DNA of 64,000 nt. Source: a virus. Below are positions 1-64,000 of this stretch, piece by piece. The stretch is taken from the IMG/VR virus record IMGVR_UViG_3300028800_002449; one strand, given 5' to 3'. The translations under genes were made by a program, and so were the position numbers. How positions within the stretch are numbered: position 1 is the stretch's first letter; every line of letters begins with the position of its first letter. The notes beneath the pieces were generated by a model. It made no database searches and was not told the DNA's origin. It saw only the letters and a program-made list of their open reading frames with translations.

Positions 1-297
1 CTACTCGACCCGCACGAGGCGGCCGTAGACGGCCGTCGTCCAGCCGTTGATCCGACCGTGGTTGTTTCCGATCTGGAAGCTGCCCGCGTGCTTGGCCTTC
101 ACGATGTGGAGATACTCGGAGCCGTTGACCTTGCAGAGGACGACCTCCCCGACGACGATCGAGTCCCTGTCCTTGATGGGCTCGACGGTGCAGAGCTGGC
201 CGGACTTGATCCTCGGGGTCATGGACTCGCCGCGAGGACGGAAGGTGACCGTCTTGCCATCACGCAGCTGGTCGATGTAGGAGGTCGCCCAGCCCAT
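1..297 (-). CDS. S24 LexA/UmuD-like peptidase-fold protein, about 98 aa
   Basis: C-terminal part of ORF 1..753(-) from MGWATSY. GESMTPRIKSGQL matches the GDSM-P-I motif of S24 peptidases and a downstream Lys is present. The ATG sits at the junction with the next gene. Confidence 0.5.
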   Translation of the reverse strand: MGWATSYIDQLRDGKTVTFRPRGESMTPRIKSGQLCTVEPIKDRDSIVVGEVVLCKVNGSEYLHIVKAKHAGSFQIGNNHGRINGWTTAVYGRLVRVE

Positions 298-983
298 CAG
301 CGCAACCACATATCGAGAGTTGCGAGCTTCTCCTCGTGCGTCCTCTTCGGATCCATGATCTCGACGATGAGGACGATGTCTGGATGCATCTCCACGAGCC
401 TCTTCACCCACGGGCCGATGTCGTAACCTTCGAGCGCATGATCTTGGCCGCCGTATCGATCTATCGTGTGAATGTGGGCTGCGGCGATCGGCAACTGTAC
501 GAAGGCCTCGAACGAGGCCTCGCAGAGGTCGCGCCACTCGGACTCGTCCCGCGACAACGAGACGTTCGACTGGAGGATGTGTCCAGTGTCGAGGCACAGC
601 TCGTGGCCAGCCTCCACGAGCGACTTGAACTGGTAGGCGTGGATGATGCCGGCATCGGTCGGGTGCCACGCCTGGTTGTGGTTCTCGAAGAGCACCTTCT
701 TGCCGTGCCCCACGTAGTGCTTCCACGCGTCTTCCCAGTTTGATAGACCACACTTCTTCGTCACGTGAGCGACGAAGTAGTCGACGTCGTCCTGGTCGAA
801 CGACAGTTCGTCCGGGACGTCCTTGACGTCCTGGAAGACCGGGAGGTGGACGCTCAGTACCTTGGCCTTCTTCTTGAGATCGGCCGCGACCTGGAGGCGT
901 CTACCCCGGTTCTTGCCGGAAAACTCGATGGCGTCGACGACGGGGCCGTCGTACTCCTCGAACGTGGAGAGCCCGCGCAGCAT
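297..983 (-). CDS. Xylose-isomerase-like TIM-barrel protein (sugar-phosphate isomerase/epimerase or AP-endonuclease-2 family)
   Basis: Internal Met (MLRGLSTFEEY) of ORF 297..1391(-). Motifs VLFENH, LDTGH and HIHT are typical of this fold. The R-rich N-terminus of the listed ORF is treated as artefact. TGATG overlap with the PTH2 stop. Confidence 0.55.
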   Translation of the reverse strand: MLRGLSTFEEYDGPVVDAIEFSGKNRGRRLQVAADLKKKAKVLSVHLPVFQDVKDVPDELSFDQDDVDYFVAHVTKKCGLSNWEDAWKHYVGHGKKVLFENHNQAWHPTDAGIIHAYQFKSLVEAGHELCLDTGHILQSNVSLSRDESEWRDLCEASFEAFVQLPIAAAHIHTIDRYGGQDHALEGYDIGPWVKRLVEMHPDIVLIVEIMDPKRTHEEKLATLDMWLR

Positions 984-1366
984 CAAAGCAGCTTCAGCCC
1001 TTCGACGTACGGAGCCGCCCGACTCTTCGGCATGGGCGCCATCGCGTAGACGGTCCGCGACCTCGCTTCGACGGCGGTACGACCTTCGTCGACGACGTAC
1101 CTGCCGAAGGCTGAACGGGGCTTGAAGAACTCCTCGTCGTCGGCCTTGAGGACGAGCTTCGTGTAGCTTTGAAGCTCCCACTCTTCGAGCCAGAGCTTGT
1201 CTCGGGGGCCACCTTGAGCCTCGACGGCGCGGATGATGAGCTGCACGCCGTGGCCGACCTGTGCGGCGATCTTGCCCTTGGGCATTCCGAGGCTCGACCT
1301 CACGATCAGGTACATCACGATCTCGTCGTCGCTCATGTTGTCTTCCATCCCGATGCCGTCTTCCAT
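983..1366 (-). CDS. pth2: Peptidyl-tRNA hydrolase, PTH2 (archaeal/eukaryotic) type
   Basis: 127 aa; KGKIAAQVGHG motif characteristic of PTH2. Confidence 0.75.
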   Translation of the reverse strand: MEDGIGMEDNMSDDEIVMYLIVRSSLGMPKGKIAAQVGHGVQLIIRAVEAQGGPRDKLWLEEWELQSYTKLVLKADDEEFFKPRSAFGRYVVDEGRTAVEARSRTVYAMAPMPKSRAAPYVEGLKLL

Positions 1367-1872
1367 GCCAATGCCCTCGTCGCCTCGTCACAGAAATACT
1401 TGATCTGAAACTTCACGTACTCGATCGTCTTGTACTGCTCTTTCCGAGTGATCTGGTCGCTCCTATCCAACCTCGGATCGAACTTGTAGAGGAGTTCGTC
1501 GACGGGATAGTAGTCGCCGCTGTGGCCACAGGAGAAGCCGAACCACACGACGTCTTCGCGAGACGCGCGCCTGAACTGGTCGTTGCCGGCCCCAGTCCAT
1601 TCGAGCCCACCATGAACTAGAACCGGCACGTGCTCTGCTGACAGGGTGTACCACGGATGCTCTGACGGGACCGCGATGTAGCCGCTGAGCGTTCCGATCG
1701 TCGTGCGCATGATGAGGCAGTCGTACCCGTTCCAGGAGAACGGCACGTAGTCGGGCTCGGTCTGCCAGGGCCCGTCGCCCCACATCGACTTGTCGATGGG
1801 AAAGCCTTCGACCGGTGGCTGGTCGATGACCGAGCCGTCTTCGACGGCTGGCGCGTCTAGAGCAGTCGTCAT
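1333..1872 (-). CDS. Hypothetical protein, about 179 aa
   Basis: Internal Met (MTTALDAP) of ORF 1333..2013(-). Non-biased composition. Start overlaps the stop of the next ORF. Confidence 0.45.
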   Translation of the reverse strand: MTTALDAPAVEDGSVIDQPPVEGFPIDKSMWGDGPWQTEPDYVPFSWNGYDCLIMRTTIGTLSGYIAVPSEHPWYTLSAEHVPVLVHGGLEWTGAGNDQFRRASREDVVWFGFSCGHSGDYYPVDELLYKFDPRLDRSDQITRKEQYKTIEYVKFQIKYFCDEATRALAWKTASGWKTT

Positions 1873-2039
1873 GAGTCGAAGTCGTCCCGAGTCGCGCCAC
1901 CGATGAGGATGTCGACGATCCCCGTGTACAAGACGCCCAGGCCCATCGAAGCGAAGATCGAATGCTTCTCGTTCATCGACATGTGGAAGAAGATGCCGAA
2001 GGAGAAGGCCCAAACGACCGCGCGCAGCTTCGTGATCAT
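1869..2039 (-). CDS. Small membrane protein, about 56 aa
   Basis: MITKLRAVVWAFSFGIFFHMS hydrophobic segment. Internal start of ORF 1869..2156(-). Confidence 0.35.
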   Translation of the reverse strand: MITKLRAVVWAFSFGIFFHMSMNEKHSIFASMGLGVLYTGIVDILIGGATRDDFDS

Positions 2040-2040
2040 C

Positions 2041-2250
2041 TCAGTGCCAGGCGCCACACGCACACGGACCCGAACGGACGTCGCACCGGACGCCTCCGTT
2101 GCTGCCCATGTCGACGTGGGCTGCGTGCGCGTCGAGCAGCTGCAAGTCGAGCGCACCGTCCTCCATGCAGCAGATCTGAAGCGTCTCGAAGACGTGCTTG
2201 TGCGCCTCAGGGCGTTTCGCGATGTCCTCCAAACGTTCTTGATGAGTCAT
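2041..2250 (-). CDS. Hypothetical small protein, about 69 aa
   Basis: Internal Met MTHQERLED of ORF 2041..2358(-). Confidence 0.35.
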   Translation of the reverse strand: MTHQERLEDIAKRPEAHKHVFETLQICCMEDGALDLQLLDAHAAHVDMGSNGGVRCDVRSGPCACGAWH

Positions 2251-2438
2251 GATCTCCGTATCCCTGCGGAGGGGATCGGATGCTCTTCGACCAGCTTGCC
2301 GAGAGCGTCGTAGTAGCAGTCCTGGCACTCGCCACCGTAGATCTCCACGCTGCCACACTCGACACAGACTGGCTTCGAACGCCCCAACCTGTCGAGGAGC
2401 GTCGGGTCCTTGGCTATGTCCTTGAGCGGTATCCCCAT
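2247..2438 (-). CDS. Zinc-ribbon protein, 63 aa
   Basis: CVECGS...CQDC pairs of Cys; tight overlap with neighbours. Confidence 0.45.
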   Translation of the reverse strand: MGIPLKDIAKDPTLLDRLGRSKPVCVECGSVEIYGGECQDCYYDALGKLVEEHPIPSAGIRRS

Positions 2439-2449
2439 GGCTACACCCT

Positions 2450-2629
2450 TCAGTTGGTCTTCGAGGACTCGACCAATGACATCATCTTGACGTGCGACGA
2501 CGTGTCATGCCCTGAGAGCCACAGCACGAACTCGTCCTTCTGATCGGGCGTGAGCGTGCCGTCGTTGGCCATGTAGACCTCCCAAGGAGTCTGGAACTTG
2601 TCGCCGCAGGAGCAGCTGATGACGCGCAT
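2450..2629 (-). CDS. Hypothetical small Cys-containing protein, about 59 aa
   Basis: Internal Met MRVISCSCGDKF of ORF 2450..2896(-). Confidence 0.3.
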   Translation of the reverse strand: MRVISCSCGDKFQTPWEVYMANDGTLTPDQKDEFVLWLSGHDTSSHVKMMSLVESSKTN

Positions 2630-2637
2630 AAGGTTCT

Positions 2638-2961
2638 TCACGCGGGATTGGCCTCGTCGGACACGTCCTGCGTAGGAGACAGTCCGCTCCTTTCGTACGA
2701 GAGGTTCACGTCGAACATCTGCGAAAGCTCCTCCCGGCTGAGGACCTGAGCCTTCTCGCCGACGATCGCGAGCCGCCCCGATCCCTCGGCGTAGCCCCAC
2801 ACGTCGTAGACGGCGTTTCCGGCATGCATGGCAGCTTCGAGCATGGTCGGCGCCACGCCGCTCCTCACGATCCTTCCGTCTTCTAAAACCTCCCACTCGT
2901 ATGCGCTTCCTCCGCCGTGCTCGTCAGCGACGGCGATGCTCCTCACGGCGATTGACGTCAT
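2638..2961 (-). CDS. Hypothetical protein, 107 aa
   Basis: Clean ORF with ordinary composition. Confidence 0.45.
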   Translation of the reverse strand: MTSIAVRSIAVADEHGGGSAYEWEVLEDGRIVRSGVAPTMLEAAMHAGNAVYDVWGYAEGSGRLAIVGEKAQVLSREELSQMFDVNLSYERSGLSPTQDVSDEANPA

Positions 2962-2990
2962 CTGAGATCTCCCTCACTGAAAGCTTGCTG

Positions 2991-3299
2991 CTAGTTCAAA
3001 ACCAGGAAGAGGGATCTTATCTCAGAATCGCTCATAACGTGAGTGAGACCGGCGTGCCAAGACTGGGCGTTGCCCTTGCCATCATCCTCCGGGGTGATCT
3101 GAAGGTCCCACGACAGAGGGTTGAGAGCGTCCCAAACGACGCCTCGCTCGGTCGAGACGTCACCGAGGAAGCGGACGTCGGTGACCTTGCCGCCCATGAA
3201 GTGGTACTCGCCGCACTTGCACTGCACGCCGGCAGCCGACCTCCCGAGGACCTTCGAGAGCTTCTGCTTCTGCTGGGCGACTTGCTCGGCGTAGGTCAC
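2991..3299 (-). CDS. Hypothetical protein, 102 aa
   Basis: Clean ORF. Confidence 0.45.
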   Translation of the reverse strand: MTYAEQVAQQKQKLSKVLGRSAAGVQCKCGEYHFMGGKVTDVRFLGDVSTERGVVWDALNPLSWDLQITPEDDGKGNAQSWHAGLTHVMSDSEIRSLFLVLN

Positions 3300-3574
3300 T
3301 TCAATCCTCTGACAAGCATCGCGAGTTGTTCATCGGCAAGGGATGCGCCGCCGTTGAGGGGATAGACGCGCCACGTATCCATCCGAACGTTGTCGCAACA
3401 CGGCTGACACGTCATCCCTGGAACAAGAGAATACATGTTGTCGGAGAAGAGACGCCAGAGGCAGCCGCAGGTCTTGCACTGATCGACGGCGACGAGGACG
3501 GCGGTCTCCGCGGCAGGGTTGGTCGTCGCGTCGACCTCTTCCGACTCAGCGACGACGATCTCCTCGCCGCTCAT
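3296..3574 (-). CDS. Cys-rich hypothetical protein, about 92 aa
   Basis: Internal Met MSGEEIVV; CKTCGC...CQPCC. Confidence 0.4.
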   Translation of the reverse strand: MSGEEIVVAESEEVDATTNPAAETAVLVAVDQCKTCGCLWRLFSDNMYSLVPGMTCQPCCDNVRMDTWRVYPLNGGASLADEQLAMLVRGLK

Positions 3575-3816
3575 GGGCGGCGGATCTTCTCCGGTTCGAA
3601 GCCCGGGACGCTCGTGGTTCCATCGGGAGGTCCAGACTGCTGGCAGCCCTCCAGGAAGGAGACGGCATGCTGGAGGCATCCGTACCAGTCACCGTAGTTC
3701 TCGTAGGTGAAGAGGATGGCCTTCGCCTCGGCGATCGTCTTGGCCAGGAAGTCGACGACGTTCGGACCGGCGAGGGACGCCTCTTCGACGGCCGGCTTCT
3801 CCAGCTCGTTCGTCAT
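3571..3816 (-). CDS. Hypothetical protein, about 81 aa
   Basis: Internal Met MTNELEKP of ORF 3571..3930(-). Confidence 0.4.
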   Translation of the reverse strand: MTNELEKPAVEEASLAGPNVVDFLAKTIAEAKAILFTYENYGDWYGCLQHAVSFLEGCQQSGPPDGTTSVPGFEPEKIRRP

Positions 3817-4025
3817 CGGCTCCAAGTCCTCCAGAAGGTTTGGACGGCTTCGACTTGATGCGGAAGCATCAGAGGAGGAAGACGGCGCATGATCCGTCCC
3901 AAGGCCTGCTCCGGGTCCGGCTCGAACCACCGCATCGCTCCCAGGGGGACCGGCGGCGCCTTGATGTTCGCGATCTCCTCGACGTCGGCGACGGCGAAGG
4001 TCGTCTCAGAGCTTGCCGGAGCCAT
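3813..4025 (-). CDS. Hypothetical protein, 70 aa
   Basis: ORF packed between neighbours. Confidence 0.35.
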   Translation of the reverse strand: MAPASSETTFAVADVEEIANIKAPPVPLGAMRWFEPDPEQALGRIMRRLPPLMLPHQVEAVQTFWRTWSR

Positions 4026-4278
4026 GGGTCAGCCACTCTTTCATGGGGTACGTGATGTTGGTCTCCACGACGTAGCCGTGTTGTGAGGTCGTCAGGAGCT
4101 TGCCTTTGCCGAAGACTTCCGACAGGTCGTAGCGGCTGATGAAGTCGTCCCACTGCCGATCCGTCTCCATCGGGGGGAAGGGCTGGTCGCCTGGCCAGAT
4201 CTCCATGGGACCCGCGGTGTCTCCGACGTTGACGTCGAGCGAAACCTCTTCCACGCCGGGGCATACGATCTCATTCAT
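4006..4278 (-). CDS. Hypothetical protein, 90 aa
   Basis: Clean ORF. Confidence 0.45.
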   Translation of the reverse strand: MNEIVCPGVEEVSLDVNVGDTAGPMEIWPGDQPFPPMETDRQWDDFISRYDLSEVFGKGKLLTTSQHGYVVETNITYPMKEWLTHGSGKL

Positions 4279-4577
4279 GTGAACGCCTGAACTTCACGTC
4301 GCATCTTCAGGACTTGCTCCAACGTGTTGATGGTGCTGAGCGTGTACATCTCTTTCTGATCGAGGGGCATACCGTCGCTCGGCCATCCGACTAGACCTGG
4401 AGGTCCTGGGTAGTTTCCCTTCTGAGGAGGAAGAGACATCCACGTCTTCTGCCAGAGAGCCGTCGCAGATTCAAAGGTCTCCTTCGGCGTCATCCGACAG
4501 ACTTCGTTCCAGAGGTTGATCATGACGTCATCGCCGAGTGAGATCTCTTCGACGCGAGGTTGTTCAACAGCGTTCAT
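4275..4577 (-). CDS. Hypothetical protein, about 100 aa
   Basis: Internal Met MNAVEQPRVEE. The listed ORF has a TTG start and an R-rich extension. Confidence 0.4.
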   Translation of the reverse strand: MNAVEQPRVEEISLGDDVMINLWNEVCRMTPKETFESATALWQKTWMSLPPQKGNYPGPPGLVGWPSDGMPLDQKEMYTLSTINTLEQVLKMRREVQAFT

Positions 4578-4774
4578 GTGATCGCCTTCTCTTTGTCCCA
4601 GCCCTTGATGCACCCGTAGATCGTCGCCACCGACGCGACGGCGGTGAGAGCGATGGAAGCGAGCAAGATCCCGATCAACCATCTCGGTGACGATCGCCAG
4701 GTGACAAGGCAAACGACTCCGTTGCCTACGGTGGCCACCACGTAGCCGTAGGCACCTGCTCGTCCCTTGCTCAC
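4574..4774 (-). CDS. Small membrane protein, 66 aa
   Basis: Two hydrophobic segments (LIGILLASIALTAVASVA). Confidence 0.45.
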   Translation of the reverse strand: MSKGRAGAYGYVVATVGNGVVCLVTWRSSPRWLIGILLASIALTAVASVATIYGCIKGWDKEKAIT

Positions 4775-5241
4775 GGTGACTTCTTCCTGCCGCCGCCGAC
4801 CTCGACGTGCGTGCCGAAGATCTGCTCGATCATCTCCATGATGCCGCCGGCAGACTGGGTCGCAGTCGCGGCCCGCTTCGGCAGGTTGTCGCGCACGTCG
4901 ACGGTCATCTCGATGAACTGCTTCAGGAGGTCATCGACGTTGCCCGAGTTCACGCCCTGCTCGGACACCCTGACGACGAGGTCATCGAAGAGCGGACCGA
5001 AGACGGAGCCCGTCTCCGTGAAGGCCGGTCGAGCCTTCTGCTCTCGGTCGTATTCCCGCCTGCGGCCGTCGTCGGCCAGGATGGCGTAGGCGGCGCAGAC
5101 CTCCTTGAAACGTTCGGTCTTGGCCTTGTTGCCGCCCGTCGCGTCAGGGTGAAGCTCGCGAGCAAGACGCCTGTAGGCGCTCTTGATCACAGCGGAATCG
5201 GCGTCGTGGGGGACGCCGAGGATCTTGTAGAGGTCCTTCAT
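4771..5241 (-). CDS. J-domain (DnaJ-like) co-chaperone
   Basis: DLYKILGV...YRRLARELHPD contains the HPD tripeptide of J domains. Confidence 0.8.
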   Translation of the reverse strand: MKDLYKILGVPHDADSAVIKSAYRRLARELHPDATGGNKAKTERFKEVCAAYAILADDGRRREYDREQKARPAFTETGSVFGPLFDDLVVRVSEQGVNSGNVDDLLKQFIEMTVDVRDNLPKRAATATQSAGGIMEMIEQIFGTHVEVGGGRKKSP

Positions 5242-5253
5242 CCTGCGACTATC

Positions 5254-5448
5254 TTACGCCCGGTCGGGCACTTCGAGAAAGAGCACTATCGAGATGCAGT
5301 GGTACTCGGCATCGGAGCTTTGACGCAGCTCCTTCTCGATCGAGATCGCGCCCGCAGCCCACGCCGCACGCACGTACCTCGTCACCTTGTCGCCCAGCTC
5401 GTCCCTGTCACGCGACTTCGTCGCCGAAAACGTCTTCACCACCAACAT
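5254..5448 (-). CDS. Hypothetical protein, 64 aa
   Basis: ORF. Confidence 0.35.
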   Translation of the reverse strand: MLVVKTFSATKSRDRDELGDKVTRYVRAAWAAGAISIEKELRQSSDAEYHCISIVLFLEVPDRA

Positions 5449-5481
5449 GTCTGCTCTCCCGGTACCAGGGGGTTCAGCGCT

Positions 5482-5868
5482 TCAATCGTCACTGAAGAAG
5501 CTGCTGTCGTGCCGTTCACCTACCTCGTTCAAGTGAGCGACGAGCTTGCCCCCCGCAAGCTCGTGCTCACGCATCCATGCAGAGATCCCGACGTTGTAGA
5601 ACTTTCGCGGCTTCACGCCTTCTCGTTTGTCTTCACGTTCGGGCGTGAGCTTGTCGTATTCGATATGATTTATGGTGTGACTCGGGCCCACGCCTTTTTC
5701 CCTTCGGAAGAATGCTGCGTGGTCTTCGTGGTTCCAGTGCAATCGTTGGCTGATGATCAGGACGACCTGGCCGAGAAGCATGGTCTCCTTCGCGTAGTCG
5801 CGGAAGTACATCTTCACGCCTTCTGGAACAGACGGATCTCGGAGAAGGTCGGGGCTGGCGATCAACAT
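5482..5868 (-). CDS. Hypothetical protein, 128 aa
   Basis: Clean ORF with His-rich segment HWNHEDH. Confidence 0.45.
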   Translation of the reverse strand: MLIASPDLLRDPSVPEGVKMYFRDYAKETMLLGQVVLIISQRLHWNHEDHAAFFRREKGVGPSHTINHIEYDKLTPEREDKREGVKPRKFYNVGISAWMREHELAGGKLVAHLNEVGERHDSSFFSDD

Positions 5869-6374
5869 CAGTTGGCTCGTTTGTCCTTGTCGTCCTTGTT
5901 CTTATCGTCGCTCGACTGCGAGCCGACGTCATCGGACGATCCGCCGAAGAACTTCGCGTGGCACTTGCCGCAGCCGGCCTTCTTGAACTTCGCGAGGTCG
6001 GTCCCCAACCGGTTCTTCTGCTTGCACCTGCTGCACGTGAAGTAGAAGGTCCGGTGGCCGTAGGCCTTGAACGACTCGACCTGGTTGACGTTCATCCTAT
6101 CCATGACGTCGAAGACGTCGTGGAAGACCTCCTCTTCTTCGAGATCTTCGTCAGGCGTACCTTCCTTGCGAGGTCGTGGTTTGAACGGCTTCCAAGCGCC
6201 CATACCATGCTTGACGTCCCACGAGGCTGTGCGGCCTTCCGACGGGGCAACTCCGAAGAGGCTCTTGCCGAGCCTCTCCCAGTATCCCTTGGGGATGATG
6301 CCGAGCTGCGTGTAGACGAACAGCCACAGGCCTGCGACGACGACGACTCCCAGGAAGGTCAGGATGAATGACAT
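5868..6374 (-). CDS. Membrane-anchored zinc-ribbon protein, 168 aa
   Basis: N-terminal TM helix; C-terminal CSRCKQ...CGKCH; acidic/Lys-rich tail. Confidence 0.5.
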   Translation of the reverse strand: MSFILTFLGVVVVAGLWLFVYTQLGIIPKGYWERLGKSLFGVAPSEGRTASWDVKHGMGAWKPFKPRPRKEGTPDEDLEEEEVFHDVFDVMDRMNVNQVESFKAYGHRTFYFTCSRCKQKNRLGTDLAKFKKAGCGKCHAKFFGGSSDDVGSQSSDDKNKDDKDKRAN

Positions 6375-6386
6375 GGTCTTCCCTTT

Positions 6387-6884
6387 TCAGGTGGCGGGCG
6401 GGTTCTCGGCCATCTGACCCGTGATGAACTTGTGGAGCTTCTCCACCCTGTGCATCTTGATCATGTCGTCGGGGGAGATCTGACCGAGCAGCGGGTTCGG
6501 GACCTTGAACCAGGCCCTCGTCCTGTGGAGATCTCCCTTGAAGAACTGTTCGACGAGCTGCAAGCACTCTTTCATGAGAGTGCCTTCCACGCGAAGTTCG
6601 AGGCGTTGTTTTTCGAGCGCACCGACGAGCTTCTGGCTGCTGTCCAGTTCTCTCTGTGCGCTGTTGACCCTGCGCTGAGCTTCATCTATGGCCAACGCCA
6701 TACGAGCCTCAGCCGACACGATCGCCTCTTCGGGGGTCGAGGAGGCGTAGCTCGTCCGGCCGCCGGCCGTGAACAAGGTGCCGTCCTCGAACATGTGGTG
6801 CAGGCCGTCGGGCGTCGTCAGCCCGATGTGGAAGCCCCAGTTGTCGCCGCCGGACCAGCCGAGCTTGTAGAGAATCTTCTTCAT
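6387..6884 (-). CDS. Hypothetical protein, 165 aa
   Basis: Clean ORF with a coiled-coil middle. Confidence 0.45.
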   Translation of the reverse strand: MKKILYKLGWSGGDNWGFHIGLTTPDGLHHMFEDGTLFTAGGRTSYASSTPEEAIVSAEARMALAIDEAQRRVNSAQRELDSSQKLVGALEKQRLELRVEGTLMKECLQLVEQFFKGDLHRTRAWFKVPNPLLGQISPDDMIKMHRVEKLHKFITGQMAENPPAT

Positions 6885-7132
6885 GGCGTCGTCGTGACGG
6901 CCGGTTCGGTCGGCTTCTGGCCTGCGGCTCGAACGACCGGAGAGGTCCCGTCGGCGACGGCGGCCAGCTCGATGAGCTTGGCCGCGTATTGACGAGCGCG
7001 ACGGGGCGAGAAGGTCTGCGTCAGGTACATCTGAGTCTTCAGGTCCGGCATGAACGCCTCCATGCCGCCGACGGAAATAGTGACGTTGCGACCTGATACG
7101 CCGAGTCGTAAGGCTTTATTCTTGGTCTTCAT
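6881..7132 (-). CDS. Hypothetical protein, about 83 aa
   Basis: Internal Met MKTKNKALRLG of ORF 6881..7264(-). Confidence 0.35.
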   Translation of the reverse strand: MKTKNKALRLGVSGRNVTISVGGMEAFMPDLKTQMYLTQTFSPRRARQYAAKLIELAAVADGTSPVVRAAGQKPTEPAVTTTP

Positions 7133-7134
7133 CT

Positions 7135-7617
7135 TCACGAGTCCTTTTCGGCGACAGGCTTCTTTTCGATCCTCGCGACGTAGCCCTGGCACGTCGCACA
7201 ATGGTCGCAGGCCCTCGGGCCAGGCATGTAGAAGTGTTGGCCGTAATCGCCGCCGCAGGTGCATCTCCGGGACTCCGGCTCCAACTTCGCACAGTCGACC
7301 AGCGACTGCACGATTTTGGCGGCGATGTCGACGTCGATGTCCTTGATCCAGTGCAAGGAGATCTCGAAACGACCGTCCCCGATGCAGCCGAAGGTAATCG
7401 AGATTTCCGTGTGCGGCTTGAAGGCGATCGTGTGAGGGCCGTAGCCGTGCTTGGTCGAGGGGACGTCGACGCCCATCTGACCGAGCTTGACGGCGATATC
7501 GTTGGCGTCTCTGCCCAGCTCAGGCCGACAAGTTCTTCCGTGGTTCCTCTCGGCGATCTGCCAGCCGCACTTGGGGCAGACCTTCAGACCGTCGACGTAG
7601 ACGATTTCTTTGGTCAT
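7135..7617 (-). CDS. Zinc-ribbon-containing hypothetical protein, 160 aa
   Basis: CPKCG...C and CTCGG...CDHCATC clusters. Confidence 0.5.
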   Translation of the reverse strand: MTKEIVYVDGLKVCPKCGWQIAERNHGRTCRPELGRDANDIAVKLGQMGVDVPSTKHGYGPHTIAFKPHTEISITFGCIGDGRFEISLHWIKDIDVDIAAKIVQSLVDCAKLEPESRRCTCGGDYGQHFYMPGPRACDHCATCQGYVARIEKKPVAEKDS

Positions 7618-7618
7618 G

Positions 7619-8236
7619 TCACAACCCCAGGAACAAGGGCATACCCATCGGGATGCGCATCTGGTTCGGCCGACTCGCGGCGTAGATCGTCTGGAGAGCG
7701 AAGGCGTAGGCGGTCGGACGTAGAGACGGATCGGAGACGGAGGCGGCGATCTTCTCGGCCTTCGAGACGGTCGTAGCCAGCTTCTCCTCGACGTCCTTGG
7801 CCTCCGAGAACTCTCGGAGCTTGCCTTCCGCGGCGCTCTTGGCGGCTCTCAGGCCGTCGACCTCGTCATAGAGCTGCTTCTTCTCAGCCCTCAACATGTT
7901 GACGGTGTCGTTCAGCTGACGATTCTGCGTCATTACCAGCTGGTAGATCACAGGATCCAAGGCACCCTCGTCGCCGTGTTGATCCAGCTTCATGCCCAGC
8001 GAGAGCGTCATCTGGGCCAGGCAGTTCTTCACCTCCCTCAAGCTCTTGCGACCGAAGCTCCTCAGCTTGAGGAGATCCGTCTCGTTCTTCTGGACGAGGT
8101 CTCGAAGAGTCGTGATCCGCGCGTCGATCAACCGCCCCTTCACGAAGTTCGTGAGCGACATGTTGGAGATTGGCATCGAAAGCCTCGCTTCGAGCGTCGG
8201 CAATGAGTCGTGGTCGAGATCAGCCATGAGATTCAC
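7619..8236 (-). CDS. RNA polymerase alpha-subunit C-terminal-domain (alphaCTD)-like protein fused to a coiled coil
   Basis: Residues around DLVQKNETDLLKLRSFGRKSLREVKNCLAQMTLSLGMKL align closely to E. coli RpoA CTD ([39 protein letters not shown]). Confidence 0.7.
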   Translation of the reverse strand: MNLMADLDHDSLPTLEARLSMPISNMSLTNFVKGRLIDARITTLRDLVQKNETDLLKLRSFGRKSLREVKNCLAQMTLSLGMKLDQHGDEGALDPVIYQLVMTQNRQLNDTVNMLRAEKKQLYDEVDGLRAAKSAAEGKLREFSEAKDVEEKLATTVSKAEKIAASVSDPSLRPTAYAFALQTIYAASRPNQMRIPMGMPLFLGL

Positions 8237-8420
8237 CTTCCAACTTCGTCGCCTTCGCTTCCATCATTTCCGCCGTACGAATCAGCTCCGCCGCGACCGT
8301 GCCGCTCGTCTTCGCGGCACGATCGCGCCTCGTCTTCGCGTCACGACGGTACATGTTGATGAGGACGCGAGGGTCGACGGCGGGCTGAGGCTTTCTCTTG
8401 CGACCGGCCACGAGGATCAA
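8220..8420 (-). CDS. Hypothetical basic protein, 66 aa
   Basis: ORF overlapping both neighbours by a few nt. Confidence 0.3.
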   Translation of the reverse strand: MILVAGRKRKPQPAVDPRVLINMYRRDAKTRRDRAAKTSGTVAAELIRTAEMMEAKATKLEGESHG

Positions 8421-9679
8421 CCCTTGACGCAGAGGACCTGCTTCAAGATGGCGACCGTGTCGACGAGATCGGCCTGGTTCTTCATGACGACGTCGATGTC
8501 CTTATAGGCTGACGGGATCTCGTCGATGATCCCCTCGTCCTTGCGACACTCGACGCCCTTCGTCTGAGCCTCCACGTCGGCGATCGTGTACTTGCGCTTC
8601 GCGGCCCCGCGGCTCATGCGCCGGCCCGCGCCGTGGCTCGCCGACATCAACGAGTCGGCGTTTCCGCGTCCGCGCACGATGTACGAGCGCGTGCCCATGG
8701 AGCCGGGGATGATGCCGTAGTCGTTCAGGCCCGCCCGGATCGCACCCTTGCGGGTCACGACGAGGTCCTCTCGGAAGTGGACCTCCTCCGAGACGTAGTT
8801 GTGGTGACAGAGGATCGGGTCGCCGAACTCGACCTCTGGGAAGAACTTCTTCATCGCCTCGGCGTACAGCACGAACATCACCTTCCGGTTGAGGAAGGCG
8901 TAGCGCTGCGCCCAGAAGAGGTCACGACGATAGGCGTCCATCTCGGGCGTGCCCTTGAGGAAGACCGCGAGATCGCGATCTGGCAGAAGCTCGTTGTGGG
9001 TCAGCTTCATCGCCTTGCCCATGTGGATCTCCGCCAAGGTCTTGCCGATGTTCCGAGACCCCGAGTGCAGGACCATGTACACGAACGGGTCTCGCTTCCC
9101 CGTCTCGTTGCAGTCGGAGCAGCCCATGGCGGGCACGCCCACGCCGACCATGCAGTCGCACGTGCCGTCGTCGAGGCAAAGCTCGATGAAGTGGTTGCCG
9201 CCGCCGAGCGTGCCGGACTGCTCGCGTGCGCGCTTCTCCAGATCGGAGACTCCGCCGTCGAGCATGGCGAATTCGGACCAGAGCACGTCGGCCTCGCGCT
9301 TGACCGATTCGGGCATGCGTCCACGGCCGACCGCGTGCTCGTGGCCTGAGAAGCCGACGGGGATGAGGCGCTCGATCTCAGCGCGAAGGGCGGACAGGTC
9401 GTCGGGCAGCTGGCTCGCCCGCAGGGTCGTGCGGATCGCGCCCATCCCGCAGCCGATGTCGACGCCGACGGCGGCCGGCGACACGGCATCCTTCATCGCG
9501 ATCACGGACCCGACAGTCGCGCCCTTGCCGAAGTGGACGTCCGGCATGACCGAGACGTGGACCACCCAGGGCAGCGACGCGATGTTGCGGAGCTGGTCGA
9601 GCGCCTGGCTCTCGACCTCCGCGATCTGGGTCCAGACCTTGATGTCGACCCGGCCACCCTTCAGCGTCTCGTAGCTCAT
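8417..9679 (-). CDS. rtcB: RtcB RNA-splicing/repair ligase
   Basis: 420 aa; motifs GNHFIEL, HSGSRNIG and ASHGAGR typical of RtcB. SD GAGGAGACAACC upstream. Confidence 0.9.
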   Translation of the reverse strand: MSYETLKGGRVDIKVWTQIAEVESQALDQLRNIASLPWVVHVSVMPDVHFGKGATVGSVIAMKDAVSPAAVGVDIGCGMGAIRTTLRASQLPDDLSALRAEIERLIPVGFSGHEHAVGRGRMPESVKREADVLWSEFAMLDGGVSDLEKRAREQSGTLGGGNHFIELCLDDGTCDCMVGVGVPAMGCSDCNETGKRDPFVYMVLHSGSRNIGKTLAEIHMGKAMKLTHNELLPDRDLAVFLKGTPEMDAYRRDLFWAQRYAFLNRKVMFVLYAEAMKKFFPEVEFGDPILCHHNYVSEEVHFREDLVVTRKGAIRAGLNDYGIIPGSMGTRSYIVRGRGNADSLMSASHGAGRRMSRGAAKRKYTIADVEAQTKGVECRKDEGIIDEIPSAYKDIDVVMKNQADLVDTVAILKQVLCVKG

Positions 9680-9699
9680 GGTTGTCTCCTCGCCAGCTA

Positions 9700-9750
9700 C
9701 CCTACCGGCACCACTATTTTAGTCAAGATAATTTTACTCAGGATCAACCC
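9700..9750 (-). promoter_or_regulatory. Promoter motif type 1 upstream of rtcB (coding strand AAATTATCTTGACT-N16-TAGGGT)
   Basis: AT-rich island in a GC-rich sequence; plus strand reads TATTTTAGTCAAGATAATTTTA; a -35-like TTGACT and a -10-like TAGGGT. Confidence 0.55.
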
Positions 9751-10018
9751 AGTAGTCGGGCAGCACCTGAGCATTTTCGTCTTCCATACCGTCGCGACTC
9801 GCGTGCTCATCACACGACGGCGTTCCATCTGCGAGCAGGGTCGTAGCGATACGGCGACATGTGACGCCCTCGAACGTCGAGCAGCGGTCACCATCGAAGG
9901 TGGGTGGTGTCGGCGTCTGATTGGTGACCATGCATCGTCCGCTACTCTTTCGAGCGGTGCGATCTATGACGACCTGACGTCGACCGTCGCGGTGATAGAT
10001 GATTCCCTTGCCACTCAT
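9734..10018 (-). CDS. Hypothetical Cys-containing protein, about 94 aa
   Basis: Internal Met MSGKGIIYHRDG of ORF 9734..10216(-). Confidence 0.35.
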   Translation of the reverse strand: MSGKGIIYHRDGRRQVVIDRTARKSSGRCMVTNQTPTPPTFDGDRCSTFEGVTCRRIATTLLADGTPSCDEHASRDGMEDENAQVLPDYWVDPE

Positions 10019-10218
10019 TTCGTGACTCTTCTCTCGTCCTGCGCACAAAGGACCTTCAGTTTTTCCTGGGAGATCTCTTCGAGCTTCAGCTCGCCCAGGA
10101 CGCCTCCGGCCTGGTGGTTGAGATTCTGAAGACGGATCCTCGCCTCCTTCTTCGTCTTGAAGGTCAGCGCTGTCGGCCAGCCGACGGGCTGGCCGTTGTC
10201 CATCATGATCACCCACAT
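10015..10218 (-). CDS. Hypothetical protein, 67 aa
   Basis: ORF. Confidence 0.4.
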   Translation of the reverse strand: MWVIMMDNGQPVGWPTALTFKTKKEARIRLQNLNHQAGGVLGELKLEEISQEKLKVLCAQDERRVTK

Positions 10219-10223
10219 GGAAG

Positions 10224-10439
10224 CTAGACGTCCTGCGACTTCTCCGTGGACGACTTCTTGGCGATCTCTTCAGTCGTCATTCGGTGAAGCTCGGTGCCGG
10301 GGACCATGTTCTTTGCCGCGTCCTTGCCGCCGAGGTCAGCTGACATCTGGGCGAATATCCGGTTCGCGGCCGAGCCCTTGAACGTGATGGTCGTGCCGTT
10401 GCGCTTCGACTTCTTGATTGTGATCTTGCTCGTCATCAT
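10224..10439 (-). CDS. Hypothetical protein, about 71 aa
   Basis: Internal Met MMTSKITIKK. Confidence 0.35.
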   Translation of the reverse strand: MMTSKITIKKSKRNGTTITFKGSAANRIFAQMSADLGGKDAAKNMVPGTELHRMTTEEIAKKSSTEKSQDV

Positions 10440-10831
10440 GTCTCCAGCGGGATCTCGCCGAACCTGTCGACGAGAGGGTTGAAAGCTTTCTTCCGGCAGG
10501 TTCGGAACCACCTGTCCTTGAAGCAGGCGCTCGTGCAGGCGTGATCTGGCACAAGCTCGTTACCGTTCAAGATCGCCGTCATGACGTTCACGAGGTTGAG
10601 CATCAAGTTCTCCTTGAGCACGAGATGCAGGCTCGGGCAGGCCATCAAGAACTCGGCGATCTTGCGACACTCGGCCATCGTCGTCGCGGCGCGGATGGCC
10701 ATCCCGAACTCGTTGTCGATCTTCCTGATGCCGTGGGGCGTGTAGCCCGTGGAGACCGGCCAGGACCACTGGAAAGACTGGTCGACGTAGATCTCGTCGC
10801 CCTCTTCGAAGAGGTCGCCCCAGCCGATCAT
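10436..10831 (-). CDS. Hypothetical protein, about 131 aa
   Basis: ATG (MIGWGDLFEE) overlapping the stop of an upstream micro-ORF (ATGA). Confidence 0.45.
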   Translation of the reverse strand: MIGWGDLFEEGDEIYVDQSFQWSWPVSTGYTPHGIRKIDNEFGMAIRAATTMAECRKIAEFLMACPSLHLVLKENLMLNLVNVMTAILNGNELVPDHACTSACFKDRWFRTCRKKAFNPLVDRFGEIPLET

Positions 10832-10855
10832 CGTCCCCTCGCACACAGGAACAGG

Positions 10856-10972
10856 AAGACGCCGATCGCGAGCAGACCCAAAAAACAGATCAGCTGCAAC
10901 GCACGCGCGACGAACAGCAGCACGCGCCGCACTTCACGATCTGGATCATCATTTTCATCCGGACGACGCATC
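10856..10972 (-). CDS. Unlisted micro-ORF, about 38-47 aa, single TM peptide
   Basis: Manual translation gives MRRPDENDDPDREVRRVLLFVARALQLICFLGLLAIGVFLFLCARGR. The stop overlaps the next ATG. Confidence 0.25.
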
Positions 10973-10974
10973 TT

Positions 10975-11424
10975 CTATCTACCTCGGGCGTTCTCTCTGA
11001 TCTCTCGGAGGAGATGGGCGGCGATGTTCTGCTCGGCCGCCTCCATGTCGAAGTAGCGCGAGGACACACGCGAGTACCCGGGGAGGTCGCGGAGCCACGC
11101 GGACACGCACGGCATGAGCACGATGAGGGTCTGTTTCTTGCCGTCGAGGTCGTCCTTGAAGCACGTGCCGAGGTAGTTGGCCCACTCGGCGACGATCGGA
11201 TCGCACCAAGCAGCCTTCGGCGGCTCCTCCCAAGCCCTCATGTGCCCGACGACGACTGCCTCGACCAACATCCTCGTCGTGACGACGAACGGAGTCGTCC
11301 ACTGCGGATCGCCGGCCCTGGCAGCCCTCATCCTGACCGTGGCCTCGTCGAGGAGACGGACCAGATCGTCGGGCGTTCTCATTTCTGAGACTAAGAATTT
11401 GTCGAAAAGATTATGGTCGTTCAT
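10975..11424 (-). CDS. Hypothetical protein, about 149 aa
   Basis: Internal Met MNDHNLFDKF of ORF 10975..11631(-). Confidence 0.45.
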   Translation of the reverse strand: MNDHNLFDKFLVSEMRTPDDLVRLLDEATVRMRAARAGDPQWTTPFVVTTRMLVEAVVVGHMRAWEEPPKAAWCDPIVAEWANYLGTCFKDDLDGKKQTLIVLMPCVSAWLRDLPGYSRVSSRYFDMEAAEQNIAAHLLREIRENARGR

Positions 11425-11426
11425 GA

Positions 11427-11564
11427 CAAGCACGCCGCCAACACGACGATCAAGACTCCACGGACGACCCAGCAGCCAGGACAGGCCCGAACGTAGCTCT
11501 TCTCCAGCTCGCACCAGAAGAAGATGCCGCAGAGGAGCACGGCTGCTGCTAGCGTGATCATCAT
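11427..11564 (-). CDS. Unlisted micro-ORF, about 46 aa, membrane peptide
   Basis: Manual translation gives MMITLAAAVLLCGIFFWCELEKSYVRACPGCWVVRGVLIVVLAACLS. TGAATG and ATGA junctions on both sides. Confidence 0.3.
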
Positions 11565-11792
11565 TCACGCCAACCCGATCGCCTCGCGACCGAGCGCGGT
11601 GATCTGAACCTCCGAGATGTCTTCCGCCCATAGCACCAGTCCTCGATCTGCCAAGATGGCCAAAGTGCGTTCATACCTGGAAGGCTGTCCCACGACGACG
11701 TGCTCCGAGTAGGCGTCGTTCACGAGGTCCGTGCGCCCGGAGGCGAGGGCCTTGAGAATCTGACGCTGCTTCCCTGTCAACCTGACGGCCAT
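11565..11792 (-). CDS. Small putative DNA-binding (HTH-like) protein, 75 aa
   Basis: LTGKQRQILKALASGRTDL resembles an HTH. Confidence 0.4.
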   Translation of the reverse strand: MAVRLTGKQRQILKALASGRTDLVNDAYSEHVVVGQPSRYERTLAILADRGLVLWAEDISEVQITALGREAIGLA

Positions 11793-11795
11793 GCT

Positions 11796-12071
11796 TCAAT
11801 CTTCGAGCGTCTCGGGGTGATCGACCTTGTTCACCGTCGCGCGATTCAGCATCGGCTGGACTAGCCGGTTCTCGATCTCCTTCGCGAGGCTACGCAGGAG
11901 CATCGCCTCCTTGTCGTTGTCCTCGACGAAGGCCTTGGTCGCCTTCTCCTTGATGAAGGAGATGACGGCCCTCGCACCAGGAGCATGCCCTTCGAGGAAG
12001 CCCTGCGTTTTGATGTTGTCGTAGGAGTGCCTGACGCCCTTGGCGTCCTTGAGGATGGCGTCTCTGCTCAT
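11796..12071 (-). CDS. Hypothetical protein, 91 aa
   Basis: ORF. Confidence 0.4.
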   Translation of the reverse strand: MSRDAILKDAKGVRHSYDNIKTQGFLEGHAPGARAVISFIKEKATKAFVEDNDKEAMLLRSLAKEIENRLVQPMLNRATVNKVDHPETLED

Positions 12072-12340
12072 GGTTCATCTCTCCTGCGCACGTTCGCGAG
12101 GCGCTCCAGCAGCTCACGAATAGTCGGCCGTCGATACACGAAATAGTTGAGAGGACGATGGCCGGGGCAGCGCGGGATGACGCCTGCGATGAGGCGGCCG
12201 GATTTCACGACGCTATTCATGATCGGATGCATGTCCACGCCACAGCGACTGCATTCGATCTTGTTGTCTTCGTCCTTCGTCGTCTGATGACCGAGGCGCT
12301 TGACGGCGATCCAGAAGTCCTTCGGTTGGAACTGGGTCCT
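12068..12340 (-). CDS. Zinc-finger hypothetical protein, about 90 aa, GTG start
   Basis: GTGA overlap with the upstream stop; CSRCGVDMH...CPGH. Confidence 0.35.
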   Translation of the reverse strand, partial: RTQFQPKDFWIAVKRLGHQTTKDEDNKIECSRCGVDMHPIMNSVVKSGRLIAGVIPRCPGHRPLNYFVYRRPTIRELLERLANVRRRDEP

Positions 12341-13047
12341 CACGACCGCTCGCCCTTCCTCAGGTGTTTGCCGACGATCTTCTTCATGACGGAGAGGAAG
12401 CCTCGCGCGTGGTTGTCGTAGAAGAAGAACTCCGTCGGCGGCTCGCCCGTGCATTGGGGGATGTATAGGAACGACGTCCCCCAGTAGTAGTCGGGAAGCT
12501 CGTGGTGGACGACGAGGATCCGCGAGCCAGCATGGACGCTGTCGTCGCATCGAAGAAGCTCCATGCTCGACACGGACTCGATGTAGCGTTCGATCCGCTT
12601 GATGAAGTCCCAACCCTGGAACTTCCACGCACTCTCTGGAGTCTTCGATTTCGCGTTCGCGAACTTTTTATGAAAAGCATGCCACGGCGCGAACATGGCG
12701 CTCGTGCGCGCGTCTCGACCCGCATCGCTGGCGTGGTAGACGCCGATCTCCGTCGCGGTCATCGGCCTTCTGAGGACGTCGCCTTTGCACTTGATGCAGA
12801 TGTAGTTCACCTCGGGCACGCGCTTCACGTACGGCTGACTCACATACTGACGGCCTAAGACCTTCTTGAATCGCTTCTGCTGACGCTTCCAGTCGCTCCG
12901 CGTGAAGGTTTTTCGAAGGACCATCGCTCGGCTACAGACGCCGGTCTTCTCCTTACACTTCGGGCATGGCGGAGCCAAGGCGACAGAGAGCTTGCGCGCT
13001 CTCGCCTCCAGCTTCTGCACGGCCTTGAGGGTCAGGATCTTCTTCAT
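12340..13047 (-). CDS. Hypothetical protein, about 235 aa, with N-terminal zinc ribbon
   Basis: Internal Met MKKILTLKAV; CPKCKEK...CIKCKG. Confidence 0.45.
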   Translation of the reverse strand: MKKILTLKAVQKLEARARKLSVALAPPCPKCKEKTGVCSRAMVLRKTFTRSDWKRQQKRFKKVLGRQYVSQPYVKRVPEVNYICIKCKGDVLRRPMTATEIGVYHASDAGRDARTSAMFAPWHAFHKKFANAKSKTPESAWKFQGWDFIKRIERYIESVSSMELLRCDDSVHAGSRILVVHHELPDYYWGTSFLYIPQCTGEPPTEFFFYDNHARGFLSVMKKIVGKHLRKGERS

Positions 13048-13051
13048 AGAG

Positions 13052-13408
13052 CTACTCGATGATCTGCTTCTGGTCGACGCTTTCGATCTCGACGGCGCGT
13101 GGCGAGCGCGAGCGCGCGAGATCGACGGCCTTCTGGCAGGCACCATCGCCGCCGGGCGCGTCTCTGTCGTAGAGATCTGCGTTGTAGAGCTTGCTCGACG
13201 ACAGGTCGATGCGAACCTTCAGCGGTCGGCCGCAGAACCAATCGAAGCTCATGTTCACGCCGCGCACGTGGTCCGGATACAGCTGACGGGCTTCGTCGGC
13301 GGTCATGTCATGGCCGATGTCGTGCGTGAGTCCCATGCCGACGGATTTTGTCCCGTTGTGTAAAGCGGCCACAAGCTCGCCGAGGTCGATCCCGAAGACG
13401 TCGACCAT
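13052..13408 (-). CDS. Hypothetical protein, 118 aa
   Basis: ORF. Confidence 0.45.
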   Translation of the reverse strand: MVDVFGIDLGELVAALHNGTKSVGMGLTHDIGHDMTADEARQLYPDHVRGVNMSFDWFCGRPLKVRIDLSSSKLYNADLYDRDAPGGDGACQKAVDLARSRSPRAVEIESVDQKQIIE

Positions 13409-13411
13409 GGC

Positions 13412-13606
13412 TCAGCTCAGGAAGAATGAGAACGTCGACTTGATCATCGACAGGCTCACCTGATGGAAGATCAGCCACTTGACCCAGGCGAACGGCGCAC
13501 AGAAGTAGTCGCCGATTGACCAGAAAATGCTGTGATGCCTCGTGTACCCCACCATAGCGGTGCAAGTGCAGAAGAGCAGGTAGATGACGAGTCCGATCCG
13601 TTTCAT
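13412..13606 (-). CDS. Small membrane protein, about 64 aa
   Basis: Internal Met MKRIGLVIYLLFCTCTAMVGY. Confidence 0.4.
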   Translation of the reverse strand: MKRIGLVIYLLFCTCTAMVGYTRHHSIFWSIGDYFCAPFAWVKWLIFHQVSLSMIKSTFSFFLS

Positions 13607-14055
13607 CAGTCCCTCCGTGATTCCTCTATGGACGTCCTCACGTTGAGAACCATGCCGCGCGAGGAGAAGTCGATCTGGCGATGACCGATGTAGAGCACGA
13701 TGCCGTCCTCGAAGACTAACTTCACGGTGTCGCGATCTTCGACCGTAAACGAACGGAGGGTGCGACCCGACAGCGCAGCGACTCGCTCCGCCATATAGTC
13801 GCGAGCCTGCGCCGCACCCGCCTCGCAACCGGGAACATGTCCCTTCTTGCCACCGCATTCCGAGCAGGGCAGGACATCTTTCGGGCGTGTCGGCAGCTCA
13901 GGATTGTCGATGTTGGCGGCAGCCACTTCCGCGAGGACGCTCTTTGCGATGTCGACGGCATTGCCGCCGGTCATGCCGTCCCTGTTGACGAACTGGGCGG
14001 ACACGCGCTCCAGGGCCGCGCGCATGCCGTCGAACGCCTCGCGGAAGGTCTTCAT
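13606..14055 (-). CDS. Hypothetical protein, about 149 aa
   Basis: Internal Met MKTFREAFDG of ORF 13606..14472(-). Confidence 0.45.
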   Translation of the reverse strand: MKTFREAFDGMRAALERVSAQFVNRDGMTGGNAVDIAKSVLAEVAAANIDNPELPTRPKDVLPCSECGGKKGHVPGCEAGAAQARDYMAERVAALSGRTLRSFTVEDRDTVKLVFEDGIVLYIGHRQIDFSSRGMVLNVRTSIEESRRD

Positions 14056-14057
14056 GA

Positions 14058-14972
14058 CTACTTGCCCGACTTCCCGCTGCTGCCCTTGCCCGTGATCTTC
14101 TTCTTGGCGATGCCGCTCACGAACTCGGAGAGGCGGCCGTTCGAGGCCACGAGGTCGCCGTGCGTGGCCTTGCCGAAAACCCACTCGATGGTGATGCGGG
14201 TCTGGCTGCTGAGGGCCGCCATCGCCTCCTCGTCGCGGTAGAGACGGCGGAGGCGAGCCAGGGCCGACTCCTTCTTCTCGACTGGGTCGCCGCTGCCGTT
14301 GCCGCCCTTGCTGCCGCCCTTCTTGGGAGCGGACTCGATGAGCTTGATGAGGGCCTCGTCCTGATCCTCGCGCGTCAGGTCGGCGAGGTTCTCGACGGCC
14401 GCGTGGAAGGCGACCTGGCCCGTCCGGATGGCGGATTGGACGACGGAGGACAGCGTGTCGAGCTTCGCCCACGTCTTGATCGTGTTGACCGTCGTGTGGA
14501 AGTCGACCGCCAGCTCGGCGTCCGACTTGCCGAAGCGGCGACGTGCGTCGTTGGCCTTCTCGGCCCGCGTGACGATGTCGTCCCCGAGCGAGACGTAGTT
14601 CGTGATGCTGTTGGTCGACGAGGCCGACGAGTCGTTCTCGTTGCGGATGATGACCGGGATCTTGCGAGGCGTCCCGCCCTCGGCCACGATGCGCTTGTTG
14701 GCCTCGATCGCGTTCTTCGTGCGCTGACGGCCCGCGGAGACCTCGAAGAGGGGGCCGTTCTTGCGGACGATGACGGGCTCGATGACTCCGTGGGCGATGA
14801 TCGAGGCGACCATGCCCTCGTCGATCGGAAGGTGGACGCGCTTGTCGTAGAGCGGGTGCTTGACGTCGAACACGAGCGTCAGCGACGCCGGGTCGACGTT
14901 GTAGATGTTCGAACGGGACGCGTCGACGATGGCGACTTTCTTGCGCTTCACAGTCTCGGTGGTCGGGCTCAT
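14058..14972 (-). CDS. ParB-like nuclease-domain protein
   Basis: PVIVRKNGPLFEVSAGRQRTKNAIEA resembles the ParB/sulfiredoxin GxRR box. SD GAGGAGACAACCC ahead of Met6; Lys/Gly-rich tail. Confidence 0.6.
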   Translation of the reverse strand: MSPTTETVKRKKVAIVDASRSNIYNVDPASLTLVFDVKHPLYDKRVHLPIDEGMVASIIAHGVIEPVIVRKNGPLFEVSAGRQRTKNAIEANKRIVAEGGTPRKIPVIIRNENDSSASSTNSITNYVSLGDDIVTRAEKANDARRRFGKSDAELAVDFHTTVNTIKTWAKLDTLSSVVQSAIRTGQVAFHAAVENLADLTREDQDEALIKLIESAPKKGGSKGGNGSGDPVEKKESALARLRRLYRDEEAMAALSSQTRITIEWVFGKATHGDLVASNGRLSEFVSGIAKKKITGKGSSGKSGK

Positions 14973-15029
14973 GGGTTGTCTCCTCATTTGACGGTCAGCG
15001 TTAGCGACCTGACGAAAACCATCCTAAAC

Positions 15030-15075
15030 CCAGACCAGTATCTTACGCAAGATAAAAAATAAAAAATCTTTCAGC
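15030..15075 (-). promoter_or_regulatory. Promoter motif type 1 (coding strand TTTTTATCTTGCGTAAGAT-N13-TAGGAT)
   Basis: Plus strand reads TATCTTACGCAAGATAAAAAATAAAAAA. Palindromic TATCTT-ACGC-AAGATA overlaps a TTGCGT -35; TAGGATGG -10. Confidence 0.6.
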
Positions 15076-15325
15076 CTTCGGGCTGGGACCTCTTGAGGCT
15101 CTCGAAGTCTTCGTCGATGACCATCTCCTCGCAGGCACTCCCGTGCAGACGGCACTCTCCGACGATCCCACCGCCTACCATCCACACATGCGTGCGAAGC
15201 TCGCAGCCGCATCGGGCGCAGATGGTGTCACCTCGGAGCTGCTGCCATTCCTCCTGAGCGAGCGTCACGAGCTTCTTCGGCTCGACGTCGACCTCTTGCG
15301 CGTCGGAGACCGCGAGGCTCTTCAT
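15071..15325 (-). CDS. Zinc-ribbon hypothetical protein, about 84 aa
   Basis: Internal Met MKSLAVSD; CARCGC...C. Confidence 0.35.
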   Translation of the reverse strand: MKSLAVSDAQEVDVEPKKLVTLAQEEWQQLRGDTICARCGCELRTHVWMVGGGIVGECRLHGSACEEMVIDEDFESLKRSQPEG

Positions 15326-15543
15326 TTGCGACGACTCTTGATCTTGAACGTGCCGACAGCCAGCGCATGATCGCCGCCGGCCGTGCCGACCTTGTCCCTG
15401 TACCGCATCTGCGCGTTGAAGAGCTGAGTCGCGCCGTGGCAGCGCATCCATCCGCCCTTCGTGCAGCGGTCCTTGGCTGGCTTGGTGAGGTCGCAGGTGC
15501 AGCCGGGAGGACCCGGCCAGGTCATCCAGAGCGGCTTGCTCAT
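15322..15543 (-). CDS. Cys-rich hypothetical protein, about 73 aa
   Basis: Internal Met MSKPLWMTW. Confidence 0.3.
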   Translation of the reverse strand: MSKPLWMTWPGPPGCTCDLTKPAKDRCTKGGWMRCHGATQLFNAQMRYRDKVGTAGGDHALAVGTFKIKSRRK

Positions 15544-15717
15544 GGCTTCCTGGCCTCCCTCAGCACGCGCGCGCACTCGGCGGCTTCCTCAGACGTCTTG
15601 AAGAGAAGCGACGTCTTGATCTCGGCCAAGCCATCCATATAGGTCCTGACGTAAACGTACCTGCCGGAGGCACGTGCGTACTCGACGAGAGGCGCCTTCT
15701 CCTTCTTGACGTCCACG

Positions 15718-15927
15718 TCACATCCCCTGCACGACGCCGCCGTCGGCGAGGTCGATCACGTACCAGTTCCACACGTGCTCCCAGTGGTGACCCTTCGCTG
15801 CTTCCTTCGCAGCCTCGGCCGTCTCGAACTGGCAGATCTCTTCCTCTTCGTCCTTGAGAGGAAGGATCCGAGTCTTCTTCGTACTGCCCTTGCCGAGCGG
15901 CTGCTCTATCAACAAAACGAACGCCAT
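15718..15927 (-). CDS. Hypothetical acidic protein, 69 aa
   Basis: ORF. Confidence 0.4.
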   Translation of the reverse strand: MAFVLLIEQPLGKGSTKKTRILPLKDEEEEICQFETAEAAKEAAKGHHWEHVWNWYVIDLADGGVVQGM

Positions 15928-15936
15928 TCGTACACC

Positions 15937-16188
15937 TCACCCCTCTTCTTGATGCCGATCGTTTCCCACGCAGAAGCGCATGTCGCCCTGAGCCTCGACA
16001 TCGGCATGGCTGCCGGACAAGCTCTCGGGACACAGGTCGACCTTGATCTTGCCCGAGAGCTTGATGCGCAAGACGGTCCCCGTCCGCCCCTGCACCCAGA
16101 GCGTGTTCCCGCCGTCGTCGAACTCGACGCAGAGCACGTCGATGCAGTAGCGAGCACGCTCTTCTAGCTCTTCGGAAATGTCGCTCAT
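15937..16188 (-). CDS. Hypothetical protein, 83 aa
   Basis: ORF. Confidence 0.4.
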   Translation of the reverse strand: MSDISEELEERARYCIDVLCVEFDDGGNTLWVQGRTGTVLRIKLSGKIKVDLCPESLSGSHADVEAQGDMRFCVGNDRHQEEG

Positions 16189-16359
16189 TCGGCCTCTCGA
16201 TGGGAATTGAACCCACTGTCGCTCGTCAGGCGTAGCTGTCAGGCCCTAAACAGCTCCAGAAAAAACCTGGAGCCGGAAAGGAGATCTTTGCCTGATGACA
16301 AATCCCACTCCCGATGGCGTCAGGAGGTTGCGGGATCAGCTTGCGCGTCGCCGTCCGCG

Positions 16360-16404
16360 CCGCGAGAGACGAAAGAGGGGGAAGATCTCGCGACCTTCCC
16401 CCTC
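16360..16404 (-). terminator. Putative intrinsic terminator downstream of the MVP gene
   Basis: Perfect 10-bp inverted repeat AGAGGGGGAAG / CTTCCCCCTC with a 10-nt loop, followed on the minus strand by UUUCGUCUCUC. Confidence 0.45.
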
Positions 16405-16412
16405 GGGTGCTG

Positions 16413-25687: not shown

Positions 25688-26086
25688 TCAGACGTTCAGC
25701 TCGGGCTGAAGCTCCCAGATGGAGACGGGACGCTTGTGGCTGCCGTTGGCCTTCCAGCCCACGCGGAACCACTGGCGATGCCGGAAGACGACGCCCATCC
25801 AGCGCGGGTCGGCCTCCGACAGCTGACTCTTGAGGGCGTCGTCGTGCTCAGCCGCTTCCCAGAGCTTCTTCCAGACGTCGGGCGACGAGACCTGCTTGTC
25901 GGCCTTGGCGATCTCGCGAGCGATGCCTTGGGCGCGGGCGACCAACTGCTTGTAGGCACCCGCGAGCTTCTCTATGGCGAGATCGAGCTGCTCGCCCTCC
26001 TCGCCGCTGGACCCTCCTCGCTTCTTCTTCACGGCATCGGCTCGCCGATGTGCTCGTTCTTGTGGAACTTCCTGTATTGTTTCCAC
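25688..26086 (-). CDS. Hypothetical protein, 132 aa
   Basis: ORF. Confidence 0.4.
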   Translation of the reverse strand: METIQEVPQERAHRRADAVKKKRGGSSGEEGEQLDLAIEKLAGAYKQLVARAQGIAREIAKADKQVSSPDVWKKLWEAAEHDDALKSQLSEADPRWMGVVFRHRQWFRVGWKANGSHKRPVSIWELQPELNV

Positions 26087-27030
26087 CCCCTAAAATTGCC
26101 GCTCTGGATCTGCGACAGGGCAGCTTCGACGGCCATCTGAGAGGGCGTGATCTTGCCCGAGTGCTCTTGATCGACGCGGTCCTGCATGCGACCGATGTTG
26201 AGCGCCCTCGACGTGTACTCGGCGAGCCCGGGGTACATGTCCTTGAACCATTGAGGATAGGCCATCGCCTGCGCGACGTGCTCTCCGGGAGAGGCGTGGA
26301 GAGGCTCCTGCACGATGAGCTTGTCGTGGAGCTTGATGTCCTCGACGAGGTCGCGCTTGCCGTCGTGGGTCAGGTAGCTCACGCGTGCGACGCGACCGAC
26401 GGAGACCTTCACGAGGTAGTTGGTGACGTTGACCATGTTGGGAAGCGGAGAATCCACGGTCTTCGCGATCTCCCAGTCCTCGTCGAAGATGAGAGGCAGG
26501 TGCCACTCTCCAGGCTTGAGCTTCTTCGGCGTGGATGCGTCCTGAGCCTCCTTCATCATCGTCACGATCTTGCGGCAATGGGGCTCGGCAGCCGAGTGTA
26601 TGCGCAAGCCGTAGAGGTTCGAGACGGTGGTGGACGAGTAGATGACGGTGATCCACATGCCAGGCTCGACGACGCGGTTAACGATCTGCTTGTGCAGGCC
26701 CAGCTCGACGCCCCTTCGGGCGTGAGCGATCGAAGCCGCGATGCCCTCGCGCCACCATGCCTCGGCGCCGGCCTTGTCCTCGACCTCGCCGAAGGCCTGC
26801 ATGCCCGGCTCGTTCGCGCCCCACCAGATCGGGACGACGGGGTCGGCCTCGATGTTCGAAAGCATCTTCGCGACGGGGATGGCCCTCGACGAAGCGCTCG
26901 AACGCGACAGAGCCTTGTGCGTGAGCATCTCGCTGTGGATCTTGCGTGGATACGTCGAGCACCACGTGGTGAGACGATCTCCGGTCTCGTCGTTGATCGA
27001 GTCGGCCAGGATGCGGGCTTCGAATGCCAT
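26029..27030 (-). CDS. ThyX-like (flavin-dependent thymidylate synthase family) protein, divergent
   Basis: THKALSRSSASSR matches the spacing of the ThyX RHRx7-8S motif, and LRIHSAAEPHCRKIVTMMKEA resembles the second ThyX block. At 333 aa it is longer than typical ThyX. Confidence 0.45.
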   Translation of the reverse strand: MAFEARILADSINDETGDRLTTWCSTYPRKIHSEMLTHKALSRSSASSRAIPVAKMLSNIEADPVVPIWWGANEPGMQAFGEVEDKAGAEAWWREGIAASIAHARRGVELGLHKQIVNRVVEPGMWITVIYSSTTVSNLYGLRIHSAAEPHCRKIVTMMKEAQDASTPKKLKPGEWHLPLIFDEDWEIAKTVDSPLPNMVNVTNYLVKVSVGRVARVSYLTHDGKRDLVEDIKLHDKLIVQEPLHASPGEHVAQAMAYPQWFKDMYPGLAEYTSRALNIGRMQDRVDQEHSGKITPSQMAVEAALSQIQSGNFRGWKQYRKFHKNEHIGEPMP

Positions 27031-27037
27031 GAGACTC

Positions 27038-27211
27038 CTATCGGTTTTTCAGAGGATTTTGGGGGTGAAGCGACATCCAGGTGACGCCCATGACACCCTT
27101 CACGAGCGCGATCGGGACGAGGCCACGCATCTCCATCTTCGGAACGGTGAAGGGCACGGGCCAGCCCGTGTTCGAGACGTCGACGAACGTCATGTAGACG
27201 ACTGGTTCCAT
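27038..27211 (-). CDS. Unlisted small ORF, 57 aa
   Basis: Manual translation gives MEPVVYMTFVDVSNTGWPVPFTVPKMEMRGLVPIALVKGVMGVTWMSLHPQNPLKNR; AGGAG SD ahead of the thyX-like ATG lies within it. Confidence 0.3.
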   Translation of the reverse strand: MEPVVYMTFVDVSNTGWPVPFTVPKMEMRGLVPIALVKGVMGVTWMSLHPQNPLKNR

Positions 27212-27218
27212 CGGACAT

Positions 27219-27509
27219 CTATGATCGGAAAGAGGAGAGAGCCTTCTTGGTCAGGTAGGACAGCAGCGCGAAGTCAGGCACGGCATGGCGGTTGTCTCTC
27301 TTCGGATCGAACTCGTGAGGGTCGCCGTTGTAGGCGTGGTACTCCTCCGTTAGCTTGTCGATCTCAGCCTTCGACATGTACTTGGACATGTCGAAGTCGT
27401 TGCATCCGTTGTTTCCGAGCTGATCGGCTGCCTTCTCGACGACGTCGAGGAGGATCTTCTGCTCACCAGGGCTCAGAGCCATAGCGCGCAGGATAGGCGC
27501 TCTCCTCAA
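27219..27509 (-). CDS. Hypothetical protein, 96 aa
   Basis: ORF. Confidence 0.4.
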   Translation of the reverse strand: MRRAPILRAMALSPGEQKILLDVVEKAADQLGNNGCNDFDMSKYMSKAEIDKLTEEYHAYNGDPHEFDPKRDNRHAVPDFALLSYLTKKALSSFRS

Positions 27510-27527
27510 TCTTGTTCAAGAGAAAAG

Positions 27528-27767
27528 TCAGTCGGTGACCGTGAAACTGTATCGCCACGTGTGGTACCCGCTACAGTCTTCGCACAGAGAGACTGGGATC
27601 GACCCTATCTGGTTCAACCAAGTCGCGAACATCGACGTCATCTTGATCGCGTCGAGCGCATCCTGCTTCGTCTCGTAGCGCTCCGGCCTGTCACAAGGCT
27701 TCGCCAATCGCGATCGAAGCCGTGCCGTCGCCAGCGGCGCAAGAAGCAGGATCGGGAGCCAGATCAT
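27528..27767 (-). CDS. Small secreted protein, about 79 aa
   Basis: Internal Met MIWLPILLLAPLATA signal-peptide-like. Confidence 0.35.
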   Translation of the reverse strand: MIWLPILLLAPLATARLRSRLAKPCDRPERYETKQDALDAIKMTSMFATWLNQIGSIPVSLCEDCSGYHTWRYSFTVTD

Positions 27768-29137
27768 CCGATGCCTTTTTCGCCCGGCCCGTGATGGTCG
27801 GGCTTGATCGCGATCAGGTTCGCGTAGACGTACGAGATGTCGTTCTCCTCGTACCACTTCGACGGGAACGTCGTGTAGAGGTGGACCTCCTGGAAGCACA
27901 CCGTCTTGTTGCGGATGTACCGCGCCTGCTCGCGCCGCGTGAAGTACCAGAACGCGTTCTGATTCCAGTAGCTCTGGTGGGTCGGATCCTGGAAGGCCCC
28001 GCGGCCGTCCGTCGAGGGCGTGCAGGACAGCAGCCACCCGCCGGGGCGGAGGCAGCGCCAGATCTCCGACATCGTGTGGGCCTTGTCCGGCAGATGCTCC
28101 AGGAAGTCGCTCGCCCGGAAGGCAGCCACGCTCCCGTCCTCCCACGGCCATCGCTCACGCAGGTCGGCGATGACGTCGACCTTCACGGCATTTTTGCCGT
28201 CTTCGCCGTCGTCGAGATCTTCTTGGACCATGTCGACCGTCTTCCACCCCTGCCGGCCCACGATGGCCGAACCGAGGTCGTAGACGGGCATGCCGAGAAG
28301 CTCGGCTTCCCGAAGCACGAGACGCTCCAAGTACGCGCTCTGGAGGCTCCGCGTCAGGTCGTCGATCTCCTTGATGCTCTTCGACCACGTGTTGTCGCCG
28401 CTCACGCGATACAGGTAGAGCGGCAGCTCGATGTGCTTGAACTTCGACGTCAGGTACGTCCGGATCACCAGCTCGTGATCGTCGCAGAGCTTGTACTGAG
28501 GATTGTGACCCCCCACGGCCATGTACACGCTCCGCCGCCAGGCCCTCAGGTGGTTCGGCGCCCAGAAGATGAGGCTCACGCTCATCGCGCTCGGCGAGAA
28601 CGACCGGACGCACTCGTAGACGCCGGGTCGCGGTCCTTCTACGGAGTAGTCGTAGAAGCGGAACCCGTTCTTGATCCAGCTCGGGCGGACGTCTGGATGA
28701 CGGTACGTGATCGTCCCCTGATCGAAAGGCTGGTCGGGACCGCTGGCGTCGTCGAAGTCGGCATAGTCGGAGTAGACGAAGCCGACATCAGGATCTGCTT
28801 CGAACGCTTTCGAGACCTCGGCCAGCGCCGTCGGTGTCAGCAGGTCATCATGATCAAGCTCCAGGACGACCTCTCCCGCAGCATCGGCGAAGGCCGTCTT
28901 CTTGCGCGAGCCCACGCCCTCGAAGACGCTGTAGTCGAGGACGACGCGCACGCGAGGATCTCCCGCCGTCATCTGCGCGACCTCGTTCGCACGCGTCTGC
29001 ACGCGCGTCCTGCCGCCCGTCTTGTCGTTGACGGTCACGATCCATTCGAAGTCGACATGGGTCTGAGCGAGGAGCGAAAGCCATGCCTCGCGGAGCCATT
29101 GCGTGTCGTGGGTCGGCGTGATGACGGAGATCTTCAT
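27764..29137 (-). CDS. Bifunctional GT2 glycosyltransferase / class I SAM methyltransferase
   Basis: N-terminus MKISVITPTHD...DFEWIVTVND...LELDHDD (GT-A DxD). C-terminus FLEHLPDKAHTMSEIWRCLRPGGWLL (methyltransferase post-I motifs). Confidence 0.7.
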   Translation of the reverse strand: MKISVITPTHDTQWLREAWLSLLAQTHVDFEWIVTVNDKTGGRTRVQTRANEVAQMTAGDPRVRVVLDYSVFEGVGSRKKTAFADAAGEVVLELDHDDLLTPTALAEVSKAFEADPDVGFVYSDYADFDDASGPDQPFDQGTITYRHPDVRPSWIKNGFRFYDYSVEGPRPGVYECVRSFSPSAMSVSLIFWAPNHLRAWRRSVYMAVGGHNPQYKLCDDHELVIRTYLTSKFKHIELPLYLYRVSGDNTWSKSIKEIDDLTRSLQSAYLERLVLREAELLGMPVYDLGSAIVGRQGWKTVDMVQEDLDDGEDGKNAVKVDVIADLRERWPWEDGSVAAFRASDFLEHLPDKAHTMSEIWRCLRPGGWLLSCTPSTDGRGAFQDPTHQSYWNQNAFWYFTRREQARYIRNKTVCFQEVHLYTTFPSKWYEENDISYVYANLIAIKPDHHGPGEKGIG

Positions 29138-30072
29138 GGAGCCTTGCCTTCCAAGAACGAGTCGATCTTCTTCGACCACTCATCATGCGATTCGACCTGC
29201 TTCAAGAACTCGCAGATCCGCGTCGAGAGCCAGAGCGTGTAGAGGTTGACCTTGTTGCTCTTGACGTCCTCGATGAAGCTCTTGACGAACAGCTGCAAGG
29301 CTTGCGGCCGGTCGTCGACGATCCTCCTGCGAGGGAGCTTGCAGTGGACGACTCCTCCGACCTCTTCATAGACGTACTCACCACCCTCCTCCGTCTTGAC
29401 GGTCAACTTCTTGGACTCCGCCTCTTCGGAACCGTTGCCGACGGACATCTCGAAAGAGGCCTCGCCGAAGGTGCCTTCGATGAAGCGATAGTCGCCACCG
29501 TCACGCTCGGTCTTCTGCACCGACGAGATGCTGTAGGCCTGATCGCCCAGCAGATCGAACAGGAACGCGACGGCGTGAGGACCGTAGTCCCAAAGCCCCG
29601 GGTAGGACCGATAGGGACCTCGGCCGTAGAATTCGATGGAGATGCGCTTGATCTTCGCCTTCTGCGACTCCTGCTTGATCTTGTGGTATTGGGGCGACCA
29701 GAGCCGGACGTAGTCGACGACCGTCGGCACGAGTGGAGGAAGGTCGCCAATCGACGACAGCTTGAGCGGCTTCGTCAGCATCGTGGGGATCGCCAGGGTC
29801 TTGCACGTCTCGTAGAAGGACAACGTTTCTTCAGGCGGCGCCGTGCAGACGATCGCGTCGACCATCTTCGCGTTCGCCTCGAACAGGAGGTCCTGCAACG
29901 AGACCAGGTAGCCCATCCCCGGCGCACGCTCCGTGCTCATCGGGCTGCGCACATGGAAGAGGACCTCGGCCTCGAACGCCCTGAAGACGCTCGCGACGAG
30001 CTGACCCCACCTGCCGGGCCCTACCCAGCCCAACCTGAACGGCCTCGCCTGCTTCGTCACGTTCATGGCCAC
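29134..30072 (-). CDS. Gfo/Idh/MocA-family NAD(P)-dependent oxidoreductase
   Basis: LGWVGPGRWGQ Rossmann motif at the N-terminus; about 310 aa. Confidence 0.6.
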   Translation of the reverse strand: MAMNVTKQARPFRLGWVGPGRWGQLVASVFRAFEAEVLFHVRSPMSTERAPGMGYLVSLQDLLFEANAKMVDAIVCTAPPEETLSFYETCKTLAIPTMLTKPLKLSSIGDLPPLVPTVVDYVRLWSPQYHKIKQESQKAKIKRISIEFYGRGPYRSYPGLWDYGPHAVAFLFDLLGDQAYSISSVQKTERDGGDYRFIEGTFGEASFEMSVGNGSEEAESKKLTVKTEEGGEYVYEEVGGVVHCKLPRRRIVDDRPQALQLFVKSFIEDVKSNKVNLYTLWLSTRICEFLKQVESHDEWSKKIDSFLEGKAP

Positions 30073-31325
30073 ATGCTCGAAATGGGGTGGACGAAGATCG
30101 GCACGGGAAGGGGCTGACCGTTCTTGTCGGTCACCTTGCCGTCACGCCACTTCGCGATGATGGAGTCCGCAAAGTTCCACGCATACATGATGCACACGTC
30201 GGGCGCCTTCTCGATGCCGGTCGGCGCGACGATCGGCACGTGCTGACCGGGAGTCAGCCTGCCGATCTTGAGGGGCGCGTCCTCGATCACGTAGTCGACC
30301 GGAGGCAGGTTCATGGCGTAGGTCAACGTCGTCAACTTGGCGGGCGCGCCGTAGCCGCAGACGACCTTGCCTTGGCCCCGATAGCTGAAGATCCTGTTCC
30401 GAAGGACGTTCCCCTCGGCGACGATGTTCCGCTTCAAGAGGCGCCATGGCAGGAGGCTGTCGTGGACGACGCTCTCGTCGATCAGGAGCGATGAGATCCG
30501 GCTGGTGAAATTCTTCCCGATCGGTTTCGATCGAGGAGAGGCGAAGACACGGATCGAGCCTCGACCGACCTGTTCGGACGACCACTGCGCGTCGACGACG
30601 CTCATGCCGAGGCTGTCGAGCACGAGCATCAACGGACCCAACGTGTGGTACGCGAAGTGCTCGTGATAGATCGTGTCGAAGGCCATGTGCTCGAACATGT
30701 CCATGAGATAGGACACTTCGAACACGAACATACCCTCGTCAGCGAGGAGCGCTTTCACGCCTTCAAGGATGTCGTAGATGTCCTCGGCGTGCGCGAGGAC
30801 GTTGTTCGCGACGACGAGGTTGGCCGGGCCGCGGGCCGCTGCGATCTCCTCTCCCATCTTCTTCGAGAAGAATCCGATCAACGTCTCGACGGCTGCATCC
30901 TTCGCGATGTTCTCTGCCGGATCGACGCCGAGAACCCGTCCGACGCCCAGCTCCTTGAAGGCCTTCAGCATCGTCCCGTCGTTCGAGCCGATCTCGACGA
31001 CGAAGCCTTGTCCGGGCTCCCCGAGGACGTCGAACCTCTCGACGACGTCTTTCGCGTACCTCGCGAAGTGCTGGACGGTCACGGGCGACGTGCCCGTCGC
31101 ATAGAGGTAGTGCTTGAAGAGACGCTTCTGGTCGACAACGACGCTCGTCTGGACGTGCTTGCAGTGCTCACATCTCAAGAGAGCCAAGGGGAAGACGTCT
31201 TGCTCGGGAACGAGATACCGATCTCCTGTCGGGTACTCGTTCGCGAGCGGGGTCATGCCGAGGTCGAGCACCTTCGTCAGGCCCTCGCGAGCGCAAAGGC
31301 CGCACTTCACCCTGACCTTGTGCGC
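30063..31325 (-). CDS. Sugar C-methyltransferase (TylC3/NovU-like: zinc-ribbon + class I MTase + C-terminal domain)
   Basis: CGLCAREG...CEHCKH zinc-ribbon, VVEIGSNDGT motif I, paralog of 34693..35952. Confidence 0.65.
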   Translation of the reverse strand, partial: AHKVRVKCGLCAREGLTKVLDLGMTPLANEYPTGDRYLVPEQDVFPLALLRCEHCKHVQTSVVVDQKRLFKHYLYATGTSPVTVQHFARYAKDVVERFDVLGEPGQGFVVEIGSNDGTMLKAFKELGVGRVLGVDPAENIAKDAAVETLIGFFSKKMGEEIAAARGPANLVVANNVLAHAEDIYDILEGVKALLADEGMFVFEVSYLMDMFEHMAFDTIYHEHFAYHTLGPLMLVLDSLGMSVVDAQWSSEQVGRGSIRVFASPRSKPIGKNFTSRISSLLIDESVVHDSLLPWRLLKRNIVAEGNVLRNRIFSYRGQGKVVCGYGAPAKLTTLTYAMNLPPVDYVIEDAPLKIGRLTPGQHVPIVAPTGIEKAPDVCIMYAWNFADSIIAKWRDGKVTDKNGQPLPVPIFVHPISSMWP

Positions 31326-31327
31326 TC

Positions 31328-31846
31328 CTACTCCCACGTCGTCCTCAGGACCGGCTCGCCGGACGCGTCGAACTCGACCGTCACGAGCTTCTTCCTCACG
31401 AGGTCGGCCTCGTGGTGCTCCTTGTCGCGCACGTTGTGGGAGATCACGAGGAGGACAGTGTCCTCGTTGAAGAAGGACGCGTGCTCGACCATCGGCGGCG
31501 TGAACATAAGCTCGCCCTTCTTGTACACGCGCATCTTCGGACCGTTCGGCTCGATCACCGGAGCCTCGTCGACGGGACGCCAAAAGTACGTCATCATCCC
31601 CTCGACGACGTACATGTAGTGCCAATCCGTCTTGTGGTAGTGGTTCGAGCGCAGGGCGTTCTTCTTCGAGTGGATGATCTCCACGCCCGACGGCCGAGAC
31701 ATCGGCGCATGATGGAACACGAGGTTCAAGATCGCGCCAGCGTCGTTCTTGAACACGTCGTCGACGGGCACGGTCGGATCTTCGGGGTAGTTGCCCATCT
31801 CGACGGCCATGTTGTACTCACGACCCGTCAGCGTCTTCGAAATCAT
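31328..31846 (-). CDS. Cupin-fold sugar 3,4-ketoisomerase/epimerase-like protein (FdtA/WxcM-like)
   Basis: HYHKTDWHYMYVVEG...FTPPMVEHA cupin core; internal Met MISKTLTG. Confidence 0.55.
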   Translation of the reverse strand: MISKTLTGREYNMAVEMGNYPEDPTVPVDDVFKNDAGAILNLVFHHAPMSRPSGVEIIHSKKNALRSNHYHKTDWHYMYVVEGMMTYFWRPVDEAPVIEPNGPKMRVYKKGELMFTPPMVEHASFFNEDTVLLVISHNVRDKEHHEADLVRKKLVTVEFDASGEPVLRTTWE

Positions 31847-32082
31847 CGCGTCCTCCAAGCCTCTTCCAGGTGTTCCTTGAACCTCGGCCATTTCTTCTTG
31901 AGAGCCATCTGCTTGCTTCCGGGCATCAGCCTCAACGCCTTCAAGGCCGCCTCGGCCGTCTTGTGCTGGCAGATCCAGAGCCCCGCGACCTCGGCGTCCG
32001 TCAGGGCGGAGAACTGCTGCTTGCCAGACGTCACCAGGCCGTCGACGGCCAGATAGGCAGCCCTCAGATCTTCCGCCTTCAC
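31843..32082 (-). CDS. Hypothetical protein, about 79 aa, GTG start
   Basis: GTG follows the stop of the upstream micro-ORF. Confidence 0.3.
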   Translation of the reverse strand: MKAEDLRAAYLAVDGLVTSGKQQFSALTDAEVAGLWICQHKTAEAALKALRLMPGSKQMALKKKWPRFKEHLEEAWRTR

Positions 32083-32222
32083 AGGGCCATCCAATGGGAC
32101 GGCGTAGGGTCCCAGAACGCCTCGCCGATGACGACTTCGTCCACGGGACACTGGAAGACTTCGCAGCGGCAGTGCTTCTGATAGTAGCCACAGCCTCGGC
32201 ACGGCGGGAAGAAGGCCGTCAT
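32079..32222 (-). CDS. Cys-rich micro-protein, about 47 aa
   Basis: MTAFFPPCRGCGYYQKHCRCEVFQC. Confidence 0.3.
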   Translation of the reverse strand: MTAFFPPCRGCGYYQKHCRCEVFQCPVDEVVIGEAFWDPTPSHWMAL

Positions 32223-32245
32223 CAACGTGACGAACGTCTTGAAGC

Positions 32246-34684
32246 TCACGTGGTCCTCTCGTTGATGAGGCTCTCCCAGAGGACGGCCATCTTCTGTCGA
32301 GTGAAGCCGGCAGAGAAACCTCTCGCGCCGCTGCGCACCGTGTTCGCGAACTCGTCGTTCTTCAGACCGGCGACGATCGCCTCCACCCACTTGCCCCGCT
32401 GCTCGTCAGGCTTGCCGGGGATCATGTAGGCCGCTCCCGAGTAGACCTCGGGCAGGGCATCGACGCCTGCCACGATCGGGACGCAGCCCGCGGCGCACGC
32501 GTCCATGATCGAGACCGAGAAGCCTTCCGTGAACCAGATCGGATCGCAGGTGTACGCCATCACGCGCGTCGCGAGAAGCTCCTTCGCCATCGTCTTCGAC
32601 GGCACGGGACCGATGAGGTAGACACCGTTCTCGCCGTCGCGTCCGTACTCGTCGAGCGACCTGCCGATGGCCGTCGCGCGCGCCTTGTGGATGCTGACGT
32701 CCGTGTGGTCGCTCGCCATGATGGAGTCGTACCAGGGCTGGAAGCGGTAGTAGATCCGCAGGTTGGCTTCAGGGACCTGCTTCTTGATGTCGCCGAACAT
32801 CTCCAGGATGTGATGCAGACCGCGATCTGGAGAGGAGCAGTAGGCGATGCTCCCGGGACGACGTTCGACGACGTTCGCGAAGAACTCGGCGTTGAACGAC
32901 AGCGGGACGACGACGAACTTCTCGTTGTCGATGTTCCACGATGTCGACAGGTAACGCGCGAGCGTGTGCGACGGGCAGGCGTAGACGTCGACGTATTCGT
33001 TGAAGTCAGGCTTGCAGAACGAGAAGTCGTTCAGCCACATCGCGCAGATCTTGAGCTTGTCCTTCGGCATCTCGCGGAGGACGTCCGGCTCGTTGATCGA
33101 GATGTACGCATCGTACGTCTCGTCGGGGCGGGCCAGATCGAAGCTGTAGACGTTCGCGCCCGCTAGCTTCGGGTGGTTCAAGAAGTTCCTGATGGACTCG
33201 CAGAAGGCGTCCACCTGGTGACCCCTTTCGGCCAGGCCCCAGACGATGTTGAAGAAGTTCGAACCCGTCCCCGTCAGCAGACCCTCGTCGTAGAGCGTGT
33301 CGATGTCGTAGACGCCGTGGATCGACGACGACAGCTTGCCCATGACGACGGCCACGCGCAGCTTGCGGCTGATCGACTTCACTTTTTCGACGCTCGTAGT
33401 CTGGTTCATTGTCGTCCTCGGGTGGACGAGGGTCTTCGTCGGCTTCGAATCGACTGGTTCTATGCTTTCAACTTCTTCGGGGATCTCCAAGAACCCGTCT
33501 TTCCGGCCGAAAACGTAGTCGTCGATCGTCGTGGGCATGTTCGCAAAGTCGTGCGTCCGACCGCGCTTTTTCAGGTTCTTCGTGAGGAGCATCTCCCATA
33601 GGTCGGCCACGAACGGTCGCTCGAAGAACTTCGAAAAGGTCTTGGCGCGCGACGTGACCGACTCGTGCCACTGGGGGAAAGTCATCGCACGCACGATCGC
33701 GTCGACCCAGGCCTCCCTGCTCTCGGAGGGCTTGCCGGGGATCACATGCACGACGCCCTTGTAGATGTCTCCGATCGCGTCTGCGTCGGAGATGATCGGC
33801 AGAGCGCCGGCAGCACACGCATCCATGATCGAAACCGAGAAGCCTTCGGTGAAGGACATCGGCTCGCACGTGTAGGGCAGGACAGCGCTCGTTCGAAGAA
33901 GCCGAGCCATCTCCTTGTTCGGGACGGCGTCCATGAGGAAGACGCCGTTCTCACCCTTGGTGCCGTAGCGCCTGAAGCACTCGTGGATGTAGCGGGCCCT
34001 CTGGCCCGTCTTCGACATGTCTTCCTTGAATGTCTCGTACCAGGGCTCGAAGCGGTAGCAGACACGCAGGACGGCGTCCGGGACCTTCTTCCTCACGTCC
34101 GGCCAGATCTCCAGCAGGCGATGCAGGCCCCTGTCGGGCGAGCTGCTCCAAACGGCGCTGTGAGGCTCACGAACCTCGCTCCCCAGGTCCTTGAAGAGGT
34201 CGGGCTCGATGGAGTTCGGGATCCAAGTGATCCGATTCGAGTGGATGCCAGCCAGATCTTGGAGATGGATCATCTGCACGGGCGAGAGCCCGACGGTGAC
34301 GTCCACCTGGTCGTACCAACCGTCTCGGCAGTTGCCGAAGTCGTTGTACTGGTGATGGAGGTACCTCATGCCCTTCGCGTCTTTCGACAGCCGACGGAAC
34401 TGATCGGGCTCGTTCAGGCTCACGTACGCGTCCGAGCCCGGCTCGATCTGACTTCCCTCGTCTATCTTGACGACGCGCGCGCCGCCCAAGACGTCACACT
34501 TCTCCATCGCGCTCGTGAAGTCGCCCTCAACGGTCACGTCATGGCCACGCTCGGCAAGACCGCGAACGACGTTGAAGAAGCTCGACTCCGAACCGGTGAT
34601 GGCTCGGGCACGGAAGAGCTTCTCCACGTCGATCTGACCGTGGAGGTAGGTCGAGAACTTGCCTATGATGAACGTGAGCTTCAT
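32246..34684 (-). CDS. Tandem double GT4 (glycosyl transferase group 1) glycosyltransferase, about 810 aa
   Basis: Two repeats, each containing FFN(V/I)VxGLAERGH...EGFSVSIMDACAAG. Confidence 0.7.
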   Translation of the reverse strand: MKLTFIIGKFSTYLHGQIDVEKLFRARAITGSESSFFNVVRGLAERGHDVTVEGDFTSAMEKCDVLGGARVVKIDEGSQIEPGSDAYVSLNEPDQFRRLSKDAKGMRYLHHQYNDFGNCRDGWYDQVDVTVGLSPVQMIHLQDLAGIHSNRITWIPNSIEPDLFKDLGSEVREPHSAVWSSSPDRGLHRLLEIWPDVRKKVPDAVLRVCYRFEPWYETFKEDMSKTGQRARYIHECFRRYGTKGENGVFLMDAVPNKEMARLLRTSAVLPYTCEPMSFTEGFSVSIMDACAAGALPIISDADAIGDIYKGVVHVIPGKPSESREAWVDAIVRAMTFPQWHESVTSRAKTFSKFFERPFVADLWEMLLTKNLKKRGRTHDFANMPTTIDDYVFGRKDGFLEIPEEVESIEPVDSKPTKTLVHPRTTMNQTTSVEKVKSISRKLRVAVVMGKLSSSIHGVYDIDTLYDEGLLTGTGSNFFNIVWGLAERGHQVDAFCESIRNFLNHPKLAGANVYSFDLARPDETYDAYISINEPDVLREMPKDKLKICAMWLNDFSFCKPDFNEYVDVYACPSHTLARYLSTSWNIDNEKFVVVPLSFNAEFFANVVERRPGSIAYCSSPDRGLHHILEMFGDIKKQVPEANLRIYYRFQPWYDSIMASDHTDVSIHKARATAIGRSLDEYGRDGENGVYLIGPVPSKTMAKELLATRVMAYTCDPIWFTEGFSVSIMDACAAGCVPIVAGVDALPEVYSGAAYMIPGKPDEQRGKWVEAIVAGLKNDEFANTVRSGARGFSAGFTRQKMAVLWESLINERTT

Positions 34685-34692
34685 GTCACGAA

Positions 34693-35952
34693 TCAGCCGC
34701 CGACGATCTGGATCGTCGGCAGCGGGAAGATGAAGCGCGTCCCGCCTTGCAGCATCCCCTTTTCGCGGTCGAGGAACTCCGCCTTGAAGTGCCAGGGGAG
34801 AACGAGGTAGTAGTCCGGCGCGGCTTTCCGCGACTCGTCTTCGCTCACGATGGGGATGTTCGAGCCAGGCGTGCGCGTGCCCCACTTGTCCGGGTTGCGA
34901 TCGGCGGCGCAGCTCACGAGGGACGAGTCGATGCCGCACCACTGCAAGATCGTGTTGCCCTTCGTCGAAGCTCCGTAGGCGTGGATGGTCTTGCCCTCAC
35001 CCTTCAACTTCTTCAAGAGGCGAAGGAGATCCTTGCCGTGCAGATCGGCGCGCTTCTGGAAGTCATGGTACGGCTCGTCCATCTCCAGCTTCAGCTCGAA
35101 CTCCTGCTGACGCATGTCGATGACGGCCTGGCTGGCCATCCTCTCGCGACTGTTCTCGCGAGCAGCGAACACGCGGATCGAACCTCCGTTGATGTCGTTC
35201 TCGGAGACGTCGAAGACCTTCATGCCCGCACCAGCCATGATCCGTTCGATGGCAGCCAGCGAGTAGTATTCGAGGTGCTCGTGGCAGATCGTGTCGTACG
35301 AGTTCTGACGAAGCATCGCCGGCAGGTACGACATCTCGAAGACGAAGACGCCACGGGTCGTAAGCCAGCTGGCGACCGCATTCGCGAAGCGCACCGGGTC
35401 CTCCAAGTCGTAGAACATCGCGACGGCCGTGATGATGTCGAACCCGTCGCCCGTGCTTTTGAACTTGACGTCGGCGGCTGCCGAGGGGAAGAAGTCGTTC
35501 ACGATGTTCGGGTTCTGCTGCTCTCCGGTGATGTTCGAAGGGTCGATGCCCCAAACACGATCCTTCTTCAGCCCCTTGGCGACGAAGTCGCTCATGAGCG
35601 TGCCGTCGTTGCAGCCGATGTCGAGGACGGTGTCCGGAGAGACGATCTTCGAGACCGCGTCGTCGCAGAGGCCGGACAGGTGGTCCCTCATCGTCTTGTT
35701 CGTGCCCGATCGGTACCAGTACGTGCGGTACATGATCTCCGGAGGGACCGTGTACGCCGCCTGAAGGAGGCCGCACGCGTTCTCGTCCTCCATCGGGTTG
35801 CAGCGCACGAGGCTCATCGAGAGCTTTCTCTGAGCCGACAGCTCGCCGCTCCGGCTGAACGATCCTTGGAGGTGCTGCTCGCCAAGGTCGATCACCGTGT
35901 GGAGCGACGACGATTTGCAGACTCGGCAGGTCTTCCTCTTGACGACGTGCAT
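34693..35952 (-). CDS. Sugar C-methyltransferase paralog (TylC3-like)
   Basis: CRVCKSSS...C zinc-ribbon, VLDIGCNDGT motif I, similar C-terminal domain to 30063..31325. Confidence 0.65.
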   Translation of the reverse strand: MHVVKRKTCRVCKSSSLHTVIDLGEQHLQGSFSRSGELSAQRKLSMSLVRCNPMEDENACGLLQAAYTVPPEIMYRTYWYRSGTNKTMRDHLSGLCDDAVSKIVSPDTVLDIGCNDGTLMSDFVAKGLKKDRVWGIDPSNITGEQQNPNIVNDFFPSAAADVKFKSTGDGFDIITAVAMFYDLEDPVRFANAVASWLTTRGVFVFEMSYLPAMLRQNSYDTICHEHLEYYSLAAIERIMAGAGMKVFDVSENDINGGSIRVFAARENSRERMASQAVIDMRQQEFELKLEMDEPYHDFQKRADLHGKDLLRLLKKLKGEGKTIHAYGASTKGNTILQWCGIDSSLVSCAADRNPDKWGTRTPGSNIPIVSEDESRKAAPDYYLVLPWHFKAEFLDREKGMLQGGTRFIFPLPTIQIVGG

Positions 35953-35962
35953 TCCGAACCTC

Positions 35963-36700
35963 CTAGAAGCTCTCTATGAGCGGCAGATCCCACGGACCCT
36001 TCGACGTATCGACTTGCGATCCCCACTTGGACTTCAAGAGATCCAAGCGTTCGATCCTCGCCCAGTCGGCGCACTTGTCCTGCACCGAATACATGGTGTG
36101 CTCGACTTCAACCGAGAGCCGGCGAGGCTTGAACCCCGCAGCTTTCACCCTCATGGCCCAGTCCCACATCATGCCGATGCCCCCGGGCCCGTACGCAGCA
36201 TCGAGGACGCCTGCGGCCTCGATGCATGCACTGCTGATGAGGAACAACCAGCCCATCCCGATGTCCGAGATCTTCTCGACGGATGGAACGACGTAGCCCA
36301 TCCCGGGCGAGAGCGTGAGGGCATCTACGCCCGCTTGGAGGAAGTTCGGCGGCAACGGGTTTTCCCCACCCATGAGAACGACGAAATCGCCGCCGTGATC
36401 GTGCAGGCCCATGTTCCAGACGCGGCAGAGACCCTGGAGCGTCGGCGAGAACTGGAACGAGAACCTGACGTCTTCGTTCCTCTGCGCGTACTCCCACATC
36501 TCCGGCAGCGGGCAGTCGATGATCACCAGGCACGAGAAGTCTCCATACGTTTGAGCCTTCAAGGAGTCGAGGCAGTCCTTCCAGCGCGGCTCCTGCGTCA
36601 TCGCGACGACGATCGAGACCTTCGCCTCCGGCCTCACGCGGCTCCACAGGGGATGGTCACCCCATCCTTCCTCCGCCCATTCTTCCTTGCGTCTCATCAC
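35963..36700 (-). CDS. GT-A fold glycosyltransferase (GT2-like)
   Basis: VSIVVAMTQEP...LDSLKAQTYGDFSCLVIIDC. Confidence 0.55.
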   Translation of the reverse strand: MMRRKEEWAEEGWGDHPLWSRVRPEAKVSIVVAMTQEPRWKDCLDSLKAQTYGDFSCLVIIDCPLPEMWEYAQRNEDVRFSFQFSPTLQGLCRVWNMGLHDHGGDFVVLMGGENPLPPNFLQAGVDALTLSPGMGYVVPSVEKISDIGMGWLFLISSACIEAAGVLDAAYGPGGIGMMWDWAMRVKAAGFKPRRLSVEVEHTMYSVQDKCADWARIERLDLLKSKWGSQVDTSKGPWDLPLIESF

Positions 36701-37761
36701 GTCTCGTACGGAGGATCGTAGATGTCAGAGCCCGGGTTGAGGTCGTGTCGCCAGTAGGCGACGTCCGAGATCTCCTGCGGGATCTTCTCCGTCTCCGCGA
36801 ACCTCCACGGTCCGAGAGCCGTCGCAAGCCTGTTCAGGTCGTACGGGTTGCCTGCGCGCACCCTCATCGGAATCGTGTTCTTGACGATGTGGTAGTAGTC
36901 GCGACCGTCCTGATACGTCCAACGTCCGGGGATCTTCTCCGCGTAGCTGCCGTAGGGCAGCGTGCGCATGATGAAGCGAGGGTTCATGAGGACCGCCTTC
37001 GGCTCCTCGATGAAGAACGTCTCCCCGCCGGCCATGGCGACGCGCACGCCGAGGTTCGCGTCGAAGGGCCCACGACCCATGTCGAAGCGCTCGTCGATGC
37101 CGTTCAGCTCGTACATGAACTCGCGGTGGAAGCTGTCGTTCGTCAGCGTGATCCAGCCATGCTCCGGCTTCTGGTTCGTCCGATGAAGCTCGGGAAGACC
37201 CGTCTGCCATTGGTTGGGGCCGATCGGCAACGGCAGCCAGGACGCGTCGAACCTGCCTCGCTTGAAGATGCAGATCTCGTCGAGGCTGCCGTCTGTGAAG
37301 ACGTCGTCGACCTCCGTCGAGGTCCTGTCCGTCGCGAGGTTGTTATGGAGGGGCTTCTTCGAGACCACCTCGGGCAGGTCTACGTTCACGTGATCGACCG
37401 TCACGTACCTCCGCGGGTTCCCTTCCAGGGCCGCGACGTGCGTCTCGATCCAGCCTGGCGGCACGTAGCTGAAGTCGTGCAGGATGATCACGTACTTGCC
37501 CCGCGCGAGCGCGATGGCCGTGTTGAAGGCCGCGCAGGCCACGATCCACTTGCCGTTTCTGCGATGCTCGGGCGCGTGGATGGTCGTCACGCCGTACTCG
37601 GCCGCCAACGCGGCCACCTCTGACTTGCGGCGTTCGTAGCGGTTGTCGACGACGATCAGCTCGAAGTCCTTGAACGTCTGATCGCGCATCGCCGCCATGG
37701 TGATGTCCACGCCACCAGGGCGGTACATCATGACGAGCACTGAAACGAGGGGGTTGGACAT
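36697..37761 (-). CDS. GT2-family glycosyltransferase
   Basis: VSVLVMMYR...DQTFKDFELIVVDN. Confidence 0.65.
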   Translation of the reverse strand: MSNPLVSVLVMMYRPGGVDITMAAMRDQTFKDFELIVVDNRYERRKSEVAALAAEYGVTTIHAPEHRRNGKWIVACAAFNTAIALARGKYVIILHDFSYVPPGWIETHVAALEGNPRRYVTVDHVNVDLPEVVSKKPLHNNLATDRTSTEVDDVFTDGSLDEICIFKRGRFDASWLPLPIGPNQWQTGLPELHRTNQKPEHGWITLTNDSFHREFMYELNGIDERFDMGRGPFDANLGVRVAMAGGETFFIEEPKAVLMNPRFIMRTLPYGSYAEKIPGRWTYQDGRDYYHIVKNTIPMRVRAGNPYDLNRLATALGPWRFAETEKIPQEISDVAYWRHDLNPGSDIYDPPYET

Positions 37762-37772
37762 GATCTCTCCTA

Positions 37773-40379
37773 TCAGATGTCGCCGGCCAGCGGCATCCGC
37801 TTGTCAGACTGTCGTGATAGCTCTGCTTCGAAGGCCGTCATCCACTCTCTGGCGACGCTGTCCCAGCCGCACTTGTCGAGGGCATACTCTCGTCCGGCGT
37901 CGGCGTACTTGCCTCGCTCGACGTCGTCCTTGAGCAGCAAGACGACCTGCTTCACGAACTCCCTGAAGTAGGCGCCCGTCGTCGTCGGCGGCTGGAGCAG
38001 CAGACCGTGCTTCACCGTCTCCGTGAGAGCAGCAAGATAGGTGCTCACCGGAACGCATCCAGCGGCCTGGGCTTCAATCGCCGTGATGCAGTGGGTTTCA
38101 GTGAACATCGTCGGGTAGGTCCACACCTTCGATTCGAGGAAGGCATCGGCCAGCACCTTCTGACCGACGCGACCGTGGTACTTGACCAGTCCCTCGGCGA
38201 CCCTCTGGTCGAGGACGGTCTGGATGTCGAGAGCCCTCTGCTTGAAGACGAGGTCGCCGCTCGACTCCGCCATCGAGAGCCACGTCGTGAACCCGTAGTA
38301 GATGTTCAGCTCGACGTCGGGGACCTGCTCCTTGATGGCAGGGAGCATCTCAAGCAGCTTCTCCAGGCCTCGGTCTGGCGAAGACGAGTAGATGATCTTG
38401 TTGCCGCGCTTGACGTTCTGTCCCTTGAACCTCGACACGTCGATCCCGTTCCTCGTCACGACGATCGTCGACGGATGGAGCTGCGGATAGCAGGCGAGGA
38501 AGAAGTTCTTGTGCCATCCCGACAGGCAGAAGATCTTGTCGTAGCGCATGAGCGCGTTGTTGAGGTTCGCCGAGGTCGCTCCGACGTTGACGTCGTGGAC
38601 CCACAGGAAGCTCACCTTCGCCGGCCAGTTCAGAAGGGACGCCTCTGCCTGTCGTGAGACGACGAGGACGTCGCACTCGAACTCCGAAACCTTCTGCGTG
38701 GCGACGTGGTACGGCACGTACCTCACGCCGTCGAAGATCTCCTCCCGAGGGCAGTCCGAAACGACGGTCACCTGGTTGCCGGCTCGGACCAGCTCGCGCG
38801 CCATGCAGACGGCGGCAGTCTCCGACCCACCGATGCCCCCGTCGTCGATCGAGCGCGGCGTCCACTTCTCCCAGGCGAGGCCGGTCCAGATGACGATCTT
38901 GAGACGGTTGCCGACCGCCTGGAACAGCGGCTCCGCGTTGCCCGCGGCGATCTGCTCCTTCGTGATCGCCCTAGCCTCGTCGATCTTGACGTCGTTCATC
39001 GAGCCCTTCGGCAGACCGTCGAGGAAAGTCAACGCGTCTTCGTAGTGCCCGAGCTGCATGTACTGCTTCCAGAAGTGGATCGCGAACGACGTCATCACGT
39101 CGATCGGAAGGGCCACAGGCGGGGACCTCAAATCCTCGTCCCGCGAGAACGTCACGGCCAGCTCGCTCGGCGGCTCCACCTTCGGTGCCAACGCCTTTTC
39201 AGCCACTTCCTTGTTCCCCTTCAGGTGCGGGTCATCGGCGTTCCACTTGAGCCCCTCGACGCAAGCGTCGAGAGCTTCCTTGTGGCGACGAAGCTCGATG
39301 AGGGCTGCCGAATAATAGACGTACGGTCGGTAGTAGCGATCGAGAGGGTCGTGCATGAGCATCGACTTCTGCTTCTCGGACTTCGCCCTGACTTCGAGAC
39401 CCTTCTCCGACCACTCGGCGCACTTGCCGTAGTCGCGCTTGAAGTAGGCGACGCGGGCAGCGCCGAAGTAGCCCTCCGGCCGAAAGTCGCTCTCGACGAC
39501 GGCCTGCGCATACTCGGAGAAGGCGAGGTCGTACTTGCCCTGACCCTCGAACATCAGCCCGACCGTGACGTGTGCCACCGAGCGCTCCTCGTCCCACCCG
39601 GAGCGCGTGCAATACTTCTGGTAGGCGGCGATGGACTTCTCGGGCCAGACGAACCTCGTCTCCATTCCGAGGTAGAAAAGCATCCTGGCGTCGACGGTGT
39701 CCCAGTCCTTGTCCTTGAAGTAGTGCAGCAGCACCTTCATGTTGCGAGCCGAGATCTCCGGCTTGATCTTGTACTCGCTCCGCTGGTGCTTGACGGAGAC
39801 CTGCTCGTAGAATCGCGCCGATCCGATCGGGCCGACCACCTCGTGGATCGGCTGGAGCCAGCTGCCGACGCCGCGTCGAAGGATGCGCTCGCGCGTGAGC
39901 CTGCACGTGACCTTGCCCGCGTGGTCGTGCTCGTAGTCGTAGTTCAGGAGCGCCGTGTCGACGGCGTCCTTCTTCATGTCGTCGAGGACGTCCTGGATCG
40001 ACTCGCCGCCGACGAGGAGGTCATCCGAGTCGATCCACATGACGTAGTCGCTCGTGACCTCCTTCCAGCCGTGTTGCCTCGCGCCTCCGAAGTCGGCCAG
40101 CATCCACTTCCCTGAAAAGGGGGGCGGCATCTCGACGTCCGTCCAAGACTCCTTCACGTCGAGGATGAAGGCGTCTGGATGGGTGTCCTTGTTGAAGTCG
40201 AGGATCCTGGCCTTCGGGCAGATCTCGCGGATGCGGTCCTTCGTCGCGTCGGTCGAGCCGGTGTCGACGACGATCACCTCGTCGAAGAACGGCGCGGCGG
40301 ACTCAAGGCACCTGCCGATGTACCTCTCGACGTTCCTCACGATCATCGCGAGCGCGATGGAAGTTCTGGTCGTCGGCAC
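37773..40379 (-). CDS. Multidomain glycosyltransferase (N-terminal GT2, TPR-like middle, C-terminal GT4), 868 aa
   Basis: IALAMIVRNVERYIGRCLES...VIVVDTGSTD...WIDSDD at the N-terminus. C-terminal ETHCITAIEAQAAGCVPV is GT4-like. GTG start. Confidence 0.7.
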   Translation of the reverse strand: MPTTRTSIALAMIVRNVERYIGRCLESAAPFFDEVIVVDTGSTDATKDRIREICPKARILDFNKDTHPDAFILDVKESWTDVEMPPPFSGKWMLADFGGARQHGWKEVTSDYVMWIDSDDLLVGGESIQDVLDDMKKDAVDTALLNYDYEHDHAGKVTCRLTRERILRRGVGSWLQPIHEVVGPIGSARFYEQVSVKHQRSEYKIKPEISARNMKVLLHYFKDKDWDTVDARMLFYLGMETRFVWPEKSIAAYQKYCTRSGWDEERSVAHVTVGLMFEGQGKYDLAFSEYAQAVVESDFRPEGYFGAARVAYFKRDYGKCAEWSEKGLEVRAKSEKQKSMLMHDPLDRYYRPYVYYSAALIELRRHKEALDACVEGLKWNADDPHLKGNKEVAEKALAPKVEPPSELAVTFSRDEDLRSPPVALPIDVMTSFAIHFWKQYMQLGHYEDALTFLDGLPKGSMNDVKIDEARAITKEQIAAGNAEPLFQAVGNRLKIVIWTGLAWEKWTPRSIDDGGIGGSETAAVCMARELVRAGNQVTVVSDCPREEIFDGVRYVPYHVATQKVSEFECDVLVVSRQAEASLLNWPAKVSFLWVHDVNVGATSANLNNALMRYDKIFCLSGWHKNFFLACYPQLHPSTIVVTRNGIDVSRFKGQNVKRGNKIIYSSSPDRGLEKLLEMLPAIKEQVPDVELNIYYGFTTWLSMAESSGDLVFKQRALDIQTVLDQRVAEGLVKYHGRVGQKVLADAFLESKVWTYPTMFTETHCITAIEAQAAGCVPVSTYLAALTETVKHGLLLQPPTTTGAYFREFVKQVVLLLKDDVERGKYADAGREYALDKCGWDSVAREWMTAFEAELSRQSDKRMPLAGDI

Positions 40380-40394
40380 GAAGACGACAGTGAC

Positions 40395-40432
40395 AGAGAT
40401 GGACTTTCAATCGCAAGATTTTGGGAGAGGGA
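40395..40432 (-). promoter_or_regulatory. Conserved element type 2 (coding strand CAAAATCTTGCGATTG...GTCGTCTTC) immediately upstream of the large GT gene
   Basis: One of three near-identical roughly 36-nt elements (40395, 41765, 43405). Plus strand reads TTTCAATCGCAAGATTTTGGGAG. Confidence 0.5.
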
Positions 40433-40441
40433 GCGCGTCGC

Positions 40442-40696
40442 CTATTCCTGCGAGTCGTCGATCGGAGCGACCTTCTTTTCGCCGTGCGACACCAGCTTCA
40501 AAAGCTGGACGATGGGCAGACCTGCGTGCTTCTCACACACGTGGAAGGGCGTCTTTCCGAACATGATCGAGATCAAGATCCCATCGATCCCGATCGCCGG
40601 CTCGCTGCAAACGTGCCGTCCGAAGAGCTTCCGCCCAGCCTCGTCCGGGACGTCGCAGACGGTCTTCAAGATGATCATGTTCTTCGCACGCCCCAT
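40442..40696 (-). CDS. Hypothetical protein, 84 aa
   Basis: ORF. Confidence 0.35.
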   Translation of the reverse strand: MGRAKNMIILKTVCDVPDEAGRKLFGRHVCSEPAIGIDGILISIMFGKTPFHVCEKHAGLPIVQLLKLVSHGEKKVAPIDDSQE

Positions 40697-40708
40697 CCCA
40701 GGGCGCCG

Positions 40709-41749
40709 TCAGAACGCGGAGAGCTTGCCGGTCTTGCGATGGGCCACGGTGACCTCGCTCGCCTGACGCTGCTTCTCCCACCAGGCGCGATTCTCCTGGT
40801 ACCAGCGGATCGTCCGCGGCAGGCCCCCGAACAGCGTCGTCTTCGGCTTCCATCCGAGCAGCTCCCACGACTTGGTCGTCGACGAGATGTGCCTGTCGAC
40901 CTGTCCGGGGCGAGCCTCGACGTGCTCGATGAGGTGACGAGGCTTCCCGAGGAAGTCGACGACGGCCTCGGCGATGTCGTTGATCGAGGTGTCGGTGCCC
41001 GTGCCGAGGTTGATCGTCTGGCCGCAGAGGCGCTTGTCGCCGACGACCCCTCCGTTGAGGGCCGAGAGGACGGCGTCGCAGGTGTCCTCGACGTAGACCC
41101 AGTCGCGCGTCATGAGACCGTTCCCGTGGACGCGCAGCGGCTCGTCGCAGATGGCCTGCGTGATGAACCGAGGAACGACCTTCTCCAGGTGCTGCTTCGG
41201 ACCGTAGTTGTTGAACGGCCGGATGAGCACGAGCGGGATGTCGTGGCAGATCCTGTAGGCGTAGACGAGCCTGTCGGCGCCGGCCTTCGCCGCCGCGTAC
41301 GGCGTGCAGGGGTTGAGCGGATGGTCCTCTGTCATAGGCGCCGACTCGGCCGTCCCGTAGACCTCCGACGTCGAGATGTGGACGAACTTCTCGATCCGGG
41401 ACCGGTTCTTGGCGACGGCGTTCGCGATCGTGTGCGTGCCCATGACGTCGGTCTCGAAGAAGACCGTGTCGTCGGCGATCGAGCGCGTCACGTGAGACTC
41501 CGCCGCGAAGTGGACGACTGCGTCGACCTTCGAGACGAGCGCGTTCACGACCTCCGGATCGCGGATGTTCCCTCTGACGAGGGAGAACCTCTTCGACTTC
41601 GCGATGCGCTCCGGGATGTTCTCCGGGTTCGACGCGTACGTGAAGACGTCGAGCACCACGATCTCGTCATCCGGGTGTCGATCGAAGACCTTCTCGACGA
41701 AGTTGCTGCCGATGAAGCCGGCACCGCCCGTGACCAGGATCTTCCTCAT
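40709..41749 (-). CDS. rmlB: dTDP-glucose 4,6-dehydratase (RmlB-type SDR)
   Basis: ILVTGGAGFIGSNF, HFAAESHVTRS, YAAAKAGAD (YxxxK). Confidence 0.85.
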   Translation of the reverse strand: MRKILVTGGAGFIGSNFVEKVFDRHPDDEIVVLDVFTYASNPENIPERIAKSKRFSLVRGNIRDPEVVNALVSKVDAVVHFAAESHVTRSIADDTVFFETDVMGTHTIANAVAKNRSRIEKFVHISTSEVYGTAESAPMTEDHPLNPCTPYAAAKAGADRLVYAYRICHDIPLVLIRPFNNYGPKQHLEKVVPRFITQAICDEPLRVHGNGLMTRDWVYVEDTCDAVLSALNGGVVGDKRLCGQTINLGTGTDTSINDIAEAVVDFLGKPRHLIEHVEARPGQVDRHISSTTKSWELLGWKPKTTLFGGLPRTIRWYQENRAWWEKQRQASEVTVAHRKTGKLSAF

Positions 41750-41764
41750 GGAAGACGAGGATGA

Positions 41765-41800
41765 CGAGATTGAGATCCAATCACAAGATTTTGAAAGCCT
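41765..41800 (-). promoter_or_regulatory. Conserved element type 2 (CAAAATCTTGTGATTGGATCTCAATCTCGTCATCCT) ending 8 nt before the rmlB ATG
   Basis: Near-identical to the element at 43405. Contains a TTGTGA -35-like box, a CATCCT -10-like box 17 nt downstream, and a GATTG-N5-CAATC inverted repeat. Confidence 0.5.
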
Positions 41801-42209
41801 AGGGCGCGCCGCCCGTCGCCCAGGCCTCGTCGTCCGGAACGTTCAGAAGCTCCGGCGTCTGGTGCCAGAGGGAAGGATGCGCATGAGTCCCATCGACGGC
41901 GTCGCCGTCGTTGAGCACGTTGATCGACGGTGAGACCATCCAGTTGCTCGTGCCGGGAGCATGCTCGAAGGTGCTCGCCTGAGGCTTCGAGAGGCCCCAG
42001 GTCCGGCCTCCCGCTCCGTTTTCCGTGTAGGCGCCGCCCGGGTTGACGGGGACGCAGAAGACTTCCGGCTGACCATCGCTGTCGCGAAGGACGTTGAACC
42101 AGAGCTGCCACCATCTGGCGCTTCCCGAGCCTGAGGCTCGATGGACGGTGCATTCATTGACCGCCAGATCCTCGATGAGCGCGTGAGAACGATACGTGAG
42201 CGCGCTCAT
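41799..42209 (-). CDS. Hypothetical protein, about 136 aa
   Basis: Internal Met MSALTYRSHAL of ORF 41799..42293(-). Confidence 0.35.
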   Translation of the reverse strand: MSALTYRSHALIEDLAVNECTVHRASGSGSARWWQLWFNVLRDSDGQPEVFCVPVNPGGAYTENGAGGRTWGLSKPQASTFEHAPGTSNWMVSPSINVLNDGDAVDGTHAHPSLWHQTPELLNVPDDEAWATGGAP

Positions 42210-42787
42210 CTGGAGACCGCCCGATCGAACCAGTGCTGGAAGTGCGACGCGTCGTTGGTGTTCGCCCCATGGACGAAGTACGTGTAGAGCCAAGGCTCAC
42301 AAAGCTGCACCACGGACATCCCTCCGAGGTCGACCTCGTTCCTCGGGGTCGGCGGGAACCTTCCGGGTTTCGCCAGGAGCGAAAGTCGCTTGGCGAGCAA
42401 CGTCGGCTCCCACTGGCGAGGCTCGGAGACGACTGCGAGGCCCCGCTCCGGCCAGTGCAGGAGGACCCTCTCCAGCAGGCATGCGTCGGCCTGCGGAACG
42501 GTCGCGAGGACCTCGACCTGCCGCTTGAGACGGTCGGGATGATGGACGTCGTCGTCGTCCCAGAGGCAGACGAGATCTCCCTTCGCGACGCCGAGACCGA
42601 TGCCACGCATCTGGTTGAGGGTCGTGCCGACCTTCGCCTTGTAGAAGGGCCTCTTCAAGGCGGACACGTCGTCGAGCGTGACGATGATGAGTTCGCGGTC
42701 CTTGTAGGACTGGGCGTCGAAGGCGGCGATGGCACGCTCGGCGAGGGCCTGTCTCTTGGCCTGGGTGATCATGAGGCAGGAGATCAT
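42206..42787 (-). CDS. Small GT-A-like glycosyltransferase, 193 aa
   Basis: LIIVTLDD...LWDDDDVHHPDRL (DxD). Confidence 0.5.
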   Translation of the reverse strand: MISCLMITQAKRQALAERAIAAFDAQSYKDRELIIVTLDDVSALKRPFYKAKVGTTLNQMRGIGLGVAKGDLVCLWDDDDVHHPDRLKRQVEVLATVPQADACLLERVLLHWPERGLAVVSEPRQWEPTLLAKRLSLLAKPGRFPPTPRNEVDLGGMSVVQLCEPWLYTYFVHGANTNDASHFQHWFDRAVSR

Positions 42788-42821
42788 AGTGCCCTTGGTG
42801 CCTTTCGGTTCGACGACGCGA

Positions 42822-43424
42822 TCATGTGGTCTTCAGAACGATTTTGCTTGGGTCGATCTTACTTGGCTCGATCTTCTTCGGGAAGGCGATCTTGGTCAAG
42901 GTCGCGACCATGTCTTGGCAGGCTTCCTTGTAGTTCGTGAAGGCATACATCTGATAGTGCTCATTCCGCGAGGTCAGATCAGGCCTCGGCGTATAACCCC
43001 ATGTCGCTGTAAAGTTACATGAGTAGGAGTCGTTGTGCGGAGCGTTTACCTCACGCCACTCCACGTTCAAGTAGTAGTACCAGAACTCGGAAACGGGCGG
43101 CCACTTGTGGGTCAGATCTCCATACGCACGAGCGGCTGACCAGTGTGGAGTGATGATATTCGTCTGTCCGCCCATCTTGAGCACGCGATACAGCTCGTTC
43201 ACGAAGTGAACGCGTTCGACGCTGTCGAAGTGTTCGACGACATGGCTCGCGTTGACCGCTTCGACAGAGTCATTTTCCCAGGGCCACGTCTTCGTCAGGT
43301 CCACGACCTGATCCACGCCGGGAAACGGACGGCTGTCGACGCCGATCCAGTCGGCAGCGATCTTGTTCTTCCCGCATCCGAGGTCGAGCTTCAAGGGAGG
43401 AAGGATGACGTGATTGAAAATCAA
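42822..43424 (-). CDS. Class I SAM-dependent methyltransferase
   Basis: LDLGCGKNK motif I, SVEAVNASHVVEHF, KMGGQ. The listed TTG start lies inside the type 2 element, so the true start may be the downstream TTG (MKLDLGCG). Confidence 0.65.
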   Translation of the reverse strand: MIFNHVILPPLKLDLGCGKNKIAADWIGVDSRPFPGVDQVVDLTKTWPWENDSVEAVNASHVVEHFDSVERVHFVNELYRVLKMGGQTNIITPHWSAARAYGDLTHKWPPVSEFWYYYLNVEWREVNAPHNDSYSCNFTATWGYTPRPDLTSRNEHYQMYAFTNYKEACQDMVATLTKIAFPKKIEPSKIDPSKIVLKTT

Positions 43425-43440
43425 TCACAAGATTTTGGAA
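43405..43440 (-). promoter_or_regulatory. Conserved element type 2 (CAAAATCTTGTGATTGATTTTCAATCACGTCATCCT) at the methyltransferase start
   Basis: Third copy; TGATTGA-N3-TCAATCA inverted repeat. Confidence 0.5.
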
Positions 43441-43574
43441 GAAGGCGACAGGTCACAGGTCTAGAAGCGGTCTGCGGCCCCATCAGAAATTTTATAAACC
43501 CCACCCGAAAGTTCTGCTGTCCGAAGGACGCGTCTGGACTATCGCCTGTCGCCTTCTGCCCTTCCGCGCTCTCT

Positions 43575-44306
43575 TCACCACATCATGTCGGGCGGCCCGA
43601 AGTCGCCCTTGAGATCGTAGTGGCCGACCTTGACCGAGCAGTCGATCGCACAGCGAAAGCCATGCTTGCGGGCGTCCATCCAGAAGTACAGATCTTGGGT
43701 CGCTATCCCGTCGTTCCGCTGAGTCTTGAACCAAGGCTTGCGCAATCGCGCGTCCTTGAACATCGACATCCGCCAGAGGTTGAAGCCCATCCCTGTACCA
43801 CAGCATTCGATGAGACCACCCTGAGGATCAGGCAGCTGCGGCCTGAAGTTCAAGACGGGGTCTTTCGGATCGCCCCAAATCTGAGGTACGCCGCCTGGTC
43901 CCTTCGTGAAGTAGAGGCCGCCGATGCACGACAGCTCAGGGTGGGCCTCCATCTCCTCAAGAAGCTTCAACACGCCGTTCGGTGGAGGCGCGTTGTCGTG
44001 CTCGATCGTGAGGATGTACTCCCACTGCGACAGATTTGGCTCCATCAGGATGTTCTCGACCGCCGCCGAGTATGCCTCGCCCACCTCCATGCCCTGAGCC
44101 AAGATCCTCACGACGCCGTTGTTTGGAGCGAACGCCAGGTTCCAGTGCGACAGCGCCACCTTCGCGGGGATAGTGTCGGCCGCAGGGATGATGACGACGA
44201 TCCGCTGCTGCTTCCAAGCGCCCGTGCGCATCATCCGCGTCGTCGTTCCTTCCAGGTCGCCGTTGTGCGTTCCTGAGAGGTCCTGCATGATCAGTTGAGG
44301 CTTCAC
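43575..44306 (-). CDS. GT-A fold glycosyltransferase, about 240 aa
   Basis: IVVIIPAAD...; DxD-like EHD; alternative ATG start at 44288. Confidence 0.55.
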   Translation of the reverse strand: MKPQLIMQDLSGTHNGDLEGTTTRMMRTGAWKQQRIVVIIPAADTIPAKVALSHWNLAFAPNNGVVRILAQGMEVGEAYSAAVENILMEPNLSQWEYILTIEHDNAPPPNGVLKLLEEMEAHPELSCIGGLYFTKGPGGVPQIWGDPKDPVLNFRPQLPDPQGGLIECCGTGMGFNLWRMSMFKDARLRKPWFKTQRNDGIATQDLYFWMDARKHGFRCAIDCSVKVGHYDLKGDFGPPDMMW

Positions 44307-44345
44307 ACGCGCATACTATCTTACTCAAGCGACCAAGGAAACTTT
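44300..44345 (-). promoter_or_regulatory. Degenerate variant of promoter motif 1 (plus strand TATCTTACTCAAGCGACC)
   Basis: Shares ATCTTAC..CAAG with the sites at 15041 and 25441, but the -35/-10 spacing does not fit well. Confidence 0.25.
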
Positions 44346-44348
44346 ACT

Positions 44349-45272
44349 TCACCCACGCACCCACGCGATCGGAACAGCATCGCTAACGAGGATGTATGCG
44401 CCAGCGCTCGTGTTGCTCCCCAGACTATCCGTGACGATGCATGTGATGACTGAGAGGTTGTCAGCCTGACCCAAGACGCCAGTCGTATAAGTGCTGCTGT
44501 CCGTTCCAACGTTGATTCCATTATTCTGCCATTGGTAGCTTACTGTCCCTGAAGAAGCTGTCGTCGTGATGGAGAAGGTCGCCGTCGAGCCGCTGAAGAC
44601 GCTCTGCGTGACTGGCTCTACGCTCACCAACGGACCTGCGGGTCCGACGAGCATCGAGACAACGGCGTAGTCGGCTAATCCGTCATTAAAAGTAGCCTGA
44701 CCCTGTACACCACCCGTGTTCGCAAAGGGCGCGTTCGACACGTATATAGTGGTGTTCGCTCCACCCGTGCTGTTGCTATCAAGAATTGCGAGAGGAGGAA
44801 CGTAAGTGAAGCCAGCAGTATCTTCAGAAGTAAAAACCATGAACTGCATATCGTTCTGAACTGTCGCAGCACCGGCATTGCATCTGAGGACCTTACCGTT
44901 AAACGTTCCATTGTCCATAGATCCTGGCACGCCATCGACGACAGAAACAGTATTCGCTCCTGATACCTCAATTAGGTCGACTGCATTGGTAGAACTGTTG
45001 GTTGTAATCGTAACCGTGAACGTGCCCGCGCTCACATCGACGACTGTCGTCCAAAATGACACCGATCCAGACTCTGAACCGGCAAGTGCTACCTGTCGGG
45101 TGTAAGTCTGAGATCCTTGGTTGTCCGTCACCGATTGCGGCGTGAGGTTGCCATCTGTCGTGATGGCTATGATCAACACATTTCCTACCGTCGGCAACGT
45201 GCTGAAGGTGGCGGTAAAAGGGTTGTTGCCCCCTCCGAGGGTTATTCCATTCTGGACGACTGCAATGGCCAT
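44349..45272 (-). CDS. Fibre-associated protein with C-terminal Ig-like (I-set/Big) domain, about 307 aa
   Basis: Internal Met [10 protein letters not shown] of ORF 44349..45551(-), starting exactly where collagen gene 1 ends. C-terminal TATFSITTTASSGTVSYQWQNNG...DNLSVITCIVTDSLGSNTSAGAYILV has an Ig-like pattern. Confidence 0.5.
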   Translation of the reverse strand: MAIAVVQNGITLGGGNNPFTATFSTLPTVGNVLIIAITTDGNLTPQSVTDNQGSQTYTRQVALAGSESGSVSFWTTVVDVSAGTFTVTITTNSSTNAVDLIEVSGANTVSVVDGVPGSMDNGTFNGKVLRCNAGAATVQNDMQFMVFTSEDTAGFTYVPPLAILDSNSTGGANTTIYVSNAPFANTGGVQGQATFNDGLADYAVVSMLVGPAGPLVSVEPVTQSVFSGSTATFSITTTASSGTVSYQWQNNGINVGTDSSTYTTGVLGQADNLSVITCIVTDSLGSNTSAGAYILVSDAVPIAWVRG

Positions 45273-48200
45273 CAGATAGAGCTGTTCACGAAGTTGAAGT
45301 ATTGCCTCAGAGTCGAGGCATAGCTGACGATGTCTGCAAACCTGACCGTCGACGGCATCGTTGCTGAAGAGACGGTCCAAACTCCGGCTCCAGGATAGAC
45401 CTGTGAGTTCGTGACGTTCGTCGTCTGACCCCAGATGCGCATGCTGTTCGTATTGTTCACTGCGGGCAACGCCTGCGCGAACATGCTGTTGAAGCTCCAA
45501 ACACCTCCAGGGGCCGGCACGGTGCCGGCTGTCGTGCTGCTCGTCGACCATGCCTGCGCGAACCAGTAGTTACCTGGACGAACAGTCGTGTTGAATCCGA
45601 TTGGGACCACGATTGAACCGGAAAGAACGTTCCTCAAGCTCGATTGAAACGCTGTCGCCAAGGTCGAACTCAAAGCTGATGCTGCGGTGTTGAGAGCAGT
45701 CGAGGCACCGAGTGATGTCGTCGTGTAGTTACCACTCGCGTCGATTGAAACGACATAAGACATGGTCGCTCCGACAGACACGCTCAAATTCGTCGAGGCT
45801 GCGCCTGACATCGAAACGGACACGGAGGAGGAGATCGCAACCGAGAAGGAGTTCGACCACACTGACTCAAGGCGCGTGCTGTTGGTTCCGACGCCGAGGC
45901 TGTAAAGGCCGACAGTGTTCCCGAATATGAAGCTGACGCTGGCCGAGCCCGTCGAGTTCGTCTGGAAGTTAGAGCTTGACGCTCTCAAGAGAGACGAGGC
46001 TGCGCTCTGAAAGCTCAAGATCCTGTTGACGCGACCGCCGCTCAGATTCACGGGCAGATTGAAGGGCTCGAAGTACCAGCTTCCGATGCCAGGAGGGTAG
46101 TTCGTCGTCGACGTATAGATCGGATACGGTTCGAAGTTCGTGTACGAAGGTCCGCTGACTGAGATCGTGCTGACATTCGTCGAGATGATGATCCCACCGA
46201 CGCCGACCAGGCTTGACGTGGCTGGCACGCTCGCCGTGACAGTGCTGCCGCTCATTCCGAACGTAATGCCGTTGCTGTTCGAGAAGACGACGGTGCCAGA
46301 CGATTGTGAAGATCCAGCTGCTGAGATCGCCACGCCGCCGCCACCGCCTCCACCAGCTGGTCCGGTTGCTCCTTGAGCACCCGTCGCGCCCTGAGGTCCC
46401 GTCACGCCTGAACCTTGAGGCCCCGTCGGACCCGTCTCGCCGGCTGTTCCCGTCGCTCCTTGCGACCCGGTAGGCCCCGTCGCGCCGGCTGTTCCCGTCG
46501 CTCCTTGCGGTCCCGTCGGCCCCGTCGCGCCGGCTGTTCCCGTCGCTCCTTGCGGCCCCGTCGGACCCGTCGCGCCGGCTGTTCCGGTCGCTCCTTGCGG
46601 TCCCGTCGGACCCGTCGCGCCGACGTTGCCCGTCGCTCCTTGAGCGCCTGACGCGCCCTGAGGTCCCGTCGCGCCTTGGGGACCGGTTGCACCCTGTGGT
46701 CCAGTAGGTCCCGTTGAGCCCTGCGGTCCGATCGAACCCGTCGCGCCTTGCGGTCCCGTCGGGCCCGTCGCGCCTTGCGGTCCCGTCGGGCCCGTCGCGC
46801 CCTGCGTTCCTTGAGCGCCGGTCGGTCCCGTCGAGCCCGCGCTCCCCGTCGGCCCCTGAACGCCGGTCGCGCCCTGAGGCCCCGTCGGGCCCGTCGCACC
46901 TTGGGTTCCCTGAGGGCCTGTCGGTCCCGTCGAGCCCGCGCTTCCCGTCGGGCCCTGAACGCCTGTCGCGCCTTGCGGTCCCGTCGGGCCCGTCGCGCCC
47001 TGCGTTCCCTGAGGGCCGGTCGGTCCCGTAGAGCCCGCGCTTCCCGTCTGGCCTTGAGCGCCGGTCGCGCCCTGCGGCCCCGTCGGCCCGGTCGCACCTT
47101 GGGTTCCCTGAGGGCCTGTCGGTCCCGTGGAGCCCTGCGGTCCGATCGAGCCCGTCGCGCCCTGAGGACCTGTCGCACCTGTCGTGTCGTTGCCGGTCGC
47201 GCCACGAGCGCCAGTGGAGCCTTGAGGACCCGTCGGCCCGGTCGCGCCCTGCGTTCCTTGAGGGCCGGTCGGTCCCGTGGAGCCCGCGCTTCCCGTCGGG
47301 CCCTGAGCGCCGGTCGCGCCCTGCGGTCCCGTCGGGCCGGTCGCGCCCTGCGTTCCCTGCGGTCCCGTCGGACCCGTCGCGCCCTGCGTTCCCTGAGGTC
47401 CGGTCGGTCCGGTCGAACCAGCGCTTCCCGTCGGGCCCTGAGCGCCGGTCGCACCTTGCGGTCCCGTCGGGCCCGTCGCGCCCTGCGTTCCCTGAGGTCC
47501 GGTCGGTCCGGTCGAACCGGCGCTTCCCGTCGGGCCCTGAGCGCCGGTCGCACCTTGCGGTCCCGTCGGGCCCGTCGCGCCCTGTGTTCCCTGAGGTCCG
47601 GTCGGTCCCGTGGAGCCCTGCGGTCCGATTGAGCCCGTCGCGCCCTGAGGGCCCGTTGCGCCTGTCGTGTCGTTGCCGGTCGCGCCACGCGCGCCAGTGG
47701 AGCCTTGCGGCCCCGTCGGCCCGGTCGCGCCCTGAGTTCCTTGAGGGCCGGTCGGTCCCGTCGAGCCTGCGCTCCCCGTCGGGCCCTGAGCGCCTGTCGC
47801 ACCTTGAGGTCCGGTCGGTCCCGTCGAGCCAACGCTTCCCGTCGGGCCCTGAGCGCCAGTCGCACCTTGAGGTCCCGTCGGTCCCGTCGCGCCCTGCGGC
47901 CCCGTCGGCCCAGTCGCGCCCTGCGTTCCTTGAGGGCCGGTTGGTCCCGTGGAGCCCGTGCTTCCCGTCGGGCCCTGAACGCCCGTCGCGCCCTGAGGCC
48001 CCGTCGGCCCGGTCGCGCCTTGGGTTCCCTGAGGGCCGGTCGGTCCCGTGGAGCCCTGCGGTCCGATCGAGCCCGTCGCACCCTGAGGGCCCGTCGCGCC
48101 CGTCGTGTCGTTGCCGGTCGCTCCACGTGCGCCAGTGCTGCCTTGCGGCCCCGTCGGCCCGGTCGCGCCCTGAGTTCCTTGGGGGCCGGTCGGTCCGGTC

Positions 48201-50794
48201 GCACCCGCGTTGCCCGTCGGGCCCTGGGCGCCCGTTGCTCCGACCGCGCCGGTTGCGCCCTGCGGCCCCGTCGACCCGGTCCCGCCCTGCGTTCCCTGAG
48301 GACCGGTCGGCCCAGTCGAGCCAGCGCTTCCCGTCGGACCCTGCGTGCCCGTCGCTCCGGCCGCGCCGGTTGCGCCTTGCGGCCCCGTAGGCCCGGTCCC
48401 CCCCTGCGTTCCCTGAGGGCCTGTCGGCCCGGTCGAGCCCGCGCTGCCCGTGGCTCCAGCAGCGCCGGTCGTGCCTTGCGGCCCCGTCGGCCCGGTCGCA
48501 CCCTGCGTTCCTTGAGGGCCGGTCGGTCCCGTCGCGCCCGCGTTGCCCGTCGGGCCCTGAGTGCCCGTTGCTCCGGCCGCCCCGGTCGTGCCCTGCGGTC
48601 CCGTCGGTCCGGTCGCGCCTTGCGTTCCCTGAGGACCGGTCGGTCCGGTCGAGCCGGCGCTGCCCGTGGCTCCAGCAGCTCCAGTCGTGCCTTGCGGTCC
48701 TGTCGGCCCGGTCGCGCCTTGTGTTCCCTGAGGGCCGGTCGGCCCGGTTGCGCCAGCGCTGCCCGTGACTCCAGCAGCGCCGGTCGTGCCTTGCGGACCC
48801 GTCGATCCGGTCGCGCCTTGTGTTCCCTGAGGGCCGGTCGGTCCCGTTGAACCTGCGCTCCCCGTCGGTCCCTGTGTGCCGGTCGCTCCGGCTACGCCGG
48901 TCGTGCCTTGTGGTCCCGTCGGCCCGGTTGCGCCCTGCGTTCCCTGAGGGCCGGTCGGTCCCGTCGAGCCTGCGCTCCCCGTCGGACCCTGCGTGCCGGT
49001 CGCTCCGGCCGCGCCGGTCGTGCCCTGAGGACCTGTCGGTCCAGTAGAGCCAGGGCTTCCCGTCGGACCCTGCACGCCAGTCGCGCCCTGCGGTCCCGTC
49101 GGTCCCGTGGCACCTTGATTTCCCTGAGGACCCGTCGGACCAGTCGAACCGACTGCGCCCGTTGATCCCTGAGCACCTGTTGAGCCGGCGACGCCAGTCG
49201 CGCCGATCGCACCCGTCGCGCCCTGAGTTCCCTGACTTCCTTGCGGACCTGTCGGTCCCGTCGTACCAGAGCCCTGCGGACCCGTGGGCCCGGTTACGCC
49301 TTGGGGACCCTGTGGTCCAGTCGGACCGGTCGTGCCAGAGCCCTGCGGTCCCGTGGGGCCCGTTACACCTTGAGGTCCCTGCGGTCCCGTCGGTCCTGTC
49401 GTACCAGAGCCCTGTGGACCCGTGGGGCCGGTTACGCCTTGAGGTCCTTGTTGTCCCTGAGGTCCCGTTGGCCCCGTCGTGCCAGAGCCCTGCGGTCCCG
49501 TCGGTCCCGTGGCTCCTTGAGGACCTTGCGCGCCTGTCGGGCCAGTTGCACCAGCTCCTTGCGGGCCCGTCGGTCCAGTTGCGCCCTGAGGGCCCTGCGA
49601 GCCCGTAGGACCAGTGCTTCCTGCGCCCGTTGCACCCTGAGGCCCCGTCGGACCCGTCGCACCCTGAGCGCCAGTAGGGCCCGTGGGGCCCGTCATCCCT
49701 ATGCCGGTAGCACCTTGTGGTCCGGTGGCACCCGTTCCGCCTTGAGGACCAGTCGGTCCGGTCGCGCCCTGAGCGCCCGGCGAGCCGGCGCCCCCCTGCG
49801 GTCCGGTCGGCCCCGTGCTTCCCTGTGGACCGGTCGCGCCCTGTGCGCCCGTCGGTCCCGTCGAACCTTGAGGACCTGGCGAGCCGTTGCCGCCCTGAGG
49901 ACCGGTCGGCCCCGTGGGACCGGTCGCGCCCTGAGGACCCGCACTTCCCTGAGGACCGGTTGGACCCGTGCCGCCAATGCTGCCCGTCGGACCTTGCGCG
50001 CCTGTCGGTCCCGTTGAACCCTGAGGGCCGGGAGATCCTGCTCCGCCTTGGGGACCGGTCGGACCGGTCGCGCCAGTCGGACCCTCGGGGCCGGTCGCGC
50101 CTTGCGGACCGACAGAACCTGTCGAACCTTGCGAGCCCGTTGCGCCGCGTGAGCCCGTTGGACCCGTAGTGCCCTGCGCGCCCGGAGATCCTGCGTTGCC
50201 CTGCGGCCCCGTCGGGCCGGTCGCGCCCTGCGGTCCAGTCGGGCCCGTAGAGCCCTGCGGCCCCGGAGATCCTTGTCCCTGAGGACCCGTCGCACCTTGC
50301 GGGCCCGTCGGGCCAGTCGGTCCAGGACCCGTGCCTGCCGGACCCGTCGCCCCCTGCGGTCCCGTCGGCCCCGTCGCGCCCGGAGGTCCCTGAGGACCCG
50401 TCGCGCCCGTGCCGCTGCCACCACCTCCGCAGTTGCAATTTTCTTCGGCGGCGACGCTGACGACGACGTCTTCGAGGATGATGCCGACGGGCAGCAGGCG
50501 CAGGTAACGAACTGTCGCGTTCTGGACGAAGATCGGAGAGAGGTTGCGCACGTTGTGCGCGACGTTCTCGGAGAGCCTGTCGATGTTGAACTGGCAGAGA
50601 GTGCTCCACGACGCGTTGTCGAGGCTGCCTTCCACGCAGATGTCGCCGCCCCTGAAGAGACCCTTCGAGAGGACGAAGGTCAGATCTCTATCGAGCCCCG
50701 ATGGCGGGACGAGCGTGACCAAGTCGATGCTGGGCTGAGCGCCAACAGCACGAGCTGGGAGGATCGGAAATGTGAGGAAATTGTTAGCGCCCAT
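45272..50794 (-). CDS. Giant collagen-like fibre protein 1 (1840 aa)
   Basis: About 125-aa N-terminal domain, then roughly 1265 residues of Gly-X-Y ([10 protein letters not shown]...), then about 440-aa Ser/Thr/Asn-rich C-terminal domain. Confidence 0.9.
46600..50440 (-). repeat. Gly-X-Y collagen triplet repeat region of fibre protein 1 (coding tandem repeats)
   Basis: Higher-order 13-triplet units ([33 protein letters not shown]) recur more than 20 times. Three copies of a longer block carry GNDTTG interruptions. Confidence 0.85.
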
Positions 50795-50943
50795 CAGCCT
50801 TGGGGGCTCGGGAGCGCGCTAACTACTGAGAGGTTTCGATAGTCTCACACTGGCCGTCGACATTCCACGGCGGACGCACGAATCCCTTTGACGGTCAAGC
50901 CGGCTTCTTAGGAGAAGGCCCCTAAGCCTCGCTCGCGCGAGGA

Positions 50944-51339
50944 TCAAGTCATCTTGATGACGATCGCGCTCGGGCCGCCCTCGGGCATCACGTACGAGCC
51001 GTTCTTGACCTCTTCGAGACGGTCTTCGATCTCCGAGAGGATCAGAGAGTCCGAGCCCTCCGACGTCGTCTTGTTGAGCTTGTCGATCATCCAGTCGAGC
51101 GTCTCGGTGTTGATGAGGATCGGCACCGGAACGTCCTTGATGTCGCCCGGCTTGATGCCTTTGGTCGTCAGGCGCGTCATGATCTCGTCGAGCTTCATGC
51201 GCTTGAACGCCACACGCATCGCTCTCCTGGCCGTCTTGCCATCGGGCTTGTACGTCGTGGAGAAGAAGAGTGCGAGAGCCAGGCGCTCACGCTCGGTGAA
51301 CGCGACGTTGATGGCCATGGGGTCGTCAGACATTTCCAA
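50944..51339 (-). CDS. Hypothetical protein, 131 aa
   Basis: ORF between the two collagen genes. Confidence 0.4.
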   Translation of the reverse strand: MEMSDDPMAINVAFTERERLALALFFSTTYKPDGKTARRAMRVAFKRMKLDEIMTRLTTKGIKPGDIKDVPVPILINTETLDWMIDKLNKTTSEGSDSLILSEIEDRLEEVKNGSYVMPEGGPSAIVIKMT

Positions 51340-51387
51340 ATACCTCCTGGAGCAGGAAGCTACAGGAACGCCGTGGCAATCGAAAGA

Positions 51388-52053
51388 TTACGAGGATCCC
51401 ACCAGCTTCATGACGTCGAAGTCTTCGCCGACGAAGGTCGAAGATCTCTGAAGGCCCACGCTCCCCACGACACTCCTACCTCCGCCTATGTGATCGACAA
51501 GATTCGGGAAGTGGTACGCGACCTTCGACTTCCGCATCGCCTTGCCGATGAGCGTGTCGGCGCCGTGTTTGGTCGGCCATCTGCGAATCTGATCAGACGC
51601 CAGAAGCGTCACGACCGTCGATGCCGACATCGTCGTCGCCTGGTTGTACGCGAAGCTGTGAGCGTTCTCGACTTCCAGATGAGGAGTCGTGACCTGCGCG
51701 TAGGGTCTGCGCCGACAGAACCAGGACACGAGAGCGAGGTCATCGACAAGCTCGAAGGTCGAGACGTAGTCGAGCATGTTCTTCGCGACGACGACGTCGT
51801 CCTCGAACAACGTCAGAGCCGTGAAGCCGGGACATGCAGCAGCGGCTCTCAGCGCCGCGAAGAAGGTCTGAGCCTGGCCATGGTCGCCAGGATCTTCGAC
51901 GACGAGCTTCGGACCCGGCCAGCGATCCCAACCACCATGCCGGAGCGAGCCCATCGTTCTTCGACGGAGGTCTTCTCGACCAGGGCAGCTCATCAAAGCG
52001 ACCACGTGGCCAGACCCTGGGCTACCGTGCTCGATCGGACGAGCTTCAAGCAT
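51388..52053 (-). CDS. Hypothetical protein, 221 aa
   Basis: ORF immediately upstream of collagen gene 1 region; no recognisable motifs. Confidence 0.4.
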   Translation of the reverse strand: MLEARPIEHGSPGSGHVVALMSCPGREDLRRRTMGSLRHGGWDRWPGPKLVVEDPGDHGQAQTFFAALRAAAACPGFTALTLFEDDVVVAKNMLDYVSTFELVDDLALVSWFCRRRPYAQVTTPHLEVENAHSFAYNQATTMSASTVVTLLASDQIRRWPTKHGADTLIGKAMRKSKVAYHFPNLVDHIGGGRSVVGSVGLQRSSTFVGEDFDVMKLVGSS

Positions 52054-52061
52054 CTAGTCCG

Positions 52062-54580
52062 CTACGGGTTCGCGATCGTCGTGACGGTTCCCGAAGGACC
52101 CTTCACCTTCAGACCGCCTGCTTCACCCCAAAGGAAATAACCATTGAGTGGGTTCCCCGTCGAGGGAGTGCTGCTCGCGATGTTGATGAACATGACGCCA
52201 GAACCGCCCTGGAAGGGTGTATTCGTTCCTGCGAACAGGACGAAGTTGCCGTGTCCGATTGATGACTGACCGAACGCGCCAGCCTGGTTTTGCGCATCAG
52301 CCTGGAACGAGACGCCTGCACCTGCCTTCGAAGCCAACAGAGTCGCGAGACCACCCGTGCCCGTGCCGCCGATGTCCGTGCTCGTGAGCGTCAACCCCCC
52401 CGAAGATCCATCGGCAGCGGTCACGTTATCGACGAAGATCGTGCTCCAGACAGTGGAAGTACCCCCGAGGTTGTACGTCTTGTTCGCGGTCGGCGTGATC
52501 GTACCGGTGACCGTGATCGATGCCGAGCCGAGCGTGATCGCCGTGTTGAAAGAGGCGTTGTTCGAGAGCTGGAGAGAGCTTCCACCGATGCCTTGGACGT
52601 TCTCGACGTAGACGGTTCCCCAACCCGACGAAGACGAGCCGAGGTTGTATGCGAAGCTTGAGGTCGGCACGACGCTACCGATCACGGTGATCGATGCGCT
52701 GCCGAGCGTGATCTCGGTGTTGCCCGAGGCATTGTTGGCCAGCTGGAGTGAGCTGCCGCCGATGCCCTGGATGTTCTCAGTGTAGATGATGCTCCACCCT
52801 GACGACGCTGAGCCCAGTGTGTATGTGAAGTTCGAGGCCGGAACTATGTTACCCGTCTGCGCGACGTTGCCCTGGATCTGAATGTTCGACCCGAGGATGA
52901 TCGCCGTCGCCGCACCACCGTTGTTGAACAGAGACAGCGTGCCACTCGGGATGCCCTCGATCGACGTAGTCATGAGGACTGTGTCTAAACGCGTGGTACC
53001 AGACTGCACCCACAACGCGTAGCCGTTCGTAATCGACAGGCTTCCACCCGTGATTGGTGCTCCCTTGATCGTGAACGTCGCAGCGTTCGTGATCGCCACG
53101 ACCGAGACGTCCGTGTACGTCGGCTGCTCGATCGTGAAGAGGTTGTATCCCGTCGCGGTCGTGATGTTCGTCGTGCCCGTGACGGTCTGCGTGCCACCCT
53201 CGAAGTGGAACGCGTTGAGGGTCGCGCCGGCCGCGCTCGCGATGGTCGTGTTCACGGTGAAGTCGTCGGCGCTCGCGACGGTGGCGGTCGTGGTGCTCGT
53301 GAGCTTGGTGAGCGTGAGCGTCAAGGCGCCAGAGATCTGCATTCCACCGTCGAGACGGGTCAGTCCCTGCTGAACCCAGAGCGCATAGGAACCCATGATG
53401 GTCAGGTTGCCGGTGTTGATCGGAGCGCCATGGATGGCCACCGTCGCTGCGGTCGTGATCGTCATCAGCGACGTGTCCGTGTACGTGGGTCGCTCGACCG
53501 TGAAGTAGTTGACGCCGGTCGGAGTCGTGATGCCTGTCGTTCCGGTGAACGTGATCGTCGACGAATCGATGTGGAACGCGTCGAGGACCGTCCCAGAGGC
53601 GCTCGCGATCGATCCTTGCGCGATGAAGTCGAACGCATCCTGCGGCGTCGTCGTGATGATCGTGACGCTCGACGAGTTCTGGATGCTGACGCCACCGTTG
53701 GTTCCGTTGAGAGAGAAGACGGTCGTGCCGCCCGTGCCGTCGATCAACGTCGTGCTGTTCAACGTCAGGAACTGTCCGGTCGCCACGCCGATGTTGAGAG
53801 ACGTCAGCGCGCCCTGCTGCCAGCCGATCATGTTGTTGGCGTAGACGTTGTCGTTGACGCCGATGCTGGCAGTGCCACCGCTGTTGCGGTTGTTCAGGTA
53901 GAGCGCGAGGCCGGTGCCGAAGCCGCCCGCGGCGCCTTGAAGCACGCCGTTGATCTCCATCGTCGTCGCGACGATCATCGTCAGCGCGCTCGCCGCCGTG
54001 TAAGTCGGCGAGCGAACGGTGATCATGCTGATCGAACCGATGTTGGACGAGCCCGTGATCGTGACCGTGACCGGGTCCCACAGGTACGAGTCGAGGATGC
54101 CCGTCGCGCTCGCGACGTTCGGTGGCGTGATGCCCCACTCGAACACGGTGCCGTTCGCAGCCGTCAGCACCGAGTTCGTCGACGAGAAGGACGTGTACCC
54201 GATGTTCTTCCACTGGAACGTGCCGGCGGTGCCGTTCGGCGTCCAGATGCTGTAGATCGTGTTGTTGAGGTTCAGCTCCATGGCGTTGTTGTCCGCCGTG
54301 CCGAAGAAGAACGTGCCGCCCGTCTTGTAGAGCGTCTGAGCGCCAGCGCCCGTCAGAGCAATCGCCGAGCTGCCCGATCCGATCTGACCGATCGTCAGCG
54401 GAGCGCCAGCGCCCACGGCGTCAGCTCCGATCAGCAGCCTGTGGTTGACGGGGTCCCATCGGAAGAGGTTGTCCTGGCCGACCTTCGTCGCCGTCGCCGC
54501 GAAGAGGACATCGGGAGCGATGAGCTGCGCACCGCTCGGGCCCGTGGCTGCGAGACCGCCCTGCGGGCCGGTCGGTCCCG
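52062..54580 (-). repeat. Internal tandem peptide repeats in the C-terminal domain of fibre protein 2
   Basis: Two repeats of about 100 aa ([28 protein letters not shown]... and [28 protein letters not shown]...). Three repeats of about 55 aa ([34 protein letters not shown]...). Confidence 0.7.
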
Positions 54581-56411
54581 TCGGACCGAGGACGCCCTGA
54601 GGTCCGGTCGGACCCGTCGCTCCCTGCGTTCCTTGCGGGCCGATGCTGCCCGTCGCGCCCTGGGCGCCCGTCGCGCCTTGAGCGCCAGTCGCGCCACGAG
54701 GACCGGTCGGGCCCGTCGCACCCTGGGTGCCGGCATTTCCCTGAGGTCCCGTCGGCCCCGTCGAGCCCTGCACGCCCTGCGGGCCGATCGTGCCCGTCGG
54801 TCCGACAGATCCCGTCGCGCCCTGAACGCCCGCGCCGCCCTGCGAGCCCGTCGAGCCCTGCACGCCTTGCGTTCCCTGAGGTCCCGTCGGACCGGTCGCG
54901 CCCTGCGTGCCCTGAGGTCCGATCGAGCCCGTCGCGCCCTGCTGGCCCGTCGCACCCCTCGCGCCCGTCGGGCCCGTGCTTCCCTGCGTGCCCTGAGATC
55001 CCTGCGGGCCCGTCGGTCCGGTCGCGCCGACGCCCTGAGGCCCCGTCGGTCCAGTCGTGCCCTGCGTGCCCGCGGGGCCTTGAGGACCGGTCGGACCGGT
55101 CGCGCCCGAACCTTGCGGGCCGGTCGGACCCGTCGTGCCCTGAACGCCAGCACCACCTTGCGGGCCGGTCGGGCCGGTCGTGCCCGAGCCTTGCGGGCCC
55201 GTCGGTCCCGTCGAGCCCTGGATGCCCGTCGCTCCTTGCGGACCTGCTGGACCGGTCGCGCCAGCTCCCTGCGGACCGGTCGGCCCCGTCGATCCTTGGA
55301 TGCCCGTCGCGCCGATCGTGCCGGTCGCGCCCTGCTGGCCGGTCGCGCCCGTGCCGCCCCTCGGACCCGTGGGACCCGTTCCACCCTGAGGACCCTGCGG
55401 TCCCGTCGGGCCGGTCGCGCCTGCGCCTTGCGGGCCTGTCGGTCCTGTCGATCCTTGTATGCCGGTCGCGCCTTGAGGTCCGGCCGCGCCCGTCGCGCCA
55501 GCTCCCTGCGGACCCGTCGGTCCCGTCGAGCCCTGGATGCCAGTGGCTCCTTGCGGACCTGCTGGACCGGTCGCGCCAGCTCCCTGCGGGCCGGTCGGCC
55601 CCGTCGATCCTTGGATGCCCGTCGCGCCGATCGTGCCGGTCGCGCCCTGCTGACCGGTCGCGCCCGTGCCACCCCTCGGGCCCGTCGGACCCGTTCCGCC
55701 CTGAGGACCCTGCGGACCAGTCGGGCCGGTCGCGCCCGAGCCCTGAGGACCTGTCGAGCCCGTCGCTCCGGCTGCGCCCGTCGGACCTTGAGAGCCGGTC
55801 GGGCCCGTCGCGCCGAAGCCGGCAGGGCCCGTCGGGCCGGTCGCGCCCGGCGCGCCAGTCGGCCCTTGGCTGCCCACACCCGTCGCGCCCTGAGGTCCCG
55901 TGGCGCCAGCCGTGCCAGGCGCACCCGTCGGACCCACGGGGCCCGTCGAGCCCGGAGCGCCCGTCACACCTTGAGGACCGCCTGCGGGACCCGTCGCGCC
56001 CTGAGGACCCGTGGCGCCCGTGCCACCGCCGCCGGTCTGGCAGTCGCAGTTCTGCTCGCCCGCGACGGTGATGAAGACGTCGCCCGTGATCCTGCCGATG
56101 ACGTTCAGCCGGAGGAAGCGGACGATCGTGCTCTCGACGAGAACAGGATCGAGGACGAGGGTGAACTGAGGAGCTTGGCCGCCAGACTCACCCGGATCTC
56201 GGACGCTGAACTGGCAGAGCGTGCTCCACGCGATGCCGTCGACGCTGCCCTCGACCGAGATGATGCCGAAGAACCCACCGTTCCCGAAAAGGAACGTGAG
56301 ATCTGCACCCAATCCCGTTGACGGGACGAGCGACGTCAGATCTATCGAGGATTGAGTCCCAGACGCGCCTCGCGGCACGACGGGAAACGCGATGAAATTG
56401 TTGATGCCCAT
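52062..56411 (-). CDS. Giant collagen-like fibre protein 2 (1449 aa)
   Basis: N-terminal domain paralogous to fibre protein 1 ([13 protein letters not shown]... versus [13 protein letters not shown]...). About 480-residue Gly-X-Y region, then an 840-aa C-terminal domain. Confidence 0.9.
54580..56030 (-). repeat. Gly-X-Y collagen triplet repeat region of fibre protein 2
   Basis: [23 protein letters not shown]...; the opposite-strand ORFs here are Arg/Ala-rich artefacts. Confidence 0.85.
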
Positions 56412-56498
56412 TCAGCCATGGGGGCTCGCGGAGCATCAGGTTTCAGTAGGCTCGGCCATGTTGGCATGACAGCCAGCAAGATACAACCGTGTTGACTG

Positions 56499-57059
56499 TC
56501 ACTTCTCGGCGGCGCCCTCTTTCGTCCCCCAGGCCCACACGGTCACCGGAAAATTATGCTCGTTCACGAGCGAGTTCTCCGGCTGATAGATGGCCCACCT
56601 CGTGAAGTTCGCGATCACGCAGTCTCGGTTTCCCCAGCTGTCGGCGCGGACATCTTTGAAACCGGCCCTCTCCAGCATCAAGATCAAACCGGAGCTGGTC
56701 CATCGCCAGTGATCATGCGGATCGTAGTGGTTCCTGATCAGAAAGGGCGTCGTCACGAACGCTCGCCCCTTCTGAGGCAGAGCCCGCAATACGTTCGCGA
56801 GAGCATCGGCAGGGTTCGAGACGTGCTCCAGGACCTGATCGAGGACGATCAGGTTCGCGCCCTCCACGCGAGACTGCCAACCGTCCTTGCACACGTCTAT
56901 GTTCTCCAAGCTCCTGTAGCTGCGCCAAGGCAGGAGATCAGAAAACTCCGAGCCAGAGATCTCCAAGACGTCCAGCTCGGCGGCCTCCTCACGGAACAGA
57001 TCGGCCGCCGCACGGTACATGACGATCCGACACCAATGGTCACGCACCCTGTGGGACAA
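56499..57059 (-). CDS. Class I SAM-dependent methyltransferase, paralog A
   Basis: LDVLEISGSE and LIVLDQVLEHV...LPQKGRAFV motifs; 65% identical to the 57892..58431 product. Confidence 0.6.
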   Translation of the reverse strand: MSHRVRDHWCRIVMYRAAADLFREEAAELDVLEISGSEFSDLLPWRSYRSLENIDVCKDGWQSRVEGANLIVLDQVLEHVSNPADALANVLRALPQKGRAFVTTPFLIRNHYDPHDHWRWTSSGLILMLERAGFKDVRADSWGNRDCVIANFTRWAIYQPENSLVNEHNFPVTVWAWGTKEGAAEK

Positions 57060-57070
57060 GTGGGAAATTT

Positions 57071-57397
57071 TTACACGCCGTCGACGTCATCCACAAGATG
57101 ACGCCGCAACCGTCGACGCTGCCTGAGGGCATCTCGCGAGCCGCCGATGTGGCAGGCACCGTAGCCGATGCTCGGCCTCCCATGGCGACGCTTCCCGCAC
57201 CGGTGTCGCTGCCAGCGGTTCTTCCTGAACCAGCCGGACGTGTTCCTCCACCTCGTCGGCTGATCGCTGACACCCACGCCGTAGATGTCGTTCCTGATGC
57301 CGGCGATCCTGCGGATCTCCAGCTGACGACGAACGTGCCTCTTCGTGCTAGCGAACCTCGCCCATCGGCGACGCTTCTCTGCTGCCCTGCTCTCCAT
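57071..57397 (-). CDS. Possible Arg/Lys-rich basic protein
   Basis: Three minus frames are open here in GC-rich DNA; this one has mixed composition but could be an artefact. Confidence 0.2.
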   Translation of the reverse strand: MESRAAEKRRRWARFASTKRHVRRQLEIRRIAGIRNDIYGVGVSDQPTRWRNTSGWFRKNRWQRHRCGKRRHGRPSIGYGACHIGGSRDALRQRRRLRRHLVDDVDGV

Positions 57398-57559
57398 CTT
57401 TTTCTCCTTGGAGCGCCCCCGCCAGGGGCGCGCACATGAAGAAAAAGTTCGACATGATGTGCTTGAGAATCTCCTGCTGCATCTTCTTGACGTCTTCCTC
57501 GATGAAAGGATCTTTCACGGCATCGACCTCCTGCGTGGTAGGAGCCACAAGCTCGCTGC

Positions 57560-57853
57560 TCACGTCGGATCCTTCGTCATCGGGAACGCGACGGCCAACC
57601 ACTCTTCGTAGCAGACGGGACACCACTTCACGTCGAAGCCTCTGACCTTGTGACCCTTCACGCAGATGTAGACCTCGGGCTGAAGGAGCTTCAACGTGTC
57701 GGTGTTCTTCATGACGAGTGAAAAGCCCTCACCTACCGGCGCGGTGCCAATCGTCAGCATGTCGGGATTCTTCATGGCGATCGAAAAGCTGTCGCCCATG
57801 GGCGTCGTGGGAATCGTCAGCAAGAAGGGCGTCGACGTCTTTTCATCAGCCAT
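57560..57853 (-). CDS. Hypothetical protein, about 97 aa, with internal duplicated motif and C-terminal CxxC...CxxC
   Basis: TPMGDSFSIAMKNPDMLTI and APVGEGFSLVMKNTDTLKL repeats; CVKGH...WCPVC. Confidence 0.35.
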   Translation of the reverse strand: MADEKTSTPFLLTIPTTPMGDSFSIAMKNPDMLTIGTAPVGEGFSLVMKNTDTLKLLQPEVYICVKGHKVRGFDVKWCPVCYEEWLAVAFPMTKDPT

Positions 57854-57891
57854 GAGTCGGACTTCAAGTGAAGCACGAAGGAGCGAAGCGC

Positions 57892-58431
57892 TCAACCAAC
57901 CTTCGTCCCCCATGCCCAGACCGTCACGGGAAAATCTGGCTCGTTGACGAGAGAGTGATCGGCCGGCCGATAGGTCTCCCACAGGGCGAAGTTCGCTATC
58001 GCGCAGGCCCTGTTCCCCCAGCTGTCTGAATGAACGTCCTTGAAGGCCGCCCTCTTCAACATCAAGGCGAGACCAGAGCTGGTCCATCTCCAATGGTCCT
58101 GAGGAGAGGGGTGGTTCTTGACCAGGAACGGCGTAGAGACGAAGACGCGTCCTCCAGCCGGCAACGCCTTGACGATGTTGACGAGGGCTTCATGAGGGCT
58201 ATCGACGTGCTCCAGGACCTGATCGATGACGATCAAGTTCGCGTCCTTCGCACGAAACTGCCAACCATCCTTGCAGAGGTCGACACCGGACACCGAGCGG
58301 AAGCTCTTCCAGGGAAGGAGGTCCGAAAATGCGCCTCCGGAGATCTCGACGACGTCGAGCTTGCCCGCATCACCCTCGAAGTGCTTCTTCGCCGCCTCGT
58401 ACATGGCGATGCGAGTCCAGTGGCTGCGCAC
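57892..58431 (-). CDS. Class I SAM-dependent methyltransferase, paralog B
   Basis: GTG start (VRSHWTRIAMY) chosen by alignment with paralog A. The listed longer ORF would run into the tRNA-Gln gene. Confidence 0.6.
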   Translation of the reverse strand: MRSHWTRIAMYEAAKKHFEGDAGKLDVVEISGGAFSDLLPWKSFRSVSGVDLCKDGWQFRAKDANLIVIDQVLEHVDSPHEALVNIVKALPAGGRVFVSTPFLVKNHPSPQDHWRWTSSGLALMLKRAAFKDVHSDSWGNRACAIANFALWETYRPADHSLVNEPDFPVTVWAWGTKVG

Positions 58432-58521
58432 GCCGTAGGGCACGATCAGAACTCCTGGTGAGTCAGGCTGGTCAGAGCAGGAAGGACGGTGACGAGTGCG
58501 ATCGAGTTGGACGGCAGAGTT

Positions 58522-58598
58522 TGGTACGCAAAGTTGGATTTGAACCAACGATCTTCCGCTTCAGAGGCGAACGTCCTACCAGACTGGACGATTTGCAT
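58522..58598 (-). tRNA. tRNA-Gln (anticodon CUG), 77 nt with encoded CCA
   Basis: Manual fold: acceptor ATGCAAA/TTTGCGT, D-arm GTCC-AGTCTGGTA-GGAC, anticodon arm TTCGC-CTCTGAA-GCGGA, T-arm GTTGG-TTCAAAT-CCAAC, discriminator A, CCA. Confidence 0.8.
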
Positions 58599-58940
58599 GT
58601 GTGCCGTTCCGGGGTTGATCGCTCTCGACATCGTCCTTTCTACGCTGAGAAAATTGAAGCTCTCGACCGAGTGTCAGACCTGTGTGCGCCGTTAGGCCAG
58701 TTCTTCAGACTGGTGCGTTTACCATTCCGCCACGTCTCCCTCTCGGGAAACGACAGGACTTGAACCTGCAAATGCTTGTGAGGTCGTGACTGTTGGTCGT
58801 GAGCAGCGAGGTTCCCTGGAGTCGAACCAGGTGGTGTTACTCTGATGGGGCTTGCCGTCTCCCCCGAAACCCCGAATCGAACGAAAGATAGACTGCTTCT
58901 ATTTTCAATCTCCGTCAAGAGAAAATCGACATCTCTGCTT
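58599..58940 (-). ncRNA. Non-coding region with tRNA-like fragments (degenerate tRNA-like elements or other structured RNA)
   Basis: Good T-arm motifs on the minus strand (GCAGGTTCAAGTCCTGT, CCTGGTTCGACTCCAGG). One good D-arm plus anticodon arm (GGCGGAATGGTAAACGC / CCAGT-CTGAAGA-ACTGG, anticodon GAA). I could not assemble a complete cloverleaf by hand. Confidence 0.3.
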
Positions 58941-59990
58941 TCAGCTCGGGTGGTTGGTCAGGTACGCCTCGACGACGTTCACCAACAGGCGATCGATCGC
59001 GACCGGATCTGAGCCCTCCGGCAGCTTCGACTCAGCAGCGACCGCGTTCAGACTCGTCTCCGTGTCTTGAGCCCACTGCATCAGCTCGTCGTAGCTCCAT
59101 CGTCCATCACGCACCGACAGAAGCTCCTCCGCGTCGGGACGTCTCACCAGCACCTGCCCGTCACGCAGGATCTCGATCGCCATCCGCATCAGACGGACGA
59201 GGTGCATCGCGTGCTTCGTGTCGTACCCGAAACGCCGCTCCAGCTCGGCGCGCTTCTCGTTCCGCTCGTCCTTCCACTTGCAGAAGGCCACCCAGTTGCG
59301 CATGGCGCTCTTGTACTTCCGCTCGGCGACGACGATCGGGATCAGATTCGGCGCGAGGTCGACCTCCGACGCCACGAGCGTCACCAGCTCCTCGTCACGC
59401 TCTGCAACCTTGTCCTTCGTCCAACCCTCACCACCGAGCGTGTCTTCGATCTTGCGGATGCGCGACTCGATCAAACCGAACTGCTCCTTCGGCAACGTCG
59501 GCGCCTGAGGAAGCCCATAGTCCTCACGCTCTGGATGCTTCTTCGGCGGATCGAGCAGCCACTTCTTGTGACTCTTGATGCGCTTCAGCTGCGCCATCGC
59601 GTAGCCGCTGAAGGAATCCTTCGCGACCTTGGTCACGAACATCTCACGCTGCTCGACGAAGATCTTCCAGTAGGAATTCACGAAGACCCAGTCAGCCTCG
59701 TTCGTGAAAAGGATCTCGATGATGTTCGGGTTGCACGACGACGCCATCGAGGCGAACTTCCTCAGGTCGTAGATCGTGATGTCGATCGGCTGCTTCGTCT
59801 CGACGCTCTCGAACTTGTAGAGGCTGCCGAGGAAGTAGCGCTTCGGCGGGATCGCGATGCCCTTGTAGTCCTCGTCCGACGTCGCGATGTTCGTCCCGTA
59901 CGCATGGCTGCCACTGCGACACAGGAAGATCGTCCTGCGCTTGAGCCAATCGAGGTTGCCCATGTACCAAGTGAAGTCCGCGACGTTCAT
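58941..59990 (-). CDS. Pol-beta-superfamily nucleotidyltransferase (RlaP/PF10127-like), 349 aa
   Basis: N-terminal IFLCRSGSHAYGTNIATSDEDYKGIAIPP matches the GS-x9-DxD nucleotidyltransferase signature. Confidence 0.55.
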   Translation of the reverse strand: MNVADFTWYMGNLDWLKRRTIFLCRSGSHAYGTNIATSDEDYKGIAIPPKRYFLGSLYKFESVETKQPIDITIYDLRKFASMASSCNPNIIEILFTNEADWVFVNSYWKIFVEQREMFVTKVAKDSFSGYAMAQLKRIKSHKKWLLDPPKKHPEREDYGLPQAPTLPKEQFGLIESRIRKIEDTLGGEGWTKDKVAERDEELVTLVASEVDLAPNLIPIVVAERKYKSAMRNWVAFCKWKDERNEKRAELERRFGYDTKHAMHLVRLMRMAIEILRDGQVLVRRPDAEELLSVRDGRWSYDELMQWAQDTETSLNAVAAESKLPEGSDPVAIDRLLVNVVEAYLTNHPS

Positions 59991-60020
59991 GACGGACCGG
60001 ATGGTCTCACAAGAGCAGCT

Positions 60021-60227
60021 TCACGCGTACTCTTTGACGTAAAGAGTCCCGATGCCGTCGTTCTTGCCCCTCGGGTCTTCGCGCTCGACGATCACGAACA
60101 TCCCCTTGTCGCGGAAAGCGAGACGAGCCCCGACGCGGGGACGTGCTCGCGCATCATGGTCGCTGATGAAACCCTGACCCCTGCCGGACCTCAAGATGAC
60201 TGCGTACTTCCAACGGGATACTGGCAT
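60021..60227 (-). CDS. Hypothetical small protein
   Basis: ORF; overlaps the alternative-frame ORF 60154..60528. Confidence 0.3.
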   Translation of the reverse strand: MPVSRWKYAVILRSGRGQGFISDHDARARPRVGARLAFRDKGMFVIVEREDPRGKNDGIGTLYVKEYA

Positions 60228-60387
60228 GACGCTGATGGCCCTTTCGACCTAGTGCAGAGAATGTCCGGACAGACGAGCCGAAGCTTTGAAGATGACCGAG
60301 ATCGGAAACGAAGCCGCACTTAGGACACTTCCCCTCGTGGTCGAGGAGAGCGTCGCAGTCGTCGTCATGGAACATGAGCATCGGCAT
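60154..60387 (-). CDS. Zinc-ribbon micro-protein
   Basis: MPMLMFHDDDCDALLDHEGKCPKCGF. Confidence 0.3.
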   Translation of the reverse strand: MPMLMFHDDDCDALLDHEGKCPKCGFVSDLGHLQSFGSSVRTFSALGRKGHQRHASIPLEVRSHLEVRQGSGFHQRP

Positions 60388-60395
60388 GAGACGAA

Positions 60396-60977
60396 CTAGT
60401 GCGCGAAAGCGTTCCGTGGAGAGATTGAGTAGTTGATCTTCTTGCCGGTCTGGAGCCACTCGGAGATCGACATCGCCAGGCACGACGACACGTTCATGAT
60501 GAACGGCAAGTGGTCGCCTTCGTGGCACGTCGCCTGGCCCGTCACAGACTCAGAGTCGACCTTGAAGTCGGGATCCCACACCACGCGACCGAATGCCCCG
60601 TCGGCCGCCAGCGCGCCATGGACGCAGGGGATCTTGTGCTTGGCCGCATATTCGATGAGCAGAAGCCGGGAGGCGGCGTTGTCGAGACAGTCGACGATGA
60701 GGTCGCTCGGATCGATCACGATGCCGATGTTCGTGGCGACCATCTGCGCCGGCATGGCCTCTATCTTGAGCCCCCACATGAGAGACATCGTCGCCTTCAC
60801 CGCGTCGGTCTTCAGCCTGCCGACGTGAGGCTTACCGTGGAACTGCGAACGGACGTTCTTGTGCTCGACGCGATCGAAGTCTGCGATCCGAAGCGTGACG
60901 TCCAAGTTGCGGAGCAGCTGCACGAGGTTCGAGCCCAGGGCTCCGACGCCGATGATGGTGACGCGCTTCATGACCAA
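60396..60977 (-). CDS. ThiF/MoeB/E1-like adenylyltransferase-fold protein, 193 aa
   Basis: VTIIGVGALGSNLVQLL Rossmann motif, DFDRVEHKNVRSQF, conserved Cys PCVHG. Confidence 0.65.
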   Translation of the reverse strand: MVMKRVTIIGVGALGSNLVQLLRNLDVTLRIADFDRVEHKNVRSQFHGKPHVGRLKTDAVKATMSLMWGLKIEAMPAQMVATNIGIVIDPSDLIVDCLDNAASRLLLIEYAAKHKIPCVHGALAADGAFGRVVWDPDFKVDSESVTGQATCHEGDHLPFIMNVSSCLAMSISEWLQTGKKINYSISPRNAFAH

Positions 60978-61210
60978 CCGTGCTTGTGGATGTAGTTGAC
61001 GACGTCGGAAGGCTCGATGCCGAAGTTGCGACTTCGACCTCGCTCCGATGAAAGCTCGGCCGCGGCGTCGGCCGACACGTTCAGCTCGTCCTTGAGGAAG
61101 TCGACGAGACGGATGTCGGCCACGCGCTCGTTCCCGCGGATCCTAATGAAGGACTTACCCACGACCCATTCGAAGTCCTTCCCGGCGACGACCAGCTTGC
61201 GCATGCTCAT
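60968..61210 (-). CDS. Hypothetical protein, 80 aa
   Basis: ORF. Confidence 0.35.
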   Translation of the reverse strand: MSMRKLVVAGKDFEWVVGKSFIRIRGNERVADIRLVDFLKDELNVSADAAAELSSERGRSRNFGIEPSDVVNYIHKHGWS

Positions 61211-61214
61211 GACT

Positions 61215-61454
61215 TCACTCGTCGCTCGTCATGACTGATTCGAGCTTGCCGCCTCGATCGAAGCTGAGACAGGCCCAGCTAGAGCTGTAGCCCAAGTTCT
61301 TCGGCCCACACAGCCCACTGAAGGAAATGTTGATTCCCTCGATCTTTCTTCCGTCATCGTCCTTCCTCCCATGCTCTCTAAACACGATGCCGGCCTTGGA
61401 GAACACGCCACGAATCTTTTCCAGATCGGACATGTGTGGCTCGCGGATTATCAT
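61215..61454 (-). CDS. Hypothetical protein, about 79 aa
   Basis: Internal Met MIIREPHMSDLEK. Confidence 0.35.
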   Translation of the reverse strand: MIIREPHMSDLEKIRGVFSKAGIVFREHGRKDDDGRKIEGINISFSGLCGPKNLGYSSSWACLSFDRGGKLESVMTSDE

Positions 61455-61592
61455 GACTTGTCCTTCAACCTCGGGCGCGTCGTGACCTCGTCGACAGCCT
61501 TCAAGCACTTGCACTTCGTGCAGTACCATCCGAGTCCGAGCGAATAGCGGATGACGGTCGAGCACTTCTTACAGAACTCCCGCCGCTTCACT
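61452..61592 (-). CDS. Unlisted zinc-ribbon micro-ORF, about 46 aa, GTG start
   Basis: Manual translation gives MKRREFCKKCSTVIRYSLGLGWYCTKCKCLKAVDEVTTRPRLKDKS. GTGA and ATGA overlaps with both neighbours. Confidence 0.35.
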
Positions 61593-62490
61593 TTTGAGCC
61601 GCCAGGTCCGACACGATCTTGCGAGCCTCAGGCCTGTTGAAGAAGTCGAGAGCGACGGCGATCCTGGTGAACCTCTCGTTCTTGATTACTTTCCTTTGCT
61701 TATCCTCGCGGTTTTTCTCATCTTGCTGATCTGCCAGCCACGCAGCTTCTGATATCGCTGACACCTGTTGGGTCAGGGTAGAGTCGACAGGATCCAAAAG
61801 GCGAAAGAAGAACAACGTCCTCTCGATGAGGCATGACGGACGATCTGATTCACACCCGGTCAGGTCCACCTCGTGAAGCTCTACGCCGCCCTGATGATGG
61901 CCGAAGTTCGCGCGAGCATACCAAAGAGGCTCACTGTCCGAAGCTTTTTCAGCGTTGCTGACGACCCTAGAAGGCTGTCCCTTCTTCTTCGAATAGTTTT
62001 CCCGAGGATTGGTCGCGCTCCAATCGTCATAGAAGTTCTCGTACAGATCCTCCTTCGTCATGCCGACGAGGCGAATCTTGCTCGTGCAGTTGATGCAGCT
62101 GTAGTGACAGTCCTCCATCCAATCGCCGTCTTCTTCCGCTTCCTGCTCCGGCTCGTACTTCTCGCAGACGTAGAATGGTGGCGGCACCGCCAAGCCCGCA
62201 CTAGCCGCCTCCGTCATGCGGGACATGAAGTCATGGAAGAGAGACTCGACCCTGTCCTGCTGGTCGTACTTGGCTGCGATCTCGTTCATCCGGTCAGAAG
62301 GAGCGACGAACTCGATCTCAAGGATCGCCTTCGTCTTCGCGGATGGCTCCTTCTTGAAGACACCCTTCGCCACGTCCAGGAGAGCCTGAGGCGTGCTCGC
62401 GAACGCCACGTGCCCCCTGTCGTGCTCCGTCCACCAGTGCAGCATGAACGTGCGCCCGGCAGACGGGTTGTAGACCTCGAACGGCTTCAC
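61588..62490 (-). CDS. Hypothetical protein, 300 aa
   Basis: ORF; acidic Cys-containing middle. Confidence 0.45.
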   Translation of the reverse strand: MKPFEVYNPSAGRTFMLHWWTEHDRGHVAFASTPQALLDVAKGVFKKEPSAKTKAILEIEFVAPSDRMNEIAAKYDQQDRVESLFHDFMSRMTEAASAGLAVPPPFYVCEKYEPEQEAEEDGDWMEDCHYSCINCTSKIRLVGMTKEDLYENFYDDWSATNPRENYSKKKGQPSRVVSNAEKASDSEPLWYARANFGHHQGGVELHEVDLTGCESDRPSCLIERTLFFFRLLDPVDSTLTQQVSAISEAAWLADQQDEKNREDKQRKVIKNERFTRIAVALDFFNRPEARKIVSDLAAQK

Positions 62491-62538
62491 GGCAGCCTCT
62501 GGTTGCTCTGATTGCTCTAGTTGCGAAGGCTAGAGGTC

Positions 62539-63186
62539 CTACGCGCTCTGCTGATCTTCAGAGAAGATCATGTCGACGTCGATGACGTCGGCCAGGCTCT
62601 CGTCCGGATGGGCAGGAATGTACAAGCCGCCGGTCTCTTTCGCGCCCACGCTCATCGACGACATCATCATGTTGCAGACGTCCAAGGCCGACACGCCACG
62701 AAGAGCGTTCGACTTTGCAGCGACCTCTTCGGCGTCCTTGAACGTCGTCCCCCAGAACCACGGCCTGACAGCCTTCGGCATGTCGAGGCTGTGGTCCTTG
62801 CCATCGTAAGGCCATCCGCCCGTGGGATGATGGCCACCCTCGCCGTCACGGACGATCGAGACGCGGAAACCGAGCTTGTCCACGAACCCGTCCGACGGGA
62901 TGTAGTAGCAGAAGCGAGGTTGAGCGCCGAATGGAGTCTTCGGGCGAAGCTGGATGAGGTTGTACGGACGCGTCTCGTTCGCCGTGAAGCGATCGATCAC
63001 GAAGTCCGTGAAGTCGGCGTTCGCGTCCAGCGCGAGGCCCGGGACACCTCCGCCGCGTACGGCCTCCGTCACCCACTGCTTGACGTCGCCGTCGCCCGCG
63101 TCGAAGGACACGCTGTCCGGCAGGTCGCCGTTCGCGCCGCCGTAGGTGATGTTCACTCTCGCTTCCGTCGCGTTCAGGGTCGTCAT
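62539..63186 (-). CDS. Hypothetical protein, 215 aa (first gene after a type 1 promoter)
   Basis: SD AGAGGAGACAACCC. Confidence 0.45.
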   Translation of the reverse strand: MTTLNATEARVNITYGGANGDLPDSVSFDAGDGDVKQWVTEAVRGGGVPGLALDANADFTDFVIDRFTANETRPYNLIQLRPKTPFGAQPRFCYYIPSDGFVDKLGFRVSIVRDGEGGHHPTGGWPYDGKDHSLDMPKAVRPWFWGTTFKDAEEVAAKSNALRGVSALDVCNMMMSSMSVGAKETGGLYIPAHPDESLADVIDVDMIFSEDQQSA

Positions 63187-63204
63187 GGGTTGTCTCCTCT
63201 AGAG

Positions 63205-63250
63205 CGGACGATGCTAAGTCTATCGCAAATCTTGGTCAAGATAAAAACGA
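63205..63250 (-). promoter_or_regulatory. Promoter motif type 1 (TTTTTATCTTGACCAAGAT-N13-TAGCAT)
   Basis: Plus strand reads AAATCTTGGTCAAGATAAAAACG; palindrome ATCTTG-GT-CAAGAT. Confidence 0.6.
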
Positions 63251-63262
63251 TCCCGAGCACGA

Positions 63263-64000: not shown

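Follow-up and report, generated by a model that had tools for sequence, protein, structure and literature searches.

The question raised by this locus is whether its genes for RNA ligation, peptidyl-tRNA hydrolysis and nucleotide transfer, together with its tRNA and tRNA-like sequences, could serve a virus as a countermeasure against host nucleases that target tRNA, as the original prediction proposed. The window (the whole stretch of DNA analysed, 64,000 nt) comes from the middle of a jumbo-phage-like contig of 260 kb. It was found to contain no hallmark gene for phage structure, and the label "phage" therefore rests on contig size, on the style of the genes and on homologues found in viral collections. 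The window carries an RNA-damage and ribosome-rescue toolkit of a kind already reported for jumbo phages, and the combination of RtcB, RlaP, PTH2 and tRNAs is not new, as it was described in jumbo phages with genomes >200 kb (Iyer, Anantharaman, Krishnan, Burroughs & Aravind 2021, Viruses 13:63). The assignment of PTH2 to an archaeo-eukaryotic type, and the occurrence of the whole set in large phages, both expected beforehand, agree with jumbo-phage comparative genomics (PMC7824862). The RNA locus beside RlaP, in turn, has not been previously described. The features are collected in Table 1.

Table 1. Position and supporting evidence of the features discussed in the text.
Feature	Position	Strand	Evidence and remarks
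PTH2-type peptidyl-tRNA hydrolase, 127 aa	983..1366	-	PF01981, E 1.4e-20, 74 bits vs cut-off 23
179-aa phrog_2164 protein	1333-1872	-	overlaps PTH2 start
Packed array, ~24 small co-directional ORFs	1367..8236	-	gene calls and Pfam; between RtcB and PTH2
J-domain protein	4771-5241	-	in RtcB-PTH2 array
RNA polymerase alpha-CTD-like protein	7619-8236	-	in RtcB-PTH2 array
66-aa Lys/Arg-rich ORF (putative)	8220..8420	-	TTG start overlaps RtcB stop (TTGA); closes apparent gap behind RtcB
RtcB RNA 3'-phosphate/5'-OH ligase, 420 aa	8417..9679	-	PF01139, E 1.6e-116, full-length match
Promoter-like palindrome TTATCTTGactAAAATA	9715..9732	-	~45 nt upstream of RtcB ATG; predicted from sequence
Small class-I methyltransferase	57892..58443	-	follows tRNA in 4/5 lineages
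Leader/trailer helix, ~37 bp, imperfect, conserved, tRNA at tip	58472..58648	-	RNAalifold
tRNA-Gln(CUG), CCA encoded	58522-58598	-	ARAGORN; Rfam tRNA 60.9 bits
Module B, 146-nt circularly permuted tRNA mimic	58659..58804	-	covariance model R1 and covariation
Module A, 67-nt mini tRNA-like element	58807..58873	-	standard order; 7-bp acceptor-like stem, D-like hairpin, T-arm
Promoter-like motif copy TTTCTCTTGACGGAGATT	58907..58924	-	upstream of RNA locus; identical in L002
RlaP-family pol-beta nucleotidyltransferase, 349 aa	58941..59990	-	PF10127, E 9.9e-19, 68 bits vs 23

Protein-coding genes of the toolkit

The three enzymes named in the original prediction were confirmed, each passing the cut-off of its Pfam family with catalytic residues or motifs intact. 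In RtcB the motifs MPDVH, DIGCG, GGGNHF, HSGSR, HHN and SHGAGR align with those of solved RtcB structures, and a CxC-x11-CxxC insertion is also kept in the relative L165; homologues are present in 657 GenBank phage records. Aligned to 1xty, PTH2 retains the catalytic Lys and the D-x-G-x-T motif, and NCBIfam Pth2 models match it with scores under their cut-offs.

RtcB and PTH2 lie 7 kb apart in one co-directional array, whose ORFs are all packed or overlapping (gaps ≤34 nt) and many of whose starts overlap the stop of the preceding ORF. The order RtcB, DnaJ, PTH2 is kept in L165, with identities of 70% for RtcB and 77% for PTH2. The 66-aa ORF behind RtcB matched no family, and its overlap and packing suggest that it is coding. 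RtcB is the first gene behind a promoter-like site, a palindrome that includes a -35-like TTGACT (9726-9721), followed 16 nt on by a -10-like TAGGGT (9704-9699). This motif has eight - strand sites in the window (13 matches when palindromes are scored on both strands; chance expectation 0.09), and no second copy was found between 9715 and 1. A single promoter block shared by RtcB and PTH2, as claimed earlier, is plausible in view of the palindrome upstream of RtcB and the packed ORFs, but a generic scan for sigma-70 promoters and terminators returned nothing exceeding chance.

RlaP and the tRNA fall outside the span 983-9679 in which the set had been placed, and RlaP is located 49 kb from RtcB: the genes therefore form a genome-level set and not a single operon. 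Proximity of the two enzymes is rare elsewhere, RlaP being beside RtcB in just 1 of 80 RlaP-bearing viral loci. The PF10127 model covers only residues 19-140 of RlaP, while the AF2 model (pLDDT 91.8) comprises an NTase domain and a helical domain; RlaP has 3580 homologues, G27, S28, D39 and D41 are invariant, and relatives occur in 395 IMG/VR loci. According to biochemical work published after the jumbo-phage survey, RlaP attaches 1-2 NMP at the 3'-OH of cleaved tRNA, giving a product that ends in 3'-OH, and RtcB requires a 3'-phosphate (PMC12776372); the RlaP product is therefore not an RtcB substrate. The window yielded no 5'-P ligase, kinase or phosphatase; when 10 kb on each side were included, an Rnl-type ligase, Pnkp, RtcA, archease and a CCA-adding enzyme likewise went undetected.

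The RNA locus beside RlaP

The RNA locus directly follows RlaP, behind a copy of the promoter-like motif; in L162 a partly conserved AAAATAG...CAGTCT stretch stands upstream of it. The "tRNA-like repeat region" predicted here contains additional T-loop motifs (58756-66 and 58818-28) and a fragment with D-arm and anticodon-arm (Rfam tRNA, 22.6 bits), and resolves into two structured tRNA-like elements, modules A and B, which we propose to be two non-chargeable tRNA mimics. Two points had escaped the first reading: the conserved RNA structure of the region and the switching of the anticodon in the neighbouring tRNA between relatives. A protein-coding reading of the locus was excluded by 1-nt indels.

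Module A, which has the T-arm CCUGG-UUCGACU-CCAGG but lacks an anticodon arm, is an abbreviated form of a ~133-nt element of L003, L162 and L163, with ~65 nt lost in the window relative to L003 and L162, and its acceptor, D-like and T stems show compensatory changes between lineages (judged by eye, unscored). Module B runs through a bulged basal helix, a T-arm, a closed acceptor hairpin, a D-arm and an anticodon-like hairpin to the closure of the basal helix. The covariance model R1 found homologues in L002, L003, L162 and L163/L164 (E 1e-24 to 1e-47); over five lineages 97.4% of cells are paired and 12 pairs changed on both sides, which none of 500 shuffles matched, and RNAalifold recovered the same helices. 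No Rfam family matches module B, YrlA included. Between the window and L002 the RNA locus is ~94% identical, against 85-91% for flanking coding sequences.

The predicted tRNA-Gln(CUG) was supported by both ARAGORN and the Rfam tRNA model. It sits between helix arms at 58617-58648 and 58472-58503, inside which a further helix of 8 bp is formed, and 15 of the 54 pairs predicted by RNAalifold for tRNA and helix (cloverleaf included) stay paired through two-sided changes, several of them in the flanking helix. On this constant scaffold the anticodon of the orthologous tRNA is UUC, CUC, CUU or AAU in relatives. Codon usage in the phage is 26.7 per 1000 for CAG and 3.7 for CAA. The methyltransferase downstream has a paralogue at 56499-57020, and no Hen1 similarity was detected in it.

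In four of the five lineages RlaP adjoins the RNA locus; these four are close relatives, so that the observations are not independent. In L164 the locus is present without an adjacent RlaP. A ThiF/JAMM/vWA gene group is a steadier neighbour of the locus than RlaP. In an unrelated phage locus (L075, RlaP 42% identical), RlaP-DUF7873 is separated from a T4-type Pnkp gene by two permuted tRNA-like units; a topology scan of viral control loci totalling 637 kb found no such units.

Possible functions of the toolkit

The reading that we favour, with a probability of roughly 0.55, is that of a tRNA-repair and ribosome-rescue kit directed against a host tRNA-targeting nuclease and accompanied by a tRNA-mimic locus. 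From the functions of the families, the kit may counteract a host anticodon nuclease: cleavage of tRNA during infection would leave 2',3'-cyclic-phosphate and 5'-OH ends, and RtcB, with its active-site motifs intact, would rejoin them directly, as expected from family biochemistry. PTH2 would then cleave the peptidyl-tRNA that ribosomes stalled by damaged tRNA have let go or still retain, allowing the tRNA to be recycled, and the phage tRNA, reading the dominant Gln codon CAG, would replenish depleted or targeted species. RtcB and PTH2 lie in one array behind a phage promoter-like site, with RlaP as a separate unit. A peptidyl hydrolase is paired with a ligase also in PrfH-RtcB (PMC6514570), and phage tRNAs counteract tRNA-cleaving defences (PMC10264068, PMC11555353). 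No inhibitor or trigger context is present.

A housekeeping role, in which the tRNA serves the most used codon, PTH2 clears peptidyl-tRNA drop-off from massive phage translation, and RtcB and RlaP see to the processing or upkeep of RNAs that the phage itself makes (e.g., by maturing tRNA and tRNA-like transcripts), would fit the strong preference for CAG, GAG and AAG, the codons of the CUG, CUC and CUU anticodons in the window and its relatives, the resemblance of the long conserved helix under the tRNA to a processing stem, and the lack of a linked defence or anti-defence gene. We nonetheless consider it rather unlikely: a single tRNA does not rebalance codon supply, different single anticodons on the same scaffold fit poorly with a codon usage common to all relatives, cyclic-phosphate ends, the substrates of RtcB, come mainly from nuclease attack, and published analysis ties the gene set to conflict systems (PMC7824862). 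The tRNA-like region might also consist of functionless, degenerate pseudogenes from a decaying tRNA array, given that ARAGORN finds just one tRNA, that module A is ~65 nt shorter than in L003 and L162, and that neighbouring tRNA genes can imitate the order T-arm, acceptor, D-arm. This is disfavoured as highly improbable, since the 3' acceptor-like strand of module B covaries with the next 5' strand, as does the basal helix, which independent tRNA remnants would not show, and the region is more conserved than the adjacent coding sequence.

Two further explanations give the mimics a function of their own. They could be the RNA part of a particle resembling either Ro60/Y-RNA complexes or vaults and presenting damaged RNAs to RtcB or RlaP, with either an MVP-like protein (16413-19220) or a conserved 631-aa vWA protein upstream as partner. 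The arm order of module B is that of YrlA, closed acceptor hairpin included; the MVP-like protein has Vault_3 and MVP_shoulder domains and its gene bears the same promoter-like motif, but it lies 40 kb away; the vWA protein upstream of the RNA locus is kept in L002, L003 and L164, but has no similarity to Ro60. TROVE genes occur 4 kb from RlaP in L004 and 2 kb from PTH2 in a 424-kb contig, whereas no TROVE domain was present within 14 kb upstream and 58 kb downstream of the RNA, and both a match to the Rfam YrlA model and the 5' GNCGAA motif are lacking, so that such a particle appears improbable. About equally doubtful is the idea that the mimics are decoys absorbing the nucleases or toxins with which the host targets tRNA; the specificity of the local host nuclease would then be tracked both by the variable anticodon-like loop in module B and by the anticodon switching of the tRNA. 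The stems of module B are indeed kept while its loop varies (CUGAAGA, CUGAAUA, CUACGGA, AUGGAA, UCGAAAA), the tRNA, its scaffold constant, shifts its anticodon among Gln, Glu and Lys, in most cases through one base at position 36, and phage tRNAs escape or neutralise such nucleases (PMC10264068, PMC11555353); however, loop and anticodon are uncorrelated across lineages, module A of the window has no anticodon-like arm, and there is no known nuclease counterpart.

Comparison with known systems

Phage T4 employs Pnkp and Rnl1 to mend tRNA-Lys cleaved by PrrC, repairing a break in the anticodon loop as a counter-defence. The logic proposed here, phage-encoded repair as counter-defence, is the same, but the chemistry differs in that RtcB seals breaks directly, with no end-healing step; the window contains neither Pnkp nor Rnl, and neither a trigger nor a nuclease is known for the present set. 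The jumbo-phage set differs from the present one, which in the 84 kb examined showed neither an ATP-grasp ligase nor Pnkp nor a CCA-adding enzyme, and which has an undescribed tRNA-mimic RNA locus in addition. The enzyme of the Pseudomonas rtcB-rlaP-rtcA operon (Carruthers, Fatma & Huang, bioRxiv 2025) is likewise a PF10127 protein with GS and DxD residues, an N-terminal NTase and a C-terminal helical domain; in contrast, the present RlaP belongs to a ~350-aa subtype whose C-terminal half lies outside the Pfam model, and it is not beside RtcB, with no RtcA or RtcR. The PrfH (RFH)-RtcB2 operon likewise joins peptidyl-tRNA hydrolase activity and an RtcB ligase in one transcription unit, whereas here the hydrolase is PTH2, a protein not homologous to release factors, and its gene is 7 kb downstream and not adjacent.

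For the RNAs, the nearest architecture is that of YrlA (Rfam RF02553), a Y RNA of the Salmonella rsr-yrlBA-rtcBA operon (10.1101/312249, PMC4201824). Like module B it is a permuted tRNA mimic with T-arm, closed acceptor hairpin, D-arm and a long closing helix, and both occur in an RtcB-containing genome; unlike YrlA, module B has no nearby Ro60, retains an anticodon-like hairpin of its own and has a closing helix that departs at the variable-loop position. Defence-evading phage tRNAs (van den Berg 2023; Azam 2024) similarly combine a diverging anticodon loop with a conserved body, but here the anticodon, and thus the decoded amino acid, differs between relatives, and the tRNA is carried on a conserved ~37-bp flanking helix.

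We read module B as a probable tRNA-shaped cofactor or decoy belonging to a tRNA-centred module. What is new is the RNA locus adjoining RlaP, i.e., an undescribed, conserved RNA with the shape of a rearranged tRNA, together with a tRNA whose anticodon differs among close relatives.

The RNA locus and its tRNA-like modules

What is new in this DNA is a structured tRNA-mimic locus together with a tRNA whose anticodon switches among relatives, whereas the accompanying protein set is already known. The locus (Table) found no match in Rfam, be it YrlA, GOLLD, ROOL, tmRNA or any other family, nor in the accessible literature, and it is not coding, since 1-nt indels separate the relatives; between the window and the related viral locus L002 its identity is about 94%, with flanking genes at 85-91%. 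The tRNA-like repeat region of the original prediction is real and resolves into two structured modules, A and B, which fail the gathering threshold of the Rfam model RF00005 (29 bits; best fragment 22.6 bits). The homologue of module A in the related loci L003, L162 and L163 is longer (about 133 nt), with an anticodon-like hairpin and an extra hairpin, and compensatory changes between lineages were read by eye in its stems.

In module B, a bulged basal helix whose AACA/ACUC internal loop is conserved leads into a T-arm, followed by a closed acceptor-like hairpin of 7-8 bp, a U-G, a D-arm with GG and an anticodon-like hairpin. When the window and L002 sequences were made into a covariance model, L003, L162 and L163/L164 proved to contain homologues (E 1e-24 to 1e-47). 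Across the five distinct sequences standard pairs occupy 97.4% of pair cells and both partners vary in 12 of the 39 pairs, a level reached by none of 500 shuffles and a signal that collapses when partners are shifted by 1-3 columns; RNAalifold independently predicts the same helices. A long-range pairing of 58868-79 with 58605-16 was not conserved in L003. In wider searches for module B, a specific 20-base pattern gave no match in IMG/VR, the 75 matches to a looser 14-base pattern were chance matches of which the covariance model confirmed none, and the species-representative genomes contained no match.

The tRNA-Gln(CUG) within the locus is a solid call (RF00005, 60.9 bits against 29), with a cloverleaf and an encoded CCA, and it sits on a leader/trailer helix, about 37 bp long, that is itself conserved. 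In the RNAalifold structure of tRNA plus helix, 15 of the 54 predicted pairs, cloverleaf included, change on both sides yet stay paired, several of them in the flanking helix. The orthologous tRNAs keep the acceptor, D and T arms and differ in the anticodon (Table), position 36 being the sole anticodon difference among three of the five, and their anticodon stems show compensatory changes between relatives. The copy in L003 has a weakened acceptor stem and no encoded CCA. The phage strongly favours the codons CAG, GAG and AAG.

Features of the window and of other viral loci (L002, L003, L162 and L163, relatives carrying the RNA locus; L006 and L075, further loci)
Feature	Sequence	Position	Strand	Remarks
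RtcB	window	8417-9679	-	
PTH2	window	983-1366	-	
RlaP	window	58941-59990	-	
RNA locus	window	58472-58924	-	follows a promoter-like motif copy; three elements
Module A	window	58807-58873	-	acceptor-like stem, D-like hairpin, perfect T-arm; without anticodon arm
Module B	window	58659-58804	-	basal helix, T-arm, acceptor-like hairpin, D-arm, anticodon-like hairpin, basal-helix closure
tRNA, anticodon CUG (Gln)	window	58522-58598	-	flanking helix 58472-58648
tRNA, anticodon UUC (Glu)	L002	11388-11464		
tRNA, anticodon CUC (Glu)	L003	11946-12018		
tRNA, anticodon CUU (Lys)	L162	4366-4441		
tRNA, anticodon AAU	L163	3025-3099		
Permuted tRNA-like units	L075	5792-6070	+	two units
Y_phosphatase2	L003	10929-11576	-	between RlaP and RNA locus
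Y_phosphatase2	L162	3387-4025	-	between RlaP and RNA locus
RNA polymerase alpha C-terminal domain protein	window	7619-8236	-	between RtcB and PTH2
J-domain (DnaJ) protein	window	4771-5241	-	between RtcB and PTH2
179-aa phrog_2164 protein	window	1333-1872	-	weak MazG-like match; overlaps PTH2 start
ParB-like	window	14058-14987	-	
MVP-like protein, 935 aa	window	16413-19220	-	promoter-like site 19300-19317
ABC-transporter permease-like	window	21123-22163	-	
OmpA-domain protein, 600 aa	window	22429-24231	-	
Thymidylate synthase	window	26029-27030	-	PHROG match
Glycan-synthesis cluster	window	27764-44306	-	
Gly-rich collagen-like repeat ORFs	window	45969-50609; 52062-56411	-	about 1,450-1,650 aa
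ThiF/JAMM/vWA gene group	window	60396-60971; 63263-63835	-	
ThiF/JAMM/vWA gene group, continued	L006	3887-5782		outside the window

Module B compared with known RNAs

Module B was compared with two known kinds of RNA. Its arms might form a permuted or split functional tRNA-Phe; this was rejected, the acceptor loop having neither discriminator nor CCA and the anticodon-like loop being variable, with 6-7 nt, a position 33 that is not always U and a position 37 that is not always a purine. Because this loop varies freely, module B is not a decoding tRNA. Closer at hand are the YrlA Y RNAs, in which a T-arm, a closed acceptor hairpin and a D-arm follow one another enclosed by a helix (10.1101/312249, PMC4201824), and whose hallmarks are GNCGAA(N)G close to the 5' end and, encoded on the same strand no more than about 4 kb away, a Ro60/TROVE gene (Chen et al. 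2014). The covariation-supported structure of module B has the same arm order, but differs in keeping its own anticodon-like hairpin. The Rfam YrlA model (RF02553) did not match in a 301-nt search at E up to 10, the same model giving as a control a weak 17.6-bit match beside Ro60 in the viral locus L004; the GNCGAA motif is absent from the 5' part of module B in all five lineages, and no TROVE gene was found from window position 1 to 73 kb. With model match, motif and TROVE neighbour all lacking, and with an anticodon-like hairpin of its own, module B therefore falls outside YrlA. Its bulged helix was also considered as a canonical Ro60-binding helix and rejected, as its GGUC/GACC strands are swapped in comparison with those of vertebrate Y RNAs and L002 has an A in place of the bulged C.

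Upstream of the RNA locus lies a gene group encoding a ThiF/E1-like protein, a JAMM protease with the motif HxHx7SxxD and a 631-aa protein whose vWA domain is C-terminal, conserved in the same place in L002, L003 and the related locus L164; no ubiquitin-like partner of the group was recognised. The vWA protein as a divergent Ro60 found no support in PDB, Pfam TROVE or BLASTP. Elsewhere in the window, the major-vault-protein-like (MVP-like) gene combines Vault_3 repeat and MVP_shoulder domains, and its homologues in GenBank phages were limited to three 'uncultured phage' records of 462-735 kb, at about 37% identity. Since the vaults of eukaryotes bind small RNAs, a link between the MVP-like protein and the tRNA mimics is conceivable.

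The RtcB, PTH2 and RlaP proteins

All three protein assignments of the original prediction held in profile searches. RtcB matches PF01139 over model positions 1-426 (E 1.6e-116, 390 bits against a cut-off of 27), and in the alignment to solved RtcB structures, judged by the metal-binding and GMP-histidine residues (Asp/His, Cys, Asn-His, His, His, HGAGR), the motifs MPDVH, DIGCG, GGGNHF, HSGSR, HHN and SHGAGR are kept. It is predicted to be a GTP- and Mn-dependent ligase joining 3'-P or 2',3'>P to 5'-OH ends. Between GGGNHF and HSGSR (residues ~170-195) it carries a CxC-x11-CxxC insertion, kept in the orthologue from the viral locus L165, which may be a zinc knuckle.

PTH2, for which failure against PF01981 would have spoken against the call, matches that family over model positions 2-115 of 115 (E 1.4e-20, 74 bits against 23), and matches the NCBIfam equivalog Pth2 models below their own cut-offs. 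Aligned to 1xty it retains GKGKIAAQV and D-x-G-x-T, residues that we take to be archaeal Pth2's catalytic Lys and its Asp/Thr motif. RlaP matches PF10127 (E 9.9e-19, 68 bits against 23) over model positions 19-142 of 249, the N-terminal half only. It belongs to a subtype of about 350 aa in which G27, S28, D39 and D41, the pol-beta GS and DxD residues, are invariant in 33 homologues, and its AF2 model (pLDDT 91.8) comprises an N-terminal alpha/beta nucleotidyltransferase domain and then a helical C-terminal domain. The PDB fold neighbours of this model were weak pol-beta nucleotidyltransferases only (KNTase, LinB, HalB; E 0.007 or higher). Weak matches of the KNTase type arise because the pol-beta fold is common to both, and they fall short of assigning the enzyme to an unrelated family such as the kanamycin nucleotidyltransferases.

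Gene layout and genomic setting

A palindromic promoter-like motif, TTTATCTTGnnnAAGATA, includes a TTGAC -35-like element followed after 16-18 nt by a TAGGAT/TAGGGT-like hexamer. It occurs at eight minus-strand sites, each upstream of a gene (13 matches if both strands of the palindromes are counted), with 0.09 matches expected by chance; a generic sigma-70 and terminator scan returned nothing above chance. About 45 nt separate one copy from the RtcB start, further copies stand ahead of the MVP-like gene and ahead of the RNA locus, and none lies between RtcB and the window start. An apparent 190-nt gap 3' of RtcB is taken up by a basic ORF of 66 aa overlapping the RtcB stop, and the roughly 24 ORFs from there to PTH2 are packed or overlapping. 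L165 keeps the order RtcB, J-domain protein, PTH2, with identities of 70% for RtcB and 77% for PTH2. The packed ORFs, the motif upstream of RtcB with none downstream and the order kept in L165 therefore make a single long transcription unit plausible. To this extent the promoter block proposed for RtcB and PTH2 is plausible; RlaP, 49 kb away, is a separate unit. The alpha C-terminal domain, J-domain and phrog_2164 genes between RtcB and PTH2 may serve host takeover.

By exact-protein match the window corresponds to positions 123,825-187,824 of a 260,244-bp ENA metagenome contig (ERZ27245399 k141_2938905). Its G+C content is about 61%, nearly all its genes are on the minus strand, and the majority are small and without family match. 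If a jumbo phage is taken to have a genome of more than 200 kb and phage hallmark genes for structure and replication, this label is likely for the contig, whose ORFs are dense and on one strand, with homologues among IMG/VR sequences and among 'uncultured phage' records of 462-735 kb; the window yielded no capsid, terminase or tail gene. At the DNA level no GenBank phage was near-identical, short RtcB stretches being the only matches. RtcB homologues occur in 657 GenBank phage records (best 62.5% identity, Stenotrophomonas phage BUCTxx99) and RlaP-like proteins in 243, both thus common, and PTH2 is rare, with 10. In IMG/VR a profile query found RlaP relatives in 395 loci, and a single-sequence query found no close ones.

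The remaining genes include a protein whose C-terminal OmpA domain suggests a Gram-negative host, and a large glycan-synthesis cluster with several GT2/GT4/GT1 glycosyltransferases, among them fusions to methyltransferase or TPR domains, along with C-methyltransferases and an enzyme resembling GDP-mannose-4,6-dehydratase. Two giant Gly-rich ORFs, in segments of G+C ~0.73, are the main source of the window's k-mer repeats; loci homologous to them gave faint Collagen matches, and they may encode fibre proteins.

A known repair set and its possible link to the RNA locus

Jumbo phages with the same combination of RtcB, RlaP, PTH2 and tRNA have already been described, and in the model proposed for them cleaved tRNAs are resealed by RtcB or ATP-grasp ligases, RlaP restores lost nucleotides, and an archaeo-eukaryotic PTH2 frees peptidyl-tRNA from jammed ribosomes, with phage tRNAs alongside (Iyer et al. 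2021, PMC7824862). The likeness to large phages claimed by the original prediction is thus borne out, and its interpretation is the standard one; for a jumbo phage its proteins are nothing unusual, a further uncultured instance of a toolkit already described. The PrfH-RtcB operon is an earlier case in which a peptidyl hydrolase is paired with RtcB (PMC6514570).

That the set counters host tRNA-targeting nucleases is a reasonable inference that fits the published model, though two things weaken it, how far apart the genes lie and the incompatible ends of RlaP and RtcB. RlaP extends RNA 3'-OH ends by one or two nucleotides, preferring cleaved tRNA, and according to its authors the product is not an RtcB substrate (PMC12776372). 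The adjacency to an RNA ligase gene that lies behind the name of RlaP was not found in the window, and among viral loci RtcB stands within 4 kb of RlaP in 1 of 80; no enrichment of either tRNAs (about 14 of 86 loci) or RtcB beside RlaP was seen. The set also differs from T4-type tRNA repair, as neither Pnkp nor an ATP-grasp RNA ligase (Rnl) was found in the window and 10 kb on either side, about 84 kb of the contig; the same span contained no further RNA-repair domains. Small methyltransferases were considered as Hen1-like end-protecting enzymes, and the similarity search gave no support. In L003 and L162 an opposite-strand gene, lacking in the window, encodes a cysteine phosphatase, Y_phosphatase2, a candidate 3'-phosphatase for healing RNA ends.

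In the window and in L002 the RNA locus comes directly after RlaP, and in L003 and L162 the Y_phosphatase2 gene separates the two; being closely related, the four do not count as independent cases of RlaP adjacency, and in the more distant L164 the RNA locus has no adjacent RlaP. Outside this clade, the unrelated viral locus L075 carries two permuted, YrlA-like tRNA-mimic units between RlaP-DUF7873 and a T4-type Pnkp gene; its RlaP is 42% identical, no tRNA is called at the units, and the Rfam YrlA model matches neither. A simple topology scan recovered its positive control, the presumptive YrlA beside Ro60 in L004, and matched the window clade and L075; the only two other matches lay in a tandem tRNA array in the viral locus L010, and neither shuffled sequence nor 637 kb of unrelated viral loci gave any unit. 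Outside the window clade L075 is 1 among 80 RlaP loci, so that an independent association between RlaP and the mimics is no more than suggested.

Significance of the tRNA mimics

We propose tentatively, at a probability of about 0.3, that the RNA locus represents a new, Ro60-independent class of phage tRNA-mimic RNA acting with RNA-repair enzymes or against tRNA-targeting immunity. The class would comprise a mini tRNA-like element, a circularly permuted tRNA mimic with a closed acceptor, and an anticodon-switching tRNA borne on a long helix. As a cofactor, the mimic would present broken tRNA ends to RlaP or RtcB; as a decoy, it would draw the nuclease. We rank such a role in tRNA repair or defence evasion ahead of a scaffolded ribonucleoprotein, and this in turn ahead of a housekeeping function. 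The position of the L075 units between RlaP and Pnkp hints that tRNA mimics are recurrent and overlooked in phage RNA-repair modules. The protein set itself adds little, and the useful part is the RNA locus: a covariation-supported tRNA mimic absent from Rfam, with YrlA-like topology without Ro60 and physically tied to RlaP, accompanied by a natural series in which one tRNA scaffold bears Gln, Glu or Lys anticodons in near-identical phages.

Follow-up and report, generated by a model that had tools for sequence, protein, structure and literature searches.

The window analyzed here, a stretch of 64,000 nucleotides from an uncultivated 260-kb tailed jumbo phage, encodes a small protein (hereafter X) that begins with a full αCTD fold, a homologue of the domain in bacterial RpoA. 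Comparison of its residues with those of RpoA indicates that most of the positions that read UP elements and touch σ region 4 have since been altered, and that the conserved feature of X is something other than a faithful imitation of the host αCTD on UP elements. By sequence conservation, the constrained part of the protein is its C-terminal module (coiled coil, helix and tail), which occurs alone in related phages. We tentatively favor a reading of X as an oligomeric adaptor whose αCTD heads are basic and bind DNA or a partner with low specificity, a reading that we hold at less than even confidence.

X carries an RpoA-type αCTD at its N-terminus

The ORF list places the open reading frame at 7619..8236 on the minus strand; the original prediction, made from the DNA letters alone, gave no strand. 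GTG 8236, the start codon of the 205-aa reading, falls inside the Shine-Dalgarno sequence GGAAGGTG, which lies 5 nt upstream of ATG 8227, and ATG 8227 is therefore most likely the true start. Gene X then spans 7619..8227 on the minus strand, with its stop codon at 7619-7621, and encodes 202 aa. This product is identical to the database protein P0001, so that a public protein collection calls the same gene, and an orthologue occupies the same position in a related phage locus (L002).

The αCTD-derived domain covers X residues ~9-82 (7982..8203, minus strand), as judged from PF03118, a phmmer search of the PDB, AF2, Foldseek and a residue table. PF03118 (RNA_pol_A_CTD) matched residues 16-74 of the 205-aa reading over profile positions 8-66/67, with an E value of 1.7e-11 and 44.1 bits against a gathering score of 23.8, and it matched a sister protein (P0002) with 40.2 bits. 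No other Pfam family exceeded its gathering score in X; PF01000 and PF01193, which represent the αNTD, were absent. When X was searched against the PDB with phmmer, the top matches were all RpoA αCTDs (E. coli 1coo, E 1.5e-8). The AF2 model (mean pLDDT 86) has pLDDT >90 over the αCTD (residues 12-72), which forms a compact fold of four helices that contains two helix-hairpin-helix-like units, with the reservation that the input alignment included RpoAs and so biases the model towards the αCTD fold. Foldseek searches of the PDB with this model returned only αCTD structures (TMt 0.8-0.95, rmsd 0.6-1.0 Å, 65-69 residues). The original prediction had proposed a free-standing RpoA αCTD at the N-terminus and named a PF03118 match and the predicted fold as checks; the Pfam and Foldseek matches bear this out.

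The same prediction had described the similarity to RpoA as high. The homology is real, but the identity is moderate (39% to E. coli and, within the domain, ~48% to the best-matching RpoA), so that this wording was an overstatement. The last 50 residues of the αCTD are closer, at 64% identity to the RpoA consensus. X lies far under the RpoA equivalog cut-offs, with 48 bits against 227.8 for TIGR02027, and the best NCBIfam RpoA model gave 65.6 bits against a cut-off of 302, over model positions 250-325 only. An exact-peptide-pattern genome scan retrieved RpoAs mostly from Pirellulaceae, which share LEAKLNMPIS and RDLVQKNE. Pirellulaceae RpoAs scored ~50 bits and RpoAs without known taxonomy scored higher (~60 bits), a pattern that gives no host assignment.

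The C-terminal module is predicted to be a coiled coil with a conserved helix and tail

In the AF2 model the αCTD helices are followed by a low-confidence linker, a helix at residues 92-162, a second helix at residues 167-185 and a disordered tail. The flexible linker (residues 83-91; 7955..7981, minus strand) has pLDDT ~54 and no secondary structure, and only 1/9 of its residues is identical to the L002 orthologue, with indels. The long helix (residues 92-162; 7742..7954, minus strand) is a single 71-residue helix with pLDDT 95-98 and is a predicted coiled coil. Hydrophobic periodicity at heptad positions a/d was found in 4/4 family members (p = 0.016 for X and <=0.002 for the three relatives), in agreement with the coiled coil that had been proposed to follow the αCTD. 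Its database matches were weak and of leucine-zipper/SMC type only.

The conserved C-terminal helix (residues 163-185; 7673..7741, minus strand) contains the motif DPxLRxTAYAFAL at residues 166-178, which is invariant in 4/4 family members. It leads into a Pro/Met/hydrophobic tail (residues 186-202, ending in ...RIPMGMPLFLGL; 7622..7672, minus strand) that is predicted to be disordered (low pLDDT) and is a candidate docking peptide. P193, P197 and L200 of the tail are invariant in 4/4 members. A profile of the C-terminal module returned coiled-coil noise and nothing else from the PDB.

One use for such a tail would be to dock X on a ring or cleft, such as the sliding clamp, or on the RNAP core, and thereby supply αCTD arms to a machine lacking them. 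The family ends PLFLGL, PMFLGM and PFFLG partly resemble QLxLxL-type hexapeptide clamp-binding motifs, and the tail of X is both disordered and conserved. T4 offers a precedent, in which short hydrophobic C-terminal epitopes follow variable linkers (PMC2988020). However, the tail of X lacks the usual Gln, and that of the family member P0122 ends in PYMLMR. A search of ~85 kb of the phage, and of the related loci, turned up no further ORF with an X-type tail, whereas T4 polymerase, gp33 and gp55 share theirs, and the phage regions read showed no clamp, σ or RNAP gene. We regard a tethered factor of this kind as quite unlikely.

X belongs to a small family whose core lacks the αCTD

Searches that covered 5.8 billion cluster representatives, standing for ~15 billion proteins, found only four members of the X family. 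With HMMER, 1.84 billion representatives yielded P0002, P0121 and P0122 together with one repetitive 1468-aa match (E 4e-5), and the C-terminal half, used as query in word-indexed and in exhaustive HMMER searches, returned the three relatives only. A C-terminal profile found no match in IMG/VR or JGI metagenome contigs. tblastn of X, and of the αCTD alone, against 50,697 phage records retrieved no phage homologue and matched only rpoA of bacteria, in records that were contaminated or mislabelled, and a PHROG scan of X gave nothing under E 0.003.

X shares three traits of the family: the DPxLRxTAYAFAL motif, a P..P..L ending, and a syntenic location close to RtcB, the small gene for the YRRDA motif, and DnaJ. 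Two syntenic orthologues in related phages are without any αCTD, and no αCTD was found elsewhere in their loci. The coiled coil and the DPxLRxTAYAFAL tail therefore appear to be the core of the family, whose function would not need the αCTD.

X is the most diverged of the 39 orthologous pairs between this phage and the phage of L002. The last 62 aa are 82% identical, compared with 46% for the αCTD and 39% for the N-terminal part of the coiled coil, and the neighboring genes are mostly 72-97% identical. The fast divergence of X would fit a protein-protein arms race, as expected of a decoy, as well as relaxed DNA binding.

The two αCTD-bearing orthologues share six derived states (I257, V266, L289, L292, R293 and V303; E. 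coli RpoA numbering, which is the X residue + 237), indicating a single origin of the domain in both. Probably, one sub-lineage captured the αCTD from bacterial rpoA and joined it to a module that is older; that the domain was gained and not lost is a parsimony argument over four unrooted members.

The DNA- and σ-contacting residues of the αCTD are mostly replaced

We compared X and its sister with 105 RpoAs. R265 is present in 105/105 RpoAs and is F28 (F265) in X. The further equivalences are K30 = A267, G31 = N268, R32 = C269, G59 = G296, K61 = K298, S62 = S299 and K80 = R317. At the '265 determinant' and its neighbors X has N264, F265, G268, R269 and S294, with only G296, K298 and S299 kept, and S266 is likewise replaced. 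The sister keeps R265, G296 and S299 and has lost the rest of the determinant, K297 and K298 too. The positions of this determinant are at least 99% conserved in the 105 RpoAs, and the determinant is incomplete in both phage proteins, which have in common the retained G296 and S299 and a gained K267. At positions 259, 260, 264, 268, 269, 278 and 294 the two proteins differ from RpoA and from each other. The '261 determinant', which contacts σ70 region 4, is also lost; positions 259 and 261 are E or D in RpoAs, N259/S261 in X and T259/P261 in the sister. The net charge of the αCTD is +6 in X and +2 in the sister, compared with -1 in E. coli RpoA and -2 in Mariniblastus RpoA. With the residues that read UP elements mostly replaced, X is probably no faithful competitor for UP elements. 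Its αCTD may still bind DNA as such, being unusually basic and retaining G296, K298 and S299.

The sister's loss of K297 and K298 also means that the backbone contacts of the second hairpin are not uniformly kept, and this counts against the adaptor reading.

The '287 determinant' of X (NETDLL at 285-290, with G315, K317 and L318) is near the RpoA consensus, and that of the sister reads SPSYLR at 285-290, with G315, K317 and I318. Over residues 280-319, which include G315, K317 and L318 of this activator patch, the domain of X is 64% identical to the RpoA consensus, as would suit a decoy or sponge. The heads would then mimic the host αCTD and capture something that binds or modifies it (a class-I-type activator, NusA AR2, an α-modifying enzyme of the host or another phage, or a defence sensor), with the coiled coil adding avidity and the tail localizing the complex or targeting it for disposal. 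The rank of X as most diverged of 39 pairs is a pattern common in conflict proteins, and phages do target αCTD function (T4 Alt/ModA, phiKMV Rac and G1 gp67). However, the surfaces for known partners differ between the orthologues (NETDLL versus SPSYLR), positions 259 and 261 are changed in both, and F at 265 would be unexpected if the quarry were a factor that recognizes R265. dS is also raised in this segment, and module exchange or long divergence would explain the divergence of X as well as positive selection does. On this evidence we consider a decoy doubtful.

The changes could also mean that the αCTD is a decaying passenger, taken up by illegitimate recombination and drifting without function. 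The N-terminal half of the domain appears near-neutral (NG86 ω about 0.7 over 31 codons), the signature residues are lost and the family works without the domain. However, ω for the whole domain is about 0.27, although these selection estimates are weak, with two αCTD-bearing sequences and dS saturated in the αCTD and the coiled coil. The ORF is intact with a full hydrophobic core, the Pfam scores are ~20 bits above the cut-off in both orthologues despite ~50% divergence, and the six shared derived substitutions have been retained. We judge a functionless passenger to be very unlikely.

Gene X lies in an operon behind a putative σ70-like promoter

The phage origin of the window is apparent from a collagen-like tail fibre, a tail protein and dense co-oriented small genes, with RtcB, DnaJ, PTH2 and RF-1 among the products encoded. 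Gene X is the third gene of a putative operon, in the order RtcB, a 66-aa gene, X and a Cys-rich gene. The first gene (8417..9679, minus strand) encodes an RtcB RNA ligase (PF01139) that is 97% identical to its L002 orthologue and has DNA similarity to the RtcB of Caulobacter phiCbK-like phages. The small second gene (8220..8420, minus strand; ~58-66 aa, start uncertain) encodes the conserved motif YRRDAxTRR. It is conserved in L002 and in another related locus (L005), forms the N-terminus of a longer protein in a third (L006) and has no family match. Its stop overlaps the start of gene X, which suggests translational coupling.

The downstream gene (7135..7617, minus strand) begins 1 nt after the X stop and encodes a 160-aa Cys-rich, zinc-ribbon-like protein that is conserved in L002 and L006, in the latter upstream of X. 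At E <0.01 this protein matched nothing in Pfam, PHROG or NCBIfam. An Ogr/Delta-type zinc-finger activator was considered for it and rejected, with no match to any Ogr/Delta-type Pfam model. A single-sequence AF2 model of the protein was unusable (pLDDT 43).

The operon would be transcribed from a σ70-like promoter (9699..9733, minus strand) that reads AATTATC-TTGACT, 16 nt and TAGGGT. The putative -35 element TTGACT lies at 9721-9726 and the -10 element TAGGGT at 9699-9704, followed by a 5'UTR that ends ...GAGGAGACAACC-ATG. The promoter motif ATCTTGNNNAARAT had 16 matches (both strands, one mismatch allowed) against 0.64 expected, and it occurs at the same position in L002. A generic promoter scanner found no consensus promoter at 4-16 kb, and the class is recognized solely by its own recurring motif.

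T-rich tracts lie directly 5' of TTGxxx -35 elements at 15048, 25451 and elsewhere. The αCTD-less phage of L005 has the same T-tract and ATCTTG promoter 5' of a ParB-like gene, so that the A/T tracts do not co-occur with the αCTD fusion. Most simply, they would be read by the host's own αCTD.

These observations bear on the original model, in which a faithful copy of the αCTD would oust or stand in for that of the host at the A/T-rich UP tracts of the phage's σ70-like promoters and so switch transcription; host rRNA UP elements would be a further target. The outcome would be like that of T4 ModA or G1 gp67, reached by another route. The detached and complete αCTD fold is present, the domain is basic, G296, K298 and S299 are kept in X and R265 is kept in the sister, and T-rich tracts do precede the -35 elements. 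The two heads of a dimer would, moreover, resemble two αCTDs at the proximal and distal UP subsites. However, the DNA-reading determinant is not kept. R265 is F in X, and each orthologue has its own replacements at V264, N268, C269 and N294, whereas a non-RpoA αCTD protein (P0032) keeps SVRxxxCL, showing that retention is possible when needed. The model is weakened further by the αCTD-less orthologues, one of them in a phage with the same T-tract promoter, and by the position of gene X itself behind a putative promoter of this class. We consider UP-element mimicry unlikely.

Possible role of X

In the adaptor reading, the coiled coil would pair or bundle X chains, and the conserved C-terminal helix and tail would dock on a conserved partner. 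The flexible linkers would then present at least two basic (HhH)2 heads, which may tether the complex to DNA with little sequence preference apart, at best, from an A/T minor-groove bias. Such heads would in effect be αCTD-like arms in trans, and X may disturb, or add to, contacts upstream of promoters.

A more specific possibility, which we regard as improbable, is a trans-acting αCTD. The conserved helix and tail would dock on host RNAP or on a machine of the phage for replication or transcription, the dimer would add a second pair of arms, and transcription would be redirected early. If so, F265 would be no target for R265-directed modification, and the arms would be under phage control with altered DNA and partner specificity. 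X would then represent a new class of phage transcription factor made from a fragment acquired from the host polymerase. If the αCTD of the favored adaptor is a low-specificity DNA tether on an unrelated protein, its acquisition would be ordinary domain accretion. In either case, a strong PF03118 match does not imply UP-element binding.

Comparison with known systems

Compared with the RpoA αCTD (1COO, 1LB2, 3K4G and 9ZUM), X has the same fold and the motifs DLVQ, FG(R)KSL and LSLGMKLD, as well as a flexible linker beside an oligomerization module. X differs in lacking the αNTD and in the reversed order of head, linker and coiled coil. It differs also in charge (+6 versus about -1) and in the replacement of R265, N268, C269, V264, N294 and 259/261.

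Free-standing phage αCTD proteins are already known, as database annotations only. The X model matched such αCTD-like proteins in a Foldseek search of BFVD (E 1e-4 to about 2), at 14-28% identity and with no tblastn or PHROG link. To our knowledge, no named phage αCTD-like protein combines the domain with a coiled coil and a DPxLRxTAYAFAL tail, and our literature search found no functional study of any free-standing phage αCTD protein. ORF40 of Erythrobacter phage vB_EliS-L02, published as an 'αCTD protein', was rejected as a precedent; it has no Pfam match and no αCTD resemblance.

An αCTD-like domain outside RNAP, likewise in a setting of phage-host conflict, is found in the nucleic-acid-binding portion of the BREX type 2 protein PglW (PMC12839542). 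The matches of PglW models to X and to its sister run co-linearly through the αCTD and helix and are weak (E 2.5e-4 to 4e-3; about 15-17 bits, far below cut-offs), and we claim homology for the domain only. Unlike X, PglW is a host defence protein of 1400-1600 aa with nuclease, kinase, wHTH and iSTAND domains.

T4 gp33 and gp55 are late-transcription factors with a variable linker and a short hydrophobic C-terminal docking epitope (PMC2988020). X resembles them as a small protein with a conserved hydrophobic extreme C-terminus. However, there is no homology, and the epitopes of T4 combine hydrophobic with acidic residues and recur in DNA polymerase, whereas the X tail is Pro/Met-rich.

Phages disable or redirect host RNAP by small unrelated proteins or by modification of α. 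T4 Alt/ModA ADP-ribosylate R265, and G1 gp67 acts through σ region 4 to block contact between the αCTD and UP elements. The latter protein, from S. aureus phage G1, has been treated previously (PMC3694059), and phiKMV Rac mediates α cleavage (PMC7552054). These factors act on the host function that the original prediction proposed as the target of X, but they have no sequence or fold relation to it and none is an αCTD homologue. We found no characterized case in the literature of a phage deploying a homologue of an RNAP domain. With orthologues that have and lack the αCTD in genomes that are otherwise syntenic, and two versions of the domain that differ at the DNA contacts, the X family makes the role of a detached αCTD directly testable.

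Identification of the αCTD in gene X

Gene X of this jumbo phage lies on the minus strand. The ORF listing gives it a GTG start embedded in GGAAGGTGAATCTCATG (7619..8236, 205 aa), the reading frame used in the original prediction. While that ORF exists, a good Shine-Dalgarno sequence, GGAAGGTG, lies 5 nt 5' of an ATG at 8227, and the 202-aa product of this ATG is identical to P0001, an entry in the public protein collection from a contig of ~260 kb. We therefore took gene X as 7619..8227 on the minus strand and numbered residues by the 202-aa protein, in which residue n corresponds to residue n + 237 of E. coli RpoA.

The RpoA C-terminal domain (αCTD) recognized by the original prediction is a genuine domain. 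X matched Pfam PF03118 (E 1.7e-11, 44.1 bits against a gathering score of 23.8, 59 of 67 profile positions), and a phmmer search of all PDB sequences retrieved RpoA αCTDs only (E. coli 1coo: E 1.5e-8, 39% identity, ~75 residues). An AF2 model built from an alignment of X, its sister orthologue and RpoAs (mean pLDDT 86) contained the αCTD helices (residues 12-72, pLDDT >90), a low-confidence linker (73-91), a single long helix (92-162, pLDDT 95-98), a second helix (167-185) and a disordered C-terminal tail (186-202). Foldseek against the PDB returned exclusively αCTD structures (TMt 0.8-0.95, rmsd 0.6-1.0 Å), supporting the helix-hairpin-helix fold. The coiled coil said to follow the αCTD was also recovered, as the 92-162 helix, and its heptad periodicity is significant in all four family members.

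Residue comparison with RpoA

X and its sister P0002 were compared with 105 full-length RpoAs from a search of 5.8 billion proteins, using E. coli numbering. Both orthologues are RpoA-like at L253, L270, I275, D280-L281-V282-Q283, F295, G296, S299, L300, E302, L307, M310, L312, L314-G315-M316-K317 and D319. These positions cover the hydrophobic core together with the glycine of the second hairpin and the C-terminal LSLGMK motif. At RpoA-conserved sites the two have six derived changes in common (I257, V266, L289, L292, R293, V303), which argue for a common origin of their αCTDs. X, sister and RpoA all differ at positions 259, 260, 264, 268, 269, 278 and 294.

In E. coli α, the "265 determinant" for DNA binding consists of R265, N268, C269, G296, K298 and S299; UP-element function is lost in the R265A mutant. 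Contact with σ70 region 4 is made by D259 and E261, and contact with CAP-type activators by residues 285-290 and 315-318. Neither the 265 determinant nor the D259/E261 determinant is kept in X. Residue 265 is R in 105/105 RpoAs and in the sister and F in X; K297/K298 are R and K in X and Q and N in the sister. The domain has become basic: X has a net charge of +6 and its sister +2, compared with -1 in E. coli and -2 in a Mariniblastus RpoA αCTD. Gains include K267 in both orthologues, plus R269 for X and K268 for its sister. Because of this basic character, non-specific DNA contact by the X αCTD is still plausible, while its residues make faithful UP-element reading implausible. Detached αCTDs with intact DNA-reading residues do occur elsewhere: P0032, a 254-aa non-RpoA protein from an 869-bp ENA contig, has two tandem αCTD repeats, both with SVRxxxCL and the second with the full SVRxxNCL including N268.

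X could instead be a protein decoy for αCTD-binding factors. Its activator patch is RpoA-like (NETDLL, G315, K317, L318), whereas the patch of the sister (SPSYLR) is not, and we regard a decoy as rather unlikely.

The X family and its divergence

The word-indexed search of 5.8 billion proteins yielded P0002 (199 aa, 53% identity, 70.9-kb contig) as the sole full-length relative of X; the remaining matches were RpoAs, hit through the αCTD. With the C-terminal 118 residues alone as the query, the same search returned only P0002. Two more relatives, P0121 (119 aa) and P0122 (113 aa), came from an exhaustive HMMER search of 1.84 billion representatives, and a follow-up profile search found no members beyond these three. 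The αCTD is absent from P0121 and P0122, in which a short low-complexity N-terminus leads into the coiled coil, the motif DPxLRxTAYAFAL and the tail. This motif and the tail P..P..L are invariant in the family alignment. All four genes occupy one syntenic block (MVP-shoulder, ParB_N, ..., RtcB, small YRRDA gene, X, ..., DnaJ, ..., PTH2, RF-1). At the P0121 and P0122 loci the upstream space is too small for an overlooked αCTD exon, and tblastn did not find the αCTD elsewhere in these loci. Because proteins without an αCTD fill the same slot, the C-terminal module is the family core. The αCTD is confined to one sub-lineage, and parsimony favors a single gain, although four unrooted members do not amount to proof.

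Barring one 35-residue fragment match, X is the most diverged of 39 orthologous pairs between this phage and the related contig L002 (53% identity; neighbors mostly 72-97%; RtcB, DnaJ and ParB_N 96-97%). Identity is 46% in the αCTD, 11% in the linker, 39% in the N-terminal coiled coil and 82% in the last 62 residues. Rough NG86 estimates from this one sequence pair gave dN/dS of ~0.27 for the whole αCTD (dS 1.8, saturated), ~0.7 for its first half (31 codons, dS 0.86), 0.26 for the last 62 residues (dS 0.42) and 0.06-0.09 for RtcB, DnaJ and ParB_N (dS 0.25-0.29). By these values the N-terminal two-thirds of X is hypervariable at synonymous and non-synonymous sites alike, which could stem from rapid evolution or from module exchange, and the putative C-terminal docking module is constrained. 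That the αCTD is a drifting passenger domain we consider very improbable.

We tentatively favor, as a possible role, an oligomeric adaptor. X chains would oligomerize through the coiled coil, and the basic αCTD-derived heads would act as arms in trans that contact DNA with low specificity, or possibly a partner. The conserved C-terminal helix and tail would form a docking module holding a conserved partner. A clamp- or RNAP-tethered factor in the style of T4 gp33/gp55 is a distinctly unlikely alternative reading of X. Some other function, outside all of these readings, has a small share of the probability. The natural series of orthologues with and without the αCTD makes the function of X, adaptor or otherwise, tractable by experiment.

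Putative promoters in the window

Upstream of the X operon lie AATTATC-TTGACT-N16-TAGGGT and a 5'UTR that ends in GAGGAGACAACC-ATG. The core motif ATCTTGNNNAARAT has 16 matches in the window against 0.64 expected (both strands, one mismatch allowed) and occurs at the same positions in L002. Long T-rich tracts lie directly 5' of some copies (15048, 25451), which correspond to the "type 1 promoters" of the original prediction. These copies resemble σ70-type promoters that carry UP-like tracts, and host RNAP therefore probably transcribes their genes, including X.

In the original prediction X could compete with host αCTD at these tracts or replace it. The fold and domain identity (PF03118, AF2, Foldseek) support an αCTD mimic, but the residue evidence weakens UP-element reading since the DNA-binding and σ70 region 4 determinants are missing. 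Moreover, in L005, a related phage locus, X is without the αCTD and the same promoter lies 5' of the ParB-like gene (...cttttttcattttttaTCTTGCGTAAAATAC...TTAGGATGG), a single case suggesting that T-tract promoters are independent of the αCTD fusion. We judge faithful competition for UP elements improbable.

A 14-bp palindrome, ATCTTG-NN-CAAGAT, forms the recurring core of these promoters and encloses the TTGAC -35 element, with TAGNAT ~17 nt downstream and often a conserved 5'UTR (...GAGGAGACAACC(C)ATG). Copies with minus as the gene strand lie at 9716-9729, 15040-15053, 19301-19314, 25443-25456, 27509-27522, 42889-42902, 63229-63242 and 63865-63878. A dimeric regulator could use this palindrome as its operator, in which case it would be more than a -35 element, and at 63860-63883 a single palindrome may serve two divergent promoters. 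A GC hairpin, CAGCCCGAAGGCTG (15072-15085), lies 5 nt 5' of the long T-rich tract (15048-15070) that precedes a -35 element, so part of this UP-like tract may double as the terminator U-tract of the upstream gene.

Operon and phage context

The window corresponds to positions 123,825-187,824 of ENA contig k141_2938905 (260,244 bp). A DNA-level comparison of its first 20 kb with 50,697 phage records showed no resemblance beyond short stretches, and the short matches listed were RtcB genes of Caulobacter phiCbK-like phages. Nearly all genes are small, closely spaced and on the minus strand, with few Pfam matches. Within a tight operon X comes third, following RtcB (8417..9679) and a ~66-aa conserved gene (8220..8420) whose stop overlaps the X start, and preceding a 160-aa Cys-rich gene (7135..7617) that starts 1 nt past the X stop, all on the minus strand. 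The 8220-8420 product is small and basic (58-66 aa, motif VDPxVLxxxYRRDAxTRR), precedes X in 4/4 contigs and had no family match; in the related locus L006 it forms the N-terminus of a 160-aa protein. RtcB in L005 (7591-9810) has 739 aa instead of 420 aa; the large insertion after its conserved GVDIGC motif resembles an intein or a homing-endonuclease insertion.

Other Pfam-matched genes encode DnaJ, a ParB_N-like protein and a 935-aa protein (16413-19220, minus strand) with a major-vault-protein shoulder domain (PF11978, plus faint Vault_3), which is unusual in phage. The latter is conserved in three of the related phage contigs and had no PHROG match. The region at ~20300-24230 (minus strand) encodes the paired permease and ATPase of an ABC transporter as well as an OmpA-domain protein of 600 aa, and at ~27-41 kb a large block encodes glycosyltransferases, SAM methyltransferases and a nucleotide-sugar epimerase. 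A 1449-aa collagen-like tail fiber and a tail protein show that the contig belongs to a tailed phage. GC content reaches 73-74% with strong negative AT skew at 46000-50000 and 54000-56000, within ORFs of 1646 and 1449 aa; the latter matches collagen-like tail-fiber PHROGs, so the composition reflects Gly-X-Y-type repeats.

Translation-related cargo includes tRNA-Gln(CTG) (58522-58598, minus strand), PTH2 peptidyl-tRNA hydrolase and, just outside the window start, an RF-1-type release factor (PTH2 and release factor at 8932-9315 and 12055-12699 of region L020). A 146-aa GNAT acetyltransferase is encoded on the opposite strand ~4 kb before window position 1 (L020 14279-14719). The GNAT protein Rac of phiKMV mediates cleavage of the RNAP α subunit (PMC7552054).

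Comparison with known αCTD proteins

ORF40 of Erythrobacter phage vB_EliS-L02 (OL955261; 26543-27064 in locus L007) was published as an "αCTD protein"; its sequence shows nothing helix-hairpin-helix-like and matched no Pfam family at E <0.01, so this annotation looks unsupported. Phage αCTD-like proteins from uncultured Caudovirales, Rhodococcus phage Finch and Mycobacterium phage Mithril are 14-28% identical to X, and our literature search found no functional study of them. Models of PglW, a BREX type 2 defense protein with an αCTD-like domain (PMC12839542), gave weak, co-linear matches to X and its sister, which the PglW domain can account for. Among αCTD proteins that are so far uncharacterized and known at annotation level only, X is a new architecture.

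Follow-up and report, generated by a model that had tools for sequence, protein, structure and literature searches.

Mycobacteriophages carry glycans on their capsid and tail-tube subunits (Freeman et al. 2023, Cell Host Microbe, cited in PMC12619734 and PMC12801897); as presented in these citing papers, structural proteins of the phage are modified in the cytoplasm by a few phage-encoded glycosyltransferases (GTs), at the C-termini of the capsid and tail-tube subunits, and the GT genes belong to the structural gene region or adjoin it. The capsid protein of the archaeal virus STIV is also glycosylated, and its A197, a small soluble viral GT-A enzyme, has a virion protein as its presumed substrate in the cytoplasm (PMC10551542). 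Mimivirus, a eukaryotic virus, has its own nucleotide-sugar pathways and GTs, and the sugars that decorate its surface fibrils include methylated and rare ones (PMC9614988). Outside the viruses, a parallel is BclA, a glycosylated protein of the exosporium of Bacillus anthracis/cereus (PMC8968730), with a dedicated deoxyhexose pathway starting from dTDP-glucose and methylated sugars in its glycan (PMC8968730, PMC9614988, PMC7793302).

The locus described here lies in a 64-kb window (the whole stretch of DNA analysed) of a 260-kb metagenomic contig, which probably derives from an uncultivated jumbo phage. About 20 sugar-making, sugar-transferring and methylating genes are found around two huge collagen-like fibre genes (table 1). 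The locus shares with the mycobacteriophages the proximity of GT genes to presumed structural genes, and with Mimivirus and the Megavirinae the combination, in a large virus, of collagen-like proteins with sugar pathways and GTs of its own; however, the block goes beyond the few GTs of mycobacteriophages in containing a predicted dTDP-sugar branch of its own (RmlB, a ketoisomerase-like cupin and two C-methyltransferases), multidomain GTs and several other methyltransferases.

Table 1. Genes of the modification and fibre module, in window positions.
Feature	Coordinates	Strand	Basis
Fused GT2 + Methyltransf_11 (GT2-MT), 457 aa	27764..29137	-	Pfam Glycos_transf_2 4.6e-11, Methyltransf_11 4.7e-7
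NAD(P)-Rossmann oxidoreductase, 310 aa, candidate sugar ketoreductase	29134..30066	-	PDB 3c1a
Sugar C-methyltransferase 1 (TylC3/TcaB9 type), 424 aa	30063..31337	-	Pfam
Cupin, 172 aa, FdtA/QdtA-like nucleotide-sugar 3,4-ketoisomerase candidate	31328..31846	-	Fold match
79-aa ORF, no assigned function	31843..32082	-	Source-contig gene call; position conserved in L088
Double GT4, 812 aa, two tandem GT-B units	32246..34684	-	Pfam Glyco_trans_1_4, Glycos_transf_1, Glyco_transf_4
Sugar C-methyltransferase 2, 419 aa	34693..35952	-	Pfam Methyltransf_14 7.6e-52
GT2, 244 aa	35963..36697	-	Pfam Glycos_transf_2 6.5e-6
GT2, 354 aa	36697..37761	-	Pfam Glycos_transf_2 3.2e-11
GT2-TPR-GT4 three-part GT, 857 aa	37773..40346	-	Pfam GT2 6.5e-15, weak TPR, GT4 families
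84-aa ORF, no assigned function	40442..40696	-	Source-contig gene call
dTDP-glucose 4,6-dehydratase (RmlB), 346 aa	40709..41749	-	PDB 1r66 2.1e-71; TIGR01181 2.6e-99
136-aa ORF, no assigned function	41799..42209	-	Gene call; no Pfam or NCBIfam match
Small GT2, 193 aa	42206..42787	-	Pfam Glycos_transf_2 3.1e-6
Methyltransf_11 methyltransferase, 190 aa, constant partner of GT237	42822..43394	-	Pfam 9.9e-7
GT237, 237-aa GT-A-like protein of a large unnamed phage family	43575..44288	-	Profile and motif
Ig-like fibre-module protein, 307 aa	44349..45272	-	PHROG 3995 'tail protein' 1.3e-8
Collagen-like fibre protein 1, 1840 aa	45272..50794	-	Pfam Collagen 2.4e-167
131-aa ORF, no assigned function	50944..51339	-	High GC3; no family match
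221-aa candidate GT-A-like protein (weak)	51388..52053	-	PHROG 854 'glucosyltransferase' 1.2e-4
Collagen-like fibre protein 2, 1449 aa	52062..56411	-	Pfam Collagen 3.3e-49
Methyltransf_23 methyltransferase, 173 aa	56499..57020	-	Pfam ~1e-6; gene call
Methyltransf_23 methyltransferase, 183 aa	57892..58443	-	Pfam 7.4e-7; gene call

An earlier note on this DNA had placed a candidate glycosylation island at 27764-44306, on one strand and upstream of the collagen genes. The genes do share one strand, the minus strand; their third-position GC is high and their boundaries match the gene calls of the source contig. In the direction of transcription, however, they lie downstream of the collagen genes. 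The limits also have to be redrawn: with a weak GT-like gene between the two collagen genes and two Methyltransf_23 genes 5' of them, the modification module becomes a single stretch of about 31 kb (27.8-58.4 kb) in which all genes point the same way. By tblastn, the sister contig L083 contains a region 85% identical to the 84-aa ORF. A 333-aa gene (26029-27030) comes after the island.

The sugar-making enzymes named in the earlier note are present with one exception. RmlB is well matched in the PDB and NCBIfam, with a score of 332 bits that falls under the curated TIGR01181 cut-off of 365. For the cupin the evidence at the sequence level is weak, and the ketoisomerase assignment is suggested by an AlphaFold (AF2) model (pLDDT 91.4), for which the best Foldseek matches are QdtA, FdtD and FdtA (E 3e-7 to 1e-6); a bacterial cupin homologue is encoded directly upstream of a C-methyltransferase. 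The two TylC3-like C-methyltransferases combine Methyltransf_13, Methyltransf_23 and Methyltransf_14 (1.8e-22 for Methyltransf_14, 5.4e-14 for Methyltransf_13 and 5.8e-12 for Methyltransf_23 in the first), and the second also matches D-mycarose 3-C-methyltransferase (2.2e-54) and TcaB9 (3e-49) in the PDB. The exception is the supposed Gfo/Idh oxidoreductase, a Rossmann protein with a weak Pfam Rossmann match, no match to Pfam GFO_IDH_MocA and no similarity to a true GFO_IDH_MocA protein encoded near the bacterial cupin homologue; its best PDB match is a 'putative oxidoreductase' (3c1a, 3e-11), and homologues occur in the contigs L088 (58%) and L089 (28%). RmlA, RmlC and RmlD, on whose absence the earlier note had left a question, are not found in the window. 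Neither a 2,3-dehydratase nor an aminotransferase is present, which makes a 2,6-dideoxy or amino sugar an improbable substrate, and from the enzyme set a methyl-branched 6-deoxyhexose can reasonably be inferred as the putative product. The C-methyltransferases are strongly similar to TylC3, TcaB9 and KijD1, with the same domain architecture, and the cupin has the fold of FdtA and QdtA; however, those enzymes serve deoxysugars of actinomycete antibiotics and of bacterial S-layers or O-antigens, whereas the versions described here belong to a phage and lie beside fibre genes.

The transferring and methylating enzymes agree in number with what had been claimed (at least seven GTs and three or four SAM methyltransferases). 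Eight Pfam-supported GT domains are found in six proteins of the island, the double GT4 showing an internal duplication (39% identity), and the GT-A-like GT237 is a ninth GT; the methyltransferases comprise the two C-methyltransferases and two Methyltransf_11 domains, one fused and one free. GT237 represents a family of 6131 clusters at 90% identity (995 at 50%) with a conserved EDD/EHD motif. Pfam GT2 matches 8 of 43 diverse members, and the best match of the family profile to a solved structure is A197 of STIV, a marginal similarity over about 95 residues (E 0.004) to a protein of an archaeal virus, the acceptor being putative for both. The 221-aa protein contains an 'FEDD' motif in its translation and has no match in Pfam, NCBIfam or the PDB. 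For these two proteins, GT function is thus weakly assigned.

Such a gene set might also serve to remodel the host cell surface, the phage GTs and dTDP-sugar branch changing host LPS, capsule, S-layer glycan or EPS so as to block superinfection or keep progeny from sticking to debris. The large GT and sugar-epimerase sets of big cyanomyoviruses are conventionally read in this way (PMC12801897). Furthermore, the cupin and C-methyltransferase cassette has its nearest cellular counterpart in Lacunisphaera, where the two homologues lie side by side within a surface-polysaccharide cluster with a lipid-carrier transferase (Glycos_transf_4) and an exporter (ABC2_membrane). Double-GT-domain enzymes resemble polymerising O-antigen enzymes such as WbdA, and soluble GTs could in principle use host lipid-linked intermediates. 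The phage would, however, have to borrow the lipid carrier, flippase and export machinery of the host: the island has no initiating transferase, flippase, polymerase, ligase or exporter, and the 64-kb window as a whole encodes no phosphoglycosyl transferase, Wzx, Wzy or ABC2-type exporter, its only ABC pair being of the importer type (BPD_transp_1). Clear transmembrane segments are absent from all island proteins; in two of the GTs a single hydrophobic stretch is marginal, at the threshold of 1.6. None of the island GTs comes near the cut-off of any curated bacterial LPS or capsule family. Host-surface remodelling, which also does not predict that three enzyme families should adjoin capsid or fibre genes on the same strand, is considered unlikely.

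This adjacency was observed across IMG/VR. The fused GT2-MT has at least 550 relatives; among the best 80 loci, 33 have collagen genes within 10 kb as compared with 1 of 80 in the control set (odds ratio 55, p = 8e-11), a linkage found in 25 of 49 clusters after de-replication at 90% identity. Where at least 5 kb of flank was available, collagen was upstream in 24 of 45 loci and downstream in 2 of 53. The GT237 homologue is adjoined by a Methyltransf_11 homologue in all 80 loci examined, of which only one has collagen, the pair lying downstream of Ser/Thr-rich fibres with the C-terminal domain of collagen-1 in 46 of 77 loci; all 129 occurrences of the FSNSNG motif near it are upstream on the same strand, none downstream. 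Finally, in 26 of 30 small-phage loci GT2-TPR-GT4 is preceded by the gene for the major capsid (major head) protein (identity confirmed by PHROG in 8 of 8), collagen being found in none of the 30, and GenBank MW202524 has the same layout. Adjacency to capsid or fibre genes extends to 40-kb podovirus-like genomes. Thus, the families track virion structural genes rather than collagen specifically, and with these enzyme types beside such genes in many other phages, they most likely glycosylate the virus particle itself.

Whether the collagens are the acceptors is a narrower question. The modified proteins might be others, such as the major capsid or tail-tube protein, the collagen genes being mere neighbours in a late structural region. 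The capsid linkage of GT2-TPR-GT4, the association of GT237-MT with non-collagen fibres and the capsid and tail-tube glycans of mycobacteriophages, as cited in PMC12619734, would all fit, yet no capsid gene is near the island in this window, modification genes lie on both sides of and between the two collagen genes, and GT2-MT is specifically enriched beside collagen. Contigs related to different degrees keep the island or pair its enzymes with collagen genes. The sister contig L083 (GT237 96% identical) keeps the order collagen, Ig, GT237, methyltransferase, GT2, RmlB and the rest, and L088 (~72% identity) keeps the island. In the divergent metagenomic contig L089 (~30% identity), a collagen gene is followed by a GH140-like gene, GT2-TPR-GT4, GT4s, methyltransferases, SDRs, a C-methyltransferase and a Rossmann-like gene, GT2-TPR-GT4 being near collagen in L093 as well; L008 unites GT2-MT, a collagen with the C-terminal domain, Ig, GT237 and its methyltransferase. 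Exclusive modification of other virion proteins therefore appears improbable. The co-occurrence of island and collagen put forward in the earlier note is borne out by GT2-MT and by L083 and L089, but not by GT2-TPR-GT4 and GT237-MT, which mostly occur without collagen. In 37 IMG/VR loci GT2-TPR-GT4 is accompanied by SDR and GT2 genes while collagen is absent, and many phages have the dTDP-sugar portion of the island without collagen; for this portion of the island, the pattern is one that the earlier note had named as speaking against its reading. Of the proposed glycosylated collagen fibre, glycosylation of virion proteins in general is retained as quite probable and collagen fibres as a main acceptor as moderately so; collagen is a likely acceptor in this phage, but not the defining partner of the enzyme families.

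A third possibility, that the GTs place sugars on hydroxymethylated bases of the phage DNA as a protection against restriction, draws on the classical glucosylation of DNA by phage GTs and on the diverse 5hmC glycans reported (bioRxiv 10.1101/2023.12.21.572611; PMC9614988), and on the presence, after the island, of the 333-aa gene. It is very improbable: that gene has no match in Pfam, NCBIfam or the PDB, no dCMP/dUMP hydroxymethylase, DNA cytosine methyltransferase or TET/JBP dioxygenase is encoded in the window, and the DNA-glycosylation loci described so far are not known for C-methylation of a dTDP-6-deoxyhexose, for a set of some ten GT domains or for an association with capsid and fibre genes.

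If virion proteins are the target, gene content and neighbourhood would suggest the following course. Late in infection, soluble phage enzymes in the host cytoplasm would draw on dTDP-glucose, presumably supplied by the host because the window has no RmlA. RmlB would convert it to dTDP-4-keto-6-deoxyglucose, which would be remodelled, perhaps in this order, by the FdtA-like cupin, by one TylC3-type C-methyltransferase or both, and by the Rossmann reductase to give a C-methyl-branched 6-deoxyhexose. About 9-10 GT domains, several of them fused in pairs like those of polymerising enzymes, could then assemble the glycan directly on phage structural proteins, with no lipid carrier, while four or five further SAM methyltransferases might methylate the sugars, or possibly the protein. 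The likeliest acceptors would be the two giant collagen-like fibres encoded within the block, although other virion proteins, such as the capsid, may be modified as well, and the glycans may provide shielding, stability or host adhesion.

The virion location of the presumed fibres is itself inferred; genes for capsid, tail or terminase proteins were not recognised in the window or in the adjoining 10 kb. The two fibres have paralogous N-terminal domains (46% identical, E 2e-33). In collagen-1, a 125-aa N-terminal domain is followed by 432 G-X-Y triplets and a 300-aa C-terminal domain homologous to the fibres upstream of GT237 in other loci, with a single '[10 protein letters not shown]' motif; in collagen-2, 133 triplets precede an 830-aa repeat-rich distal part. 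An Ig_3 domain is found in the L083 homologue of the adjacent Ig-like protein, and homologous Ig proteins lie in front of GT237 in L008 and L085. As in BclA, the filament is collagen-like and has GPT triplets, in which Pro takes the X and Thr the Y position; Thr occupies 52% of the Y positions here. The sugar gene set of BclA, a bacterial spore protein, consists of rmlACBD and antABCD, and only RmlB is common to the phage island. A Thr-rich Y position is normal for prokaryotic collagens and not specific evidence of glycosylation (PMC8968730), and collagens linked to GT2-MT elsewhere have mostly Gln at Y, so that BclA-style O-glycosylation of Thr may be proposed here by analogy. The L230 collagen glucosyltransferase of Mimivirus acts on hydroxylysine, whereas the collagen regions of the window are almost without Lys (nine charged residues in 1351) and no hydroxylase is present; the Mimivirus sugars, viosamine, bacillosamine and rhamnose, also differ from the C-methyl-branched deoxyhexose predicted here. 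By eye, the two Methyltransf_23 methyltransferases are apparently alike in sequence.

Genes related to those of the window's sugar-biosynthesis and glycosyltransferase (GT) island are found in other phages next to structural genes and on the same strand: a fused GT2-methyltransferase (GT2-MT) with collagen fibres, a 237-residue GT-A-like protein (GT237) paired with a 190-residue methyltransferase (the GT237-MT pair) with Ser/Thr-rich fibres, and an 857-residue enzyme (GT2-TPR-GT4) with capsid genes. Such linkage is what a protein-directed modification would predict, and would not be expected from host-surface remodelling or DNA modification; glycosylation of virion proteins, with the collagen fibres as a main acceptor, is considered here to be fairly probable. 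A closely similar reading, in which other virion proteins are glycosylated, may hold as well.

The link between GT2-MT and collagen-like fibres emerged from alignment-based scans, which recovered at least 550 GT2-MT relatives in IMG/VR. Among the best 80 loci (36-43% identity), 33 carry collagen-repeat ORFs within 10 kb, as opposed to one of the best 80 GT237 loci, which served as a control (odds ratio 55, p = 8e-11); the co-occurrence of island enzymes with collagen genes in relatives, proposed as a check in the earlier note, is thus found for this enzyme. The collagen gene is upstream in 24 of the 45 loci with at least 5 kb of flank and downstream in 2 of 53, and the upstream genes are on the same strand in 23 of 24 cases, mostly at a distance of 0.3-5 kb. 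After de-replication, about one half of the clusters retain collagen (25/49, 13/25 and 8/13 at 90, 70 and 60% identity, respectively). Since the GT2-MT loci are low in GC, the collagen ORFs found there are no artefact of composition, and in one example they are typical tail-fibre genes ending the structural block. Their Y positions are occupied by Gln (54%) more often than by Thr (15%), so that the link is to collagen fibres as such and not to Thr-rich ones.

The two collagen-like proteins of the window, collagen-1 (1840 residues) and collagen-2 (1449 residues), have in common a 125-residue N-terminal domain (46% identity, E 2e-33), presumably for attachment, and both are taken to be virion components. 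Collagen-1 contains 432 G-X-Y triplets with Pro at 44% of the X positions and Thr (52%) or Gln (33%) at Y, GPT being the commonest triplet, and its collagen region includes 9 charged residues in 1351. The triplets are followed by a single ten-residue motif ([10 protein letters not shown]) and by a 300-residue Ser/Thr-rich C-terminal domain with no Pfam match; in collagen-2, 133 triplets precede an 830-residue repeat-rich distal part. The gene call of the source assembly gives collagen-1 as 1646 residues, starting 194 codons after the ATG at 50794, but the longer form is supported by the paralogous domain of collagen-2 and by an AAGG motif upstream of that ATG. No relatives of the N-terminal domain were found in IMG/VR or the protein database, probably in part because the source gene call omits it.

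The Thr residues at Y of collagen-1 would offer hundreds of possible O-acceptor sites, and GPT-rich triplets with Thr at Y are a feature shared with BclA of Bacillus, where collagen-like filaments are glycosylated (PMC8968730). However, prokaryotic collagens usually have Thr at Y, and the majority of them are believed to carry no glycans (PMC8968730); given this general pattern and the Gln-rich Y of the GT2-MT-linked collagens, a Thr-rich Y was rejected as a specific sign of O-glycosylation. Mimivirus makes its own fibril glycans and modifies collagen (PMC9614988), but the type of modification carried out by its L230 protein (lysyl hydroxylase and GT acting on Lys in G-X-Lys) is not matched by the nearly uncharged collagen-1 region, and no 2OG-Fe(II) oxygenase domain is encoded in the window.

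GT237 belongs to a large family (6131 clusters at 90% identity, 995 at 50%), all members of which are unnamed and lack Pfam domains. In the best 80 IMG/VR loci, located on contigs of 40 kb to 400 kb, the protein is 65-78% identical to that of the window and in every case adjoins a homologue of the 190-residue methyltransferase. The protein encoded upstream is variable and matches a profile of the collagen-1 C-terminal region in 46 of 77 loci; the upstream fibres are rich in Ser, Thr, Asn and Gly, with repeats of about 42 residues containing 'FSNSNGVSFG'. All 129 occurrences of the FSNSNG motif at these loci are upstream and on the same strand, with none downstream or on the opposite strand. 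In larger phages, the pair comes after large structural proteins, an Ig protein and a GH140-like protein. The latter (Pfam Apiosidase and Collagen_bind_2) recurs between the fibre genes and the GT237 gene, and also immediately behind a collagen gene; it has no counterpart in the window.

Across the GT237 family an acidic EDD/EHD motif is conserved (consensus 'EDD', with E96 and D98 invariant), Pfam GT2 is matched by 8 of 43 diverse members (best 6e-5), and the PDB profile matches are marginal (A197, the best, at 0.004; SpsA at 0.035), so that GT237 is a candidate member of the GT-A fold group, moderately supported at the sequence level. A197, from the archaeal virus STIV, is a minimal GT-A enzyme that is believed to glycosylate the capsid protein of that virus in the cytoplasm (PMC10551542). 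The AlphaFold2 model of GT237, obtained from a shallow alignment, is poor (pLDDT 56), and its Foldseek matches, headed by GT-A proteins and first of all by the GT-A domain of the collagen glycosyltransferase LH3 (E 0.02), were non-significant and set aside.

By its sequence, collagen-1 is a chimera of these two fibre types, its collagen stalk being joined to an FSNSNG motif and to the conserved C-terminal domain, and the island locus holds both of the enzyme cassettes that accompany the two types elsewhere, as does the smaller locus L008. In a close relative, JGI contig L083 (GT237 96% identical), the collagen C-terminus, the Ig protein and the island recur in unchanged order; in L088 (about 72% identity) the island is kept through to the vault-like gene, and the contig stops before the fibre region.

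The third enzyme has a different neighbour. Single-sequence scans of IMG/VR and metagenomes with the 857-residue GT found nothing, and its relatives were recovered through alignment-based scans. Just two long loci of this type were found in metagenomes, both with collagen genes: L089, which at about 30% identity reproduces the entire arrangement, its collagen gene being accompanied by a GH140-like gene, GT2-TPR-GT4, a pair of GT4s, methyltransferases, SDRs, a Rossmann-like gene and a C-methyltransferase; and L093, a 94.7-kb contig on which a sulfotransferase and a GT2-TPR-sulfotransferase fusion lie among five or more collagen genes, a hint that its fibres, or the glycans on them, are sulfated. 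In IMG/VR, collagen is present in 0 of 37 GT2-TPR-GT4 loci, and for this part of the island the occurrence without collagen that the earlier note would have counted against its claim is indeed observed. Instead, a same-strand major head protein gene lies within 2.5 kb upstream in 26 of the 30 loci with enough flank, PHROG confirming its identity for all 8 proteins that were tested. Across two groups of small phages (IMG/VR loci L175-L206, with GenBank MW202524 showing the same layout), GT2-TPR-GT4 comes one or two genes after that for the major head protein, and SDR and GT2 genes often follow it, an arrangement that suggests capsid glycosylation.

As to the enzymes of the island themselves, eight Pfam-supported GT domains are distributed over six proteins, three of which are fusions (GT2-methyltransferase, GT4-GT4 and GT2-TPR-GT4). 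The TPR block of the latter could serve for recognition of a protein substrate, by analogy with OGT or SunS-type enzymes, a short SunS-family match being the sole hint, while the double-GT fusions and the abundance of methyltransferases suggest a glycan that is repeating and methyl-capped rather than a single sugar. In terms of transcription, the island is downstream of the collagen genes, and not upstream of the fibre module as had been stated in the earlier note. Modification genes continue beyond it, with a weak GT-like gene, encoding a 221-residue protein, between the collagen genes and two Methyltransf_23 genes just 5' of both, and, as they lie on both sides of the collagen genes, the functional block would span about 27.8-58.4 kb.

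NCBIfam gave no informative name for the island GTs or methyltransferases and placed no island GT close to any curated LPS or capsule family; PDB sequence searches with the 190-residue methyltransferase and the 221-residue protein found nothing. No clear transmembrane segments are present in the island proteins (two GT proteins have one marginal hydrophobic stretch each, at threshold), and Pfam searches of the window detected no phosphoglycosyl transferase, flippase, polymerase, ligase or ABC2 exporter, the ABC pair near the island being of the BPD_transp_1 importer type. The window therefore differs from lipid-carrier systems of O-antigen or capsule assembly in missing their transferase, flippase/exporter, polymerase/ligase and membrane proteins, and there is no indication of lipid-linked assembly. 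Soluble GTs could still work on lipid intermediates of the host, and remodelling of the host surface is how large GT sets were read in a cyanomyovirus paper (PMC12801897); this explanation, however, leaves the linkage to structural genes unaccounted for, and we regard it as improbable.

The enzymes listed in the earlier note (RmlB, C-methyltransferases, GTs) are present, and a likely sugar chemistry can be proposed. RmlB (PDB match 2e-71; TIGR01181 2.6e-99, 332 bits, below the cut-off of 365) would convert host dTDP-glucose to dTDP-4-keto-6-deoxyglucose; the cupin would move the keto group from C4 to C3, a TylC3-type enzyme would add a C-methyl group beside it, and the Rossmann enzyme would reduce it. 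With neither a 2,3-dehydratase nor an aminotransferase present, a 2,6-dideoxy or amino sugar is less likely. The absence of RmlA, RmlC and RmlD, about which the earlier note had asked, is seen in Pfam searches of the window (no NTP_transferase match in any minus-strand gene, no dTDP_sugar_isom match, and RmlD_sub_bind merely as a secondary match on RmlB), which leaves RmlB as the only component of the dTDP-L-rhamnose RmlABCD pathway in the window.

The proposed FdtA-like nature of the cupin is upheld by the fold of its predicted model and not by its sequence, which has no significant match to the FdtA/QdtA family (Pfam Cupin_2 0.003; PDB by sequence, QdtA 0.64; PDB by profile, WxcM-like 0.066). 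With the AlphaFold2 model (pLDDT 91.4), QdtA, FdtD and FdtA lead the Foldseek matches to the PDB (ranks 1-24, E 3e-7 to 3e-6, target-normalised TM 0.63-0.73), and RmlC, EvaD, WbcA and the CapF cupin trail by about 10-fold in E-value, a modest discrimination. The cupin is therefore a candidate dTDP-sugar 3,4-ketoisomerase, the model fitting QdtA/FdtD/FdtA best and slightly above RmlC. An N-H-Y-H motif (H69, H71) is invariant across 40 homologues; in FdtA, the catalytic His pair is His49/His51. Both TylC3-like C-methyltransferases have the expected Pfam architecture (Zn-binding N-domain, SAM domain and C-terminal Methyltransf_14 domain), the 419-residue one aligning over its full length with PDB 4rv9 and 3ndi; they are only 27% identical to each other and may differ in the position that they methylate or in the intermediate that they use. 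Of the Gfo/Idh oxidoreductase, the Rossmann oxidoreductase stands (PDB 3c1a 'putative oxidoreductase', 3e-11 over residues 3-210) and the family is uncertain: there is no Pfam GFO_IDH_MocA match at E<=0.01 and no similarity to the GFO_IDH_MocA protein that neighbours a bacterial cupin homologue in L087.

In Lacunisphaera limnophila, a cupin homologue lies directly upstream of a C-methyltransferase and close to a GFO_IDH_MocA gene, in a cluster for surface polysaccharide that also encodes a Glycos_transf_4 initiating enzyme and an ABC2 permease. This context cuts both ways, the closest cellular setting of the cupin being a polysaccharide cluster; because of it, the phage sugar cassette was probably borrowed from such clusters, minus the membrane machinery.

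A wider proposal can be put forward tentatively, namely that lipid-carrier-independent glycosylation of fibres and capsids is widespread in environmental phages as recurring cassettes (GT2-MT with collagen-like tail fibres; the unnamed GT-A protein of about 240 residues and its methyltransferase with 'FSNSNG'-repeat Ser/Thr-rich fibres; GT2-TPR-GT4 with the major capsid protein), and that all three are joined in this jumbo phage around chimeric giant collagen fibres which, with its own C-methyl-branched 6-deoxyhexose pathway, would become coated with heavily methylated glycans, comparable to Mimivirus fibrils and the Bacillus exosporium nap. The associations are broad and statistically strong, and the proposal draws on gene content and neighbourhood. 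As far as we know, mycobacteriophages are the only phages in which glycosylation of the virion has been demonstrated by experiment. There too, phage GTs are genetically linked to virion structural genes, and the glycosylation is phage-encoded (as cited in PMC12619734). In the literature searched, large GT sets of big phages are ascribed by default to host-surface or DNA modification, and we found no description of collagen- or fibre-linked GT-methyltransferase cassettes or of a C-methyl-deoxysugar branch in phages. If the associations reflect function, sugar coats on fibres or capsids would be common among soil and freshwater phages (the extent so far being at least 550 viral GT2-MT loci, about 6,100 GT237 clusters and the capsid-adjacent GT2-TPR-GT4 of small phages), and would bear on how the particles recognise their hosts, on their stability, on their adhesion to surfaces and mucus, and on their recognition by immune systems. 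The analysis also yields concrete, testable enzyme-acceptor pairs, brings out GT237 as a large and strongly conserved family with neither name nor Pfam model, and points toward enzymes for making a rare branched deoxysugar and toward glycosylated recombinant bacterial collagens as possible materials.

Positions of the features discussed, in the window or in the comparison contig named
Feature	Sequence	Position	Strand	Remark
RtcB	window	8417-9679	-	RNA-repair-type; 1.6e-116
Vault-like protein, 1002 aa	window	16413-19421	-	MVP_shoulder 3e-19, Vault_3 6e-11 (Pfam)
ABC importer-type ATPase	window	20305-21414	-	
BPD_transp_1 permease of ABC importer-type pair	window	21123-22163	-	
Region of ABC pair and 600-aa protein	window	20305-24231	-	
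333-aa gene just past island	window	26029-27030	-	
Island	window	27764-44306	-	
GT2-MT	window	27764-29137	-	
GT2-TPR-GT4	window	37773-40346	-	
190-aa methyltransferase	window	42822-43394	-	
GT237	window	43575-44288	-	
Collagen-1	window	45272-50794	-	
Collagen-1, region before the start called in the source assembly	window	50213-50794	-	
Collagen-2	window	52062-56411	-	
tRNA-Gln (anticodon CUG)	window	58522-58598	-	
RlaP nucleotidyltransferase	window	58941-59990	-	RNA-repair-type; PHROG 388, 3e-70
ThiF-family E1-like protein	window	60396-60977	-	
GH140-like protein	L084	7637-9112		
GH140-like protein	L085	8519-9973		
GH140-like protein	L089	2236-3537		
GT2-TPR-sulfotransferase fusion, separate sulfotransferase	L093	4336-7027		

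The window (61% GC, nearly all genes close-packed on the minus strand and with high third-position GC) belongs to a metagenomic contig of 260,244 bp (ENA assembly ERZ27245399 k141_2938905). A near-identity DNA search of window positions 1-25,000 against GenBank phages gave RtcB matches of 126-158 bp alone (Caulobacter phiCbK group, about 79% over 126 bp) and no close cultured phage. Besides the RNA-repair-type genes, the flanks encode a ParB-like protein, DnaJ, ThiF, the ABC importer pair, an OmpA C-terminal-domain protein and one tRNA, which are gene types of very large phages, and several window genes have relatives on IMG/VR viral contigs; the source is probably a jumbo phage. No capsid, tail or terminase genes were seen in the window or the next 10 kb. 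Promoter and terminator scans gave sites no more numerous than in shuffled sequence, and Serglycin matches were dismissed as artefacts of GS linkers placed in the query.

Glycosylation of DNA would be another use for the GTs, but the window encodes no dNMP hydroxymethylase, DNA C5-methyltransferase or TET/JBP domain, and the 333-residue gene just past the island has no match in any library, which makes this explanation very unlikely. The product of that gene, 74% conserved in L088, displays by eye a ThyX-like 'HKxxSxxxxSxR' motif; its assignment as ThyX was unsupported by any Pfam, NCBIfam or PDB match, and that as a capsid protein was rejected (hhalign probability 0.1% against small-phage capsid proteins). 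The tRNA-Gln gene is directly 5' of the methyltransferase and collagen block, the products of which are very Gln-rich; a role in collagen translation is unsupported, since it is CAA rather than CAG in which the collagen genes are relatively enriched (CAA makes up 32% of their Gln codons versus 10% in other genes). Beside the ABC pair, a 600-residue protein combines an N-terminal hydrophobic segment with an OmpA C-terminal peptidoglycan-binding domain. Finally, the vault-like protein, which has no PHROG match, is 65% identical to its homologue in L088, a vault-shell homologue being unusual for a phage.

Follow-up and report, generated by a model that had tools for sequence, protein, structure and literature searches.

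A conserved element stands on the minus strand immediately ahead of three sugar-pathway genes in the window, the whole 64,000-nt stretch of viral DNA analyzed here (IMG/VR record IMGVR_UViG_3300028800_002449), and all strong copies that we found, in the window and elsewhere, precede sugar-pathway genes (11/11 copies, five genomes). With moderate confidence, we read this element, called type 2, as a clade-specific promoter-operator module of an uncultivated jumbo phage, from which leaderless or near-leaderless transcripts would be made.

The 16-mer CAAAATCTTGYGATTG occurs in three exact copies in the window (40408-40423, 41778-41793, and 43422-43437, minus strand), where shuffled sequences are expected to give 0.24 matches with up to three mismatches allowed. 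The layout comprises a -35-like TTGYGA, a spacer of 17-18 nt, an nAnnnT hexamer, and then 6-8 nt to the start codon (Table 1). From the T of the TTG box to the start codon is 37 nt (GTG 40379), 37 nt (ATG 41749), and 36 nt (TTG 43394), and the element as first delimited does end 7-8 nt before each of these codons. The original prediction had described near-identical copies at all three genes, with a consensus CAAAATCTTG(T/C)GATTG-N4-TCAATC-N-CGTCATCCT and CATCCT 17 nt past the TTG box in each. That description, with its full 36 nt, fits the RmlB and methyltransferase copies only. The glycosyltransferase (GT) copy, which reads CAAAATCTTGCGATTGAAAGTCCATCTCTGTCACTGTCGTCTTC-GTG in full, departs from it past GATTG: CCATC replaces CAATC and CATCCT is absent, so "near-identical" is true of two of the three copies, and the best -10-like hexamer of the GT copy is CACTGT at 18-nt spacing.

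Table 1. Positions of the element copies, their parts, and the genes discussed (window coordinates)
Feature	Position	Strand	Remarks
GT2-TPR-GT4 glycosyltransferase gene	37773..40379	-	Pfam: GT2 + TPR + GT4/GT1
RmlB-like dTDP-glucose 4,6-dehydratase gene	40709..41749	-	Pfam GDP_Man_Dehyd/Epimerase
Class I SAM methyltransferase gene	42822..43394	-	Pfam Methyltransf_11
Type 2 element, GT copy	40380..40423	-	orthologous copies in L126, L127, L128
GT copy, A-tract box CAAAATC	40423-40417	-	
GT copy, -35-like TTGCGA	40416-40411	-	
GT copy, imperfect inverted repeat GATTG ... CCATC	40412-40408 (GATTG)	-	
GT copy, -10-like CACTGT	40392-40387	-	spacer 18 nt; TGT precedes (extended -10-like)
GT copy, pyrimidine-rich CGTCTTC	40386-40380	-	
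Type 2 element, RmlB copy	41750..41793	-	
RmlB copy, CAAAATC	41793-41787	-	
RmlB copy, TTGTGA	41786-41781	-	
RmlB copy, inverted repeat GATTG / CAATC	41782-41778 / 41772-41768	-	
RmlB copy, -10-like CATCCT	41763-41758	-	spacer 17 nt; CGT precedes
RmlB copy, CGTCTTCC	41757-41750	-	
Type 2 element, methyltransferase copy	43395..43437	-	
Methyltransferase copy, CAAAATC	43437-43431	-	
Methyltransferase copy, TTGTGA	43430-43425	-	
Methyltransferase copy, perfect inverted repeat GTGATTGA / TCAATCAC	43428-43421 / 43417-43410	-	
Methyltransferase copy, -10-like CATCCT	43407-43402	-	
Methyltransferase copy, TCCTCCC	43401-43395	-	
RNA polymerase alpha C-terminal domain protein gene	7619..8236	-	PF03118, E 1.7e-11, 44 bits, cutoff 23.8

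Pfam confirmed the predicted identities of the three downstream genes. We place the start of the glycosyltransferase at GTG 40379, where the gene caller had ATG 40346: the GTG, with the residues that follow it (V-x-T-x-R-x-S-I-x-L-A-M-I-V-R-N), is kept with synonymous changes in L126, L127, and L128, and distant homologs likewise begin 6-9 residues ahead of [CA]MIV[RK]. The N-terminal Rossmann motif MRKILVTGGAGFIGS sets the start of the RmlB-like protein at ATG 41749; in L126 the called gene extends in frame into the element, an extension that we rejected because neither the window nor L127 or L128 conserves that frame. The proposed methyltransferase start, TTG 43394 (MKLDLGCG...), is the least certain of the three; the source's gene caller picked the same codon, and a PDB sequence search with the N-terminus returned 0 matches. 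Nor does the element belong to longer coding sequences in homologs, as the frame across it is not conserved and its overlap with the 3' end of an upstream ORF, in L127, L128, and L375, is limited to the first 5-17 nt. A plus-strand antisense mini-ORF (ATG ACG...) was rejected as well, being not conserved between copies.

Further copies, a search for which had been suggested, bring the set of strong copies to 11. One more lies in a distant part of the same 260-kb contig, ahead of another glycosyltransferase operon (four copies in about 104 kb), and four related phage contigs from metagenomes (L126, L127, L128, and L375) carry seven at orthologous positions. The AAAA(T/C)CTTGYG box is invariant among copies, and in the 10 copies from the four closest genomes eleven positions (AAAATCTTG.G) never change, in contrast to a variable -10 side. 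The distance from TTG to the start codon is 35-38 nt in all 11 copies (exactly 37 nt in seven) and is kept even where the intervening sequence has been replaced. Among the window, L126, and L127, the stretch from -8 to +29 is 84-100% identical, compared with 62-82% for third codon positions and about 25% for upstream flanks; for the RmlB copy and its L126 ortholog the values are 100% over this stretch and 72% at third codon positions of the adjacent gene. Purifying selection on the element is evident from this conservation above the synonymous sites of the flanking genes.

In more distant relatives the spacing differs: the core lies 11 nt (L371) or 23 nt (L372) before the start codon, positions from which it could not serve that codon as a -35. 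The L369 copy has its TTG 73 nt ahead of the start of the sugar gene, the leaderless position being occupied only by the start of a 12-codon mini-ORF. An IMG/VR scan with the 16-mer gave more than 120 single matches, a number consistent with chance, none of which had the extended features, and a scan with a 34-nt pattern gave 0 matches. Single-protein searches of IMG/VR for the locus returned no close relatives, no INPHARED phage matched the cluster by megablast, and profile searches of metagenome, viral, and genome collections yielded 240 loci with GT homologs, none carrying the element (0/240). The nearest database phages are uncultured phages of 462-735 kb (LR756500-LR756503), at about 37% protein identity.

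Several features of the element resemble a promoter. The TTG is invariant in 11/11 copies, and its hexamer, TTGYGA or TTGCGC, agrees with TTGACA at three to four of six positions. An nAnnnT hexamer follows at 17 or 18 nt in 10 of the 11 copies, against a base rate of 0.07-0.12 per site, and it does so as seven different sequences (CATCCT, CACTGT, TACTCT, CATGGT, GAAGAT, TATCCT, and CAGCAT); the exception is the glycosyltransferase copy of L127 (TATCTG/ATCTGT). Several of these hexamers have CGN or TGN ahead of them, as reported for -10 boxes in mycobacteria (PMC3898074). As -10 boxes they are poor, CATCCT agreeing with TATAAT at 3/6 positions, and a strict sigma-70 consensus scan of 36000-46000 (at least 4/6 per hexamer and 9/12 overall) did not call any of the three sites. 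Conservation is much stronger on the -35 side than on the -10 side, whereas housekeeping promoters typically show the reverse; this suggests a factor-binding site or an alternative sigma factor. The phage clade also has ordinary promoters of the TTGAC[CT]-17-TAGGAT type, so sigma-70-type recognition is in use in the clade. Position 17560 of L371 shows another arrangement of a -10, 7 nt, and ATG. We suggest that the element is probably a weak, factor-controlled promoter of the sigma-70 type.

Two other kinds of site were rejected on spacing. A CRP/FNR-type site was considered because of TGTGA and TTGAT...ATCAA-like strings, whose half-sites are 11 and 3 nt apart here; the consensus spacings are 6 and 4 nt. 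An ECF-sigma-like AAC...CGT pair is about 20 nt apart versus the 16-17 nt of such promoters.

The 3' end of the element bears on translation. No Shine-Dalgarno sequence precedes the genes that carry it; a pyrimidine-rich stretch takes its place, whereas GAGGAG/AGGAGG is present at neighboring genes and at promoters of another motif, type 1. In 10/11 copies a pyrimidine directly precedes the start codon, in line with the Y(-1)R(+1) preference reported at start sites (PMC3898074). Start codons are ATG or GTG in 10/11 copies and TTG, unusual for a leaderless mRNA, in the window's methyltransferase copy. Bacterial leaderless genes have as their published signature a TANNNT some 12 nt ahead of the start codon (PMC3160421). 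Here, the hexamer begins at -13 or -14, mostly with a C, rather than at the modal 12 nt, and a canonical start would thus leave a leader of 1-2 nt; transcripts starting within 5 nt of the codon are counted as leaderless, and GTG is accepted in Actinobacteria (PMC3160421, PMC3898074). All computable features (layout, lack of a Shine-Dalgarno sequence, pyrimidine at -1, and conservation) fit the leaderless promoters originally proposed; the strict sigma-70 scan does not.

The sequences show the motif itself, how it is laid out and conserved, and that sugar genes follow it; from these we infer a scheme that takes in recognition by polymerase, the point at which transcription starts, translation of leaderless mRNAs, and binding of a regulator. 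A host-type RNA polymerase of the sigma-70 family would read TTGYGA as a -35, aided by the invariant upstream AAAA(T/C)C tract, and, 17-18 nt farther on, the weak nAnnnT hexamer as a -10. Initiation would then take place at the A or G of the start codon or no more than about 2 nt away. The RmlB-like, glycosyltransferase, and methyltransferase mRNAs would thus be leaderless or near-leaderless, and their translation would not involve a Shine-Dalgarno sequence. The spacer with its GATTGA-N3-TCAATC, centered about 25 nt upstream of the start codon, may be the binding site of a dimeric regulator. Because the inverted repeat sits between -35 and -10, this regulator would more likely be a repressor, and it could give the sugar genes their own timing.

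The same inverted repeat, found as GATTGA-N3-TCAATC in most copies, could instead act in RNA. The element would then lie within a polycistronic transcript, its AU-rich box and hairpin some 18 nt ahead of a start codon that has no Shine-Dalgarno sequence, and could be processed there, be bound by a translational regulator of the phage, or allow internal initiation as a standby or enhancer site. Intergenic gaps are short (49 nt ahead of the RmlB-like gene) and no terminator-like sites lie upstream of the copies, so read-through RNA would contain the element, which is AU-rich in a genome of 61% G+C. The altered distances of the core in L371 and L372 also suit a role in RNA. Most copies can fold a hairpin; across copies, 81% of cells are paired versus 31-49% in slid controls, and in the RmlB copy of L128 GCCCG/CGGGC stands in place of the entire stem, with the position unchanged. 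Nearly all two-sided changes come, however, from a single sequence. RNA folding z-scores are modest (-0.1 to -2.8), and an obligatory RNA hairpin was rejected because the hairpin is missing in 3/10 copies (the GT copies of the window and L127 and the copy of L369). A known RNA family was rejected in the absence of any match to Rfam 15 covariance models over 40000-44000 on both strands (E up to 1), as was an intrinsic terminator, there being no terminator-like call at the elements and no T runs past the repeat. A role in RNA leaves unexplained both the recurrence of nAnnnT at -35/-10 spacing in seven sequences and the constant 35-38 nt from box to start, and we consider it unlikely.

Could the -35/-10 resemblance be secondary? 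The element might be an operator or activator site only, or a promoter for a phage sigma factor or polymerase, with a phage protein that defines a "sugar regulon" recognizing the invariant AAAATCTTGYG(ATTG). The eleven invariant positions beside a variable, weak -10 side favor this possibility, as does the restriction of the element to sugar genes. The phage also encodes an RNA polymerase alpha-CTD-like protein (Table 1), with a homolog in L370, and its nearest relatives are huge phages; this protein is a candidate trans-acting factor for the A/T tracts upstream of -35 boxes. The roughly 104 kb examined yielded no sigma factor or regulator candidate, though, and the TTG-17/18-nAnnnT layout, together with the type 1 parallel, is most simply explained by the host polymerase. 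We rate this possibility as more doubtful than a role in RNA, and it overlaps the weak sigma-70-type promoter more than it excludes it.

The type 1 parallel is itself looser than first thought. The core common to the two motifs was given as AAATCTTG, which on the gene strand is confined to the three type 2 copies; the sequence at type 1 sites is TTTT-ATCTTGAC/ATCTTGCGT, and the actual common core is ATCTTG. Type 1 sets it in a different palindrome, ATCTTG-NN-CAAGAT, and most of the common ATCTTG belongs to the extended -35 (tcTTGaca) that sigma-70-type promoters ordinarily have. One recognition system with two output classes, as had been suggested, is only weakly supported; the part that stands is the limitation of type 2 to sugar genes (11/11). 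A broader scheme, to which we give a small chance, is a dedicated phage-encoded circuit for glycosylation of the virion or host surface. The alpha-CTD-like protein or a dimeric regulator would recognize AAAATCTTGYG and the GATTGA/TCAATC repeat and switch on leaderless sugar transcripts as a separate temporal class, and the cassette would also be a recombination handle through which modules are exchanged between phages.

That copies are mainly recombination cassettes that swap gene modules in the sugar cluster, with expression control secondary or inherited, draws on differences in gene content and among the copies. First, the RmlB-like gene is followed by an 84-aa ORF in the window, by nothing in L126, and by a LamG-domain gene in L127 and L128, and the methyltransferase is present only in the window among the relatives compared. 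Second, the spacer of the window's methyltransferase copy is closer to the RmlB copy of L127 than to the window's own. Third, L375 has a 25-nt duplicate of the element's 5' half about 460 nt upstream, which brackets a 78-aa ORF with the full copy; the PeSL cassettes of T4-like phages are defined by such association (PMC4122927). We think this account very improbable on its own, since it draws on only five genomes and, in the absence of an expression function, leaves the conservation above synonymous level and the fixed start distance unexplained; it is compatible with the promoter-operator module rather than an alternative to it, and the element possibly doubles as a recombination cassette.

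Huge uncultivated phages carry large sugar-modification clusters, and a clade-specific element offers a concrete handle on their regulation. From it follow predictions of where transcription starts and of leaderless translation in the host; it also defines a small regulon searchable in new assemblies and hints at the sites of module exchange within a variable cluster. If a phage factor is confirmed to read the element, this would be among the first regulatory circuits described for such phages; if it is merely a weak host-type promoter, it is an ordinary though well-documented case.

Four known systems invite comparison. In lambda, the cI mRNA from PRM is leaderless from the A of its AUG, and the weak promoter is under the control of an operator-bound protein. 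The element resembles it as a phage promoter predicted to be weak and operator-controlled; PRM-cI, however, is a single gene with another sequence, whereas the element is one cassette ahead of several genes of one pathway. In T4 middle promoters, a MotA box replaces the -35 (PMC2988021), and there too a conserved -35-region box with a looser -10 marks a temporal or functional gene class. The box of the element differs in that it holds an ordinary TTG -35 core and its predicted transcripts are leaderless, and we identified no MotA/AsiA-like factor.

The PeSL and PmSL of T4-like phages combine a stem-loop, an early or middle promoter, and a Shine-Dalgarno sequence and are repeated in hyperplastic regions (PMC2839356, PMC4122927). 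Like them, the element is a repeated, intergenic regulatory cassette of about 45 nt in a variable gene cluster, with an AT-rich tract, a -35/-10-like pair, and an inverted repeat. As with PeSLs, its copies coincide with gene-content differences (window, L126, L127, and L128), and the half-element of L375 brackets an ORF. Its inverted repeat, however, sits between -35 and -10 rather than forming an upstream stem-loop terminator, its 3' end has a start codon but no Shine-Dalgarno sequence, and it occurs in few copies, at one functional gene class, in an unrelated phage lineage.

The leaderless sigma-70/SigA promoters of Actinobacteria and Deinococcus-Thermus (PMC3160421, PMC3898074, PMC4007540) share with the element an A2/T6 hexamer just upstream of ATG or GTG, the lack of a Shine-Dalgarno sequence, a pyrimidine before the start, and CGN or TGN before several hexamers. 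The hexamer of the element differs in having C rather than T as its usual first base and in lying 1-2 nt farther from the start. The element also has an inverted repeat in its spacer, one TTG start, and a strongly conserved -35 side (AAAATCTTGYG), whereas promoters of M. tuberculosis are without a -35 consensus (PMC3898074).

The type 2 element is a real, conserved motif specific to sugar genes. Its 16-mer CAAAATCTTGYGATTG occurs exactly three times in the window, and shuffles gave an expectation of 0.24 matches with three mismatches tolerated. Pfam bore out the identities originally given to the downstream genes: a GT2-TPR-GT4 glycosyltransferase fusion, an RmlB-like 4,6-dehydratase, and a class I methyltransferase, whose start codons lie 37 nt (GTG 40379), 37 nt (ATG 41749), and 36 nt (TTG 43394), respectively, from the T of the TTG box. 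A full 36-nt consensus, as in the original prediction, holds for the RmlB and methyltransferase copies but not for the glycosyltransferase copy, which diverges after GATTG; it has CCATC, lacks CATCCT, and carries CACTGT at 18-nt spacing instead.

The RmlB-like start is pinned by an N-terminal MRKILVTGGAGFIGS motif. For the glycosyltransferase, the source's gene caller took ATG 40346 instead of the GTG; this GTG and the following V-x-T-x-R-x-S-I-x-L-A-M-I-V-R-N are kept with synonymous changes in three relatives, and distant homologs likewise start 6-9 residues ahead of [CA]MIV[RK]. TTG 43394, also chosen by that gene caller, is the least certain of the three; it gives MKLDLGCG... and thereby puts the SAM-binding motif right at the methyltransferase N-terminus. 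No Shine-Dalgarno sequence precedes any of the three genes (the preceding bases are CGTCTTC, CGTCTTCC, and TCCTCCC); GAGGAG or AGGAGG is present before neighboring genes and in the other promoter class (type 1).

Homologs of the large glycosyltransferase are numerous; the three closest (72%, 72%, and 58% identity) are on the metagenomic phage contigs L126, L127, and L128. Each has a syntenic sugar cluster with the element before both the RmlB-like and the glycosyltransferase gene. A fourth copy on the window's own contig (CAAAATCTTGCGA-18-TATCCT-8-ATG) lies 100 kb away, at locus L369, in a paralogous glycosyltransferase operon. Its ATG opens, at the leaderless position, a 12-codon mini-ORF (MEKPSHFDSVRS) whose TGA stop overlaps the TTG start of a GT4 gene, suggesting translational coupling. 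In the more distant relative L371, a 95-aa Cys-rich ORF with an ATGA overlap occupies the corresponding place. A fifth genome, L375 (RmlB 67% identical), has CAAAACCTTGCGATTGAGATTCAATCTGTG-CAGCAT-8 nt-ATG, again with 37 nt from TTG to start. The search of contig and relatives thus brings the total to 11 copies in five genomes. The box AAAATCTTG.G is invariant in the ten copies from the four closest genomes, and L375 differs by one T-to-C change. The TTG-to-start distance is 35-38 nt in all 11 (exactly 37 nt in seven), a -10-like nAnnnT stands at 17- or 18-nt spacing in 10/11 (seven different sequences; base rate 7-12%), and a pyrimidine directly precedes the start codon in 10/11. In comparisons among the window, L126, and L127, identity is 84-100% for the element (-8 to +29) and 62-82% for adjacent third codon positions, and upstream flanks are unalignable; purifying selection has therefore acted on the whole element, spacer included. 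The element was found neither in ~240 loci encoding more distant homologs nor in IMG/VR generally. In ~104 kb examined of the source genome, all four copies precede sugar genes. The sugar-gene output class proposed for type 2 has good support.

Two related sequences were also seen. The methyltransferase gene 3' end contains GCAAAATCGTTCTGA, perhaps what is left of the element's 5' half where this gene adjoins the GT2 gene. A variant before a small GT2 gene in L126 and L127 consists of (AAAA)TCTGGCG and an inverted repeat that follows it and stops right at the ATG; the repeat reads GGTGAT..ATCACC in L126 and GGCGATTGA..TCAATACGCC in L127, with a T-A to C-G difference in the outer stem.

On balance, we lean toward the element being a weak, regulated promoter of leaderless or near-leaderless transcripts. 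It would comprise, in order, an A-tract, a -35-like TTGYGA, a 17-18 nt spacer, the nAnnnT hexamer, 6-8 mostly pyrimidine bases, and the start codon. Judged from sequence, the arrangement is that of a sigma-70-family promoter, with a predicted start point at, or no more than ~2 nt from, the first base of the start codon. The -10-like hexamers are weak, and none is picked up by a strict consensus scan; the -35 side is conserved far better; and the spacer holds a conserved inverted repeat, GATTGA-N3-TCAATC, centered ~25 nt upstream of the start codon. These promoters are therefore probably factor controlled, the repeat serving as a putative operator for a dimeric protein. One candidate trans-acting factor is a phage-encoded, free-standing homolog of the RNA polymerase alpha C-terminal domain, whose sole link to the element is that both promoter classes have A/T tracts upstream; it could bind UP-element-like tracts of this kind or act as a competitor of the host alpha subunit.

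Type 1 promoters (T-tract-ATCTTGAC[CT]/ATCTTGCGT-16/18-TAGGAT-like) are ordinary promoters used by the same phage clade. A T-tract is followed by the palindrome (T)ATCTTG-NN-CAAGAT(A), which overlaps a TTGAC[CT]/TTGCGT -35 box, with the TAGGAT-like -10 box 16-18 nt downstream. At least one more -10 + 7 nt + ATG arrangement occurs in the clade (L371 17560). Recognition by a host-type polymerase is therefore plausible in this system, and so is leaderless expression. The single recognition system originally proposed for both classes stands loosely, in that both resemble sigma-70-type promoters, but goes no further: the common core, ATCTTG, differs little from the usual extended -35 consensus, tcTTGaca, and in type 1 forms half of a different palindrome. 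That palindrome is kept in L128, L371, and L375, relatives including some too distant to retain the type 2 element, a pattern suggesting that type 1 has a separate operator. Three type 1 promoters share a nearly identical leader, GAGGAGACAACC(C/A)(AC)ATG; conservation thus extends from the promoter to the ribosome-binding region.

Alternatively, the element could act in read-through RNA, as a processing site, translational operator, or standby site. Gaps are short, terminators are absent, and most copies can fold (81% of cells paired versus 31-49% in slid controls); in the copy before the L128 RmlB-like gene, the stem is replaced by GCCCG/CGGGC at the same place. However, three copies lack the hairpin, z-scores are modest, changes on both stem sides come from essentially one sequence, and Rfam families gave no match. 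An RNA role also leaves the recurrent nAnnnT and fixed distance unexplained. In L371 and L372, another more distant relative, the core lies 11 and 23 nt before sugar-gene start codons and hence cannot be a -35 box for them; these distances may stem from drift, from the core acting purely as an operator in these relatives, or from a role in RNA.

The copies may additionally serve as handles for recombination, in the manner of the PeSLs of T4-like phages (PMC4122927). Gene content between copies varies among relatives: the RmlB-like gene is followed by an 84-aa ORF, nothing, or a LamG gene, and only the window has the methyltransferase, whose copy is closer to the L127 RmlB copy than to the window's own. 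In L375, 25 nt of the element's 5' half are duplicated ~460 nt ahead of the full copy; two copies of gcgCAAAACCTTGCGATTGAGATTC there bracket a 78-aa ORF and look like direct repeats left by cassette insertion. The element is not a PeSL by definition, its repeat lying inside the spacer rather than upstream and a Shine-Dalgarno sequence being absent.

The window belongs to a 260,244-bp metagenomic contig (ENA ERZ27245399, k141_2938905), has 61% G+C, and encodes nearly all genes on the minus strand. Its gene set is typical of very large phages (RtcB, ParB, thymidylate synthase, nucleotidyltransferase, PTH2, DnaJ, ABC-transporter parts), as is the release-factor-like gene, and includes two giant collagen-like genes. 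Among database phages, a related large protein (~37% identity) occurs only in uncultured 462-735 kb phages. The giant genes, 9-nt-periodic Gly-X-Y repeats of 73-74% G+C, immediately precede the sugar cluster; the glycosylated fiber proteins that it decorates may be their products. A HepT-like/nucleotidyltransferase (MNT) toxin-antitoxin pair adjoins the second glycosyltransferase operon, L128 encodes a protein with major vault protein shoulder and Vault_3 domains, and the GT2-TPR-GT4 homologs P0005 and P0033 are ~400 aa longer, with intein/Hint and LAGLIDADG-type domains (PF14528, PF14890, PF13403).

Positions of motifs and genes, in the window unless a locus is named
Feature	Position	Strand	Details
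16-mer CAAAATCTTGYGATTG	40408-40423, 41778-41793, 43422-43437	-	
GCAAAATCGTTCTGA	42824-42860	-	
Variant element	L126 5940-5981, L127 ~7440-7469		
Mini-ORF	L369 8821-8859		record ~15.3 kb
gcgCAAAACCTTGCGATTGAGATTC copies	L375 ~1571-1596, 2027-2071		
Type 1 motif, first base of ATCTTG	63878, 63242, 25456, 15053, 9729	-	
Type 1 motif, other loci	L369 19647, L128 14723, L371 ~17560 and ~149(-), L375 ~1255		
Type 1 shared leader	9679-9700 (-), 63186-63210 (-), L369 ~19680-19700		
RNA polymerase alpha C-terminal domain protein	7619-8236	-	PF03118, 44 bits; homolog L370 5694-6251 (-)
Translation/host-physiology genes	983-1366, 4771-5241, 8417-9679	-	PTH2 (peptidyl-tRNA hydrolase), DnaJ-domain protein, RtcB RNA ligase
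ABC-transporter ATPase + permease	20305-22163	-	
Release-factor-like gene (PCRF/RF-1)	L373 13124-13768		
Giant collagen-like genes	45272-50794, 52062-56411	-	1840 and 1449 aa
Toxin-antitoxin pair	L369 12629-13433	-	
Vault-domain protein	L128 14812-15237		920 aa

In leaderless-rich bacteria, the signature is TANNNT ~12 nt upstream of the start codon (PMC3160421). In M. tuberculosis, transcripts starting within 5 nt of the codon are classed as leaderless, GTG is as frequent in leaderless as in leadered genes, the favored bases are a purine at +1 and C at -1, and the -10 is often preceded by CGN or TGN (PMC3898074). In the element, CGN-CATCCT is present in the RmlB-type copies, and TGN stands before the hexamer in three of the four glycosyltransferase copies. 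The element is a new sequence motif of a familiar kind. Its chief interest is as an entry point to how uncultivated huge phages regulate genes and exchange modules.
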